A DNA stretch of 30,470 nt. It comes from Bacteroidota bacterium (GTDB lineage: Bacteria > Bacteroidota > Bacteroidia > J057 > JADKCL01). Of the stretch, positions 1-30,470 are shown one piece after another. Location: NCBI GenBank assembly GCA_031375795.1, contig JANMIM010000558.1, positions 1 through 30,470 on the forward strand, written 5' to 3'. Numbering within the stretch: the first letter of the stretch is position 1; each line of letters starts with the position of its first letter. The notes under the pieces were generated by a model, which was not told the origin of the DNA, made no database searches, and saw nothing but the letters and a program-made list of their open reading frames with translations. Position numbers and translations under genes: made by a program.

Positions 1-512
1 CCAGCATTGGGCAGCAGGCGGCGCACATCTTGGGTGAAGCTCTGGTCGCTTGGATTTTCAAGCCGCAGCGCCCCAAAGTTGGTGCGGTAGTAGTCCATCC
101 CGCCTTGCAACCCAAAGGACAATGTGTGATCGGTACCCAGCTTGATGCGGTAGGCATATTGGGCACTCAGGCCGGTGGTCGACACGGGGCCGATACCGTC
201 TGTGCTCAGCAACATGCCAAAGCCGTTTTTCATGTTGGCGCTCGGCCCATGCAGGCTGAAGGCACCCGACCTCGGGGCACCTTGGAAACCCGTCCACTGG
301 TTGCGGCCGATCAGGCTCATGCTTGCCTGGTCACGGCTGCCGGCATAGGCAGGGTTGATGAACAGCTGGTTGAACATGTATTGGCTGTACTGCGCCTCCT
401 GCTGGGCTTTTGCGCCTTGCGGCGCAAAAAACAGAGCGAGTGGGAGTGTGAGAGCGAGGAGGATTGCCTTGCTCAGCCCAGATTTTTGCGAAGTTGTCGT
501 GTGCTTTTTCAT
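1..512 (-). CDS. porP: Type IX secretion system membrane protein, PorP/SprF family (5' part; runs off the window edge)
   Basis: Absent from the ORF track because there is no stop in the window. Hand translation from ATG at 512: MKKHTTTSQKSGLSKAILLALTLPLALFFAPQGAKA-QQEAQYSQYMFNQLFINPAYAGSRDQASMSLIGRNQWTGFQGAPRS...AQYAYRIKL...LSFGLQGG. This matches the PorP/SprF N-terminal signature (QYSQYMFN..INPAYAG...R.QW.G..GAP). It starts 15 nt after the type B CTD gene. The symbol denotes the paralogous family, not a proven orthologue. Confidence 0.93.
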   Translation of the reverse strand, partial: MKKHTTTSQKSGLSKAILLALTLPLALFFAPQGAKAQQEAQYSQYMFNQLFINPAYAGSRDQASMSLIGRNQWTGFQGAPRSGAFSLHGPSANMKNGFGMLLSTDGIGPVSTTGLSAQYAYRIKLGTDHTLSFGLQGGMDYYRTNFGALRLENPSDQSFTQDVRRLLPNA

Positions 513-527
513 TTTTCCTCCGCTTGC

Positions 528-3500
528 TTATCGGTTGATGACTACATAACCCTTGATCGGATCCTGGCCGTTGCCAAGGTCCAGGACATAAAAATAGACC
601 CCGTCGGGCAGGCTGTTGCCATTGTCCTCGTGACCATCGAATTCATTCAGGTAGGGTTCGGCGGAATAGACCTCTGCACCCCAGCGGTTGAAGATCTGCA
701 ATTGGTTTTGCGGATAATATTCGATCTCGGGCACCGTGAAGTGGTCGTTGACACCATCGCCGTTGGGGCTGATGCCTTGGTACATTTCCTCGTCGTAGAT
801 CTCCAGGTCTATGTGGAAGATGCCAGAGAGCATCTTGCAGCCATTGGTGTCGGTGACCATCACCTGGTAATTGCCAGAGGCGGTGGGCACGATCTGTGGC
901 CGCGTCTCGCCGTTGAGCAGTTGCCCGTCTTGGTACCATTGATGGTATGCCTGAGGTGTCGCGACCAACTCGATTTCCTGGTCACCCTTGGTGATGATGG
1001 CGGGTGCAGGCAGTGGATCGACGGTGACCTCGACGACATTGCTGGCGTTGGTGCAGCCAAATTGATCCGTGACGATCACTGAAACCGAGGCGTTGGCATT
1101 GACGGTGATGCTTTGGGTGGTCTGGCCATTCGATGGCCAGAAATAGCTCACATAACCAGCACCTGCGTCAAACACCATCTGGTCGCCCGCGCACAGGGAA
1201 CTGTCGATCCCCAAGTCCACCCAAGGCAGCTCGTGGCGTGTGACATTGATCTCATCTTCACCCTCGCAGCCGTTGGCGTCTGTCACCGTCACAGCAAAGG
1301 CACCCGTGTACCAGACAGGAATTGATTGAGAGGTCACGCCATTGGACCAGAGGTAGGCAGGGAATGCGCCAGCCTCGATGACCGCCGTGTCGCCTGCACA
1401 GATCGATCGATCAGCACCCAAATCTGGTACTGGCAATGGATTTTGGATCGCAACGAGGTCGGCCGTGTCTGAACACAGGTATTGGTTCCACCCAATCACG
1501 GTATAGGTACCCGGTGTGCTGACGGTGATGTCGCTGCTTGTCGCCCCGTTGTTCCAGAGGAAGGCCTGGATGCCAAGCGTCGCCGCATCGACCATCACAG
1601 TGCTCCCAATGCAAAACTCCACGGTGTCGTCAGGTGCAATGCTCAATACCGGCTTGGGGGCGAGTGGAGACTCCACGGTGTCGCTTTGGATGCAGCCATT
1701 GGTGTCCACGACCGTCACGGTGTAGGTGCCGGAGGTATTCACGACATACACCGAGTCGGTGGCTCCGTCCTGCCAGGAATAATTCACAAACTGGGGCCCG
1801 GCATGGAGGGTCAATGTGTTGAAGGGGCAGAGCCACAGGGTGTCTGGGCCCAACTGCACGCCCGGTCTGGGGAATGCCACGAATTTCTGCAGGAAAGTGT
1901 CGGAACAAGCGCTGTCGCTGATGGCGATGAAGCTCACGTCAAATGTGTCTGGATGCGGATAATAATGCATCGGGTTTTGATCGGTCGAGGAGCTTCCATC
2001 CCCAAAACTCCACTGCCAGGCAGTGACCTGGGCCGAGCCGCCGATCGTGGAGAGGTCCAGGAAGGGCACACTGTCGGGCCAGCAGATCGTGTTGGGACTA
2101 TAGCTTGCGGTCGGTTTCTCATTGGAGGTCGCCGTCAATACCAAGGTATCCATGCAAAGGCTGTCGCTCGTGACGATCAACTGCACGTTGTAGGTGCCAG
2201 CGGTGGCATACAGGTGGGTTGGGTTGGTGGTCATGGCGGTGCCGCCATCCCCAAAATCCCACTCCCAGCGCAGCATGTTTCCAAATGCCAGGCTGCTCTG
2301 ATCCATGAAGTGGATGCTGTCGGGGAAGCAAACATTGCTGAAGTTGAAATTGGCGAGTGGCTTTGGATTCCAGACCAAGGTGCGCACCAGTGTATCGAGG
2401 CAACCATTGTCGGTCGTCACGATCAGTTCCACCATGTAGGAATCCGCTGTGGCGTAGGTGTAGACTGGATTCTGTGCAGCCGAACTGCCGCCGTCTCCAA
2501 AGTCCCAGTCGTAGCCGGCAATCGTACCGGAGCTCACGGTCGAGGCGTCGATGAAATTCACGGCATCCGGTTGGCAGGTGCGGGGGAAGGAAAAGGACGC
2601 ATTCGGCTTGGGGAACACATTCACGGGTTGCACCAAGGTGTCCATGCACCCATGGTTGGTGGTGGTCACGAGCGTCACGGTGTACAAGCCGTCGAAGCTG
2701 TAGAAGTGGCTCGGATCCATTGCTTGGCTGCTGTTGCCATCACCAAATGTCCAGAGGTAGCCGGTGATCACGGAGCCGAGCACATTCGATACGCTGGAGC
2801 CGCTCACCAAGAAAAGGCTGTCGCCATAACAGATGTCGGCAATGGAGAAGACCGCATTGGGCTTGGGATAGACATTCACGTTCTTGAAGAGCGTGTCCCT
2901 GCATGCGTCGCTTGTGATCACGATCAGGCGCACGTTGTAGGCGCCCGGGATCGCATAGTTGTGAGTGGTACTCGCCCCTGTGCCCGTGTTGCCGTCGCCA
3001 AAATCCCATTGGTAGGTCGGGATCGTGGCATTGTCCCAGTTGTTGGGGATCACAGTGGCTTGCGTGAAATTCACCGTCTGCGGTTCGCAGACGTCGGCCG
3101 CGATGATCGAGTCGATCTGCGGCTTGGGCCATACATCGACCGAGCCCGTGAGCGTGTCGCGGCAATTGTCGCCTGTGCGTACAAAAAGCGTGTCGAAGTA
3201 GCGGTTGGGCACAGCGAAGTAATGGTTCAAGGTCGGCACGATACCTGTTTGGCCATCGCCAAAGCGCCAGTCCCACTGCGCGATCGTGGTCGCGTCCCAG
3301 TTGTTGGGGATCGTGGTGTTGTTGGTGAAGGAGACCAAGTTGGGCCAGCAAATGTCGCCTTCGGTGATCGAGTTGATCGAGGGCTTGGGCCAGATGTTCA
3401 CTTGGTCGACCAATGTGTCGCGGCAGGCATTTCCCGTCTGCACAAAGAGCGTGTGGGTGTAGACATTGGGCAATGCATACGTGTGAAACACAGGATTGGT

Positions 3501-5540
3501 ATTGCCTGTGCCTGCATCGCCAAAGCGCCAGTCATGAATCGTGACCGCAGCCGAGTTCCAGTTGTTGGCGATGTGATGGAAGCCAGTGAAGTTGGTGCCA
3601 TTGGGCCAGCATTGGTCGAGCACGGTCACCGAGTCGATTTCGGGCTTGGGCCAGATGCTGATGGACTGGGCCATGGTGTCGCGGCAACCATCGCTGCTCA
3701 CGACGTAGAGGCTGTCGCGGTAGAAGTTGGGCACGGCGTAGGCGTGGGTCGTCACCGAACCAGAACCCGTGGTGGCATCGCCGAAGTGCCAAGTGAAAGT
3801 GGGGATGGTGGCGCCATTCCAATTGTTGGGGATGCCGGTGGTGTTGCTGAAGCTGGCCGCCTGCGGCCAGCAGATGTCGGGGTCCGTGATCGCCGTGATG
3901 TCAGGCTTGGGCCAGACATCGACCGAACCGGCAAGGGTGTCCCTGCAGCCGACGTTGGTGGTCACGAGCAGCGACTCGGTATATTGGTTGGGGACGGCAA
4001 ATGCGTGGCTGCTGTTGCTGCCAAAGCCGTTGTTGCCATCGCCGTAGCGCCATTCGAAGGTCGTGATCGTACTGGTGTTCCAGTTGCTGGGGATCGTCGT
4101 GTTGTTGCTGTACAAGACGGCGTTGGGCCAGCAGATGTCGGTCTCGGTGACGCTGTTGATGGTCGGCTTGGGCCAGACGGCGATCGGCTCGACCAGGGTG
4201 TCTTTGCAGTTTTGGGTCGTGGTCACGATCAAGCGCAGGTTCAGGTTGGCGGCCACACTATAGCTATGTGTCGGCGTGGCGCCTGTACCCGTGGTGGCAT
4301 CGCCAAAGTCCCAAGCATACGTGCTGATCGTCGAGCCATTCAAGCCAACTGTGGCGCTGTAATTGAGCAAAGCGAATTGGCAGCCGTTGTCGGGATTGAG
4401 GGCCGTGACGTCTGGGCGTGGGTTGATGGTGATGTTTTTGGTGGCTTGCACCGAGTCGCAGGCACTGGAAAATGCGACGACCTTGAGGACGTGTACGCCG
4501 CTCGTGAAGCCCGAGGTGTTGATGGACTGCGTCGTTGCCACACCGGAGCTGCGGAAGATGTTGTCCAGGTACCAGCGGTAATTCACGTAGGGGCCAGAGG
4601 CTGTGAAGTTGAGGATGTCCTCTTCGCAGGCCGTGACCGCACCTACGGGTGAGATCGTGACGGGTGTGGTGCGGTTGAATTCCGAACCAAATGCCGTCGT
4701 AGGCTCGGCGGCGGCACGCGGGCGGTACCACACCTGCACTTGGGCGGTATTGGCGACGTTGGCGGTGAGGGGTGCGGTGTTGGGGGGAATGTCGCCTGAG
4801 CCGCTGTTCACGTTTTGGTTCAGGCCCGTGTTTTGGGCGATGTTGAGCAAGGCGGGCGTGAAGAAGCCGGGGTGACCGCCTGCATCCACCGGCAACTCTT
4901 CGACATAAAGGTTGGTACCGATCGAGACTCCGCGGCTCGTGCCCTCGGCTTGCACATACTGCGTGCCCGAGACGTTGTAGGTCGTCTTGGGTCTGAAATT
5001 GCCTACATTCGCGGAGCGCACATCCCAGCGAAAGGTCGTCGCATTCGCCGGAATCGTGTAGTTGGTGAGCTCCCAAGTGGTCGCGGCCGAGAAGCCGACC
5101 GTAGGGGCAGTCGCGACCGTGCCGACCGAGGAGAACGTATTCTGGATGAGCTGGGTGCAGGTCGTCGCATTGTCATAGTACATCACGATCTGCTTGCTGC
5201 CCAAGGCGGGTATGCTCGGGACCTTGACATAATAGACGGCAGCGGCCATCGGGAACAAATTCACATCGCTCTGCCAGTAGTTGAGCTGGGTCACGCAGTC
5301 GCTGTCGTAAAACACGAAGCCAAACCTGTTCGAGAGTTTGGCCGCCCCTTGCAAGGCTGTCGTGTTCACCGTGAATTTCACGACATAATTCGTCAAGGCC
5401 ACCGCATTCGGATTGGTGACCGTGATCGTCTGCAAAAAGGTTGGTTTCACGCACTGCGCCTTCACCAGATTGGGCACGCCCAGCCATCCCATCAGCAAGC
5501 CCAAGAGGCCTAATTTTACTATTTTCATGCTGCTTCGCAT
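528..5540 (-). CDS. T9SS cargo with type B (gliding-motility-associated) CTD: signal peptide, DUF2341-like N-terminal domain, 10 PKD domains, short Ig-like repeats
   Basis: Signal peptide ending VKA-Q. DUF2341-like segment ITVTNPNAVALTNYVVKF...FYDSDCVTQLNYW...YVKVPSIPALGSKQIVMYY. Ten W-x-[FY]-GD PKD motifs counted. C-terminus YQGISPNGDGVNDHF...IFNRWGAEVY...LPDGVYFYVL...KGYVVINR is the type B CTD pattern. The start may be ATG 5528 (MKIVK). Confidence 0.92.
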   Translation of the reverse strand: MRSSMKIVKLGLLGLLMGWLGVPNLVKAQCVKPTFLQTITVTNPNAVALTNYVVKFTVNTTALQGAAKLSNRFGFVFYDSDCVTQLNYWQSDVNLFPMAAAVYYVKVPSIPALGSKQIVMYYDNATTCTQLIQNTFSSVGTVATAPTVGFSAATTWELTNYTIPANATTFRWDVRSANVGNFRPKTTYNVSGTQYVQAEGTSRGVSIGTNLYVEELPVDAGGHPGFFTPALLNIAQNTGLNQNVNSGSGDIPPNTAPLTANVANTAQVQVWYRPRAAAEPTTAFGSEFNRTTPVTISPVGAVTACEEDILNFTASGPYVNYRWYLDNIFRSSGVATTQSINTSGFTSGVHVLKVVAFSSACDSVQATKNITINPRPDVTALNPDNGCQFALLNYSATVGLNGSTISTYAWDFGDATTGTGATPTHSYSVAANLNLRLIVTTTQNCKDTLVEPIAVWPKPTINSVTETDICWPNAVLYSNNTTIPSNWNTSTITTFEWRYGDGNNGFGSNSSHAFAVPNQYTESLLVTTNVGCRDTLAGSVDVWPKPDITAITDPDICWPQAASFSNTTGIPNNWNGATIPTFTWHFGDATTGSGSVTTHAYAVPNFYRDSLYVVSSDGCRDTMAQSISIWPKPEIDSVTVLDQCWPNGTNFTGFHHIANNWNSAAVTIHDWRFGDAGTGNTNPVFHTYALPNVYTHTLFVQTGNACRDTLVDQVNIWPKPSINSITEGDICWPNLVSFTNNTTIPNNWDATTIAQWDWRFGDGQTGIVPTLNHYFAVPNRYFDTLFVRTGDNCRDTLTGSVDVWPKPQIDSIIAADVCEPQTVNFTQATVIPNNWDNATIPTYQWDFGDGNTGTGASTTHNYAIPGAYNVRLIVITSDACRDTLFKNVNVYPKPNAVFSIADICYGDSLFLVSGSSVSNVLGSVITGYLWTFGDGNSSQAMDPSHFYSFDGLYTVTLVTTTNHGCMDTLVQPVNVFPKPNASFSFPRTCQPDAVNFIDASTVSSGTIAGYDWDFGDGGSSAAQNPVYTYATADSYMVELIVTTDNGCLDTLVRTLVWNPKPLANFNFSNVCFPDSIHFMDQSSLAFGNMLRWEWDFGDGGTAMTTNPTHLYATAGTYNVQLIVTSDSLCMDTLVLTATSNEKPTASYSPNTICWPDSVPFLDLSTIGGSAQVTAWQWSFGDGSSSTDQNPMHYYPHPDTFDVSFIAISDSACSDTFLQKFVAFPRPGVQLGPDTLWLCPFNTLTLHAGPQFVNYSWQDGATDSVYVVNTSGTYTVTVVDTNGCIQSDTVESPLAPKPVLSIAPDDTVEFCIGSTVMVDAATLGIQAFLWNNGATSSDITVSTPGTYTVIGWNQYLCSDTADLVAIQNPLPVPDLGADRSICAGDTAVIEAGAFPAYLWSNGVTSQSIPVWYTGAFAVTVTDANGCEGEDEINVTRHELPWVDLGIDSSLCAGDQMVFDAGAGYVSYFWPSNGQTTQSITVNANASVSVIVTDQFGCTNASNVVEVTVDPLPAPAIITKGDQEIELVATPQAYHQWYQDGQLLNGETRPQIVPTASGNYQVMVTDTNGCKMLSGIFHIDLEIYDEEMYQGISPNGDGVNDHFTVPEIEYYPQNQLQIFNRWGAEVYSAEPYLNEFDGHEDNGNSLPDGVYFYVLDLGNGQDPIKGYVVINR
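2874..4178 (-). repeat. Five tandem PKD units with an exact 261-nt (87-aa) period
   Basis: [VI][WY]PKP anchors begin at 4178, 3917, 3656, 3395, 3134 and 2873, each 261 nt apart. Each unit carries an I[PA][NS]NW loop. Confidence 0.9.
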
Positions 5541-5553
5541 TCCTTGATTCTAA

Positions 5554-8500
5554 TCAAAACTTTACAATCCGCACCATTTTCTGGCTCTCATTCACCTGAA
5601 TGTTCACCAGATACACGCCTGCGGCGATCTTATTGTCCAAAACAAAATCCACATGGTAGCGTTGATCCCCAGTGAGTTTACGCTGCGTCACGATCCGGCC
5701 TTGCATATCGATCACCTGGACCTTGGCATCCATGGCTCGCTTCAGGGCAATGTTCACCGCAAAGCTACCCATGTTTGGGTTTGGAAAAACCGCGACATTC
5801 AAAATATCGCCCACGCCGTTCTGGTCTGGCCCTTGATTGTACTTGCCCGAACCATTCACCACCCTGATCGTCTTCACGACGGTGTCGGCGCACCAAGCAT
5901 TGGCGGTGGCCAGGCTCACTTGGTAATAGGAGGTATCGACCAAGGTATCGTTGGCGTAGATGTGCCATGGGTAACTGGTCGAGTCACCCGTGCCGTCCCC
6001 AAAGTCCCAATAGGTCGTGGTGGGCACGGGCGTCGAGAATTCCAAGAAGTAGACGGTATCGCCAGCATTGACGACACTGGCCATGAGGAAGCGTGCTTGC
6101 AAGGCGCTATCGCCCTGATCGACGGTCATGGTGTCGCGGTACACGCAGCCTGCCGAGTCGGTGAGCGCGAGGATGTAATCCCCGGCGGCCACCCCGATGA
6201 GGCTGCTCGTCGTCGCACCATTGTTCCAGGCATAAGTATAGGGCATCGAGCCGCCAAAGGGCGTCACGATGATGGAGCCATCGGCTTGGTCGCGGCAGGT
6301 CACATCGACGATGGTCGATGCAAAGCTCAGGGTCGGCGGCTCGATCACCGTCACGCTGCCGGTCACCGTACAGCCATTGTCATCCGTCACCGTGAGTGCG
6401 TAGCTGCCAGCAGCCAGCGCATTGATGCTGCTCGTGGTGTCGCCGTTGCTCCAACTGAATTGGTAATTGCCAGTACCGCCAGCGACCAAGGCAATGGCAG
6501 CGCCATTGGCATTGCCGCCGCAGTGGACGTCGGTCGCGCTCAGGCTGGCCGTGAGCAAGGTCGGCTCGCCAATCGAGGTGGCAATGCTCGCGGTGCAACC
6601 GAGCGAGTCGGTGACGGCCACGGAGTAATTGCCGGGTGCCAATCCACTCAAGTCCTCGGTGGTCGCGCTGTTGCTCCAGAGGTAGGCGTATGGCAAAGTG
6701 CCACCGGTCGCCGTGAGGTCGATCGTGCCATCGTTGCCACCATTGCAGAGCACGTCGGTGCTGTCGATCGCGAGGCTGATCACACTCGGTTCGCTGATCG
6801 TGGCGCTGTCGATCGTCGCGCATCCACCTTGGTCAGTGACCGTTACGTAATAGGTGCCCGCAATCAATCCGCTCGGATCCTCTGAAATCTGGCCCGAGGA
6901 CCAAACATAGGTGTAGGCTGGCGTGCCACCCGACACGGTCAGGTCGATGCTGCCATCGGTCCCGCCTCCGCAGGAGATATTCACCGCCGTGTTGCTCAGC
7001 ACCAAAGCGGTGGGTTCGATCACGGCAAATGTATCGTTCAAGGTACAGCCATTGCTATCCGTCAAAACCACCGAATACGTTCCAGCGATCAAGGCGCTCA
7101 GGTCTTGGCTCGTCGCGCCATTGCTCCAGAGGTAGGCGTAAGGCAAGATTCCTCCACCGGGAATGAAGTCCACTGCACCGGTCGCGCCGCCAAAGCAGTT
7201 TTCATCCGTCACGATCCCAGCGCTTGTGAGGGCCGTCGGCTCGGTGATCAAATGGCTCAGGAAGGCTTGGCAACCGTCAAATGCGGTCACGGTCAAGTCA
7301 TAAGTTCCGGCGGCAAGGCTCGCAATCGAGAGCGTCGTCGCGCCATTGGTCCAGAGGTAGGTGAATGGCGATACGCCACCAACGAGGCTCACGTTGATGT
7401 CCCCGTCTGCGCCGCCGTTGCAGGAGACATTTGAAGCAGAGTCCAAAGTGACCGTGGGCGCACCCAAGTTGCTCACGGCTGCCGACACGGAGTCGATGCA
7501 GCCGTTGGCGTCGGTGACCAGCACTTTATAGATGCCTGCTGGGATGCCAAAGATCGAATCCAGTGTGCTGCCGACCGTTGGCCAGTTGTAGGTGTACCCG
7601 GGCGTACCGCCAGTGACATGCGCTGCGGCAGAGCCATTGCTCTGCCCGCAGGCGGCGTCCACGGTCGTTGCCGTCACCACGATGGCGCTTGGCTCGGCGA
7701 TGGTCACCGATTGGGTGGCGGTACAGCCGCTGATGTCCGTCACCGTCACGGTGAAACTCCCCGCCCCGATGCCGCTCAGGTCTTCGGTGGTGGCCGCATT
7801 GGACCATTGGTAGGTATAGGCGGGGCTGCCGCCTGTGACGCTCAGGTCGATGCTGCCGGTCGTGCCAGCATTGCAAAGCACATCGACATGGGTCTCGGTG
7901 GCGCTCAGGGTCGTGGGCGGCGTGATCACGTAGCTTGCGATGGTTTGGCAACCGTTGGCGTCGGTGACCGTGATGCCGTAGGTGCCCGCGCCGAGGCCCG
8001 TCACGTCTTGGGTGGTGGCGCCGTTGCTCCAGACATAGCTGTAAGCGGTCGTGCCGCCGCTCACGGAGATGTCGATCTGCCCATTGTTGCCGCTGGAGCA
8101 GCTGATGTTTTGCTGGCTCACGAGGCTGATGCCCAAGATGGCAGGCTCGGTGATGACGCGGCTGTCGGCGAAGTTGCAGCCATTGGTGTCGGTGACCGTC
8201 ACGGAGTAGGTGCCTGGGCCGAGGTTGCTTTGGCTGGATGTCGTGGCACCATTGCTCCACAGGTAGGTGTAGGATGGCGTGCCACCTGTTGCGCTCACGC
8301 CCACGGTGCCGTCTGCGGCGCCGTTGCATGTCACGTTCGTGCGGGCCATCGTGTGGGCGAGCACGCTGGGCTGTGTCACGACTGCGCTCGCATTGGCGAG
8401 GCAGCCGAGGGCATCGGTCACGGTCACGTTGTAGGTGCCGGGGCCGAGGTTGCTGAGATTTTGCGAGGTTGCACTGTTGCTCCAGAGGTAGGTGAATGCG

Positions 8501-10254
8501 GGACTGCCCCCACTCACACTCAAACTCACACTCCCATTTGCGGCGCCGTTGCAGGTGATGTCAGTGGGCGTGGCTGTGGCGCTGATGCTCGGGGCGACGT
8601 TCACCTGTACCGTGTCGGCTGCTTGGCAGCCGTAGGTGTTGGTAACGGTGACCTCATAGGGGCCGGTGACGCCGACGGTGATCGAGGCGACGGATGCGCC
8701 TGTGTTCCAGGCATAGGCCGGGCCGACGTTGCCGGCGTGGCCAGGCAAGGCCGCGTTCAGGAAGGCATTGGTGCCGCCGCAGATGTTGCGGGTGCCGCCG
8801 AGGTTCACGACGGGCGCGGGCGATTTTTCAAAGACAACCGAGTCGCGGTTGGCGCAGCCATTCGCATCGGTGACTTGGACCCAGACGGTGTCGTAGGTCA
8901 CCGTGGTGTCGCTGTGCAGCAGGTTGATGATCTGCGTCGTGGCAGCGGTGCTCCAGAGGAAGGTAGATCCGGCATTGGCGGCATCGAGGGGCTGGGGCAC
9001 ATTGGCGCAGGCGGTGACGGTGTCTTGGCCGAGGGCGAGGTTTACGAAGGGCAGGCCATGGCGCGTGACGATGATCGTATCGCGGTTGATGCAGCCGCGG
9101 TTGTTGGTGATCTCGACCCAGAGCGTGTCGGTGATGTTCACATAAACGGTTTGAGTCGTGGCGCCTGTATTCCAGAGATATGTATAACCCACGCCGCTTC
9201 CTGCATTTAGCAAGACTGAATCACCAGCGCAAAAGCTGGTATCGGCCCCAAGGCTGTCGATTGGAGGATTGGCGCAGTCGAAGTCGGCGATGGTATAACG
9301 CACAGTATCTGACGTGATGCCTTGAATATTCGGCGCGGTGACTTTGGCGAGGTTGGTGTCCACGGTGCTGGTGACAATGTTCCAGGTCGCGCCATCGTCG
9401 GTGGAGCGGAACATGCGCAGATTGCCTTTTTGGCCGTGCCCATTGGTCTCGGTGGTGTCGAGATAGACCGATTGGCCAAAGGCGGCCACGATCGATCCAT
9501 TGCTGTTGCGCACATCGTAATAGCGCTCGATGCTGCCGTCTGCGGCTGTCGCCTGCGAGGAGAAATAGCGCCGCACGAGGACGGAGTCTTGTAGGTTATT
9601 GAAGGTCAATCCCAAACGCGCTGGGCTGCGCAAACTGCTGTTCAGGAACTGCTTTACTTGCAAGTAGCCCGTGCCGCCATAGATCCGATTGATGTCGGTC
9701 TCGCCCACGATCGTGGAGGCCGTGTCCTTGTTGTTGAAAATGATGCTAGCGCTGCCCACATTCAGATCGCCAGTGTTCATTTTCAACTTGTTGAACATGG
9801 TAACTTGGTTGGTGAGATCGACCTTTTGGGTTGCAAGCACCTTGGAGATTTCCAAACTGTAGAAATTGATCTTACCCACGCCGCCCACGAGTTGCGGAAA
9901 GCCTTGGTCGGCCACCACGGCCCCACGCGAGCGCAGCAAGGGATTCAAATCCACGTAGAATGGCAGCTGGGTGAGGTTGTTGTTCAGGAAATTGCCCGTG
10001 AAATACAAAGCAGAGTTGGGCACTTGGTTCAGCTTGCCAGCGCCGGCGTTGTAGATCACATTGCCTTGGGTATAGAGCGTATCGTTGATGCCACTGAGCA
10101 CGATGTCGCCTGCGATGTAGAGATCCACCTGTGAATGCAGAGTGAGTGGGAGCGTGAGAGCGAGTGCGAGGAAAACTCCTCGGAGCCGGGTAACAAGCAG
10201 CCGTATCGTGGGGCGAAGGTATTTCATGGCGATATGTGGGTAGATACCTTTCAA
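5554..10254 (-). CDS. T9SS cargo with type A CTD: N-terminal beta-helix-like region, 3 short Ig-like repeats, 11 SprB-type repeats, 1 PKD
   Basis: Signal peptide ending LHS-Q. Eleven repeats of the form C.G...G.I.L.V.GG..PY.Y.WSNGAT..DL..L.AG.Y.VTVTD..GC. C-terminus VAVFPNPNMGSFAV...VIDMQGRIV...AAGVYLVNIQ...VRIVKF is the type A (Por secretion tail) pattern. The likely start is ATG 10227 (MKYLRP); the track start at 10254 is TTG. Confidence 0.92.
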   Translation of the reverse strand: MKGIYPHIAMKYLRPTIRLLVTRLRGVFLALALTLPLTLHSQVDLYIAGDIVLSGINDTLYTQGNVIYNAGAGKLNQVPNSALYFTGNFLNNNLTQLPFYVDLNPLLRSRGAVVADQGFPQLVGGVGKINFYSLEISKVLATQKVDLTNQVTMFNKLKMNTGDLNVGSASIIFNNKDTASTIVGETDINRIYGGTGYLQVKQFLNSSLRSPARLGLTFNNLQDSVLVRRYFSSQATAADGSIERYYDVRNSNGSIVAAFGQSVYLDTTETNGHGQKGNLRMFRSTDDGATWNIVTSTVDTNLAKVTAPNIQGITSDTVRYTIADFDCANPPIDSLGADTSFCAGDSVLLNAGSGVGYTYLWNTGATTQTVYVNITDTLWVEITNNRGCINRDTIIVTRHGLPFVNLALGQDTVTACANVPQPLDAANAGSTFLWSTAATTQIINLLHSDTTVTYDTVWVQVTDANGCANRDSVVFEKSPAPVVNLGGTRNICGGTNAFLNAALPGHAGNVGPAYAWNTGASVASITVGVTGPYEVTVTNTYGCQAADTVQVNVAPSISATATPTDITCNGAANGSVSLSVSGGSPAFTYLWSNSATSQNLSNLGPGTYNVTVTDALGCLANASAVVTQPSVLAHTMARTNVTCNGAADGTVGVSATGGTPSYTYLWSNGATTSSQSNLGPGTYSVTVTDTNGCNFADSRVITEPAILGISLVSQQNISCSSGNNGQIDISVSGGTTAYSYVWSNGATTQDVTGLGAGTYGITVTDANGCQTIASYVITPPTTLSATETHVDVLCNAGTTGSIDLSVTGGSPAYTYQWSNAATTEDLSGIGAGSFTVTVTDISGCTATQSVTIAEPSAIVVTATTVDAACGQSNGSAAAHVTGGTPGYTYNWPTVGSTLDSIFGIPAGIYKVLVTDANGCIDSVSAAVSNLGAPTVTLDSASNVSCNGGADGDINVSLVGGVSPFTYLWTNGATTLSIASLAAGTYDLTVTAFDGCQAFLSHLITEPTALTSAGIVTDENCFGGATGAVDFIPGGGILPYAYLWSNGATSQDLSALIAGTYSVVLTDSNGCTLNDTFAVIEPTALVLSNTAVNISCGGGTDGSIDLTVSGGTPAYTYVWSSGQISEDPSGLIAGTYYVTVTDQGGCATIDSATISEPSVISLAIDSTDVLCNGGNDGTIDLTATGGTLPYAYLWSNSATTEDLSGLAPGNYSVAVTDSLGCTASIATSIGEPTLLTASLSATDVHCGGNANGAAIALVAGGTGNYQFSWSNGDTTSSINALAAGSYALTVTDDNGCTVTGSVTVIEPPTLSFASTIVDVTCRDQADGSIIVTPFGGSMPYTYAWNNGATTSSLIGVAAGDYILALTDSAGCVYRDTMTVDQGDSALQARFLMASVVNAGDTVYFLEFSTPVPTTTYWDFGDGTGDSTSYPWHIYANDTLVDTSYYQVSLATANAWCADTVVKTIRVVNGSGKYNQGPDQNGVGDILNVAVFPNPNMGSFAVNIALKRAMDAKVQVIDMQGRIVTQRKLTGDQRYHVDFVLDNKIAAGVYLVNIQVNESQKMVRIVKF
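6120..8590 (-). repeat. Array of 11 SprB-type repeats (about 75 aa each, one Cys pair per repeat)
   Basis: Counted in the translation from ISATATPTDITCNG to YRDTMTVDQG; boundaries approximate. Confidence 0.85.
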
Positions 10255-10258
10255 GATC

Positions 10259-11434
10259 TTAGAGCTTGATTATGTAAGCGAGGACGTAGTAGGGCGGGCG
10301 GTTTTCATGCGTTTCGCCGAGGCCCCGGCTATTGGTCGTAAATTGGTGACTGTGCCACCCGTCAGTGACCGTGGATCCATAGCCATTGATGCCACAGCCG
10401 GAGCAGCTTACACTGGACACTGTAATGTTGGTGGAACCCGTGCCTCCACCACCATCATCATACCCAATGCTATGGTCATGCGAGCCATCTGTATCCGTAT
10501 TCCCAGTATGGGTATGCGTGGGCATTTGCGCCGTGGTGAGTGCAATTGAATCCACTCCTCCATTTTTACCGATCGTATTGTATTGAGAAAAATTCTTATC
10601 ACCGTTGGTATAACCGTAGTTGTTGCCATCTCCGTTGGTGAGGCCCACGACGAAGCGGCCACGCAAGTCGGGTGTGCCATTGCGGCCATCGCAGAGCGCC
10701 CAGCCTTCATATTCAGTCCCTGTGACCCCTAAACCACCAGTGAAATTGCCTGAGACAGTGCCTGACCACATAATGATGCCACCTGTGGGCACGACACCTT
10801 CGCCAATGTACTTGGTGGCGGTTACGTTGCCATCTACAAGTACATTGCTATGAAACCGCGCCCTGCTCTTGACATCCAAACCATAGCCTCCAGCGGTGCG
10901 GGTGGCAAGACCGATGCCGACCCAAGTTTGCACGATAATGCTCGAACTATTGGGGGCCACGCTGTCTTGCGTCCAGCTCGCACTGCCAAATGCAGCATTG
11001 CCGACCACCGTGAGCTTGGAGCCTGGATTCACGTTGGCTGCGGTACCAATGCCGACATTGCCGGGCACACCGGAGTAGATGTGCGTTCCCACGACCGGGC
11101 TCGCGCCAGCCACATCCTTGCGGATCCAGTCATGGTCCAGCTCAAACCACTGCCTGGGCGACTGGTGGAAGTAATAATACTTCTGCAAGTCGGTATCGAA
11201 GAAAATGAGGCCGTGGGCAATGTTTTGTGTGCTGTCGAGCACCACGCGGCTTCCCGAACTGATCTTGGGAATGATCAAGCCCTTGTTGTTGCCCGCGCCC
11301 GCCGAGATGTGCAGCATGGCTGAGGGATGGGGCGTGGTGGTGCCGACACCGATTTGGGAATAGACTCCCATATTTACCGTCAAGCATAGGTACAGCAAGA
11401 GAAACGGTGCAATTGAAGATTTGGTGAATTTCAT
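10259..11434 (-). CDS. Exported tail-fibre-like protein: signal peptide, Bacteroidota (V/I)G(I/V)GT fibre region, C-terminal phage tail-collar domain with His-x-His motifs
   Basis: Signal peptide ending VYS-Q. QIGVGTTTPHPSAMLHI...GLIIPKI...GLIFFDTD...YYYF...W. GNVGIGT and VGIGL motifs. Collar pattern VPTGGIIMWSG...GWALCDGRNGTPDLRGRFVVG...GG...L...QMPTHTH...HENRPPYYVLAYIIKL. Confidence 0.85.
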   Translation of the reverse strand: MKFTKSSIAPFLLLYLCLTVNMGVYSQIGVGTTTPHPSAMLHISAGAGNNKGLIIPKISSGSRVVLDSTQNIAHGLIFFDTDLQKYYYFHQSPRQWFELDHDWIRKDVAGASPVVGTHIYSGVPGNVGIGTAANVNPGSKLTVVGNAAFGSASWTQDSVAPNSSSIIVQTWVGIGLATRTAGGYGLDVKSRARFHSNVLVDGNVTATKYIGEGVVPTGGIIMWSGTVSGNFTGGLGVTGTEYEGWALCDGRNGTPDLRGRFVVGLTNGDGNNYGYTNGDKNFSQYNTIGKNGGVDSIALTTAQMPTHTHTGNTDTDGSHDHSIGYDDGGGGTGSTNITVSSVSCSGCGINGYGSTVTDGWHSHQFTTNSRGLGETHENRPPYYVLAYIIKL

Positions 11435-11451
11435 ATTCGAATTCCGATGAA

Positions 11452-13500
11452 TTATTCCGCCACGATAGTCAATGTGATGGGAGCCGACTTGGCAAAATTG
11501 CCAACCTTGTCAAACACCCGAATTTCATAATAATATGTGCTGCCCTTCTTCAAGCCGGTGTCGGTGACTTTGTAATCCTTCACCAGACCTGAAACAGGCA
11601 GAAATTGATCTTTTCCTTCCTTGCGATAGACCATGCAGCCGATCACGTCGTCGCTCTTGGGCAATGTCCAAGTGATCGTGGCGTCGGGCTTGCCTTTGGC
11701 ATGCTTGATCTCGATGTCTTGCGGTACCGCCTTCACCCGCATGGTGGTCACGCTGCCCATGAATGCCTGCGATTTCCCAGAGCGATTGCCTGCATTGTCG
11801 AAAGATTGCACACAGTAATAATAGCTCACACCAGCCTCGATGTTGCGGTCGGCATAAGCTGTGTCTTTGGCGCCCAACGGTCGCTCCATGAGCGGTTTCC
11901 AAATACTGTCTGGACCCGACTCTTTGGTGGAACGGTACACAATATAGCCCGCCAAATCAGACTCCATGCCGGGCAGCCACACGATGCGCAGCGACTCAGC
12001 CTCCTTGCGGATGCTCTTGACGGTCGGCGTTTGCGGTGGCTCCGGGTCGGGCAAGATGGCCATCGCAGGTGCGCTCATCACGCTCTGGTTGTAGCTCGTA
12101 TCGACGGCCTTCACGAAGTACACGAATTGGTTTTTGGCAACCTTGGGCAAGGTGTCGTTGTAGGCAGCGGTGGTGAGGGCGGCCGGGGTGACGAGGATGG
12201 TATCGCCCTGGATCGTCGTCTTGGCCATGCGGTACACAAGGTAGCCAGCCAGGTCCTTTTCCGGATTGGGAAACCACGTGAGCTTGATCACGCCCGTGTC
12301 GGCAACTGCCTTGAGGTTGCGCACTGCGACGGGCGGCTTGATGTCAAAGACTTGGATCGAGCGGCCTTCTGTGCGGTTTTCATTGCCGGCTTTGTCGAGG
12401 GTGCCGATGGCGTAGGTATAGGCGACGCCGACCTCGGGCACGGTTTCCTCATACTTGCGCAGGCTCACGGCGAGCGGCTGCTTGTTGAGCTTGGTGAAGA
12501 CGCTGTCGCTGCCATTGAGGCGGTAGATGTTGAAGCCTTCGACGCCTTTGGCGTTGGGGAGGTCCCAAGTGGCGGTGACTTTGTCGACCGCCACTTGCAG
12601 CTCAAACTTGCTCACTTGCGCGGGCGGCGTCTTGTCGACCGGCGTGAGCTTGACCTCGCTGCTCGCCTCGGTTTCGAAACCAAAGAAGTCCACGCCCTTG
12701 ATCATGCAGGTATAGGTGGTGCCGTTTTGGAGGCTGTCTGCGAAAAAGAGCCATTCGGCAAATTTGGCTTCACCGCCTTTTTGGGGCACTTTGCTCGGCA
12801 GGATGATCTTTCGGTTGAAGCGCTGCCAGCTTCCGCCGCCGATTTTGTAATAGATGTGTGCCCCGGTGAGCCGCGTTTGGTCGGGATTCCAGGAGAAAAA
12901 CAGCTTGCCGTCGCCTTCCTTCGTTCTTAACTCGGTCGGGGCTGGGCCGCGCTGCAATTTGCCTGCTTTCACATAGCCCGATTGGCCGTAGCTGATCTCT
13001 GATCCGCCTGCGACTTCCTTGACCTCGTAGCGGTATTCTTTGCCGGGCTGGGCGCTCTTGTCGTGGTAAATGATGCCGAGGTAATTGGAAAATTCGCGGC
13101 TCTCGACGGCGTTGGTGAGGACCAAGGCGAGGCCGATGCCTTCCAATTTGTCTTTCTCCCGCATGCCGTCGGCGAGTTCCTTGGTGCGCTTGAGACCGGG
13201 ATTTTGGGCAATGGCGGCACTCATGTCGGCTTGGCCGTAAGTGAATGGCGCCGAATTCAACAGCTTCCATTCCCCTGCACCTGCCTCCTGCCGGTAAATA
13301 TTGATCCCGTTTTTGCTCTTGAGATTGGGTTCGGTCCAGCGCACCCACACACCACCGTCGTCGGGCATCGCCAAGACCTTACGCTGCCCATAGCCCGCCT
13401 GTGCCAGCAAAACCAGCAGCACCGCAACCCCAATATGTTTCAAAACGCCATTCATTGTCTTCTTTTCAGACTGCTGCTTTCGAGCAATCGTTTTTCGCAT
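11452..13500 (-). CDS. Exported fibronectin type III repeat protein (about 6 FN3-like domains), no T9SS CTD
   Basis: Repeated PP..P..L......V.L.W ... G[YF].[IV]YR ... Y.D......Y.Y.V...D...N.S patterns. Hydrophobic stretch IGVAVLLVLLAQAGYG-Q. ATG 13500 overlaps the upstream TGA (TGATG); ATG 13455 is the alternative. The track start is 13509. Confidence 0.88.
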   Translation of the reverse strand: MRKTIARKQQSEKKTMNGVLKHIGVAVLLVLLAQAGYGQRKVLAMPDDGGVWVRWTEPNLKSKNGINIYRQEAGAGEWKLLNSAPFTYGQADMSAAIAQNPGLKRTKELADGMREKDKLEGIGLALVLTNAVESREFSNYLGIIYHDKSAQPGKEYRYEVKEVAGGSEISYGQSGYVKAGKLQRGPAPTELRTKEGDGKLFFSWNPDQTRLTGAHIYYKIGGGSWQRFNRKIILPSKVPQKGGEAKFAEWLFFADSLQNGTTYTCMIKGVDFFGFETEASSEVKLTPVDKTPPAQVSKFELQVAVDKVTATWDLPNAKGVEGFNIYRLNGSDSVFTKLNKQPLAVSLRKYEETVPEVGVAYTYAIGTLDKAGNENRTEGRSIQVFDIKPPVAVRNLKAVADTGVIKLTWFPNPEKDLAGYLVYRMAKTTIQGDTILVTPAALTTAAYNDTLPKVAKNQFVYFVKAVDTSYNQSVMSAPAMAILPDPEPPQTPTVKSIRKEAESLRIVWLPGMESDLAGYIVYRSTKESGPDSIWKPLMERPLGAKDTAYADRNIEAGVSYYYCVQSFDNAGNRSGKSQAFMGSVTTMRVKAVPQDIEIKHAKGKPDATITWTLPKSDDVIGCMVYRKEGKDQFLPVSGLVKDYKVTDTGLKKGSTYYYEIRVFDKVGNFAKSAPITLTIVAE

Positions 13501-16500
13501 CAATAACATCTGTCTGGATCCTCAGGGAAGCTCACCGAGCCATTCTTGACCTCGACCCCGACCGTGAGACCGATTCCGGAGCCCAAAATGCTCACTTCAC
13601 CATGAAGCTTGCCAGCCATGCACAAGTTGTCGTTGATCTTGAAGCTGAGTTCGCCGCTTACATTGACTGAGGCAAATTCATAGCTGTCGGTCACGCCCAG
13701 GGCTGTGACATCCACCCCGGCCGAGGCACCTGCGTCTGCTGAGATCGAGCCAAAGATTGCGGGATCATCAAAAGAGAGCCCGATTTCGGCGGCCACATCG
13801 AGGTGCGCCTTGGCCCAAAAATCGATCGAGCCGATACCTGCATCAAAGCCCCCACTGGTCTCCGCATGCTTGTTGATCTCGCCATGGGCCAGCAAGCCCG
13901 AGGGCCGCGCCTTGATGTAGCCACTGCTGCTCAAGGCACTGATGCAACCCAGCTCCACCTCCAGTGGATTGTTTCGGGTGCCGACATCGATGGCCCAATC
14001 ACTGCGAGAGAAAAAGCCGTCGATCTTGCCCTTGGCGCAGATGGGCTTGATCGTGCCGAAATCGGTCTTCACCGACCCCGACTCTCCCTCTAGGTGAAAC
14101 TCCATTTTCTTCTGCTGCGGATAGATCTCCATTCCCCCAAAACCACGTGCGAGGTAGGAGGAATTCGGATCCAAGCGATACGTGAAGAACCAGCCGTTGC
14201 CGTCCATCGCGATCTTGCTCACGGCGCCGCTGTTTTGCACTTCCACCCGCAAGCCTGCCATGAACATCCATTGGTACATGTTTTCAGGCAAGCCGGGGAT
14301 GCTCGGAATCGGAGGAAGATTGGGCATCGGCGGCAGGTTGTAATTGGGCAACTTGATCTTGCAGAGCGCCAAGTCATCGACCAATTTGAGGTCGCAGATG
14401 CTCGGGATGTCGATGTTGAGGCCGATGCTGCATAGCTTTTTGCTGGAGCCATCGGGCATCTTGAGCTCCATGTCGCAGATATTGGGGAGGCTCGGGAGCA
14501 GCTTGCGCCAGTTGATGTTGCACAACGGCGGCTCCTGCCCATTCAGCGGATTTTTCAGGTCGCAATACTTGAAGCTGATGTTACACAACTTGCGGTTGGA
14601 ATTGGGCCACTTCAAGTCGCAGAAGTTGAAATTGGGCCAGTCGATGTCGAAGATGCTCATCTGGCAGAACTTCTTGCCCGAGATCGGCTCCTCGAGGTCG
14701 CAGAAATTGGGGATGAGGTCGCAAGGCTTCTCGTCGGTGAGCGGGAAGCGCAGGTCGCAAAACTTGAAGTTCACGTTGCAGAGCGACTGCCCATTGACCT
14801 TCCAATCGCAGACATTCGCATTCGGCCAATCGACTTCCCACCACTTGACCTCGCAAAGCGGCACCTGCTGAATAGCGCCATTGCGCATCACGGGCACGAT
14901 GATGTCGCACCAGTTGGCGGTGATGGCGCAGAGCTTGGTCCCATTGGGCAAGCGAAAGTCGCAGGGATTGGGCACGTCGGGGAAAATGTCGGGCCAGCTC
15001 CAATCGCAGAAGACGGAGTGACCGCCAGCCTGGCTCACGAATTGGCAGAGGTCGACTTTGGGGATGATGTCGCCGACGCTGAAGTTGCAGAGGGGCTTGA
15101 TGCCGGGAAATTTCCATTCGCAAACCGGTGGCAGCGTGGGCATGAGGTTGCACAGCTTCTTGTTGCACAGGGGGCCGTTGGCATCCTTGATGTCGCAAAA
15201 CTTGCCGCCGATGTCAAAAAATTCGCAGATGCCCGAGCCGTTGGGCAGCTTGAGGTCGCAGATATTGATCTCCGAGAATCCCAATTCGCCGAGCGTGTAG
15301 TCGCCCAGTTTCTTGCCGCTGGCAAGGCGCAAGTCGCAAAACTGCAACTGTGGCCAATTCACCTTGAAGAGATCGACATCGCACCAGCTTTTGGTTTTGA
15401 TGGCGCCATTGTCCAAGTAGGGCACGTGGATGTCGCAAAGGCTCAGGCCTTCCCATGGCCACCGAATGTAGGAACAGACGCTCTTGCCCTTGTATTGCAG
15501 GTCGCAAAGACCGGGAATGTTGGGCATGATGTCGCCGATGCTCGGCAGGCCCTCGGTGATCTTGATCGGGCCGCTTTTTTGTTTTTTGCCGCTCGGCGTG
15601 TCGTGCAGGCCGAGCTTGCCATACATGCCGAGTGCCACGCCGGGTGTCACGACCAATCCGTCGATGCAATTCACGCCATTGGCGGCGGCATTCAGGTTCC
15701 AGAAGTCATTGAATTGGTTGGGCTTGGCAAATGCCATGCCGGTTGGCGCTGCCAAATTGTGGTAGGCCTGAAAGTCAAAGCCATTGAGCGAAAATGCCGG
15801 GTAGGATTCGATCACTTTGTTGAGGCCCTGAGCGGCGCAACGCAGGTACCAGAATTTAGTCCCGTTGTTTTGAGAGATCACCACACGGGCCGTGGCTACA
15901 ATCGGATCGGGCTGCTTCACCATGATATTGCCCTTGGCCTCAAACCGGGTTCCAAACACAGGGTCATCGTCGATGTAATCTGCAAACACATCCATGTCCA
16001 CGAGGCTATTGCTCATCACGAGCTTGATCGGCCCGATCCTGAACTTGGCTGATTTGGCCTTGCCATCCACGCGTGTATAGACGATGTTGGGGGCGGCGGC
16101 ACCGCCTGTACCCGCCACAGAAACCTTTATGGGCGCGCCCGGGCAGGTGATGCCACCCGGCAGACTCACTTGCGTGAACATCGTGAAGCCGTAAACGCCG
16201 TTTTCATAAAAGGCACCCACCGCATCGGCCACGCCGCTCATTCCGCCGAGGCTCACAGGCACTTGTGTCGCCAGATCACGCTTGCCATTGGGCTCATTGA
16301 AACCGATCTCGTTGTTGCCCCAGACCTTGAGACCAGGGGCATGATCGAGCTTCACCTGCATTTTGGGCCACTCCAAGTCCACATTCATCTTGATGTGGTC
16401 GCCACCTTCAAACACCGCTTGATTGATGTCGAGCTTCACCTTGCTCAAGGTGTCGAGCGGATTGTAGGTCTTGGAAAATGCCTTGAGCGAGTCCTCATTG

Positions 16501-18908
16501 AAATAAGCCCCTTGAATGCCATTGCCAGCAATCGGTGCTACCCAGTCGAGTTTGCGCTGCGCATCCAAAAAAGGCACCTTGAGAAAGCCAATAAATCTAC
16601 TGTCGCTGAGCGAATTGTCTTCGATTTTCAGGCGCAAGCTGGAAAACTTGCCCTGAAAGGTATTGATGCGCGCATAATAGGGCGCCGCGTTGCTGTTCTC
16701 AAAAGCTGCGGTCAAGTCCAGGTTGAGTCCACCTGCCGTGATCCAAGAGGGCTGGAAGCCTGGCGAACTCGAGACGTAGGTGAGCACCTGCTGCTCCGTG
16801 AGGCTCAGTTGGTTTTTTTCGTCAAAATCGGTGGGTAAGAAAATGTTGTACTCTGTGATGTACACCCCCACCCAGTCTGGCTGACCTGAGAAAATCCCCG
16901 CAGGCGACTGCCCGCCCGAGAAATCGACCACAAAGCTCTTGGGCTGCAAGGTCATCTTGGTCGCAGAAAACAGGACGAGTTTCTCGCCGCCTGCCTGCCG
17001 CTCCACGACCATGTACCATGGATTGGAGACATTTTCAAACGGCACGGAAAATGGATCGCCCGACACCGTCTTGAGATTGCCGGGGAAATAGACATTGCCG
17101 GCCATTTTCAAGGTCGTGACACCGCCTGGCGCGACGATGAACTGCGAGGGTGCCTTGTATTTGACCTTGAAGCCCATGGGAATCAAGAGGTCATAACTTT
17201 GGTTTTCGGCAAATGCGACCGCGCCGCTCAAGATTTTGTTCAGGTAATTGAGGCGCACATTTTCAGCGGAGATGACCATGGCATTGCCCGGCGCATTCAC
17301 CGACAAGGGAAAACGCCACTTTACTTGGCCTTGGGCCAGAAACTCCATCGACGTGAGCACCCAGGCATTGATTTCATAGTTGCCCTCGCCATAGTCACCA
17401 AAGTCCAGCTCCTTGCTCTCAGTGCGTGGAATCACGACCTCACCGACCTTGAGTACCCATTTGTTGGCGACCATCTCGACCGTGAGGCCGCTGTAGCTCA
17501 CCTCTGTCGGCTGCTCGCCCGTTGCCAAGACAACCTTGCCCGTGCCGGAGAGGTTGCTGTACTTGGTGGAGCTCACTTTCGTGACGCTGCTGGTATTTTC
17601 TACCGTGATCATATAGGCGCCATCGGCCACCCAAAATGAATACACGACAGGTGGCGCCTTGAACTCCCATATCTCAGACTTGGCGGTCTTGAAGCCATCG
17701 GTGCTCGACTTCACCTGCCAGGCATAGTAGGCATCGGGTTCCAGCGGCTGCTCCACTGTGAGGGAACCGCCATAGATGTTGGGCATGATGTCGGTGGAGT
17801 CGTCATACCACACGCCTTGGGTGCGCGTCATGTAGGCAGCGGCAGCGGCTTGGTTGGTCACGCGCTCGCCTGCGGCAAGTTTCACGACCTTGATGTGGTA
17901 CTTGAGCTGCTGACCTGCCGTGGCATTGCTGGGGCCTCCCCACGCAAAATCAACCTTTTCGGGGTCATCGACGCGCACTTGGTGGGCGGGTGCCGTGAGG
18001 TCGATGGTGCCGTCGTTGCTGTAACCGTAGGTAAACCAGCACACAGGCGCCTTGCCGTCGTTTTCAAAGGTCGTGAGGCCATTCACATCCACCACGCGGA
18101 TCTGGAAGGCATATTTTTGGTTCAGGTCCAGCGGCAATTGCTCGGGACCGTAGGTGAAGCTCGTAGAATTGATCTCCAGCCAATCCAGGATCGGGAACGA
18201 GGTGCCGTTGATGGCATCGTTTTCGTTCATGCCAGCGGGCACCTGCACGAGCTTCATTTCGTAGCGCACCTGGATCGAGGGGTCGTGCATCGGGATCCAG
18301 TTGAACTGGATGTTTTGGCCGCCTGCTGCGGAGATCACGGCGCCGCACTGAGGCGTCACCAGCTGTGGCGGATTGTTTTGGATCAGGGTTGCGGTGTAGC
18401 AACCCGGCAGTGCGAAGGCGATCTCGCGGCCTGCGTCGAGGACCTCGACGCAAAAGGTATAGGTGCCTTCAGGAAGGCGGCCGGCATTCACCAAGTCGTT
18501 TTTGTTGGTGCCCAATACATCCATCTTGCTGAAATCGAGGAGTTGCTCGATTTGCACGGCGTCGATGAGGTTGGGGCCGGGTGTGAGCGTCACCGTTTGA
18601 TAGTATTGACGCGAGGTCTTGAGGACCAAGCCATTGCCCTCAATCGATAGGCGGATTTTGGCATCCCAGGAGGGTTCTGATTGATCCAGAAAATTCACGT
18701 TGAGGAGGATGCGTTCCTGCCCAGGCTGCATCAGGTCGGTGAGGTAGGGTGAGTAGGGCGGCTGCACCGTGAGCTGAATGACGGCTGGATACGTCTGAGC
18801 GCTTACGCGCAGTGAGAGTGCGAGAGTGAGCGCGAGGATGGACGCTGCTACAAAGCCAACTTTGCTGAGCTTGAAAAGCGAGGGGATATGTCGTGCAGGC
18901 ATTCTCAT
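13500..18908 (-). CDS. Large exported TANFOR-domain-like protein with FN3-like domains, a beta-rich body and a Cys-rich repeat insertion
   Basis: Signal peptide ending VSA-Q. YPAVIQLTVQPPYSPYLTD...LPEGTYTFCVEVLD...NNPPQLVTP...FNWIP...FTYGP...L...KYAFQIRV...FENDG matches my recollection of TANFOR (TIGR02542) N-termini. No T9SS CTD; the protein ends PEDPDRCY. Confidence 0.8.
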   Translation of the reverse strand: MRMPARHIPSLFKLSKVGFVAASILALTLALSLRVSAQTYPAVIQLTVQPPYSPYLTDLMQPGQERILLNVNFLDQSEPSWDAKIRLSIEGNGLVLKTSRQYYQTVTLTPGPNLIDAVQIEQLLDFSKMDVLGTNKNDLVNAGRLPEGTYTFCVEVLDAGREIAFALPGCYTATLIQNNPPQLVTPQCGAVISAAGGQNIQFNWIPMHDPSIQVRYEMKLVQVPAGMNENDAINGTSFPILDWLEINSTSFTYGPEQLPLDLNQKYAFQIRVVDVNGLTTFENDGKAPVCWFTYGYSNDGTIDLTAPAHQVRVDDPEKVDFAWGGPSNATAGQQLKYHIKVVKLAAGERVTNQAAAAAYMTRTQGVWYDDSTDIMPNIYGGSLTVEQPLEPDAYYAWQVKSSTDGFKTAKSEIWEFKAPPVVYSFWVADGAYMITVENTSSVTKVSSTKYSNLSGTGKVVLATGEQPTEVSYSGLTVEMVANKWVLKVGEVVIPRTESKELDFGDYGEGNYEINAWVLTSMEFLAQGQVKWRFPLSVNAPGNAMVISAENVRLNYLNKILSGAVAFAENQSYDLLIPMGFKVKYKAPSQFIVAPGGVTTLKMAGNVYFPGNLKTVSGDPFSVPFENVSNPWYMVVERQAGGEKLVLFSATKMTLQPKSFVVDFSGGQSPAGIFSGQPDWVGVYITEYNIFLPTDFDEKNQLSLTEQQVLTYVSSSPGFQPSWITAGGLNLDLTAAFENSNAAPYYARINTFQGKFSSLRLKIEDNSLSDSRFIGFLKVPFLDAQRKLDWVAPIAGNGIQGAYFNEDSLKAFSKTYNPLDTLSKVKLDINQAVFEGGDHIKMNVDLEWPKMQVKLDHAPGLKVWGNNEIGFNEPNGKRDLATQVPVSLGGMSGVADAVGAFYENGVYGFTMFTQVSLPGGITCPGAPIKVSVAGTGGAAAPNIVYTRVDGKAKSAKFRIGPIKLVMSNSLVDMDVFADYIDDDPVFGTRFEAKGNIMVKQPDPIVATARVVISQNNGTKFWYLRCAAQGLNKVIESYPAFSLNGFDFQAYHNLAAPTGMAFAKPNQFNDFWNLNAAANGVNCIDGLVVTPGVALGMYGKLGLHDTPSGKKQKSGPIKITEGLPSIGDIMPNIPGLCDLQYKGKSVCSYIRWPWEGLSLCDIHVPYLDNGAIKTKSWCDVDLFKVNWPQLQFCDLRLASGKKLGDYTLGELGFSEINICDLKLPNGSGICEFFDIGGKFCDIKDANGPLCNKKLCNLMPTLPPVCEWKFPGIKPLCNFSVGDIIPKVDLCQFVSQAGGHSVFCDWSWPDIFPDVPNPCDFRLPNGTKLCAITANWCDIIVPVMRNGAIQQVPLCEVKWWEVDWPNANVCDWKVNGQSLCNVNFKFCDLRFPLTDEKPCDLIPNFCDLEEPISGKKFCQMSIFDIDWPNFNFCDLKWPNSNRKLCNISFKYCDLKNPLNGQEPPLCNINWRKLLPSLPNICDMELKMPDGSSKKLCSIGLNIDIPSICDLKLVDDLALCKIKLPNYNLPPMPNLPPIPSIPGLPENMYQWMFMAGLRVEVQNSGAVSKIAMDGNGWFFTYRLDPNSSYLARGFGGMEIYPQQKKMEFHLEGESGSVKTDFGTIKPICAKGKIDGFFSRSDWAIDVGTRNNPLEVELGCISALSSSGYIKARPSGLLAHGEINKHAETSGGFDAGIGSIDFWAKAHLDVAAEIGLSFDDPAIFGSISADAGASAGVDVTALGVTDSYEFASVNVSGELSFKINDNLCMAGKLHGEVSILGSGIGLTVGVEVKNGSVSFPEDPDRCY
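14361..15506 (-). repeat. 16-unit C[DEQ]x(8-16)C paired-cysteine repeat (residues about 1135-1516, 32 Cys)
   Basis: Example units: CDLQYKGKSVC, CDLKLPNGSGIC, CDFRLPNGTKLC, CDWKVNGQSLC, CDLEEPISGKKFC, CDLKWPNSNRKLC, CDLKLVDDLALC. Counted by hand. Confidence 0.9.
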
Positions 18909-18911
18909 AGC

Positions 18912-20582
18912 TCAAAAGTTGAAGGAATAACCGATCGTACCGCGCATTTCGGAGAGCTTCGTCGCATTGGTCGCGTAGGCCGACTTCCTCAGGAAATCGA
19001 TGCTGGCTGTGATGCCATGGTGCTCACCGACTTTATAGTTGCCATTGAGGCGGTTGGTCCACACGGTCGAGCTCAAGGCGGCATCGTTGAATACCGATTG
19101 AAACGATGTACGGAACGTCAATTTTGCTTTTTTCTTCAATAATCCCTTCGACACACCAAATGTCGGCCCCATGAAGGTCGTGGTCGTGCCCGGCAAAATC
19201 GTGTGGGTATAGCTCAGCATCGTGTTGAAGTCCAAGCCGAGCGATTTTTTCTTGAGTGTGTGGGCCAAGGCGACATTGTAGAAATCGGTGGCGCTCTCGG
19301 GCACGATGCTGTATTCCTTGCGTCCCACTGCGTTTTGGTAGCTTACATTGCCGCTCAGGCTCTGCTTGGCATCGTCTCCACCAAAGCTATGCATCGCATT
19401 GAAGGCGGCATTGCGGGTGACTTGGTAGAAGTTGAGCGAGTCGGTGAGAATGTTTTGGTCCACCTTGAGGAAGGAGCTGAAGTTGGAGCCGTTCAAGCTG
19501 AAGTTCCAATCTTGGCTGGGGGCGAAGCCGACATTCGCGCTGTAGATAAGGCGGCTGTTGCGGGTGGCTTTGATCTGGGCGAGGTCGTTGCGCTGCCCTC
19601 CGACGCTGGCACTCAGGCTCACCTTTTGCTTGAAGAGTGAGGTGGAGCCGTTCAAGGTCGCGTCCTCGACGTCGTTGTTGAAGAAGTAGGCGCCGAGCGT
19701 GCGGTAGTCGGTGTCGATGTGCTTGTACTTGAGCGCCAGGTTCCATGCCTTGGCCTTGTAGCCAATCTTGCCTTGGTAGGCCGCGTGGCTTGCCGAGCCG
19801 CTGCGCTGCTGGAAAAATGGGCCGAAATAGGCGAGGCTGCTGCCGCCTTCGAGGCTCGCGACCGGCCCGCGGATGTCGCGGGTGATCGCGCTCTGGGCAT
19901 ATTCGGCCTCGATGTCGAGCTTCTTGCCCAGTTTTTTCTTGCCCTTGATGCCCATGACCAAGCCCTGTTCCGGAGTAACGTCGGCACTGGCGACCGGTGT
20001 CGCAATGGAGTTGATTTGGTCTTTTGCGGTGAAAATGGAGCCCTCGATGCCGTTGCCATTCTTCTCATAGCCGACCATGAGGCCGACGCCCATGCGCTTG
20101 TAGGCAGTGGTGGCACCATTGGCGAGGGCCTCGGCCTCCTCGATGGGTTTCCTGAAACGACCTGCCATCGCCGAGATTTTCCAATTCTTGGGTGTAAGGT
20201 CCACCCCGCCGCCCAAGAAAGTATGCCCTGCGAGCGTAAAGTCGCTGAAGGTCATGCTGCGCCACCCAATATGGGTCGTGATCCACTTGTATTTTGGGGA
20301 AATGCCGACTTGGTTGAAGGGCTGGGTGAAGCCGGCCTGTTGCTGACTGAAGCTGGCGCTGAAAGGTGCATCGATCACCCCGAGGAGTTTCAGGTTGAGA
20401 TTGGCTTGGAGTGCGTAGGTGAATGGTGGACGGCGACTCGGTGCCCCAAATGCCGTGTAGAAGCCTGTATTGATGTTTGCACCCCCTGAAATCTTAAGCG
20501 GATGCTTAAAATCGAACTCTTGCGCCCAGAGGGAGCTGGTGCACAAGAGTAACAGAAATACTATGAAGTAACTTCGTTTCAA
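18912..20582 (-). CDS. Outer-membrane beta-barrel protein of unknown function
   Basis: Signal peptide ending LWA-Q. Alternating hydrophobic/aromatic strands throughout. C-terminal IGYSFNF with a terminal Phe (BAM beta-signal type). TTG start; 3 nt separate its stop from the TANFOR ATG. Confidence 0.82.
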   Translation of the reverse strand: MKRSYFIVFLLLLCTSSLWAQEFDFKHPLKISGGANINTGFYTAFGAPSRRPPFTYALQANLNLKLLGVIDAPFSASFSQQQAGFTQPFNQVGISPKYKWITTHIGWRSMTFSDFTLAGHTFLGGGVDLTPKNWKISAMAGRFRKPIEEAEALANGATTAYKRMGVGLMVGYEKNGNGIEGSIFTAKDQINSIATPVASADVTPEQGLVMGIKGKKKLGKKLDIEAEYAQSAITRDIRGPVASLEGGSSLAYFGPFFQQRSGSASHAAYQGKIGYKAKAWNLALKYKHIDTDYRTLGAYFFNNDVEDATLNGSTSLFKQKVSLSASVGGQRNDLAQIKATRNSRLIYSANVGFAPSQDWNFSLNGSNFSSFLKVDQNILTDSLNFYQVTRNAAFNAMHSFGGDDAKQSLSGNVSYQNAVGRKEYSIVPESATDFYNVALAHTLKKKSLGLDFNTMLSYTHTILPGTTTTFMGPTFGVSKGLLKKKAKLTFRTSFQSVFNDAALSSTVWTNRLNGNYKVGEHHGITASIDFLRKSAYATNATKLSEMRGTIGYSFNF

Positions 20583-20641
20583 TGTGACTTAGGTGGTAAA
20601 ACAATCGTTAGTTGGCCTAAGAGGGAAAGCCAATCTATTTA

Positions 20642-20649
20642 CAAAAGTA
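20642..20649 (-). promoter_or_regulatory. Candidate Bacteroidota sigma-A -7 box (TACTTTTG) for the seven-gene operon
   Basis: Exact TAnnTTTG match about 60 nt upstream of the first start codon. No canonical -33 TTTG at the usual 19-21 nt spacing. Confidence 0.5.
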
Positions 20650-20666
20650 GGAGTTTTTATTACATA

Positions 20667-20688
20667 GTTTGGGACTTTGTTCCCAAAC
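20667..20688. promoter_or_regulatory. Perfect 8-bp inverted repeat GTTTGGGA-N6-TCCCAAAC, candidate operator
   Basis: Overlaps the expected -33 region of the candidate promoter. No U-tract follows on the minus strand, so a terminator is less likely. Confidence 0.4.
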
Positions 20689-20946
20689 CTTGCATAAATG
20701 ATCCGAAACAAAAACGATTGCCATTGCTTTTGGTGTTTTTGTTAAGTCCGGTGAAAGGTTCATGATCACCTGCGACCTAGAGACGTCTTCTGATACTGAT
20801 ATCCGAAGTTCGAAATCAAGAACATGAAGGTGATATTGGGACATGCTGCCACGCTGTCCAAGATAATGTTTTGCTTTTTCTTACATAACGGGTCACGTGC
20901 GAGAAATCAATTGCATTCACAAGTGGGCGATGGGGAAACGTTTCGT

Positions 20947-21648
20947 CTAGCGCTTCCTCGCTTGTATCCACGCGAGGACTTCCTCTCTCGCAGACCTGGT
21001 CACGACGATGTCCATGCCATCGACCGTGACGGTATGGGCGTTCACGGCATCGACGTGCTTGAGTTGCACGATTGCGCTGCGATGCACGCGCAAGAAGCCG
21101 GGAGGAAGCTTTTCCTCCCATGCATGTAGGCTCTCGCGCACAATGAGGGGCGGGGCGCCCTTGCGATGCAGCTCGACATAGACGCGGTCGGCCTGGAGCA
21201 ATGTGATCTCGCCGTAAATGACTTTTTTGAGCTGCGTGCCGACCTTCACAAAAGTATGGTCGCCCAAGGGATTGGGCGCTGCATTGGCCAGCGCGACCTC
21301 GATGCCCGCATGAATGTCACTCGGCTTGAATGGCTTGACCAAAAACCCGGCGGGATGGGCGTCGGTGGCCCGCTGGATCGTGCCGCTGTCGGAATGGGAG
21401 GTGAGGAAAAGGTAAGGAATGCCGTACCGCGCCTGAATCTCGTGGGCCAATGCGATGCCATCCATGCCCTGCCCCAAGGTGATATCAAGCAGCGCCAAGT
21501 CAGCCCCGCCATCCGCCAAGATCTGTAGCGCCTCCTCGGCATCAAAGGCATGGCCCGCGACCGCATAACCCAAGCCGCTGAGGATCTGCATCAGGTTTTG
21601 GGCAATGATAAACTCATCCTCTACGATCAAGATGCGCTTGCTGCTCAT
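20947..21648 (-). CDS. LytTR-family response regulator (REC + LytTR)
   Basis: ILIVEDE, DLALLDI (phospho-Asp), FLTS and FLVKPF receiver motifs. C-terminal FLRVHRSAIV LytTR motif. ATGA overlap with the kinase stop. Confidence 0.95.
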   Translation of the reverse strand: MSSKRILIVEDEFIIAQNLMQILSGLGYAVAGHAFDAEEALQILADGGADLALLDITLGQGMDGIALAHEIQARYGIPYLFLTSHSDSGTIQRATDAHPAGFLVKPFKPSDIHAGIEVALANAAPNPLGDHTFVKVGTQLKKVIYGEITLLQADRVYVELHRKGAPPLIVRESLHAWEEKLPPGFLRVHRSAIVQLKHVDAVNAHTVTVDGMDIVVTRSAREEVLAWIQARKR

Positions 21649-23729
21649 GCGGTTTTGGGTTCAAAGTTAACGACAAACTTGGCGCCGCCCCACTCGGATT
21701 TCTCGATGCTGAATTGTGCCCGGAGCTGCCGCGACAATCCACGTATCAAATTGATGCCCAATGAGCTGGATGCAGCTGCATTCCAATTTGCGGGCATGCC
21801 CGGCCCATCGTCCTCGACCACCAAGCTATAGCGCTGGCCCTCAGCCCGCCGCAGGCTCAGCCGCAACCGACCGTCCTGCCGCCCCACAAAGGCATACTTG
21901 TAGGCATTGGTGAGCAACTCGTTCAGGATCAGGCCGAGCGGCACCGCCTGATCGATGCCCAGGGCGCATTCCTCCAGCTCAAAACTGAGTGCGACATTCC
22001 CTTGCGTCTGAAACATCGCCTGAATCTCGGTCGCCAGCTGGCGCAAGTACACATCAAAATGCAGCGCTGCCATGTGCTCTTGCTGGTAGAGCTTTTGGTG
22101 AATGAGCGACATGGACTGAACCCGGCCCTTGCTCGCCTGCAAAATCTCGCGCGGGCTCTGGCCATCGGTTTGGTCGGCTTGGATGTCGAGCAGGCTGATC
22201 ATGATCTGCAAGTTGTTTTTGACGCGGTGGTGTACTTCGCGCAGCAGCACCTCCTTGTCGTCGAGCGCCTGCTGGATGGAGCGATTTTGGGACTGGATCA
22301 ATACATTTTGGGCATGGAGGCGGCGGGCCTGCCGCCTGAAAATGACCAAGCCGCCCGCTGCCAGCAGCCCCAGCGCCATCACACCGATGCCTGCCAGCAA
22401 GATGCGCTCGCTCTTGAGCTGCTCGGCATGCATCTCGGCCTCGTGGGCCGCCGCCGCCCGGTGGTCCTTGGCCAACTGCACGAGGCTGTCGGCGGTGTGC
22501 TGATGCTCAAAGCGGTTGCGCTCCTCGATGCGGGCGATCGCGTAGGCATTTTCCGCACCCGTGAGACTATCCTGCCAATGCACGTATTGCTGGTAATACT
22601 GAAAAGCCTCCTTGTAGCGACCTGCACCTGCTGCACTGCGCCAGAGGCAGTCGCAGGTGTTTGCGATGGCATTGAATTGGCCGAGTTCCTGGGCGAGGCT
22701 GTTGGCCTTGCCACAGGACTGGAACGCCTGGTCGTAGCGCTTGCTTTTGAGGTAGACAAAGCCCAAGACCTCATAGGCGAGTCCCATCGAGATCACATCG
22801 CGGTCTTGCTCGGCGATCTGGACGGCTGCCTGCGCGGCGGGCAGCGCGCGATCGAGCTGCCCGAGCATGGCATACACCTGTGCGACCTCAGCGCTCGCCT
22901 TGGCCTCCACGCCACGCAAGCCTGCCGCTTGGGCGAATGCCAGCGCCTCTTGGTACCAGCAAAGCGCCTCCAAGGTGTCGCCGCCTTCCTTGGCTTGGGC
23001 GCCGAGGGCAAAGATGCTGCGTGCGATCAAGCCCTGCGATTGGGCCTTGCGGGCTGCCTCCAGCGCTTGGTAGAGGTAGTCGCTCGCCGCGCCCTCCTCT
23101 CCCATCATGACATACAATTCGCCCAGCGAAAGCAAAATGTTGGGCAGGAAGTTGTAGATGCTGTCGCGCTCGCTCTGGTCCCGGGCTGCGAGCAGCAGCG
23201 CCAGACTCTCGGGGTAGCGGCCCAGGGTGCGTTGGATCATGCCGACATTCAAGCTCAGCTTGATGATCGTCTTCGGCACATCGATCAGCTTCGCCAGCCG
23301 CAAGCCCTCCGAATAAGCCGTCAAAGCGCTGTCCGCTCGCCCCGTGGCTTCAAACGCATTCCCCAATTGGTTGTAGCTGTCGGCGATCTGCAAGCTATCG
23401 CCGGAGCTCAGTGCAAGATTGAGCGAGCGACGTGCGAAATAAGCGGTGCTATCGAGCTTGTTGAGGCGAATGTAAATGGCGGATGTGATCGCGGTTACCT
23501 TGGCTTGCAGCGCGATGTTTTCCTCTTCGGTGGCGGCCTGGAGGGTTTGCGCTGCGAGGCTGTAGGCTGCGGGAGGATTGGTTTTGGCTAGGCCCTCAAG
23601 TGTTTGGACTTGGGTTTGGAGGTCGGGTTGTGGTTGCTGCGCCCAGACGCAAGACAGGATCCCCGATGCTCCCAGGAGTATGGCGAGTGCGCGCATCGCC
23701 CGTGTCATCATGAACGTGAACCATCTCAT
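21645..23729 (-). CDS. Membrane sensor histidine kinase: extracytoplasmic TPR array, TM helix, HisKA_2 and HATPase_c
   Basis: LLREVHHRVKNNLQI H-box, ELLTNAYKYAF N-box, DDGPG and SSLGINLI G-boxes. TPR-like helices (ADSYNQLGNAF, LNVGMIQRTLGRYPES). TM ILLAGIGVMALGLLAAGGLVIF. The start is more likely 23729, 23711, 23708 or 23696 than the track's 23996. Confidence 0.92.
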   Translation of the reverse strand: MRWFTFMMTRAMRALAILLGASGILSCVWAQQPQPDLQTQVQTLEGLAKTNPPAAYSLAAQTLQAATEEENIALQAKVTAITSAIYIRLNKLDSTAYFARRSLNLALSSGDSLQIADSYNQLGNAFEATGRADSALTAYSEGLRLAKLIDVPKTIIKLSLNVGMIQRTLGRYPESLALLLAARDQSERDSIYNFLPNILLSLGELYVMMGEEGAASDYLYQALEAARKAQSQGLIARSIFALGAQAKEGGDTLEALCWYQEALAFAQAAGLRGVEAKASAEVAQVYAMLGQLDRALPAAQAAVQIAEQDRDVISMGLAYEVLGFVYLKSKRYDQAFQSCGKANSLAQELGQFNAIANTCDCLWRSAAGAGRYKEAFQYYQQYVHWQDSLTGAENAYAIARIEERNRFEHQHTADSLVQLAKDHRAAAAHEAEMHAEQLKSERILLAGIGVMALGLLAAGGLVIFRRQARRLHAQNVLIQSQNRSIQQALDDKEVLLREVHHRVKNNLQIMISLLDIQADQTDGQSPREILQASKGRVQSMSLIHQKLYQQEHMAALHFDVYLRQLATEIQAMFQTQGNVALSFELEECALGIDQAVPLGLILNELLTNAYKYAFVGRQDGRLRLSLRRAEGQRYSLVVEDDGPGMPANWNAAASSSLGINLIRGLSRQLRAQFSIEKSEWGGAKFVVNFEPKTA

Positions 23730-23876
23730 TTGTTGCAAAATACAGCTTTGTTCCAACAAATTGAACCCCAAGCGCCAAACTCCACGCATCCCGAAGCCGA
23801 TTCTGCCGCATTCATTCCCTGGTATGCTGTCAAGGCTAAAATCAGGGTTTTCTTCCTCCTCGCAAACTTTGGTTGC

Positions 23877-23967
23877 CGCGCCGAAGGTGCCGTCTCTGGG
23901 TAGCCGGATGCGTAAGCGTCCGGTGAAAGTGCCATCCAAAGTGTTACGCGCCGAAGGCGCCGTCTCT
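23877..23967 (+). repeat. 21-nt direct repeat pair (20/21) enclosing a GTAG-hairpin REP-like element
   Basis: CGCGCCGAAGG[T/C]GCCGTCTCT at 23877-23897 and 23947-23967. GTAG-CCGGATGC-GTAA-GCGTCCGG at 23900-23923. Confidence 0.6.
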
Positions 23968-24052
23968 TTTTCAAAGTCGCCTTTTAGCCTTGACACGACA
24001 CTAGAGTCGTGTCAAGTTCAACACAGGCGTTTCAACAAGAAATGGTTTGTTG

Positions 24053-24293
24053 GCAACCATCCGCCAAACCCCATCTTGATTCACCACCGTGTCGATGCGA
24101 GTTTGGCGGATGGTTACATCTATTCCCTGCACGGAACAGCCAAACTCAACGGCATCGACCCGCAAGCCTGGCTGACAGAAACCCTCTCCAAAATATCGGA
24201 TCACACCATCAACGTGATCGCAGAACAGCTGCCCATGGCCAAGGTGTAAACCTTTGCGGGACTTTTAGTAGATGGGGTTGGGCGGATGGTTAC
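24053..24293 (+). mobile_element. Degenerate IS66-family remnant / MITE-like element with terminal inverted repeats
   Basis: 24053-24075 GCAACCATCCGCCAAACCCCATC matches the reverse complement of 24271-24293 at 21/23. A second right-end copy lies at 24101-24117 (16/17). No 8-bp target duplication found. Confidence 0.75.
24118..24249 (+). pseudogene. tnpC: C-terminal fragment of IS66 transposase TnpC
   Basis: IYSLHGTAKLNGIDPQAWLTETLSKISDHTINVIAEQLP matches the IS66 C-terminal pattern YSLI.TAKLNG.DP.AWL..VL..I..H....I.ELLPW. No start or upstream domains. Confidence 0.85.
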
Positions 24294-24415
24294 AGCATTG
24301 TGGGAACTATCTTGAGTTTTTTCAGGAACGGGCTGAGATTCTTTGGGATGTTTTGCGTAGGGTGAATCAGCCGTATTGAGGTTTTTGCCGACTTTACTTT
24401 AATACTTTCCACGCA

Positions 24416-24434
24416 AAGCCCCACGATGGGGCTT
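24416..24434. terminator. Hairpin AAGCCCCA-CGA-TGGGGCTT, possible terminator for the minus-strand 181-aa gene
   Basis: Perfect 8-bp stem about 120 nt downstream of the stop codon; the U-tract is weak. Confidence 0.35.
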
Positions 24435-24473
24435 CGTGTCTTAGCCTAAGTTCCATAGAAGTTATTTTGAATC

Positions 24474-24541
24474 TCCCAACGACTCGGCTAAATGTAGTAG
24501 CTGACTAATGGAGGCTGTTGATATTTTAGCTTCCGTTATAC
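24474..24541 (-). other. attC-like imperfect inverted repeat immediately downstream of the 181-aa gene
   Basis: Minus strand GTATAAC-GGAA-GCTAAAAT...ATTTAGC-CGAGTC-GTTGGGA. AAC/GTT cores each have one mismatch to the RYYYAAC/GTTRRRY consensus; inner arms pair with a one-base bulge. Confidence 0.35.
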
Positions 24542-24554
24542 ATGGGCTTCTTTT

Positions 24555-25100
24555 CTATTTTTCAATTTCAACTACTTGTTTTATTATTTCACGTAATTTA
24601 AAAACTACGTATTCCTTATCTGAATCAGACATGATGTGGTAACCCATATTTAATTTTCTACCATTCTTTAGAAAAAAATATCTCTCTTTTTTACTCAATT
24701 CATTTATGTCGATTTCAAGAAATGCTGCCGATGTGGAAATTCGCACCAATTCTCCTAAGAAGTTCAATGCTTTATTCTCCCTTTTCCATCCCAGATATTT
24801 CACCGTTTTGTCAACATCAAGATCAGTGTATTTTATTTTGATTGGTTTTGAAAATGCACTTCCTTGGTAGTCGAATTCAGCACCCTTATCGTTAAAGGTA
24901 TACAGAAAATTCCACCTTTTTACTTTGTAAGCCATATAAATTATCGGAAGGCCAAAAATTGTAAACATCACCATCCCTAGTGTTATTAGAAATGATTCAC
25001 TCATATAAATTCCGCCACCAAGTAGCATCACGGACATAATGATTATTCCAGTTGTTGCCTTAAAAGCAGGGGTTTTAGGAGGCTTAATAATTCTTTCCAT
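24555..25100 (-). CDS. Hypothetical membrane protein (two N-terminal TM helices, soluble basic C-terminal domain)
   Basis: 181-aa AT-rich ORF with hydrophobic segments TTGIIIMSVMLLGGGIYM and FLITLGMVMFTIFGLPIIYMAY. No family recognised. Confidence 0.75.
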   Translation of the reverse strand: MERIIKPPKTPAFKATTGIIIMSVMLLGGGIYMSESFLITLGMVMFTIFGLPIIYMAYKVKRWNFLYTFNDKGAEFDYQGSAFSKPIKIKYTDLDVDKTVKYLGWKRENKALNFLGELVRISTSAAFLEIDINELSKKERYFFLKNGRKLNMGYHIMSDSDKEYVVFKLREIIKQVVEIEK

Positions 25101-25186
25101 TTTTATGTACTTTTCATGTTTAAAAAAGCTCTTTTGAAAAATGCGATTTTGATTTTCATACTACAACATTGGTTTCTACAACCTTT

Positions 25187-28156
25187 TCAAGACATCGCAC
25201 TCCCTGCCGATAATACCTCATCAATTATTTGCTGAATTTTCCTATTGTTCAATTGTGCTTGAAATTCAACCTTGTAGCCATCTATCTCAAGTTGGTTAAA
25301 AAAGACCCTTGCACAATCGATCTTGGCTTGTTCTGTCCCCCTAAGCGTAGTCTGATCCTCAACGTCCTTAGTTTCTATCACTATATTCAAGACCTTATCG
25401 CCATTGGTCTTCCTCACCACATACATAAAATCGGGGCTGTATGACTGACCTGTAATCGTGGGAATTGCGATGCTCCTCTTCGGAATCTTTGCATAAACGA
25501 TAATCTCCTCAATATTTACGAAAATGTTGTCTTTTTCTAAAGGAGAGTCATAGGCATATACATCATACAGGTATTTATCAGGTGGGGTTCCCTCTACGAA
25601 TTTGGTCCCTATAACGCCCTGTGTGATCTCGGGCTTGGACGTGCCATCTGAAAATGTCAGTGCAGTTGCTCTTAAAGGCAGGTTTGCCTTGGAGTAGCTG
25701 AATCTCCCACTCAAATTATTTACCTTCCAATCTTGAAACAATCTTACAAAGTTGGCGGCAGTTTGCTCATTGATTTTTGCCGAAGGAACAATACTTTCTT
25801 TACTATACTGCAAAAAGACTGAATGAAGCAATTGAATAGGCAGATTTGTTTGGCGACTAATGCGTTTCAAAAACTCATTGTAAGGCAAAGGCTTGCTAAT
25901 TTTGTACTGCACGCCAGATTCTTCCATCAATGTTGCCTTTGTACCTGACGTATTTAATTCCACACGTTTACTTTCAATGTAAACATCTGAAAAAACACCC
26001 TGCTCGAAAAATTCCATTAGCTCATTAAAAAGAAAATTGTCCTGCTCTACCCGTTCATAATGCAAAATATATTTTCGATTTATTTCTTCCCAAAGAGTTT
26101 TCAGCTCACTATAAACTGCGGCACGGATAACGATCTTCTTATCCTTCTTTTTGTTGCGATCTACCACTTTATCCTGCTTTAGACCAACAGCAAACTCTGG
26201 GTATTCCTCAAAAAACTGAACGCTGTTTTCTGGTCTTATTTTCTTGATGTGATCAATATACTTCTTGGTCAGTAACTCCACAAACAATTCATCAAAATCC
26301 ATATTCCTTTTAACGGCAACCTCAGTGATCTTTTCGTAGGAAAGTATAAATCCTTGGGGCAAATCTGAATTGATCTCACTAACCAATTTTTCAGCAAAAT
26401 CGGCTTCTGTAAAATCAATGATGTAGTTTAGTTTAAATTCTTCATTGGAAATGCGGTTACCAAACTCATCGACTGGCAAACGCAAACCCCTACCAACTTC
26501 CTGTATTTTGCTAGTTTCGCTACCACTGCTGCGTAGCTTGGCAATGGTAAAAACATTCGGATTGTCCCAACCTTCTTTGAGCGTCCACTTAGAAAACAAA
26601 AACCGAAGGGTATTGAAACTGCCATCCCTATGCCTGAGAGACAGTAAGGTTTTCTTATCATACAAAATCTGCTCAATTCTTTTTGCTATTTCATCCTCAC
26701 TGTTACTATTGTCCTGTGAAAAATATCCCTCATGGGCCTCACGAATATTTAATTTTGTCGCCAACAAGTATTCTTTGTATTCACTTTCATGCTCGGTGAG
26801 TGTTGGAATGACGGCATCTATTTTTTCCGATAGTAATCGTTCAAAGGCTTCCTTGAGATAGGGTTGCTTCTCCTGGCCTTCAATTACACGATACGAAGAA
26901 ATGTCATCGATAAAAAATAGCGCCAAGGTCTTAATCTTACTGTTTCTGGTAAAATTAATCTTTTCCGATTCGAAGTGGCGTTCCAAGGCAAGCCGAATCA
27001 TGCTTTCCTGGTAGGAGGTTGAATAAATATCCGTGCTAAATTGTTCACCTGTGGATTTTACCTGGCCGTTGGACAATTCAACTGAACTGGAAGTAATTCC
27101 GTCGATTACTATGCCCTCTAGTTCTGGGGCAATTATTCCCAAGCTGTCTCCCTTTTTCAATTCAAAGGGTTTTGTCGGGCCATCTTTTTGAATGAGGTTC
27201 AAGCGTACAGATGTTTTGCTTTGTACACTCACAATCTTAACCTTATCCTGTTTCTTGCTTACTGGCTCAAAATGTTCCTTGGCAATTCCTTTGATCAAGT
27301 TTTGGTTGAATGCCTGAAAAGAGTTCAGATCATACAACAGGTTATGATAATCCTTCCGTTTTAGCTTGGCTTTGCCCTTGCCTGTTTCTATTTCGGGAAA
27401 TGTTGCACCAAATCGGATGATTGCCTGTGGGCAAATGTTCTTTTCGATGAACTCGTAGGCTTTTTGCGTTTTGCTGAAACGGTGTGGTTCATCAATGATG
27501 ACAAAGGGCTTGGTGGCCTTGATGCCTTCAATGGGTTTGTAGAATCCTTCTACCCCATAATCGTAGGTATCCGTCAACAATTTTGAGGTGCCGCCCAACA
27601 GGCTCATGTTCGTAAGCAGCACGTAAATTTTATTCATGTTTTGGCTGCTTCCCGCTACAAACTCCCTCACGACACCTGGAAAGTAGTTTTTGCCCTTTTT
27701 CTTTTTAGCAGCTTCCAACACAAGCAAATTCAGTTCTGTACCATATCCGCATTGGTCTTTGAAATGCCGCTTGGAGTAACCATCCTGCATAAACTGTTTG
27801 GCGCCAGCTTTAATGGCGAGTGTAGGCACGACGACGATGAATTTATTTATCCCATACCTCTTGTGTAGTTCAAACATCGCAGCGGTGTACACATAGGTTT
27901 TACCCGTGCCCGTTTCCATCTTAACATCCAAGTTGAGGTAGCTGCCTATTGCGTTGTGTGCTTTATGGTCAACCGCTATGGCATTTTCCTTTTGCACTTG
28001 GGCAAGATTGGTCAATAGGGCCTGTCTGTCTAGCTGGATTGTAGGATTTTGATAGTAGAGGCTGTTCTTCTCGATCAAATCTACATTCAGTACATTGGCT
28101 ATGGACATGTACCCTGTTACCTGATGGGGCAAATCATTTTTTAGTATCAGTTCCAT
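25187..28156 (-). CDS. res: Type III restriction-modification endonuclease (Res subunit), EcoP1/EcoP15I-like
   Basis: LDVKMETGTGKTY (Walker A), IIDEPH, FSKWTLKEGWDNPNVF, QEVGRGLRLPV helicase motifs. C-terminal YSPDFMYV...IVIETK PD-(D/E)xK nuclease. Starts 5 nt after mod. Confidence 0.96.
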   Translation of the reverse strand: MELILKNDLPHQVTGYMSIANVLNVDLIEKNSLYYQNPTIQLDRQALLTNLAQVQKENAIAVDHKAHNAIGSYLNLDVKMETGTGKTYVYTAAMFELHKRYGINKFIVVVPTLAIKAGAKQFMQDGYSKRHFKDQCGYGTELNLLVLEAAKKKKGKNYFPGVVREFVAGSSQNMNKIYVLLTNMSLLGGTSKLLTDTYDYGVEGFYKPIEGIKATKPFVIIDEPHRFSKTQKAYEFIEKNICPQAIIRFGATFPEIETGKGKAKLKRKDYHNLLYDLNSFQAFNQNLIKGIAKEHFEPVSKKQDKVKIVSVQSKTSVRLNLIQKDGPTKPFELKKGDSLGIIAPELEGIVIDGITSSSVELSNGQVKSTGEQFSTDIYSTSYQESMIRLALERHFESEKINFTRNSKIKTLALFFIDDISSYRVIEGQEKQPYLKEAFERLLSEKIDAVIPTLTEHESEYKEYLLATKLNIREAHEGYFSQDNSNSEDEIAKRIEQILYDKKTLLSLRHRDGSFNTLRFLFSKWTLKEGWDNPNVFTIAKLRSSGSETSKIQEVGRGLRLPVDEFGNRISNEEFKLNYIIDFTEADFAEKLVSEINSDLPQGFILSYEKITEVAVKRNMDFDELFVELLTKKYIDHIKKIRPENSVQFFEEYPEFAVGLKQDKVVDRNKKKDKKIVIRAAVYSELKTLWEEINRKYILHYERVEQDNFLFNELMEFFEQGVFSDVYIESKRVELNTSGTKATLMEESGVQYKISKPLPYNEFLKRISRQTNLPIQLLHSVFLQYSKESIVPSAKINEQTAANFVRLFQDWKVNNLSGRFSYSKANLPLRATALTFSDGTSKPEITQGVIGTKFVEGTPPDKYLYDVYAYDSPLEKDNIFVNIEEIIVYAKIPKRSIAIPTITGQSYSPDFMYVVRKTNGDKVLNIVIETKDVEDQTTLRGTEQAKIDCARVFFNQLEIDGYKVEFQAQLNNRKIQQIIDEVLSAGSAMS

Positions 28157-28161
28157 AGGTG

Positions 28162-30213
28162 TTAGTACCTTACTGTGATGTTGACTTTCAAGTTCTTCTC
28201 GCCATCGTTGAGGATACGAAGGTTTTTCTCGATCATCTCATTGATGCTCCATTCAGGGAAGCTATACCCAAACAGCACCAAATTTTCAGGATTAAAATGC
28301 CCTTCGGCATCGTATTTACTCAAGAGTGCTTTCATGCTATCCAGCGTAAAACCACCGTCGATTAAATACAAATGTTTTTGATGGTGGTAAGCGGTATAGC
28401 CCTCCAATTCAATGGCTTGGGCCGTTTCCGTGAGGCCATACCCATCGGCATTCATCCAAGTGGCCAAAATCGTGGGTTTGCCAAATTCATCCAAAATGCT
28501 CGTTTCCACCAACAAGACTGCCTTATCGAAGCTGACTAATTTATCCAAGGTGTTTTGATTTGGCTCAGAAAGTATGTAGTGTTTGAACCCTAAGTCAAGT
28601 GCGTTGACTGGGTGCTCTTGTTTTATTTTGACTGCTGCTCGTTTGATACGTTCAAAACCTATGTAATCCAACGTGGTAGGCAGACTTCTTTCATGCAGAA
28701 AATCATAAGCAATTTTCTGAGATGCAATTTCTGTCTTTAGAATTTCTGGTAGTTGAACGGATATGAATTTTCTCTTTTTGTTATCTATGGCGTTCAGTTG
28801 CATAATGGAATCAGCAGTTGTGCCTGAACCAGAAAAAAAATCTAATAGAATATCATTCTCTTGCATTACCGAAACAGAGCCTAAAAGCAGTTTGAGCAAG
28901 CTTGTAGGTTTAGGATATGAAAAAAAGCTCTTACCATCAAATAGGTTTTCTAATTCTATTCCTCCGTCACTTTTTAACGAAATGATAGATCGCAGCAAAA
29001 ACTTCTCCACTTCGTCTAAAAAGGTGATAGAGCTTGGTTGTGTCTTATTTTCCTTGTCAAACCATATTCTGCCACAAATAAAAGAGCCATCTGCTAATTC
29101 CACGACTTTTTTATACTCTCCATTTTCTATATTGGCAGCTTCGTCAAATGTTTCTTTTTTCCAGCGCCAGCCACGATCTGGGACTTTTACAGCCTCTCCC
29201 GTTTTGGGGTGTTTAATTTCATATCTTGGCCCAAAAGTTTCTGCATTGGGCCAGCTCATATTAATTTTTCCCCAAAGCCGATAATCATCAGTCAGCGAAT
29301 TGTAAAGAGTTATTCCTCTATCGTATCCTTTCTTTTTGTACAATCTTTTTATCTCATTTTCCGCATCGATAATTGGCGTACTATTACGCTTTAGCTTTGC
29401 CAGAAGTTCATCAATTTCTTCTAGGCCATCTTTGTTCATAGTAAACTCATGCTTATGAATTTTGTTCCTGACATACACGAATATGTACTCGTGGATATTA
29501 CCGATACCCTTGTCGTTTTTAGGAATTCTTTTATTCCAACTGATGCATTCAATAAAATTTTCCTCCCCAAAAACATCATCACAAAGTAGTTTCAGATTAG
29601 CTTGCTCATTGTCGTCAATCGAAATAAAAATCACACCATCATCCTTCAATAAATCCCTTGACAGCAGCAAGCGGCAGTACATAAACATGAGCCATGCGCT
29701 ATGCGAGGCTGATCCTCGTTTGGTGAGTTCTAAAATACGAGTTGCTTCTGCTTCACTTACACTGAGCTTTTCCTGTAAGGTCTCTTTGTCGTAATTGAAG
29801 TTGTCAAAATATACGAAGCCGTCAGAGCCAGTATTGTAAGGTGGATCAATGTAAATGCACTTAATGGCTCCGTTGTATGATTTGAGCAAGTGCTTTAGCC
29901 CATCCAGATTGTCGCCACTGATATAGATGTTTTCGCTGTTGGCATTTTCAGGAAGGCTATTGTGTGCTTCGTTGGGTTGTATTACCGTTGTGGTATCCGT
30001 ACTGGCTAACAGCTTTGCATAACTTTTCCCCAAGAACTTTAATTCATAGCCTTCCTGTAAAACATTGGTGGTAGCGGCTATTTCCACCTTAAACCGCTCG
30101 ACATCAAAAGAACCGTCCGCATTAAAGCAGGAAGGGAAATGCTCTTTCAAAGCTGCCAGTTGACGGCTGTTGGGAGTGGTATTTTCGTTTTCTTGAATAA
30201 TGTCCTTAACCAT
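28162..30213 (-). CDS. mod: Type III restriction-modification adenine methyltransferase (Mod subunit)
   Basis: GDNLDGLKHL, IYIDPPYNTG (catalytic), FISIDDNEQANLKLLCDDVFGEENF, YPKPTSLL, LDFFSGSGTT (SAM binding). Beta-class motif order with a central TRD. Confidence 0.96.
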   Translation of the reverse strand: MVKDIIQENENTTPNSRQLAALKEHFPSCFNADGSFDVERFKVEIAATTNVLQEGYELKFLGKSYAKLLASTDTTTVIQPNEAHNSLPENANSENIYISGDNLDGLKHLLKSYNGAIKCIYIDPPYNTGSDGFVYFDNFNYDKETLQEKLSVSEAEATRILELTKRGSASHSAWLMFMYCRLLLSRDLLKDDGVIFISIDDNEQANLKLLCDDVFGEENFIECISWNKRIPKNDKGIGNIHEYIFVYVRNKIHKHEFTMNKDGLEEIDELLAKLKRNSTPIIDAENEIKRLYKKKGYDRGITLYNSLTDDYRLWGKINMSWPNAETFGPRYEIKHPKTGEAVKVPDRGWRWKKETFDEAANIENGEYKKVVELADGSFICGRIWFDKENKTQPSSITFLDEVEKFLLRSIISLKSDGGIELENLFDGKSFFSYPKPTSLLKLLLGSVSVMQENDILLDFFSGSGTTADSIMQLNAIDNKKRKFISVQLPEILKTEIASQKIAYDFLHERSLPTTLDYIGFERIKRAAVKIKQEHPVNALDLGFKHYILSEPNQNTLDKLVSFDKAVLLVETSILDEFGKPTILATWMNADGYGLTETAQAIELEGYTAYHHQKHLYLIDGGFTLDSMKALLSKYDAEGHFNPENLVLFGYSFPEWSINEMIEKNLRILNDGEKNLKVNITVRY

Positions 30214-30459
30214 CTAATACTTCTTTATTAGGTTCTGATTCGTTGATAAACCCGTCCTTTGGTTTAAAGCAACTTTACTGTTGGGTTCTAGCTGATTTTG
30301 AGTATGAGCCAAAACGCTCCAGCGCACCGCGCATTTTGTGTGAAGCGGCCTTTGCAAAACACCCAGATAAACGAAACTTCGTTCCATGTCCCAAATGTAG
30401 CTAACCCAGCCAAAAAATCATATCTACATGCGTTAATCTCGCCAAAATCGCCTGACAAC

Positions 30460-30467
30460 CAAAACTA
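30460..30467 (-). promoter_or_regulatory. Possible -7 box (TAGTTTTG) upstream of mod
   Basis: TAnnTTTG match about 250 nt upstream of the mod ATG. The -33 region is outside the window. Confidence 0.25.
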
Positions 30468-30470
30468 AAG

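Follow-up and report, generated by a model that had tools for sequence, protein, structure and literature searches.

Gene organization of the locus

The window, i.e. the whole 30,470-nt stretch of a Bacteroidota contig that was analyzed, contains seven co-oriented open reading frames (ORFs) on the minus strand between positions 3 and 20582 (Table 1). In the order from the barrel gene to the PorP gene, the intergenic gaps were 3, -10, 17, 4, 13, and 15 nt, and the use of later ATG starts changed two of the six gaps to 44 and 31 nt. All seven products carried a signal peptide, which consisted of a basic start, a 12-residue hydrophobic core (mean Kyte-Doolittle values of 2.0-2.7), and a cleavage site of the A-x-A/AQ type. 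T9SS C-terminal domains (CTDs) were found in two of the seven products, one of type A and one of type B, with a PorP/SprF gene behind the type B gene. The CTD models of Pfam and NCBIfam gave no match in the giant protein, the FN3 protein, or the fibre protein. The initial annotation had described tightly spaced genes that all encode signal peptides, only two CTDs (A and B), and a mixture of standard T9SS cargo (type A, and type B with a co-encoded PorP/SprF) with a trio of CTD-less exported proteins, and the ORF calls (gaps of -10 to 17 nt) and the Pfam/NCBIfam scores agreed with this description. The conserved block also takes in a co-oriented two-component system upstream (20947-23996).

The seven genes probably form an operon, as judged from their spacing and synteny only. 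Terminator-like hairpins were not above chance (15 found, 19.6 expected), and scans for sigma-70 promoters and terminators, with models ill-suited to Bacteroidota, stayed at chance level. The sequencing runs that contained this stretch were DNA runs from freshwater sediment only.

Table 1. Coordinates of genes, domains, and candidate regulatory sites in the window.
Feature	Position	Strand	Evidence or remark
Sensor histidine kinase (TPR repeats, HisKA_2, HATPase_c)	21645..23996	-	First gene of the conserved block
LytTR-family response regulator	20947..21648	-	Overlaps kinase stop by 4 nt
Candidate regulator-binding site, two GGA(A/T)CA(T/A) boxes	20677..20705	-	21 bp start to start
Box copy CGGATCAT	20705-20698		
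Box copy GGGAACAA	20684-20677		
Match to -7 promoter motif, TACTTTTG	20642..20649	-	28 nt after second box, 60 nt before barrel start codon
Outer-membrane beta-barrel, 556 aa	18912..20582	-	AlphaFold2; TTG start, signal peptide, C-terminal Phe
Giant exported protein, 1802 aa	13500..18908	-	Signal peptide; no T9SS CTD
TANFOR-type N-terminal module, residues ~38-300	18009..18797	-	Homology
Paired-cysteine repeat region, residues ~1130-1530	14319..15521	-	Lineage-specific insert
All-beta C-terminal domain, residues ~1545-1802	13503..14276	-	HMM; four conserved Cys
FN3-array protein, 685 aa	11452..13509	-	Signal peptide; fn3 8e-16
Tail-collar-fibre-like protein, 391 aa	10259..11434	-	PHROG, PDB; signal peptide, no CTD
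Fibre tip domain, residues 212-391	10262-10801	-	HxH motifs HTH, HDH, HSH
SprB-repeat adhesin-like protein, 1566 aa, T9SS type A cargo	5554..10254	-	CTD at 5569-5790
DUF2341 plus ~10 PKD repeats, 1670 aa, T9SS type B cargo	528..5540	-	CTD at 537-785
PorP/SprF-family T9SS outer-membrane protein, first 170 aa	3..512	-	PF11751, TIGR03519; ended by contig end

T9SS cargo and fibre proteins

The SprB-repeat protein matched the SprB repeat (3.7e-116) in 11 stretches, and its CTD matched TIGR04183 (51.4 bits vs 23) and PF18962 (Por_Secre_tail; 3e-14, 53.4 bits vs 27, residues 1489-1562). The PKD protein matched PKD_4 (9e-111), and its CTD matched TIGR04131 (46.4 bits vs 35) and CHU_C PF13585 (4e-27, 94.6 bits vs 27). 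The PorP/SprF gene (PF11751 8.9e-39; TIGR03519 143.7 bits vs 90.55) begins 15 nt past the stop codon of the type B cargo gene; orthologous open frames were 309-343 aa long, and were found at full length after the type B cargo in G003-G006. The two proteins are T9SS cargo of type A and of type B, the latter with its cognate PorP/SprF.

The fibre protein matched PHROG families 8763 (2e-25) and 1800, 'tail collar fiber' (1.7e-23), and its tip matched PDB entries 6OV6 (7e-9) and 9QGO (1e-6), so that the tail-fibre tip proposed in the initial annotation was recovered. Its Pfam matches stayed below the gathering score for Gp10_C (PF21939; 25.4 bits vs 27) and at E 9.6 for Collar (PF07484). Orthologues of the fibre protein carry PF26696 (PTL_trimer).

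The outer-membrane barrel

The AlphaFold2 (AF2) model of the first of the seven products, made from a 98-sequence alignment, had a pLDDT of 91.1 and a pTM of 0.79, and showed 25 strands by DSSP. Together with the C-terminal Phe, these data upheld the view that the locus opens with a beta-barrel. The strand count is ~25-26; the strands begin directly after the signal peptide, and there is no plug and no periplasmic domain. The top structural match was MtrB (6r2q_B; Z 19.9 over 452 residues; Foldseek E 1e-9). The barrel had no sequence match in Pfam, NCBIfam, or the PDB. Its family comprised 2017 clusters (50% identity) at E<=1e-3, and the generic model PF14905 was matched by 2 of 59 family members. 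The barrel family is thus large and has no dedicated curated model.

Known barrel classes were compared with this protein. There was no sequence support for a DUF5723 identity ('DUF5723' in the Atlas is a cluster name assigned automatically), and no sequence relation to the PorV, PorP, PorQ, or PorT models. A TpsB/Omp85 identity was rejected on the 25 strands (DSSP), the lack of a periplasmic domain, and the lack of Bac_surface_Ag, POTRA, or TPS matches; a TonB-dependent or SusC-type identity was rejected on the lack of a Plug or TonB_dep_Rec match and on the start of the barrel right after the signal peptide. The barrel had also been called usher-like, a label that we dropped: the model has no plug, no periplasmic domains, and no other extra domains, no usher or chaperone Pfam match was obtained, a chaperone gene was absent from the window, and FimD and PapC were mid-list structural matches only (Z 12-15).

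The TANFOR-like giant protein

The giant protein is composed of a signal peptide, a TANFOR-type head, an FN3-like module, a ~700-aa body, a Cys-repeat insert, and a beta-rich C-terminal domain, in this order. Full-length homologues were few (9 clusters), and a PDB sequence search with the giant found nothing. The head is the only part common to the whole phylum, and BLASTP aligned it at 30% identity with the heads of proteins from Spirosoma and others that are 1900-2100 aa long. In searches of NCBIfam and Pfam, the giant did not match TIGR02542 (cut-off 67 bits) even at E<=10, and its in-genome paralogue reached 34.1 bits against the same cut-off; homologous N-terminal modules matched TIGR02542 in 9 of 11 cases (best E 3e-12). 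The initial annotation had named a TANFOR scaffold, and this assignment stood for the homologues and not for a direct match of the giant itself. The giant is best described as TANFOR-like with a probably diverged head, its homology being deduced by transitivity only. It has the side features of TANFOR proteins, namely a length of 1802 aa, a Sec signal, and a Bacteroidota genome with SprA.

The Cys-repeat HMM matched only in the same genus, in the in-genome paralogue, and in G006; the region was absent from the G001 giant, which retains the C-terminal domain. The AF2 model of the Cys-repeat region was poor (pLDDT 35-80). Segment 1130-1802, which includes the C-terminal domain, was 41-93% identical across the clade, and an HMM of the C-terminal domain alone gave E values between 3e-149 and 3e-128 for the full-length homologues and of 1e-26 for the G001 giant. 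The C-terminal domain is thus conserved, and not variable, among homologues. The AF2 model of this domain showed long antiparallel hairpins (pLDDT ~65-78), and that of the C-terminal 673 residues was poor overall (pLDDT 60.5). The top structural matches of the domain were segments of outer-membrane barrels, with Z scores of 8.6 or less, which is at background level, and we assign no fold to the domain.

No Pfam or NCBIfam toxin family was detected in the giant, and 10 diverse giants showed no Pfam toxin within their last 500 aa. No immunity ORF lies downstream of the giant gene; the FN3 gene follows with a 10-nt overlap. The giant therefore has neither the variable toxin C-terminus nor the immunity gene that characterize a polymorphic toxin.

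Conservation of the block and gene fusions

The order kinase, response regulator, barrel, giant, FN3, fibre, SprB, PKD, PorP recurred in three congeneric genomes and in one from a different genus, at 44-93% identity. The barrel, giant, and FN3 genes also stayed together in distant families, in Spirosoma, and on metagenome contigs, and the adjacency of these three families persisted to 20-30% identity across many families. An FN3 homologue was found by BLASTP directly after the giant gene in 18 of 19 diverse barrel-giant loci. Most of the phylum-wide barrel-giant-FN3 loci had no fibre gene, no SprB/PKD cargo, and no PorP. These genes were retained within the family and in a few other lineages only, and the TPR-kinase/LytTR regulator stayed with the block only within the family. 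Since most loci of the phylum lack them, the fibre, the SprB/PKD cargo, and PorP are dispensable for the core. Fibre-like genes were nevertheless present after the FN3 gene in more distant loci: a Peptidase_S74 fibre in L004, two in L021, and one in L036. The seven genes had been regarded as one co-conserved unit, which was not confirmed, because only the barrel, giant, and FN3 genes travel phylum-wide.

In a phylum sample of 401 genomes, the barrel was found in 77, the TANFOR module in 67 (~17%), and both in 63. By a hand count over the full-length barrel matches in this sample, 51 of 72 had the start of a TANFOR module within ~1 kb downstream on the same strand. Two fusion ORFs (949 and 954 aa), from two genomes in two genera, joined a signal peptide, a TANFOR module, and a barrel in one chain, and were followed by free TANFOR giants. 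The in-genome paralogous giant and FN3 genes on contig C103 had no adjoining barrel, and the assembly, which is 93% complete, yielded only a single barrel gene; thus, one-to-one pairing of barrel and giant is not obligatory. Barrel L034 lacked a neighbouring giant, and the order was reversed in some loci, with the giant gene ahead of the barrel gene.

SprA was present in all 63 sampled genomes with barrel and TANFOR, and none of the 89 SprA-negative genomes had the pair. Because 87 of these 89 genomes came from one family, this co-occurrence does not discriminate for T9SS dependence.

Prediction of a barrel-TANFOR complex

Complex prediction with the barrel and the TANFOR head gave a score of 0.52, and the best of three controls gave 0.00. 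In calibration, 58 of 80 solved complexes and 2 of 110 mismatches attained this mark, and passes at 0.60 or under are counted as weak; the alignment of the TANFOR chain was shallow (11 rows). In the predicted complex, the contact residues of the barrel were mostly on the polar, lumen-facing side of the strands. The model gives a weak indication that the TANFOR head may dock in the barrel lumen. Taken with the conserved adjacency (51 of 72) and the gene fusions, it makes it very likely that the barrel is tied to the TANFOR giant, as the initial annotation had suggested in calling the barrel dedicated.

The upstream two-component system and candidate regulatory sites

The kinase matched HisKA_2 (1.6e-24), TPR_12 (1e-19), and HATPase_c (1.5e-8), and orthologues were found at the same position in G003, G004, G005, G006, L001, and L002. 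The kinase ORF as called is ~100-140 aa longer at its N-terminus than the orthologues. The response regulator matched Response_reg (1.8e-21) and LytTR (2.9e-11). A LytTR regulator upstream of the barrel was kept in the genus and family, and a GerE-type regulator was present instead in distant loci.

In the spacer between the regulator and barrel genes, compared over five orthologous loci, the two GGA(A/T)CA(T/A) boxes were the only well-conserved blocks. Direct repeats spaced by 21 bp are the established geometry for LytTR regulators such as AgrA, and the LytTR regulator may bind at these boxes. TAnnTTTG is the -7 promoter consensus of Bacteroidota. The match downstream of the boxes was exact in three of the five spacers (window, G003, and G004), had one mismatch in G005 (TACCTTTA), and had two mismatches in L002; it is a putative promoter element.

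Proposed mechanism and alternative explanations

We propose that the barrel, the giant, and the FN3 protein would all be exported by Sec, and that the plug-less ~26-strand barrel would be inserted in the outer membrane, where it may serve as a dedicated dock or conduit for the N-terminal TANFOR head of the giant. A head seated in the barrel would be comparable to LptE within LptD or to MtrA within MtrB, and the other ~1500 residues of the giant (body, Cys-repeat stalk, and beta-rich end) would be displayed outside the cell. We would guess that the FN3 protein is an obligatory accessory, and that the fibre protein forms a trimeric tail-collar-type fibre, which together with two long Ig-repeat adhesins exported by T9SS would make up an accessory module; the type B adhesin would have its own PorP/SprF as an anchor. 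The TPR kinase and the LytTR regulator would turn on the whole block via the 21-bp-spaced direct repeat before the TAnnTTTG promoter, and the output of the block would be a regulated apparatus for cell-surface contact and adhesion. The giant has no toxin, unlike some of its published relatives, and adhesion or target binding is therefore likelier here than intoxication. The whole of this explanation, in which a three-gene core is joined by family-specific accessory genes instead of forming a single seven-part machine and in which dock or conduit, display, regulation, and adhesion follow as described, is in our judgment slightly more probable than its opposite.

A more general proposal is a new outer-membrane export or display pathway of Bacteroidota, separate from T9SS and type V secretion, that would consist of the barrel, the TANFOR head, and the FN3 protein. 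The ~26-strand barrel would take the TANFOR module into its lumen and present giants on the surface, the giants being toxins elsewhere and here a Cys-repeat stalk, possibly with a phage-type fibre; a LytTR switch and coupling to T9SS adhesins are possible additions. We give this proposal a chance somewhat below even.

All seven products could instead build one surface appendage for adhesion or prey capture, with the barrel as base, the giant and FN3 protein as shaft, T9SS stalks attached, and a trimeric tail-collar receptor-binding tip. The tight spacing in one orientation, the conservation of the whole gene order in two genera, the recurrence of fibre-like genes after FN3 (L004, L021, and L036), the homology of the fibre tip to a solved phage receptor-binding protein, and the enrichment of SprB and CTD proteins around TANFOR genes (P 2e-87; PMC7073777) are all in keeping with such an appendage. 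However, the fibre, the cargos, and PorP are missing from most core loci, and a type B cargo with its PorP is already a self-sufficient, well-known pair, and we regard a single appendage as unlikely. We consider equally doubtful the published hypothesis that T9SS exports the TANFOR giant as a non-canonical substrate, with the barrel as a T9SS-associated shuttle or anchor in a PorV/PorP-like role, or as an unrelated upstream porin. T9SS was reported in >95% of TANFOR genomes with T9SS cargo enriched nearby (PMC7073777), the distribution of SprA (63 of 63 pair genomes; the pair in 0 of 89 SprA-negative genomes) points the same way, and this locus has two T9SS cargos and a PorP. Nevertheless, the giant has no CTD of either type, the one-family origin of 87 of the 89 SprA-negative genomes makes the co-occurrence weak evidence, and the barrel is unrelated in sequence to the PorV, PorP, PorQ, or PorT models; the empty lumen of the ~26-strand barrel, the TANFOR-barrel fusions, and the lumen-docked prediction fit a direct partnership better.

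Large repeat adhesins are abundant in Bacteroidota genomes, and both an orphan barrel (L034) and a barrel-less giant (C103) exist, which would be expected if the locus were a chance or selfish cluster of surface proteins that act independently, with the barrel as a general channel for diffusion or nutrients. We find this very improbable, because the adjacency of the three families persists to 20-30% identity across many families, fusion ORFs exist, and the barrel, giant, and FN3 genes are 3 nt apart or overlap; moreover, the barrel has neither a TonB plug nor a SusD-type partner as a sign of uptake.

Relation to published TANFOR proteins and other known systems

The initial annotation had stated that no functional description of this gene set was known to its author, which needs correction, since TANFOR genes with SprB/FN3/PKD/CTD neighbourhoods were published in 2020 and TANFOR proteins were proposed as a class of polymorphic toxins (Jana, Salomon and Bosis 2020, PMC7073777). 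In that study, SprB, FN3, PKD, and Por_Secre_tail were enriched around TANFOR genes, TANFOR proteins were found in ~6% of RefSeq Bacteroidetes genomes, and T9SS was proposed as the export route (PMC7073777). Domain-less proteins of 548-593 aa, the majority predicted to have a signal peptide, are listed in the supplementary table as upstream neighbours of TANFOR genes from Chitinophaga, Tannerella, Pedobacter, Spirosoma, Runella, and Lewinella, among which are toxin-bearing ones, and an FN3 protein of ~660-725 aa is listed downstream (PMC7073777). The text of the paper is silent on a barrel, tail-fibre genes, PorP, and a two-component system (PMC7073777). The giant of the window resembles the published TANFOR proteins in its large size, its export by Sec, and its N-terminal TANFOR-type module followed by an FN3-like module, and it likewise lies in a T9SS genome and in a neighbourhood with SprB-repeat, FN3, PKD, and Por_Secre_tail proteins. 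It differs from them in scoring below TIGR02542, in having no toxin, a constant C-terminus, and no immunity gene, and in its Cys-repeat insert.

The cassette of a wide outer-membrane barrel, a giant TANFOR protein, and an FN3 protein is phylum-wide and uncharacterized, and its carriers include Tannerella forsythia, Chitinophaga, and Flavobacterium. T9SS is the only proposal so far for the crossing of the outer membrane by TANFOR proteins, and the barrel offers a testable candidate route for surface placement of TANFOR giants and toxins. If it were the route, a phylum of ecological and medical importance would have a new way of displaying very large proteins at the outer membrane. To this the window adds a toxin-less, adhesin-type version of the cassette, a putative regulatory switch, and an association, at the family level, with fibre proteins of phage type and with T9SS cargos.

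As in type V systems (TpsB/TpsA, such as FhaC/FHA and CdiB/CdiA, and inverse autotransporters), an outer-membrane barrel gene lies directly before the gene of a giant exoprotein, a conserved N-terminal module is the family signature, and relatives have polymorphic C-terminal toxins and immunity genes; as in autotransporters, fused barrel-plus-head versions exist. However, the window barrel has ~25-26 strands instead of 16, is not Omp85-like, and comes with no POTRA and no TPS domain, a third, obligatory FN3 gene is present, and the cassette is confined to the Bacteroidota group. LptD-LptE and MtrB-MtrA share with the proposed pair a wide single-chain outer-membrane barrel (26 strands in both) that holds a separately encoded protein, but there is no sequence homology, the window barrel has no LptD N-terminal jellyroll, cytochromes, or lipoprotein partner, and the enclosed protein would in this case be the head of a surface protein of 1800 aa. 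The likeness is one of working principle only and does not imply membership.

The fibre protein shares a homologous C-terminal tip and HxH motifs with phage tips (JUB59 C24, PDB 6OV6; T4 gp12/gp10 C-terminal type), but differs in having a Sec signal peptide and lying in a cellular gene block; phage genes are absent from the window. The arrangement of a type B CTD protein directly followed by a PorP/SprF gene, with type A cargo alongside, is that of SprB-SprF of Flavobacterium johnsoniae; the pair in the window is an ordinary member of this paradigm and represents family-level company for the core cassette.

Gene layout and products

The window is the entire 30,470-bp contig of a 6.8-Mb metagenome-assembled genome (93% complete), and its DNA was seen almost only in freshwater-sediment DNA runs. 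Seven minus-strand ORFs span 20582 down to 3 with intergenic gaps of 3, -10, 17, 4, 13, and 15 nt, and the last gene (PorP/SprF) is truncated by the contig end. In all seven proteins, a basic N-terminus leads into a very hydrophobic core of 12 residues and a cleavage site of the AQ/A-x-A type. Upstream, in the same orientation, are two genes for a TPR/HisKA_2 histidine kinase and a LytTR response regulator. As called, the histidine kinase (783 aa, with a GTG start) has about 100-140 aa more at its N-terminus (window 23600-23996) than its orthologues (655-700 aa); since it abuts an IS66 remnant, the true start may lie further downstream.

For the first product, a 556-aa barrel, sequence searches of Pfam, NCBIfam, and PDB found nothing, permissive thresholds included. 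Its AlphaFold2 model (98 homologues) had a pLDDT of 91.1, 25 long strands, and a C-terminal Phe, and contained neither a plug nor a periplasmic domain. The top structural match was MtrB (Z 19.9, 452 residues aligned; Foldseek E 1e-9), which is a 26-strand sheath around a protein guest; ushers, LptD, TonB-dependent receptors, and SprA, a core T9SS component, all ranked below it. The second product, the 1802-aa giant, gave no family match. In the 391-aa fibre protein, which has three HxH motifs, the final 180 residues form a tip homologous to those of phage tail-collar fibres (PHROG 2e-25 and 1.7e-23). This tip also matched PDB 6OV6 (7e-9), a receptor-binding protein with HxH iron sites from a Bizionia prophage. 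The remaining products are given in the table. The SprB-repeat protein, the DUF2341/PKD protein, and PorP/SprF each exceeded curated cut-offs. The seven-gene locus observed in the initial annotation was thus confirmed.

Features of the window and fusion ORFs at two compared loci (L054, L055); CTD, T9SS C-terminal domain
Feature	Location	Strand	Remarks
FN3-array protein		-	685 aa; third of seven
SprB-repeat protein		-	type A CTD; fifth of seven
DUF2341 + PKD-repeat protein		-	type B CTD; sixth of seven
PorP/SprF		-	seventh of seven
GGA(A/T)CA(T/A) boxes	20705-20698, 20684-20677	-	exactly 21 bp apart; from spacer comparison
TAnnTTTG box	20649-20642	-	~28 nt after second GGA box; exact in 3 of 5 spacers, near-exact in a fourth
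IS66-family transposase C-terminal remnant	~24124-24234	+	low-G+C stretch
181-aa ORF, no family	24555-25100	-	low-G+C stretch
Type III restriction-modification res	25187-28156	-	low-G+C stretch
Type III restriction-modification mod	28162-30213	-	low-G+C stretch
Fusion ORF, 954 aa	L054 6927-9788		then one or two free TANFOR giants, plus FN3 protein
Fusion ORF, 949 aa	L055 10639-13485		then one or two free TANFOR giants

The giant and published TANFOR proteins

The giant fails the direct TANFOR (TIGR02542) test, and a paralogue elsewhere in the genome, 62% identical to it, reached 34 bits where the cut-off is 67. Over its first ~300 residues the giant showed ~30% identity to the heads of proteins 1900-2100 aa long, from Spirosoma among others, and TIGR02542 was matched by 9 of 11 such homologous heads (best E 3e-12). 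On these sequence grounds, the head was treated as a putative diverged TANFOR head.

A set of 339 TANFOR proteins, 87% of them with Sec signals, was proposed to be a class of polymorphic toxins (Jana, Salomon and Bosis 2020, PMC7073777). SprB, FN3, PKD, and Por_Secre_tail domains were enriched around their genes, and the T9SS was hypothesised as the export route. As this paper describes TANFOR proteins together with their enriched neighbours, the initial claim that the gene set had no functional description was wrong. The text of the paper does not mention a barrel, outer-membrane partner, tail fibres, PorP, or two-component system, and no later paper extending TANFOR was found in the literature collection searched.

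The window giant itself is probably not a toxin. No toxin family was found in it, its C-terminal segment (1130-1802) is 41-93% identical across the clade and not variable, and an HMM of its last domain recovers that domain in all full-length homologues. The FN3 gene overlaps the stop codon of the giant, so there is no room for an immunity gene. A Pfam toxin was found in the last 500 residues of none of 10 diverse giants. The Cys-repeat region of the giant is an insert that, apart from the paralogue, occurs only in this genus and one sister genus. The locus is a probably toxin-less, putatively regulated, T9SS-accompanied variant of the published TANFOR kind.

Linkage of the barrel to TANFOR giants

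The complete order of kinase, regulator, barrel, giant, FN3, one or two fibre genes, SprB cargo, PKD cargo, and PorP was found in three other genomes of the same genus and in one genome of another genus, at 44-93% identity. At two loci with 25-35% identity (L021 and L004), the barrel, giant, FN3, and fibre genes are still present; in other families, in Spirosoma harenae, and on an unrelated 1.5-Mb contig, only the barrel, the giant, and usually FN3 were found. Barrel and giant were present in 19 of 20 loci from diverse Bacteroidota genomes, and a homologue of the window FN3 protein lay directly after the giant in 18 of 19 barrel-giant loci. Fibre or SprB-type genes occurred in only two of the sampled diverse loci. 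Some observations complicate this picture: one of the sampled barrels was an orphan, and some loci carry the barrel after the giant.

The barrel family comprises 2017 clusters (50% identity) at E<=1e-3, or 1014 when E<=1e-30 is required, and has no dedicated curated model; the generic PF14905 was touched by 2 of 59 members. In an even sample of 401 genomes from the phylum, the barrel was present in 77 and a TANFOR-type head in 67; 63 genomes had both. Of 72 full-length barrel matches counted by hand, 51 had a TANFOR head starting on the same strand no more than about 1 kb downstream, and about 11 more had one within ~10-16 kb. SprA was present in every genome with a barrel-TANFOR pair, and the 89 genomes without SprA all lacked the pair, but 87 of the 89 belong to one family; this distribution is compatible both with dependence on the T9SS and with independence from it. 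Fusion ORFs in two genera hold a signal peptide, a TANFOR module, and the barrel in one chain, followed by free TANFOR giants.

The supplementary table of PMC7073777 gives independent support for the link. It lists a domain-less "operon upstream protein" of 548-593 aa, mostly with a predicted signal peptide, for TANFOR genes of Chitinophaga, Tannerella forsythia, Pedobacter, Spirosoma, Runella, and Lewinella, including carriers of toxin and immunity genes; downstream of the same TANFOR genes is a ~660-725-aa protein, often annotated as FN3. In Chitinophaga pinensis DSM 2588, for example, a 581-aa upstream protein accompanies a toxin-deaminase TANFOR protein, and Flavobacterium is also among the listed carriers.

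The complex of barrel residues 21-556 with giant residues 38-430 was predicted in one run with own alignments. The score was 0.52, against 0.00 for the best of three controls, and was graded as weak support (passes at or below 0.60 are weak); of 80 solved complexes, 58 reach the 0.52 mark, as do 2 of 110 mismatched pairs. The barrel contact residues alternated on eight or more strands, and most lie on whichever strand face is more polar; the model therefore places the TANFOR head inside the barrel lumen. Positions 57-79, 340-344, and 385-463 of the window barrel include residues predicted to face the lumen. Given the strong prior from synteny and fusions, the prediction lends modest support to head-barrel contact.

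The interpretation in the initial annotation was partly right. Its link of a dedicated barrel to the TANFOR giant has good support from synteny, fusions, and the weak complex prediction, but its reading of the locus as one seven-part appendage with a fibre tip was not supported. What is unpublished is the barrel, as a candidate partner in export or anchoring of the TANFOR giant.

Variant layouts and barrel forms were also seen. At one locus (L056 5427-10273), a 962-aa TANFOR protein stands before, not after, a 708-aa barrel-like protein. In the PMC7073777 supplementary table, loci of Cellulophaga, Aquimarina, and Tenacibaculum have a PKD lipoprotein of 447-455 aa upstream; the domain-less protein that lies downstream (~750-800 aa) may belong to the same barrel-like family as that of L056. 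Barrel ORFs of ~820 aa with a ~250-aa C-terminal extension were seen at locus L035 (15611-18079) and in genomes G062, G087, G091, G279, G283, G395, and G431, and some longer members carry LysM, Big_9, or cadherin-like domains.

Candidate regulatory elements

The regulator-barrel spacers of five orthologous loci had only two GGA(A/T)CA(T/A) boxes and a TAnnTTTG box in common. A 21-bp box geometry is known for LytTR regulators, and TAnnTTTG is the Bacteroidota -7 element. The motifs would fit a role of the adjacent two-component system in controlling the block through these candidate boxes. The window spacer is 365 nt, more than twice the length of the orthologous spacers. A perfect 8-bp inverted repeat at window 20669-20690 (GTTTGGGA, 6-nt spacer, TCCCAAAC) overlaps the second GGAACA box and is not conserved in the orthologous spacers.

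Paralogous locus and flanking DNA

Another contig of the same genome (C103; L017 1-6698) carries a second pair of giant and FN3 genes that is preceded by neither a barrel nor a two-component system, which further complicates a simple pairing; the assembly yielded a single barrel gene in all. The second giant shares the Cys-repeat and the C-terminal domain with the window giant. Its upstream DNA instead encodes a PKD/SBBP protein of T9SS type A and includes ~940 nt without coding sequence. A short ORF at L017 ~7096-7410 repeats the final ~25 residues of the type A CTD in the adjoining 1360-aa protein (ADLPAGYYICELRLGK...). It looks like a duplication scar left when DNA immediately before the paralogous giant was rearranged.

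Beyond 24,000 the G+C content of the window drops from ~0.57 to ~0.40. This stretch (24000-30470) is outside the system, and represents an island gained by horizontal transfer or else a chimeric join within the metagenome-assembled contig.

What the first reader, a model, noticed from the sequence alone, without database searches (positions are those of the whole stretch)
10259..11434. Phage tail-collar/His-x-His needle module on a Sec-exported cellular protein, with no phage genes around it
Seen: signal peptide plus GIGT-type fibre region fused to a tail-collar domain. Three HxH motifs (HTH 10508-10516, HDH 10472-10480, HSH 10346-10354) flank a roughly 40-aa Gly/Ser-rich loop containing CSGC. 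Established: in T4 gp12/gp37, HxH motifs from three chains coordinate Zn/Fe along the receptor-binding tip. Virion tail fibres are assembled in the cytoplasm and lack signal peptides. Inference: a domesticated phage receptor-binding tip used as the specificity subunit of the adhesin, with the CxxC loop as the variable binding end.
Basis: partly seen in the sequence, partly recalled or inferred. Interest (0 to 1): 0.75.

Follow-up and report, generated by a model that had tools for sequence, protein, structure and literature searches.

The report
Exported phage-fibre-like trimer in adhesin operon
This gene encodes an exported three-chain fibre built like the receptor-binding tip of a phage tail fibre. 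It is a fast-changing cassette inside a conserved Bacteroidota surface-protein operon, so it is probably the part that decides what the apparatus sticks to; this has not been tested.

Summary
ORF 10259-11434 (-) encodes 391 aa with a Sec signal peptide, a GIGT-type shaft and a tip with three HxH motifs around a 39-aa Gly/Ser loop containing CSGC. No phage gene lies within 30 kb.

Main evidence:
- **Homology.** A family profile matches solved phage fibre tips (9qgo 1.5e-27, C24/6OV6 1.6e-21, T4 gp12 8e-11, gp37 7e-7). H307/H309 align with the gp12 metal ligands His445/His447.
- **Trimer.** Residues 100-391 score 0.85 as a homotrimer, against 0.00 for the best control.
- **Export signal.** Gln at +1 occurs in 100 of 102 homologues (the Bacteroidetes Q-rule). 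None has a T9SS C-terminal domain.
- **N-terminal handle.** It is Pfam PTL_trimer and was not found in phage collections. The tip has at least 550 relatives on viral contigs.
- **Variability.** The handle is conserved. The tip loop is hypervariable and is exchanged between lineages. A near relative with 83-93% identical flanking genes carries two different fibre genes.
- **Operon.** The order is barrel, giant protein, FN3 protein, fibre(s), T9SS-A cargo, T9SS-B cargo, PorP/SprF. It recurs in other genomes.

Surface exposure, the docking partner and the ligand are untested. CxxC is not conserved. The scan has noted this operon type before on other DNA. The closest precedent is the Bdellovibrio MAT fibres. 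I class it as a new variant of a known kind, of moderate interest.

The parts
10259..11434 (-). Fibre gene (P0001, 391 aa plus stop)
   Evidence: ORF and translation. More than 2,300 homologues, mostly Bacteroidota.
11357..11434 (-). Sec/SPase I signal peptide, residues 1-26, predicted cleavage VYS|Q27
   Evidence: Read from the sequence. Q at +1 in 100/102 homologues and A/S/G at -1 in 98/102. Q-rule: PMC5837995.
11120..11356 (-). N-terminal 'handle', residues 27-105 (Pfam PF26696 PTL_trimer)
   Evidence: Precomputed Pfam on P0001 and on an N-terminal-only fragment. Atlas name 'Phage tail like trimerisation region'. Residues 52-100 resemble N-terminal trimer domains of tailspikes and Mtd, Z 4-5. 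Mean pairwise identity of residues 27-150 among orthologues is 77%.
10790..11119 (-). GIGT-type fibre shaft, residues 106-215
   Evidence: The profile matches the shafts of Bdellovibrio MAT fibres (8ond 1.7e-6, 8ol4) and of a Photorhabdus eCIS fibre (8on5). It lies in the predicted trimer interface.
10262..10789 (-). Collar/tip domain, residues 216-391 (gp12/gp37/C24 type)
   Evidence: PHROG tail-fibre families 2e-25. PDB profile hits 9qgo, 6ov6, 9nxk, gp12 and gp37. VIA-align: 6ov6 Z 6.8 (rmsd 5.0 A, 141 aligned), 1ocy Z 5.8 (3.5 A, 76), 2xgf Z 5.3 (2.2 A, 60).
10508..10516 (-). HxH#1 (H307-T-H309)
   Evidence: Present in 99-100 of 102 homologues. Aligns with gp12 His445/His447, which coordinate the axial metal (PMC3004832).
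10472..10480 (-). HxH#2 (H319-D-H321)
   Evidence: Present in 96-97 of 102 homologues. Lies in the predicted trimer interface.
10355..10471 (-). Hypervariable tip loop, residues 322-360 (18 of 39 are Gly/Ser)
   Evidence: Entropy 2.55 bits against 0.55 for the handle. Tip identity does not track shaft identity (rho 0.02). Most of it (residues 324-354) is outside the confident trimer interface, and residues 333-343 have pLDDT below 50.
10394..10405 (-). CSGC, residues 344-347
   Evidence: Not conserved as CxxC. Two Cys occur in the loop in 16 of 23 orthologues.
10346..10354 (-). HxH#3 (H361-S-H363)
   Evidence: Present in 85-88 of 102 homologues. Aligns with the HSH of C24 and the HNH of 9qgo. 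Lost in one tip type, including the copy on own-genome contig C613.
11452..13509 (-). FN3-array protein (685 aa, signal peptide), the constant upstream neighbour
   Evidence: Pfam fn3. Found directly upstream of the fibre gene.
13500..18908 (-). Giant secreted protein (1802 aa), in the position of a TANFOR protein
   Evidence: No Pfam or NCBIfam hit, and TIGR02542 is not detected. A published TANFOR locus has the same gene order.
18912..20582 (-). Outer-membrane barrel (556 aa), first gene of the operon
   Evidence: AF2 pLDDT 85.7, about 26 strands. Foldseek top hits are MtrB and the FimD/PapC ushers. 76-93% identical in relatives whose fibre is 57-63% identical.
5554..10254 (-). SprB-repeat protein with type A T9SS C-terminal domain (1566 aa), immediately downstream
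   Evidence: Pfam SprB 3.7e-116 and Por_Secre_tail 3.2e-14. An Ig-repeat T9SS-A cargo follows the fibre gene.
528..5540 (-). PKD-repeat protein with type B T9SS C-terminal domain (1670 aa)
   Evidence: Pfam PKD_4 and CHU_C; TIGR04131.
3..512 (-). PorP/SprF-family gene, cut off by the window edge
   Evidence: PF11751, 8.9e-39.
20947..23996 (-). LytTR response regulator (20947-21648) and TPR/HisKA_2 histidine kinase (21645-23996), upstream of the operon
   Evidence: A LytTR regulator also precedes the operon in L003 and L004. LytTR regulators flank seven fibre genes in L006.

Best explanation
P0001 is a cellular protein built like a phage receptor-binding protein.

**Shown or strongly supported in silico**
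- It carries a Sec/SPase I signal peptide that obeys the Bacteroidetes Q-rule.
- It is made of three modules, all phage-fibre-like: a conserved N-terminal PTL_trimer handle, a GIGT beta-helical shaft, and a gp12/gp37/C24-type tip.
- It is predicted to form an intertwined homotrimer.
- Its conserved HxH motifs lie in the trimer interface, and the first aligns with the axial metal site of gp12.
- It is a fast-evolving, copy-number-variable, recombining cassette in an otherwise conserved seven-gene envelope operon. The operon order is: large OM barrel, giant protein, FN3 protein, fibre (one to three copies), T9SS-A Ig-repeat cargo, T9SS-B PKD cargo, PorP/SprF. A LytTR two-component system lies upstream.

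**Inferred**
- After export the chains trimerise. Fe or Zn ions held by six His (two from each chain) staple the tip.
- The conserved handle docks on a conserved partner of the apparatus or on an envelope component.
- The hypervariable loop between HxH#2 and HxH#3, which usually holds two Cys, forms the distal ligand-binding face.
- The fibre would then set what the surface apparatus binds, probably a glycan or LPS on other cells or on particles. Swapping tips would retarget it, as in phage host-range modules and Bdellovibrio MAT fibres.

How the protein would cross the outer membrane is unknown.
For: - **Domain homology.** PHROG tail-fibre families reach 2e-25. The family profile matches PDB entries 9qgo 1.5e-27, 6ov6 1.6e-21, 9nxk 1.6e-17, gp12 8e-11 and gp37 tip 7e-7. 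H307/H309 align with gp12 H445/H447, the metal ligands (PMC3004832; HxH iron sites in PMC6116203).
- **Fold.** VIA-align gives 6ov6 Z 6.8 (rmsd 5.0 A, 141 aligned), 1ocy Z 5.8 (3.5 A, 76) and 2xgf Z 5.3 (2.2 A, 60). The handle resembles tailspike and Mtd N-terminal domains at Z 4-5.
- **Trimer.** ipSAE is 0.85 against 0.00 for the best of 3 controls. The tool's mark was reached by 20 of 30 solved one-chain pairs and by 1 of 23 single chains. These counts hold only roughly, because my own alignment was used and the job differed from the calibration. The interface includes residues 299-321 and 358-390.
- **Export signal.** Conserved in 100/102 homologues, with no C-terminal extension. SignalP scored a family member 0.93 in Jana et al., Supplemental Data 1.
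- **Handle versus tip.** Handle identity averages 77% and tip identity 30%. Entropy is 0.55 against 2.55 bits.
- **Mosaic quartet.** By shaft, P0005 pairs with P0006 and P0019 with P0022. By tip, P0005 pairs with P0019 and P0006 with P0022.
- **Rapid turnover.** Relative L008 has flanking genes 83-93% identical, but carries two fibre genes that are only 61-63% identical to P0001.
- **Synteny.** Seen.
- **Not viral.** The handle is absent from 50,697 phage records at E<=1 and was not found in IMG/VR. At least 550 viral contigs encode relatives of the tip.
Against: - There is no experimental data of any kind, and no RNA runs were found.
- No T9SS C-terminal domain and no lipobox are present, so no known route leads to the surface.
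- In L006, seven family members sit beside LytTR regulators with no T9SS cargo nearby. The family therefore does not strictly need this apparatus.
- The tip loop is modelled with low confidence.
- The trimer pass could reflect the model's memory of solved fibre tips.
- Pfam Collar is not significant for this protein.
Confidence: 0.6

Rival explanations
1. A periplasmic protein that never reaches the surface. It would be a trimeric lectin-like factor that binds peptidoglycan, a periplasmic glycan or the T9SS cargo during assembly.
For: It has only a Sec signal. None of 102 homologues has a T9SS C-terminal domain, and there is no lipobox. No export route for such proteins is known in Bacteroidota.
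Against: A hypervariable, recombining tip that turns over between close relatives is hard to reconcile with a conserved periplasmic ligand. The analogous Bdellovibrio MAT fibres also carry only a signal peptide, and their authors showed them to be surface-located (PMC10769870). The operon starts with a large plugless barrel resembling MtrB and ushers.
Confidence: 0.18
2. The targeting module of a TANFOR-type interbacterial antagonism system. The fibre would recognise target cells for the neighbouring giant protein, as a tailocin fibre does, rather than serving general adhesion.
For: The gene order barrel, giant, FN3, collar matches a bona fide TANFOR locus in Jana et al. 2020, Supplemental Data 1. 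TANFOR neighbourhoods are enriched in SprB, Fn3, PKD and T9SS C-terminal domains (PMC7073777). The same barrel family sits beside a giant protein with a weak hit to an ADP-ribosyltransferase domain in Parachryseolinea. Fast tip turnover fits an arms race.
Against: The 1802-aa giant here has no TIGR02542 hit even at E<=10, and no recognisable toxin domain or immunity gene. Its length is conserved among orthologues (1797-1802 aa), which does not suggest a polymorphic C-terminus. The Collar domain was not significantly enriched in TANFOR neighbourhoods in that study (p = 0.21).
Confidence: 0.15
3. A freely released, stand-alone binding protein under quorum- or stress-type LytTR control. Examples would be a receptor-blocking decoy against phages or a bacteriocin-like agent. 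The operon linkage would then be incidental.
For: L006 has seven family genes, each beside HisKA_2/LytTR regulators, with no T9SS cargo. A LytTR regulator precedes this operon too.
Against: The fibre gene is packed within 4-17 nt of its neighbours. It keeps the same position between the FN3 gene and the T9SS-A cargo gene in distant genomes. The strongly conserved handle implies a fixed docking partner. No lytic or toxic domain is present.
Confidence: 0.07
4. A genuine phage, prophage, tailocin or eCIS tail fibre gene, or a remnant of one.
For: The tip has 23 relatives in GenBank phages and at least 550 on IMG/VR contigs at 31-43% identity. Some sources name family members 'tail fiber protein'.
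Against: There are no capsid, tail, baseplate or integrase genes in the 30-kb window. Synteny within a T9SS operon is fixed across genomes. The signal peptide is conserved in 100/102. The N-terminal 190 aa have no match in 50,697 phage records at E<=1, and none of the 80 best viral ORFs has the handle motif.
Confidence: 0.02

Closest known systems
Phage receptor-binding fibre tips with HxH metal sites: T4 gp12 short tail fibre (1OCY/5IV5), T4 gp37 needle tip (2XGF), Bizionia argentinensis prophage C24 (6OV6; Pellizza et al. 2020, J Struct Biol 212:107595), tail fibre 9QGO, Pseudomonas phage Pa223 fibre 9NXK
   Same: The C-terminal domain (residues 216-391) is homologous, with profile E-values from 1.5e-27 to 7e-7. 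The core motifs are shared (GWxxCDG, PDLRGRF, HENRPPYY-L-YI). HxH#1 aligns with gp12 His445/His447. A trimer is predicted. The variable region lies between conserved HxH staples.
   Different: This protein is not part of a virion or prophage and carries a conserved Sec signal peptide. It is joined to a handle that was not found in phage collections. Pfam Collar itself is not significant. Metal binding is untested.
Bdellovibrio bacteriovorus MAT (mosaic adhesive trimer) fibres (Caulton et al. 2024, PMC10769870)
   Same: Both are cellular, signal-peptide-bearing, trimeric phage-like fibres. Both have a conserved domain directly after the signal peptide and interchangeable tips ('tip swapping'). 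Relatives of the present family also come in S74-chaperone and non-S74 versions (L011 and L012). The shaft region gives profile hits to MAT structures (8ond 1.7e-6).
   Different: The phylum and the N-terminal domain differ, and no similarity was detected outside the shaft. This protein is much shorter (391 aa against roughly 600-1,100). It is embedded in a T9SS/giant-protein operon. It uses a gp12-type HxH tip. Surface location and function have not been shown.
TANFOR gene neighbourhoods of Bacteroidetes (Jana, Salomon & Bosis 2020, PMC7073777)
   Same: The operon combines SprB-repeat, Fn3, PKD and T9SS C-terminal-domain genes around a giant Sec-exported protein. One TANFOR locus in their Supplemental Data 1 has the same order: TANFOR, FN3 (666 aa), Collar protein (314 aa, SignalP Sec/SPI 0.93).
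   Different: The giant protein here is not recognised by TIGR02542 and shows no toxin or immunity pair. The paper does not discuss the collar protein, and that domain was not significantly enriched there.
PilV-tail-collar fusion in a conjugative-pilus shufflon (Milman et al. 2023, PMC9881135)
   Same: This is another case where a phage tail-collar domain is proposed to have been repurposed as the specificity tip of a cellular surface appendage.
   Different: That case diversifies by programmed inversion. No inverted or direct repeat touches the tip-coding region here. Diversity here arises between lineages by recombination and by gain or loss of genes.
Small 'MdpB / microcystin-dependent protein' tail-collar triads (COG4675, PF07484)
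   Same: JGI labels family members 'microcystin-dependent protein'. The collar core motifs are shared.
   Different: Those proteins are about 180-190 aa and match Pfam Collar strongly. This genome has such a triad elsewhere, on contig C1294, scoring 89-95 bits. P0001 scores only 6.7 bits for Collar and carries the signal peptide, handle and shaft.

Membership tests
gp12/gp37/C24-type phage fibre tip (Pfam Collar PF07484 / Gp10_C PF21939) | Pfam HMM match above the gathering score | tested here: inconclusive
   Collar: E 9.6, 6.7 bits against a cut-off of 24. Gp10_C: 25.4 bits for the full length and 27.4 bits for residues 200-391, against a cut-off of 27.
gp12/gp37/C24-type phage fibre tip (Pfam Collar PF07484 / Gp10_C PF21939) | Sequence-profile homology to solved tips | tested here: met
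   9qgo 1.5e-27, 6ov6 1.6e-21, 9nxk 1.6e-17, gp12 8.2e-11, gp37 6.9e-7. PHROG tail families 2e-25.
gp12/gp37/C24-type phage fibre tip (Pfam Collar PF07484 / Gp10_C PF21939) | HxH motif at the position of the axial metal ligands | tested here: met
   H307/H309 align with gp12 H445/H447 (ligands per PMC3004832). Conserved in 99-100 of 102 homologues.
gp12/gp37/C24-type phage fibre tip (Pfam Collar PF07484 / Gp10_C PF21939) | Intertwined homotrimer | tested here: met
   Prediction only: ipSAE 0.85 against 0.00 for the best control. The mark was reached by 20/30 solved pairs and 1/23 single chains, and the counts hold only roughly here.
gp12/gp37/C24-type phage fibre tip (Pfam Collar PF07484 / Gp10_C PF21939) | Bound Fe or Zn on the threefold axis | not testable with these tools
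   Needs ICP-MS or a structure.
gp12/gp37/C24-type phage fibre tip (Pfam Collar PF07484 / Gp10_C PF21939) | Encoded in a phage, prophage or tailocin structural module | tested here: not met
   No phage genes in 30 kb. Fixed position in a T9SS operon.
Pfam PF26696 PTL_trimer (phage tail like trimerisation region) | HMM match to the N-terminal region | tested here: met
   The precomputed Pfam annotation lists PF26696 for P0001 itself and for an N-terminal-only fragment, P0121. Atlas clusters score 0.92-0.94. The local Pfam copy gave no PF26696 hit for residues 1-210 even at E<=10, so the model may be missing from that copy.
Bdellovibrio MAT fibre family | Signal peptide, conserved post-signal domain, trimeric fibre and swappable tips | tested here: met
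   Architecture as described in PMC10769870.
Bdellovibrio MAT fibre family | Homology of the N-terminal anchoring domain | tested here: not met
   Profile hits to MAT structures cover only the shaft (profile positions 104-173). The handle gives no hit.
Bdellovibrio MAT fibre family | Surface localisation and a role in cell-cell recognition | not testable with these tools
   Needs experiments.
T9SS cargo | Type A or type B C-terminal sorting domain | tested here: not met
   No Por_Secre_tail or CHU_C hit. The protein ends with the collar motif, and the longest C-terminal extension in 102 homologues is 2 aa.
Bacteroidota Sec/SPase I substrates (Q-rule) | Positively charged n-region, hydrophobic core, small residues at -3/-1, Gln at +1 | tested here: met
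   K2/K5, a hydrophobic core, V24-Y-S26|Q27. Family statistics. Rule per PMC5837995 and PMC10653852. Actual cleavage is untested.
TANFOR-type operon (Jana et al. 2020) | TANFOR domain (TIGR02542) at the N-terminus of the giant protein | tested here: not met
   No NCBIfam hit at E<=10. The only hit in the own genome is sub-threshold and lies on another contig, C103.
TANFOR-type operon (Jana et al. 2020) | Neighbourhood of SprB, Fn3, PKD and T9SS C-terminal-domain genes | tested here: met
   Enrichment table in PMC7073777. Same gene order in their Supplemental Data 1.

The most novel reading that the evidence does not exclude
The fibre is the exchangeable target-recognition module of a previously undescribed Bacteroidota cell-surface machine. 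In that machine, a dedicated MtrB/usher-like barrel would thread or anchor the giant protein and the fibre through the outer membrane, independently of T9SS C-terminal domains. Tip cassettes, borrowed from the same pool as phage receptor-binding proteins, would determine which neighbouring cells or particles are engaged. This would amount to a phage-style host-range system working for a bacterium, possibly in contact-dependent antagonism.
Probability: 0.2. Interest if true: 0.8.

Novelty: new variant of a known kind. Interest (0 to 1): 0.55.

Why it matters
If the fibre is the specificity element, these widespread but uncharacterised Bacteroidota operons would have a readable 'address label'. 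The operons contain a giant protein, T9SS adhesins and a barrel. Tip sequences could then be used to predict and re-engineer what the cells bind.

It would also extend to a second phylum the principle seen in Bdellovibrio, that bacteria keep phage-type receptor-binding fibres for their own surface.

It raises a concrete secretion question. How does a folded trimer with only a Sec signal cross the Bacteroidota outer membrane? The operon's own 26-strand barrel is a testable candidate.

Finally, it links the unexplained gene neighbourhoods reported for TANFOR proteins to a candidate targeting component.

Tried and rejected
- **Pfam and NCBIfam.** Pfam Collar (PF07484) is not significant for P0001. 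NCBIfam gives nothing.
- **TANFOR.** The TIGR02542 HMM does not detect the 1802-aa neighbour, so I do not file the operon as a TANFOR member.
- **Programmed diversification (DGR or shufflon).** No direct or inverted repeat touches the tip-coding region within 5-14 kb. Only the SprB repeats of the neighbouring gene were found.
- **Prophage remnant.** Rejected; see the rival explanations.
- **Repeated exchange of tips with phages.** A tree of 102 cellular and 80 viral tips needs 10 label changes, against 59 for shuffled labels. Well-supported branches force only 1 change, so neither a single origin nor repeated exchange is shown.
- **N-terminal handle in IMG/VR.** The broad alignment had no stretch conserved enough to search with. 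The narrower search found nothing. That search was pattern-based, so absence is not proven.
- **Taxonomic range.** With P0001 as query at E<=1e-10, 5 of 300 sampled genomes of the phylum had a match. In only one of them did the match include the tip.
- **Expression.** No RNA runs hold the locus. The source is a freshwater sediment metagenome.
- **Literature.** Searches for 'PTL', 'tail collar' plus T9SS, and 'microcystin-dependent protein' found no functional study of this family.
Full report
**1. Observation**

The ORF at 10259-11434 on the minus strand encodes 391 aa.
- HTH is residues 307-309 (10508-10516).
- HDH is residues 319-321 (10472-10480).
- HSH is residues 361-363 (10346-10354).
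- The stretch between the second and third motif is 39 aa, 18 of them Gly or Ser, and holds CSGC at residues 344-347.

Three HxH motifs compare with about 0.5 expected from the His content. The N-terminus has Lys2/Lys5, a hydrophobic core and V24-Y-S26|Q27.

The rest of the window holds no phage gene. On the same strand, with gaps of 17 nt or less, lie:
- a PorP/SprF gene (3-512);
- a PKD-repeat protein with a type B T9SS C-terminal domain (528-5540);
- a SprB-repeat protein with a type A C-terminal domain (5554-10254);
- the fibre gene;
- an FN3-array protein (11452-13509);
- an 1802-aa protein without known domains (13500-18908);
- a 556-aa protein (18912-20582).

Upstream are a LytTR response regulator and a TPR/HisKA_2 kinase. 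Beyond 24 kb lies a low-GC type III restriction-modification system.

**2. What the protein is**

*Tip.* Locally, Pfam recognises only Gp10_C, near its threshold, and Collar is not significant. PHROGs places residues 212-391 in tail-fibre families (2e-25). A profile of 102 homologues matches solved phage fibre tips:
- 9qgo, 1.5e-27;
- the Bizionia prophage protein C24 (6OV6), 1.6e-21;
- the Pa223 fibre, 1.6e-17;
- T4 gp12, 8e-11;
- the T4 gp37 needle tip, 7e-7.

In the gp12 alignment the family's first HxH falls exactly on His445/His447. These residues hold the metal on the threefold axis of gp12 (PMC3004832). Equivalent HxH iron sites occur in gp37 and in pyocin fibres (PMC6116203).

*Fold.* An AlphaFold2 monomer (pLDDT 77) matches by VIA-align 6OV6 (Z 6.8, rmsd 5.0 A, 141 aligned), gp12 (Z 5.8, 3.5 A, 76) and gp37 (Z 5.3, 2.2 A, 60). 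Residues 52-100 resemble the small N-terminal trimer domains of tailspikes and of Mtd (Z 4-5). At these values the fold matches only corroborate the sequence-profile result.

*Trimer.* Three copies of residues 100-391 gave ipSAE 0.85, against 0.00 for the best of three controls. In the tool's calibration the mark was reached by 20 of 30 solved one-chain pairs and by 1 of 23 single chains. These counts hold only roughly here, because my own alignment was used. The confident interface runs through the shaft and through residues 299-321 and 358-390, so it includes all three HxH motifs. Most of the tip loop (residues 324-354) is left out of it. Solved relatives exist, so this pass shows likeness to trimeric tips rather than independent proof.

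*Handle.* Precomputed annotations assign PF26696 'PTL_trimer' to P0001. They also assign it to a fragment that contains only the N-terminal half. The ESM Atlas names the family 'Phage tail like trimerisation region', commonest in Bacteroidota. The same signal-peptide-plus-handle module heads other Bacteroidota proteins whose C-termini are Peptidase_S74 chaperone fibres or unknown domains.

*Export signal.* In 102 homologues, Gln occupies +1 in 100 and A/S/G occupies -1 in 98. All have a hydrophobic core, and none extends more than 2 aa past the collar motif. This is the Bacteroidetes Q-rule for signal peptidase I substrates (PMC5837995, PMC10653852). It also rules out a T9SS sorting domain.

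**3. It is cellular, and it is the fast-moving part of a conserved operon**

*Synteny.* The same seven-gene order recurs around orthologues that are 57-63% identical. Distant versions keep the order FN3, fibre, Ig-repeat T9SS-A cargo: Fulvivirga, a MAG with three tandem fibre genes, and a further case.

*Different rates within the operon.* Against locus L003 the barrel, giant, FN3, SprB-repeat and PKD proteins are 73-76% identical, but the fibre is 57%. Against the close relative L008 they are 83-93% identical. L008 carries two tandem fibre genes, and the better match is only 61-63% identical. A second operon copy on contig C613 of the same assembly has flanking genes 72% identical, a fibre 55% identical and a tip type that lacks the third HxH.

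*Variation within the protein.* The handle is conserved (mean pairwise identity 77%, entropy 0.55 bits). The loop between HxH#2 and HxH#3 is as variable as the signal peptide (identity 30%, entropy 2.55 bits).

*Tip swapping.* Shaft identity and tip identity are uncorrelated (rho 0.02). In a clean quartet, P0005 pairs with P0006 and P0019 with P0022 by shaft. By tip, P0005 pairs with P0019 and P0006 with P0022.

*Cysteines.* The CxxC motif is not conserved. Two Cys in the loop occur in 16 of 23 orthologues, which fits an oxidising compartment.

*No local diversification device.* No repeat that could drive inversion or retro-homing touches the tip-coding region.

*Relation to phages.* The tip has 23 relatives in GenBank phages and at least 550 on IMG/VR contigs, all covering only residues from about 186 onwards. 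The N-terminal 190 aa match nothing in 50,697 phage records at E<=1. None of the 80 best viral ORFs carries the handle motif. A pattern search of IMG/VR with the handle found nothing. A tip tree clusters cellular and viral sequences strongly (10 label changes against 59 for shuffled labels). It does not resolve whether the tip was captured once or several times.

**4. Mechanism**

*Shown in silico.* The protein is an exported, trimeric, phage-RBP-like fibre. It has a conserved handle, metal-site motifs on the axis and a recombining hypervariable distal loop. It is fixed in an envelope operon.

*Inferred.* Metal ions staple the tip. The handle docks on a conserved partner. The loop binds the ligand, so the fibre sets the binding specificity of the apparatus.

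*The weak point is topology.* The protein has no C-terminal sorting domain and no lipobox. The first gene of the operon folds into a plugless barrel of about 26 strands (pLDDT 85.7). Its best Foldseek matches are MtrB and the FimD/PapC ushers, barrels that hold or pass proteins. This is a lead, not evidence.

*Family members outside this operon.* Some occur alone beside LytTR regulators (L006), so the fibre may bind a general envelope component rather than an operon-specific one.

**5. Comparison with what is known**

- **Phage fibre tips.** The tip is homologous to gp12/gp37/C24-type tips, but the protein is not a virion component.
- **Bdellovibrio MAT fibres.** The architecture parallels these fibres, which have a signal peptide, a conserved post-signal domain, a trimeric fibre and swappable tips with S74 and non-S74 versions. 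Their authors showed them to be located on the predator surface (PMC10769870). Only the shaft shows sequence similarity.
- **TANFOR neighbourhoods.** The operon matches the published enrichment for SprB, Fn3, PKD and C-terminal-domain genes (PMC7073777). One TANFOR locus in that paper's supplement has the same order and includes a 314-aa collar protein scored Sec/SPI 0.93. The paper does not discuss that protein. The giant protein here is not detected by TIGR02542.
- **PilV-collar fusion.** This is another proposed repurposing of the domain (PMC9881135).
- **Earlier notes of this scan.** Notes e1-4705434 and e1-4705437 describe the same operon type and head-swapping fibre paralogues in another genome. 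I re-derived the equivalent facts here independently.

**6. Verdict**

The domain families are catalogued, and a functional precedent exists in another phylum. My searches found no functional study of this Bacteroidota family or of its place in the operon. I therefore class it as a new variant of a known kind, of moderate interest (0.55). Localisation and partner experiments would be decisive.

Noticed in passing
window 24000-30470: GC drops to 0.38-0.44, against 0.50-0.64 in the rest of the window. The block carries a type III restriction-modification pair (res 25187-28156, mod 28162-30213) and a 181-aa ORF. It is either a horizontally acquired island or a chimeric join in a MAG contig.
   Followed up: no
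window 18912-20582 (-): The first operon gene folds as a plugless outer-membrane barrel of about 26 strands (AF2 pLDDT 85.7). Foldseek top hits are MtrB (1.3e-9) and the FimD/PapC ushers. The family has no Pfam model and at least 645 homologues. In Parachryseolinea silvisoli it sits beside a giant protein with a weak hit to an ADP-ribosyltransferase domain, with no fibre gene called in the stretch shown.
   Followed up: partly
L008:8622-11086 (MAG Bacteroidota bacterium, JANORP010000104.1): A close relative whose flanking operon genes are 83-93% identical carries two tandem fibre genes (404 and 417 aa) with other tip types, where this window has one.
   Followed up: yes
own genome, contig C613 (L002:1-3517): A second copy of the FN3, fibre and SprB-repeat segment. 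The flanking genes are 72% identical and the fibre 55%, with a tip type lacking the third HxH. It may be a true paralogous operon or a related strain binned into the MAG.
   Followed up: partly
L006:5337-19212 (ENA metagenome contig, 474 kb): Seven PTL_trimer fibre genes within 14 kb, each next to a LytTR regulator or a HisKA_2/LytTR pair, with no T9SS cargo nearby. This suggests the family can work without the giant-protein apparatus and is under signal-dependent control.
   Followed up: no
L012:2205-5659 (genome G089, another class of the phylum): Two adjacent signal-peptide proteins share a different N-terminal module. One ends in a collar tip and the other in a Peptidase_S74 chaperone. They lie downstream of a Reg_prop/Y_Y_Y kinase and a LuxR regulator. 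This is a second 'one handle, two tips' arrangement.
   Followed up: partly
own genome, contigs C1294, C1191 and C182: Classic small tail-collar genes that match Pfam Collar strongly, including a tandem triad of open frames of 179-193 aa on C1294. This is a separate family from the fibre studied here.
   Followed up: no
window 13500-18908 (-) and own-genome contig C103:6078-6440: The 1802-aa giant protein is not detected by the TANFOR model TIGR02542. The only hit in this genome is sub-threshold (34 bits) and lies in an 1838-aa frame on another contig.
   Followed up: no
window 10227-10254 (-): The mechanical start of the downstream SprB-repeat gene is a TTG at 10254. The C613 copy begins at the Met equivalent to residue 10 (MKY...), so the true start is probably the ATG at 10227. 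That would give a 31-nt gap after the fibre gene.
   Followed up: partly

Follow-up and report, generated by a model that had tools for sequence, protein, structure and literature searches.

Several described systems resemble parts of the locus analysed here. Cystine-ladder beta-hairpin peptides are represented by theta-defensins and tachyplesins, while the Tenebrio antifreeze beta-helix is built from 12-residue TCT repeats and granulin from hairpin stacks. Two-partner-secretion systems of the CDI type couple a TpsB barrel to a giant TpsA protein with an N-terminal secretion domain. The closest system to the host gene is that of the TANFOR-domain polymorphic toxins of Bacteroidetes (TIGR02542), whose members carry a Sec signal and whose genes are enriched in neighbours encoding SprB, fn3, PKD and T9SS CTD proteins (Jana, Salomon & Bosis 2020, PMC7073777). 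The word "cysteine" is absent from that paper, so the repeat reported below is not described there. The window, i.e. the whole stretch of 30,470 nucleotides that was analysed, contains the following features of the host gene and its partner:

13500..18908, reverse strand: gene P0001, an exported giant protein of 1802 aa that bears the repeat (ORF list and translation)
18798..18908, reverse strand: Sec signal peptide, residues 1-37, read from the translation without a predictor
18027..18842, reverse strand: N-terminal region, residues 23-294, remote kin of TANFOR-type N-termini (BLASTP)
18912..20582, reverse strand: P0049, a probable outer-membrane beta-barrel of 556 aa and upstream partner gene, 3 nt from the giant gene (signal peptide; C-terminal ...GYSFNF)

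P0001 has seven full-length homologues (1778-1808 aa) and a paralogue with 62% identity in the same genome. Its signal peptide consists of a basic n-region, a hydrophobic core and an A-Q junction common to P0030, P0032, P0033 and P0049, with cleavage probably after VSA and before Q; given this signal, P0001 should leave the cytoplasm. The initial annotation had called the protein TANFOR-like. Residues 23-294 align with residues 5-283 of P0039 (BLASTP E 1e-29, 30% identity), and the relatives score 16-35 bits on TIGR02542 (P0039 34.5 over its residues 28-163, P0042 24.8, P0035 15.8), under the curated cut-off of 67 bits. A profile search also reaches P0042, named "TANFOR domain-containing" in UniRef. 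P0001 itself gave no TIGR02542 match at E<=0.01 over the whole protein, nor at E<=10 over residues 1-450, and as far as these comparisons go it is TANFOR-like only as a remote homologue.

Like the TANFOR toxins, P0001 is large, has a Sec signal and shares its N-terminal ~270 aa with proteins that match TANFOR weakly, and its operon holds SprB-repeat, fn3, PKD and Por_Secre_tail proteins as listed for that class (PMC7073777), its neighbours being an fn3 protein, a SprB + Por_Secre_tail protein, a PKD + CHU_C protein and then PorP/SprF. Unlike them, it stays under the TIGR02542 cut-off and lacks a recognisable C-terminal toxin or immunity gene: residues 1540-1802 had no Pfam or NCBIfam match, and the downstream gene encodes the fn3 protein, with no immunity gene recognised. 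A C-terminal toxin of an unrecognised type may nevertheless be present in P0001. T9SS sorting domains of type A (TIGR04183) or type B (TIGR04131/CHU_C) were absent from P0001 and present in two downstream genes. As in two-partner secretion, a probable barrel gene of ~556 aa directly precedes a giant gene with a conserved N-terminal domain at all four loci examined (575-590 aa at the same position in G401, G406 and G407). However, no POTRA/ShlB or TPS-domain match was obtained, P0049 had no family match in Pfam or NCBIfam, and the analogy covers the host protein, not the repeat.

The repeat itself occupies the stretch from exactly the first (C1135) to the last cysteine (C1516) of a dense block:

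14361..15506, reverse strand: repeat array of 16 paired-cysteine units with 32 Cys, residues 1135-1516 (cysteine counts, motif, homologue conservation, AF2)
15303..15338, reverse strand: unit 3 (C1191...G1202), second Cys replaced by Gly in this lineage (homologue alignment)
15150..15152, reverse strand: extra cysteine C1253, compensating the lost C1202 (homologue alignment)
15087..15122, reverse strand: unit 6 (C1263...C1274), both Cys jointly lost in P0007, where P and L are aligned

Cysteine makes up 32 of the 382 residues of the array (8.4%) compared with 11 of 1420 in the remainder of P0001 (0.77%; binomial P = 8.6e-23). The units share the pattern [hydrophobic]-C-D-[hydrophobic]-x-[hydrophobic]-P-x-G-x-x-[hydrophobic]-C and are joined by aromatic/Pro linkers. 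One of L/F/I/V/W/Y stands directly before the cysteine in 30 of 32 cases and one of D/N/E/Q/S directly after it in equally many (D in 17), with a hydrophobic residue next in 31. Loops of 10-18 residues alternate with linkers of 7-15, giving units of ~24 residues with an irregular length of 17-33. The paired-cysteine array is real, its cysteine enrichment and motif regularity lying far beyond chance, and the earlier count of 16 units and 32 Cys in about 380 aa is borne out by both tallies. The same annotation had noted a unit without its second Cys and an unpaired extra one that keep the total even, and both G1202 and C1253 were found. Column 1202 is a cysteine in P0006, P0007, P0029, P0030 and P0034, while column 1253 is Ser in P0006 and P0007 (both with Cys at 1202) and gapped in the P0030 group. 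A higher-order duplication had also been proposed, and units 2 and 9 are indeed reciprocal best matches. TRF found no DNA tandem repeat within the block in either lineage (P0001, P0030), and the units are therefore old and diverged.

Comparison with homologues that lack the block places the array within a host beta-hairpin:

15600..15638, reverse strand: outgoing strand of the host beta-hairpin, residues 1091-1103 (VALGMYGKLGLHD; alignment to block-less P0035-P0037)
15507..15599, reverse strand: N-side hinge, residues 1104-1134, Lys/Gly-rich and then Pro-rich (translation; low pLDDT)
14265..14360, reverse strand: C-side Pro-rich hinge, residues 1517-1548 (translation; low pLDDT)
13503..14264, reverse strand: beta-rich C-terminal domain, residues 1549-1802, starting with the return strand of the host hairpin (kept in block-less homologues)

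In P0032 and P0035-P0037 the block is missing, yet the C-terminal domain and the strands on either side of the site are kept, and in P0035-P0037 the return strand follows the outgoing one within ~30 aa. The gap between the strands is 31-85 aa in these four homologues (31-33 in P0035-P0037) compared with ~444 in P0001, in agreement with the earlier description of the block as inserted. Judged by this alignment, the array and its hinges are a lineage-specific insertion of ~440 residues in the beta-hairpin turn of the C-terminal domain. The Pro-rich hinges that had been claimed on either side (~1120-1134 and 1526-1542) are present and coincide with low-confidence ends of the AF2 model, with a pLDDT of ~40 over its first 10 residues on the N-side, where the hinge is missing from block-less homologues, and <50 at model residues 397-417 on the C-side. 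P0032 bears an acidic low-complexity stretch near the site. P0033 (2821 aa) was considered as evidence of an insertion hotspot and rejected because its ~1500 extra residues follow the hairpin and do not lie in the turn. The C-terminal domain itself had no match in Pfam, NCBIfam or a PDB profile search, and an ESM Atlas feature search returned unnamed Bacteroidota clusters only. Some block-less relatives end in F, which is why an outer-membrane barrel was considered for this domain.

Across eight homologues at 54-93% identity, 29 of the 32 cysteines never vary, and the conservation of the block extends to P, G and W residues. Mean pairwise identity at non-Cys positions of the block (59%) is close to that of the C-terminal domain (60%), and together with the cysteine invariance this points to purifying selection on a folded element. 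The inserted arm had been expected to vary in length, which was not borne out by the homologues: each of the nine complete block-bearing sequences compared contains 16 units with 30-32 Cys, although the arrays of the two lineages are not colinear. This includes P0030 of the sister genus, where all 16 loops read C-x9-10-C, linkers span 6-19 residues, and a four-unit super-repeat with translational period-4 symmetry is evident (0 of 20000 shuffles). The distribution is narrow. When 1.84 billion representatives were searched exhaustively with HMMER, only this family was returned, from two genera of one bacterial family; a word-indexed search with the block profile among proteins of 230-730 aa returned only the fragment P0029; and a scan of JGI metagenome contigs with the block alignment gave no relative. 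P0047 (3536 aa, 202 Cys) was rejected as a second carrier, as its cysteine pattern is denser and different, with only five matching motifs.

The initial annotation could not match the array to a named repeat family, and neither could we. No significant match came from Pfam or NCBIfam, even with the block searched by itself at E<=10; a PDB profile search gave nothing meaningful and an ESM Atlas feature search no usable match. Pfam DUF7771 appeared on the W-linker region (E 0.01 in P0001 and P0030; 16 bits compared with a cut-off of 27) and was discarded, as it was lost in a genome-scale search and also matches unrelated control genomes. AF2 with 10 sequences reached a pLDDT of 77.5 (mostly 70-92 in the array) and a pTM of 0.62; three of the five models from this alignment scored only 52-58, and a single-sequence run on residues 1100-1560 reached a pLDDT of 31. 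In the model, most cysteines sit in a common bridge / 3-10 turn / bridge motif. A fold search with it against PDB, AFDB, ESM Atlas and BFVD found no match, a search weakened by the length of 417 residues and a probably elongated shape. On these searches the array is a new, previously undescribed repeat family.

We consider it most plausible, with a probability of roughly 0.6, that the array consists of adjacent-cysteine disulfide loops that form a stapled structural arm on an exported protein. Each unit of ~24 residues would be a short loop shut by a disulfide between its own two cysteines, and the aromatic/proline linker would carry each loop into the next [hydrophobic]-C-D motif. Folding after export would then give a structured, disulfide-stapled projection that extends from the host domain via flexible proline-rich hinges. 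Rather than catalytic, its role is likely to be mechanical or to lie in making contacts, with the arm acting as a stiff extension that resists proteases or as a binding surface; the overall shape, surface location and role of the arm are inferred. Disulfides and adjacent pairing are likewise inferred from two compensated events, a small sample. In P0007, Cys 1263 and 1274 are lost together, leaving a total of 30 Cys, and this joint loss in unit 6 supports the pairing of sequence-adjacent cysteines. Elsewhere C1202 and C1253 swap reciprocally among homologues while the cysteine number stays even; C1191-C1253 is a probable long-range pair and would bring units 3 and 5/6 into contact. The disulfide-closed beta-hairpins proposed earlier therefore survive only in part: closed loops between adjacent cysteines fit the compensated changes and the C-x9-10-C spacing of P0030, but most loops are too short for hairpins, and only units 2 and 9 form long ones in the model, spanning exactly their own two cysteines. 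As for the oxidation machinery of the cell, support comes from a DsbA-family candidate in the genome that is exported and bears a CSSC motif; a stronger DSBA-family match lacks a signal peptide. Against it, none of six genomes of the bacterial family yielded DsbB or VKOR, nor did the window's own genome, the one searched, yield DsbA-like Thioredoxin_4, so that the standard route of periplasmic oxidation is not evident.

A more specific and doubtful version is that the array represents a new fold, a self-supporting rod or plate in which 32 [hydrophobic]-C-D-[hydrophobic] 3-10 turns are stacked and fastened by 16 local disulfides. Its count might be fixed at 16 as a molecular ruler despite duplication and replacement of units, so that the tip of a TANFOR-like protein of the surface or toxin-delivery type would always extend equally far; this idea derives from the equal unit count of non-colinear arrays in two genera. 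Somewhat less probable still is a zipped rod in which the bridges run between units, either from the second Cys of a unit to the first of the next or as nested rungs out and back, instead of closing single loops. An arm in a hairpin turn must bring its ends together, which a fold-back rod satisfies, and both the probable C1191-C1253 pair and the defined global arrangement implied by the pTM of 0.62 fit this picture. However, cystine-ladder hairpins show mirror-image cysteine spacing and nested bridges, whereas the spacing in P0001 is not mirror-symmetric (equally symmetric shuffles: 0.59 for P0001 and 0.30 for P0030) and bridges between adjacent cysteines are favoured. The symmetry in P0030 is translational with period 4, linkers differ in length whereas loops do not, the two cysteines lost jointly in P0007 are neighbours within one unit, and the model shows units 2 and 9 as local hairpins, each enclosed by its own cysteines.

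We judge it unlikely that the array binds a metal (Zn, Fe or Cu) through its thiolates, perhaps with help from the neighbouring Asp. The 32 conserved cysteines, most with an adjacent Asp, would make eight groups of four, in keeping with the four-unit super-repeat of P0030, and the failure to detect DsbB and VKOR would be in line with it. Yet the array contains no CxxC, CxC or His-containing knuckle, its cysteines are spaced by 5-26 residues, P0001 is exported, the 30 Cys of P0007 would leave a half-site and no metal-binding family matched; the aromatic/Pro linkers and PxG turns are more in keeping with structural loops. Very improbable is a diverged member of a described cysteine-rich repeat or solenoid family (EGF/TNFR-like modules, granulin-like hairpin stacks or insect antifreeze beta-helices). 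Small disulfide-braced repeats are common in extracellular proteins, the weak top AFDB rows are cysteine-rich proteins (TNFR-Cys, Dickkopf, disintegrin), and, like the Tenebrio antifreeze protein and granulin, the array would have short repeats with at least one disulfide each, held together by these rather than by a large hydrophobic core. Against this, the Pfam, NCBIfam and PDB profile searches gave no significant or meaningful match, DUF7771 vanished at genome scale, and P0001 differs from both proteins in its irregular units, its motif and the lack of a matching PDB chain, the comparison having been with PDB chains at large. Least likely of all is a compositional, low-complexity or disordered cysteine-rich spacer, for although the flanking hinges are Pro-rich and of low confidence and P0032 has its acidic stretch nearby, the cysteines are invariant and conservation extends to P, G and W, the pLDDT of 77.5 came from just 10 sequences and the block is about as conserved as the flanking C-terminal domain.

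The reach of these findings is limited, as only a few uncultured genomes were found to carry the repeat. As a predicted new disulfide-braced repeat with a confident model but without a structural neighbour, the array could serve as a compact and stable scaffold. The class of TANFOR-type giants in Bacteroidota was recognised recently and is unexplored in its mechanism, and the dedicated barrel gene offers a testable link to the giant protein. Moreover, the occurrence of one protein with and without the 440-residue arm within a single genus provides a natural experiment.

The giant exported protein P0001 (1802 aa) is encoded on the minus strand at window positions 13500-18908 and begins, by inspection, with a Sec signal peptide ending in VSA-Q. 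The 16-unit, 32-Cys repeat that the initial annotation had placed at 14361-15506 is real and was accurately described in Cys count, motif and coordinates, as this interval corresponds to residues 1135-1516, exactly from the first to the last Cys of the block. Cysteines are strongly concentrated here (32 in 382 residues vs. 11 in the remaining 1420; binomial P 8.6e-23), and taken as consecutive pairs they give 16 units, each consisting of a loop of 10-18 residues (consensus near C-D-L-K-L-P-N-G-x-K-L-C) and a 6-15-residue linker rich in W, F, P, and N. The residue before a block Cys is L, F, I, V, W, or Y in 30 of 32 cases, the one after it D, N, E, Q, or S in 30 of 32 (D in 17), and the second residue after it is hydrophobic in 31 of 32. 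Finer details of that description also hold: the second Cys of unit 3 is missing (G1202 stands in its place), the extra Cys is C1253, a higher-order duplication is seen in units 2 and 9, which are long and mutual closest relatives, and Pro-rich hinges are present on both sides. No DNA-level tandem repeat was found in the block, and the units are therefore old.

The repeat had been called unrecognised, and neither Pfam, NCBIfam and PDB sequence searches nor fold comparisons contradict this. Pfam and NCBIfam gave no match to P0001 and only noise at E<=10 when the block was searched alone, while searching PDB sequences, whether by the single protein or by profiles, returned nothing meaningful. 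When the block was searched exhaustively with phmmer against 1.84 billion representatives, only two clusters were recovered, the block's own family and the sister-genus fragment P0029, and a block-profile search found nothing beyond these. When the window's own genome was translated in six frames, the unit HMM that the initial annotation had proposed matched only the two paralogues there, and the sole match among 400 sampled Bacteroidota genomes (G171, E 4.6e-4, ~70 aa, with an internal stop) is probably due to chance. Among 40 relatives searched, the block was confined to two genera of a single family; a pattern scan across 185,579 species genomes yielded three loci, all in Bacteroidota MAGs, and a scan of metagenome contigs found no block. 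A DUF7771 hint for the block was dropped after failing a genome-scale check. The window's genome also encodes a second full-length giant protein (P0031/P0005; contig C103, L012:1197-6698, minus strand), whose block has 32 Cys and 62% identity to that of P0001. Another Cys-rich elaboration within the superfamily is P0047 (3536 aa), with a related N-terminus and 202 Cys that are arranged differently and more densely, with numerous CxC and C-x5-6-C spacings.

The block had further been regarded as an insertion, and aligned homologues agree: P0032 from a congeneric species, P0035 from Fulvivirga, and P0036 and P0037 from Saprospiraceae (the last three found by a family-profile search) share the flanking parts and keep the flanking strands without the block. 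In the alignment, the gap between the ...YGKLGLHD strand before the block and the ...AGLRVEV strand after it spans 31-33 residues in P0035-P0037 and 85 in P0032, vs. 444 in P0001 and 441 in P0030, a sister-genus homologue. Therefore, the array and its two hinges occupy the hairpin turn of a conserved beta-rich C-terminal domain, for which we found no family match and no PDB match. In the arm-less P0032 (genome G401, L013:5107-9375) there are two long acidic low-complexity stretches of poly-Glu/Gly, one of them in the loop that immediately precedes the hairpin hosting the Cys arm in P0001. P0033, a 2821-aa family member (genome G407, L014:765-9230), carries an additional ~1500 residues of a different repeat, beta-rich and poor in Cys, located after the host hairpin and not in its turn.

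P0030 (1789 aa), identified in a genome search within the same bacterial family, carries a divergent version of the block with exactly 32 Cys and 16 units. Its loops are all C-x9-10-C, its linkers range from 6 to 19 residues, and its units follow a clean 4 x 4 super-repeat pattern, A A' B B' (59-62% identity between copies), with a period-4 symmetry better than all 20000 shuffles. The units do not align colinearly between P0001 and P0030; the two arrays have been remodelled independently, both still with 16 units. As 16 units and 30-32 Cys were counted in each of the nine complete sequences with the block that were examined (P0001-P0008 and P0030), the idea of a variable-length arm is unsupported, and a constraint on array length is possible, seen in two lineages only.

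Cysteine conservation is informative on pairing. Across the seven full-length homologues of P0001 (1778-1808 aa, 54-93% identity within the block), 29 of the 32 block Cys are invariant, with three exceptions. P0007 lacks both C1263 and C1274, the two Cys of unit 6, while P0006 and P0007 have Cys in the 1202 column and Ser at 1253, and the sister-genus sequences P0029, P0030, and P0034 have Cys at 1202 and a gap at 1253. The Cys "missing" at 1202 and the "extra" one at 1253 in P0001 are therefore a reciprocal swap that kept the Cys count even. Such compensated changes match what disulfide partners among sequence-adjacent Cys would produce, and they also suggest that C1191 pairs with C1253 in the P0001 lineage, which would put units 3 and 5/6 in contact. 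Pairing between units, e.g. as a ladder, might be expected from an arm that must return to its starting point, and we therefore tested the Cys spacing for mirror symmetry; however, it is not mirror-symmetric in either the P0001 or the P0030 lineage, and the joint loss in P0007 hits adjacent, not distant, Cys, making this arrangement rather improbable. A metal array is unlikely given an exported protein without CxxC, CxC, or His motifs and a homologue with 30 Cys. For pairing by disulfides, it is a caveat that searches of six family genomes detected neither DsbB nor VKOR, and that Thioredoxin_4 was not detected in the window's own genome, the sole one searched for it; a DsbA-family candidate that is exported and has a CSSC motif is present. 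Mean pairwise identity at non-Cys block positions is 0.59, vs. 0.60 in the C-terminal domain and 0.72 in the N-terminal 1000 residues, i.e. these positions evolve at about the rate of the former and slightly faster than the latter, and the block is thus a constrained folded element and not hypervariable.

AF2 gave no usable model from the single sequence. From a 10-sequence block alignment, it reached a mean pLDDT of 77.5 and a pTM of 0.62, with two of five models at about 77 and three at 52-58, and both hinges below 50. At most Cys the model shows a recurring motif of a bridge residue, a three-residue 3-10 turn over hydrophobic-C-D, and another bridge, while long two-stranded hairpins appear only in units 2 and 9, exactly between their own two Cys. 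In the model, the proposed string of beta-hairpins is thus borne out for these two units and not for the others. No fold neighbour was found in the PDB with Foldseek (best result E 3), in AFDB clusters (E 0.8, TM about 0.07), in the ESM Atlas (TM <=0.24), or in BFVD (E>=1). This absence of even chance-level fold matches suggests an elongated, non-canonical architecture, but falls short of proving a new fold.

The host protein was labelled TANFOR-like, which stands as remote homology: residues 23-294 of P0001 align to its relative P0039 (E 1e-29), whose N-terminus scores 34.5 bits on TIGR02542 vs. a cut-off of 67, although P0001 itself has no TIGR02542 match. UniRef gives a more distant relative the name TANFOR domain-containing. 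SprB-repeat, fn3, PKD, and Por_Secre_tail proteins are reported around TANFOR genes (Jana et al. 2020, PMC7073777), and the P0001 operon fits these loci with the same kinds of proteins. However, TANFOR proteins are treated there as polymorphic toxins, whereas P0001 has no recognisable toxin or immunity domain, and cysteine repeats are unmentioned in that paper.

Only 3 nt upstream of the giant gene lies the gene of P0049 (556 aa; 18912-20582, minus strand), which has no family match and is, judged by its signal peptide and a C-terminus ending in GYSFNF, a probable outer-membrane beta-barrel. A similar-sized gene occupies this position in all four loci examined (conserved in G401, G406, and G407), which hints that the giant protein has a dedicated partner for export or anchoring. 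The arrangement of a barrel and a giant protein with a conserved N-terminal domain resembles two-partner secretion. The predicted signal peptides of P0001, P0030, P0032, P0033, and P0049 all (5/5) end in A-Q (e.g. VSA-QT, WA-QE); Gln after the cleavage site is a known habit in Bacteroidota. The other features of the window are:

3-512, minus strand, PorP/SprF gene, downstream end of the operon
528-5540, minus strand, PKD-repeat protein with type B CHU_C tail, downstream end of the operon
5554-10254, minus strand, SprB-repeat protein with type A T9SS tail, downstream end of the operon
10259-11434, minus strand, 391-aa operon protein with a sub-threshold match to a phage baseplate Gp10 C-terminal domain (E 3e-5, 25.4 bits vs. 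cut-off 27)
20947-23996, minus strand, LytTR response regulator and TPR-containing histidine kinase, directly upstream of the operon
25187-28156, minus strand, type III restriction-modification Res, 989 aa
28162-30213, minus strand, type III restriction-modification Mod, 683 aa

The downstream end of the operon thus shows the usual pairing of a type B substrate with PorP/SprF, and the LytTR regulator and TPR histidine kinase possibly regulate the operon. At 24000-30470, GC drops from about 56-60% to about 39-43%, and this stretch, with the type III restriction-modification pair, is probably a horizontally acquired island.

Taken together, we favour, with a probability of about 0.6, a new family of disulfide-stapled mini-loop repeats in a remotely TANFOR-like exported giant protein. 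The array is inserted on Pro-rich hinges into the C-terminal-domain hairpin of P0001, whereas its Cys pairing, shape, location, and role are inferred: the adjacent Cys of each unit would staple one mini-loop by a disulfide, and the mini-loop repeats together would build a structured arm of fixed length. In general terms the arm is one of the Cys-braced extracellular repeat modules, a kind already known, but no relative of it was detectable by sequence or fold, and it occurs only in a few uncultured Bacteroidota.
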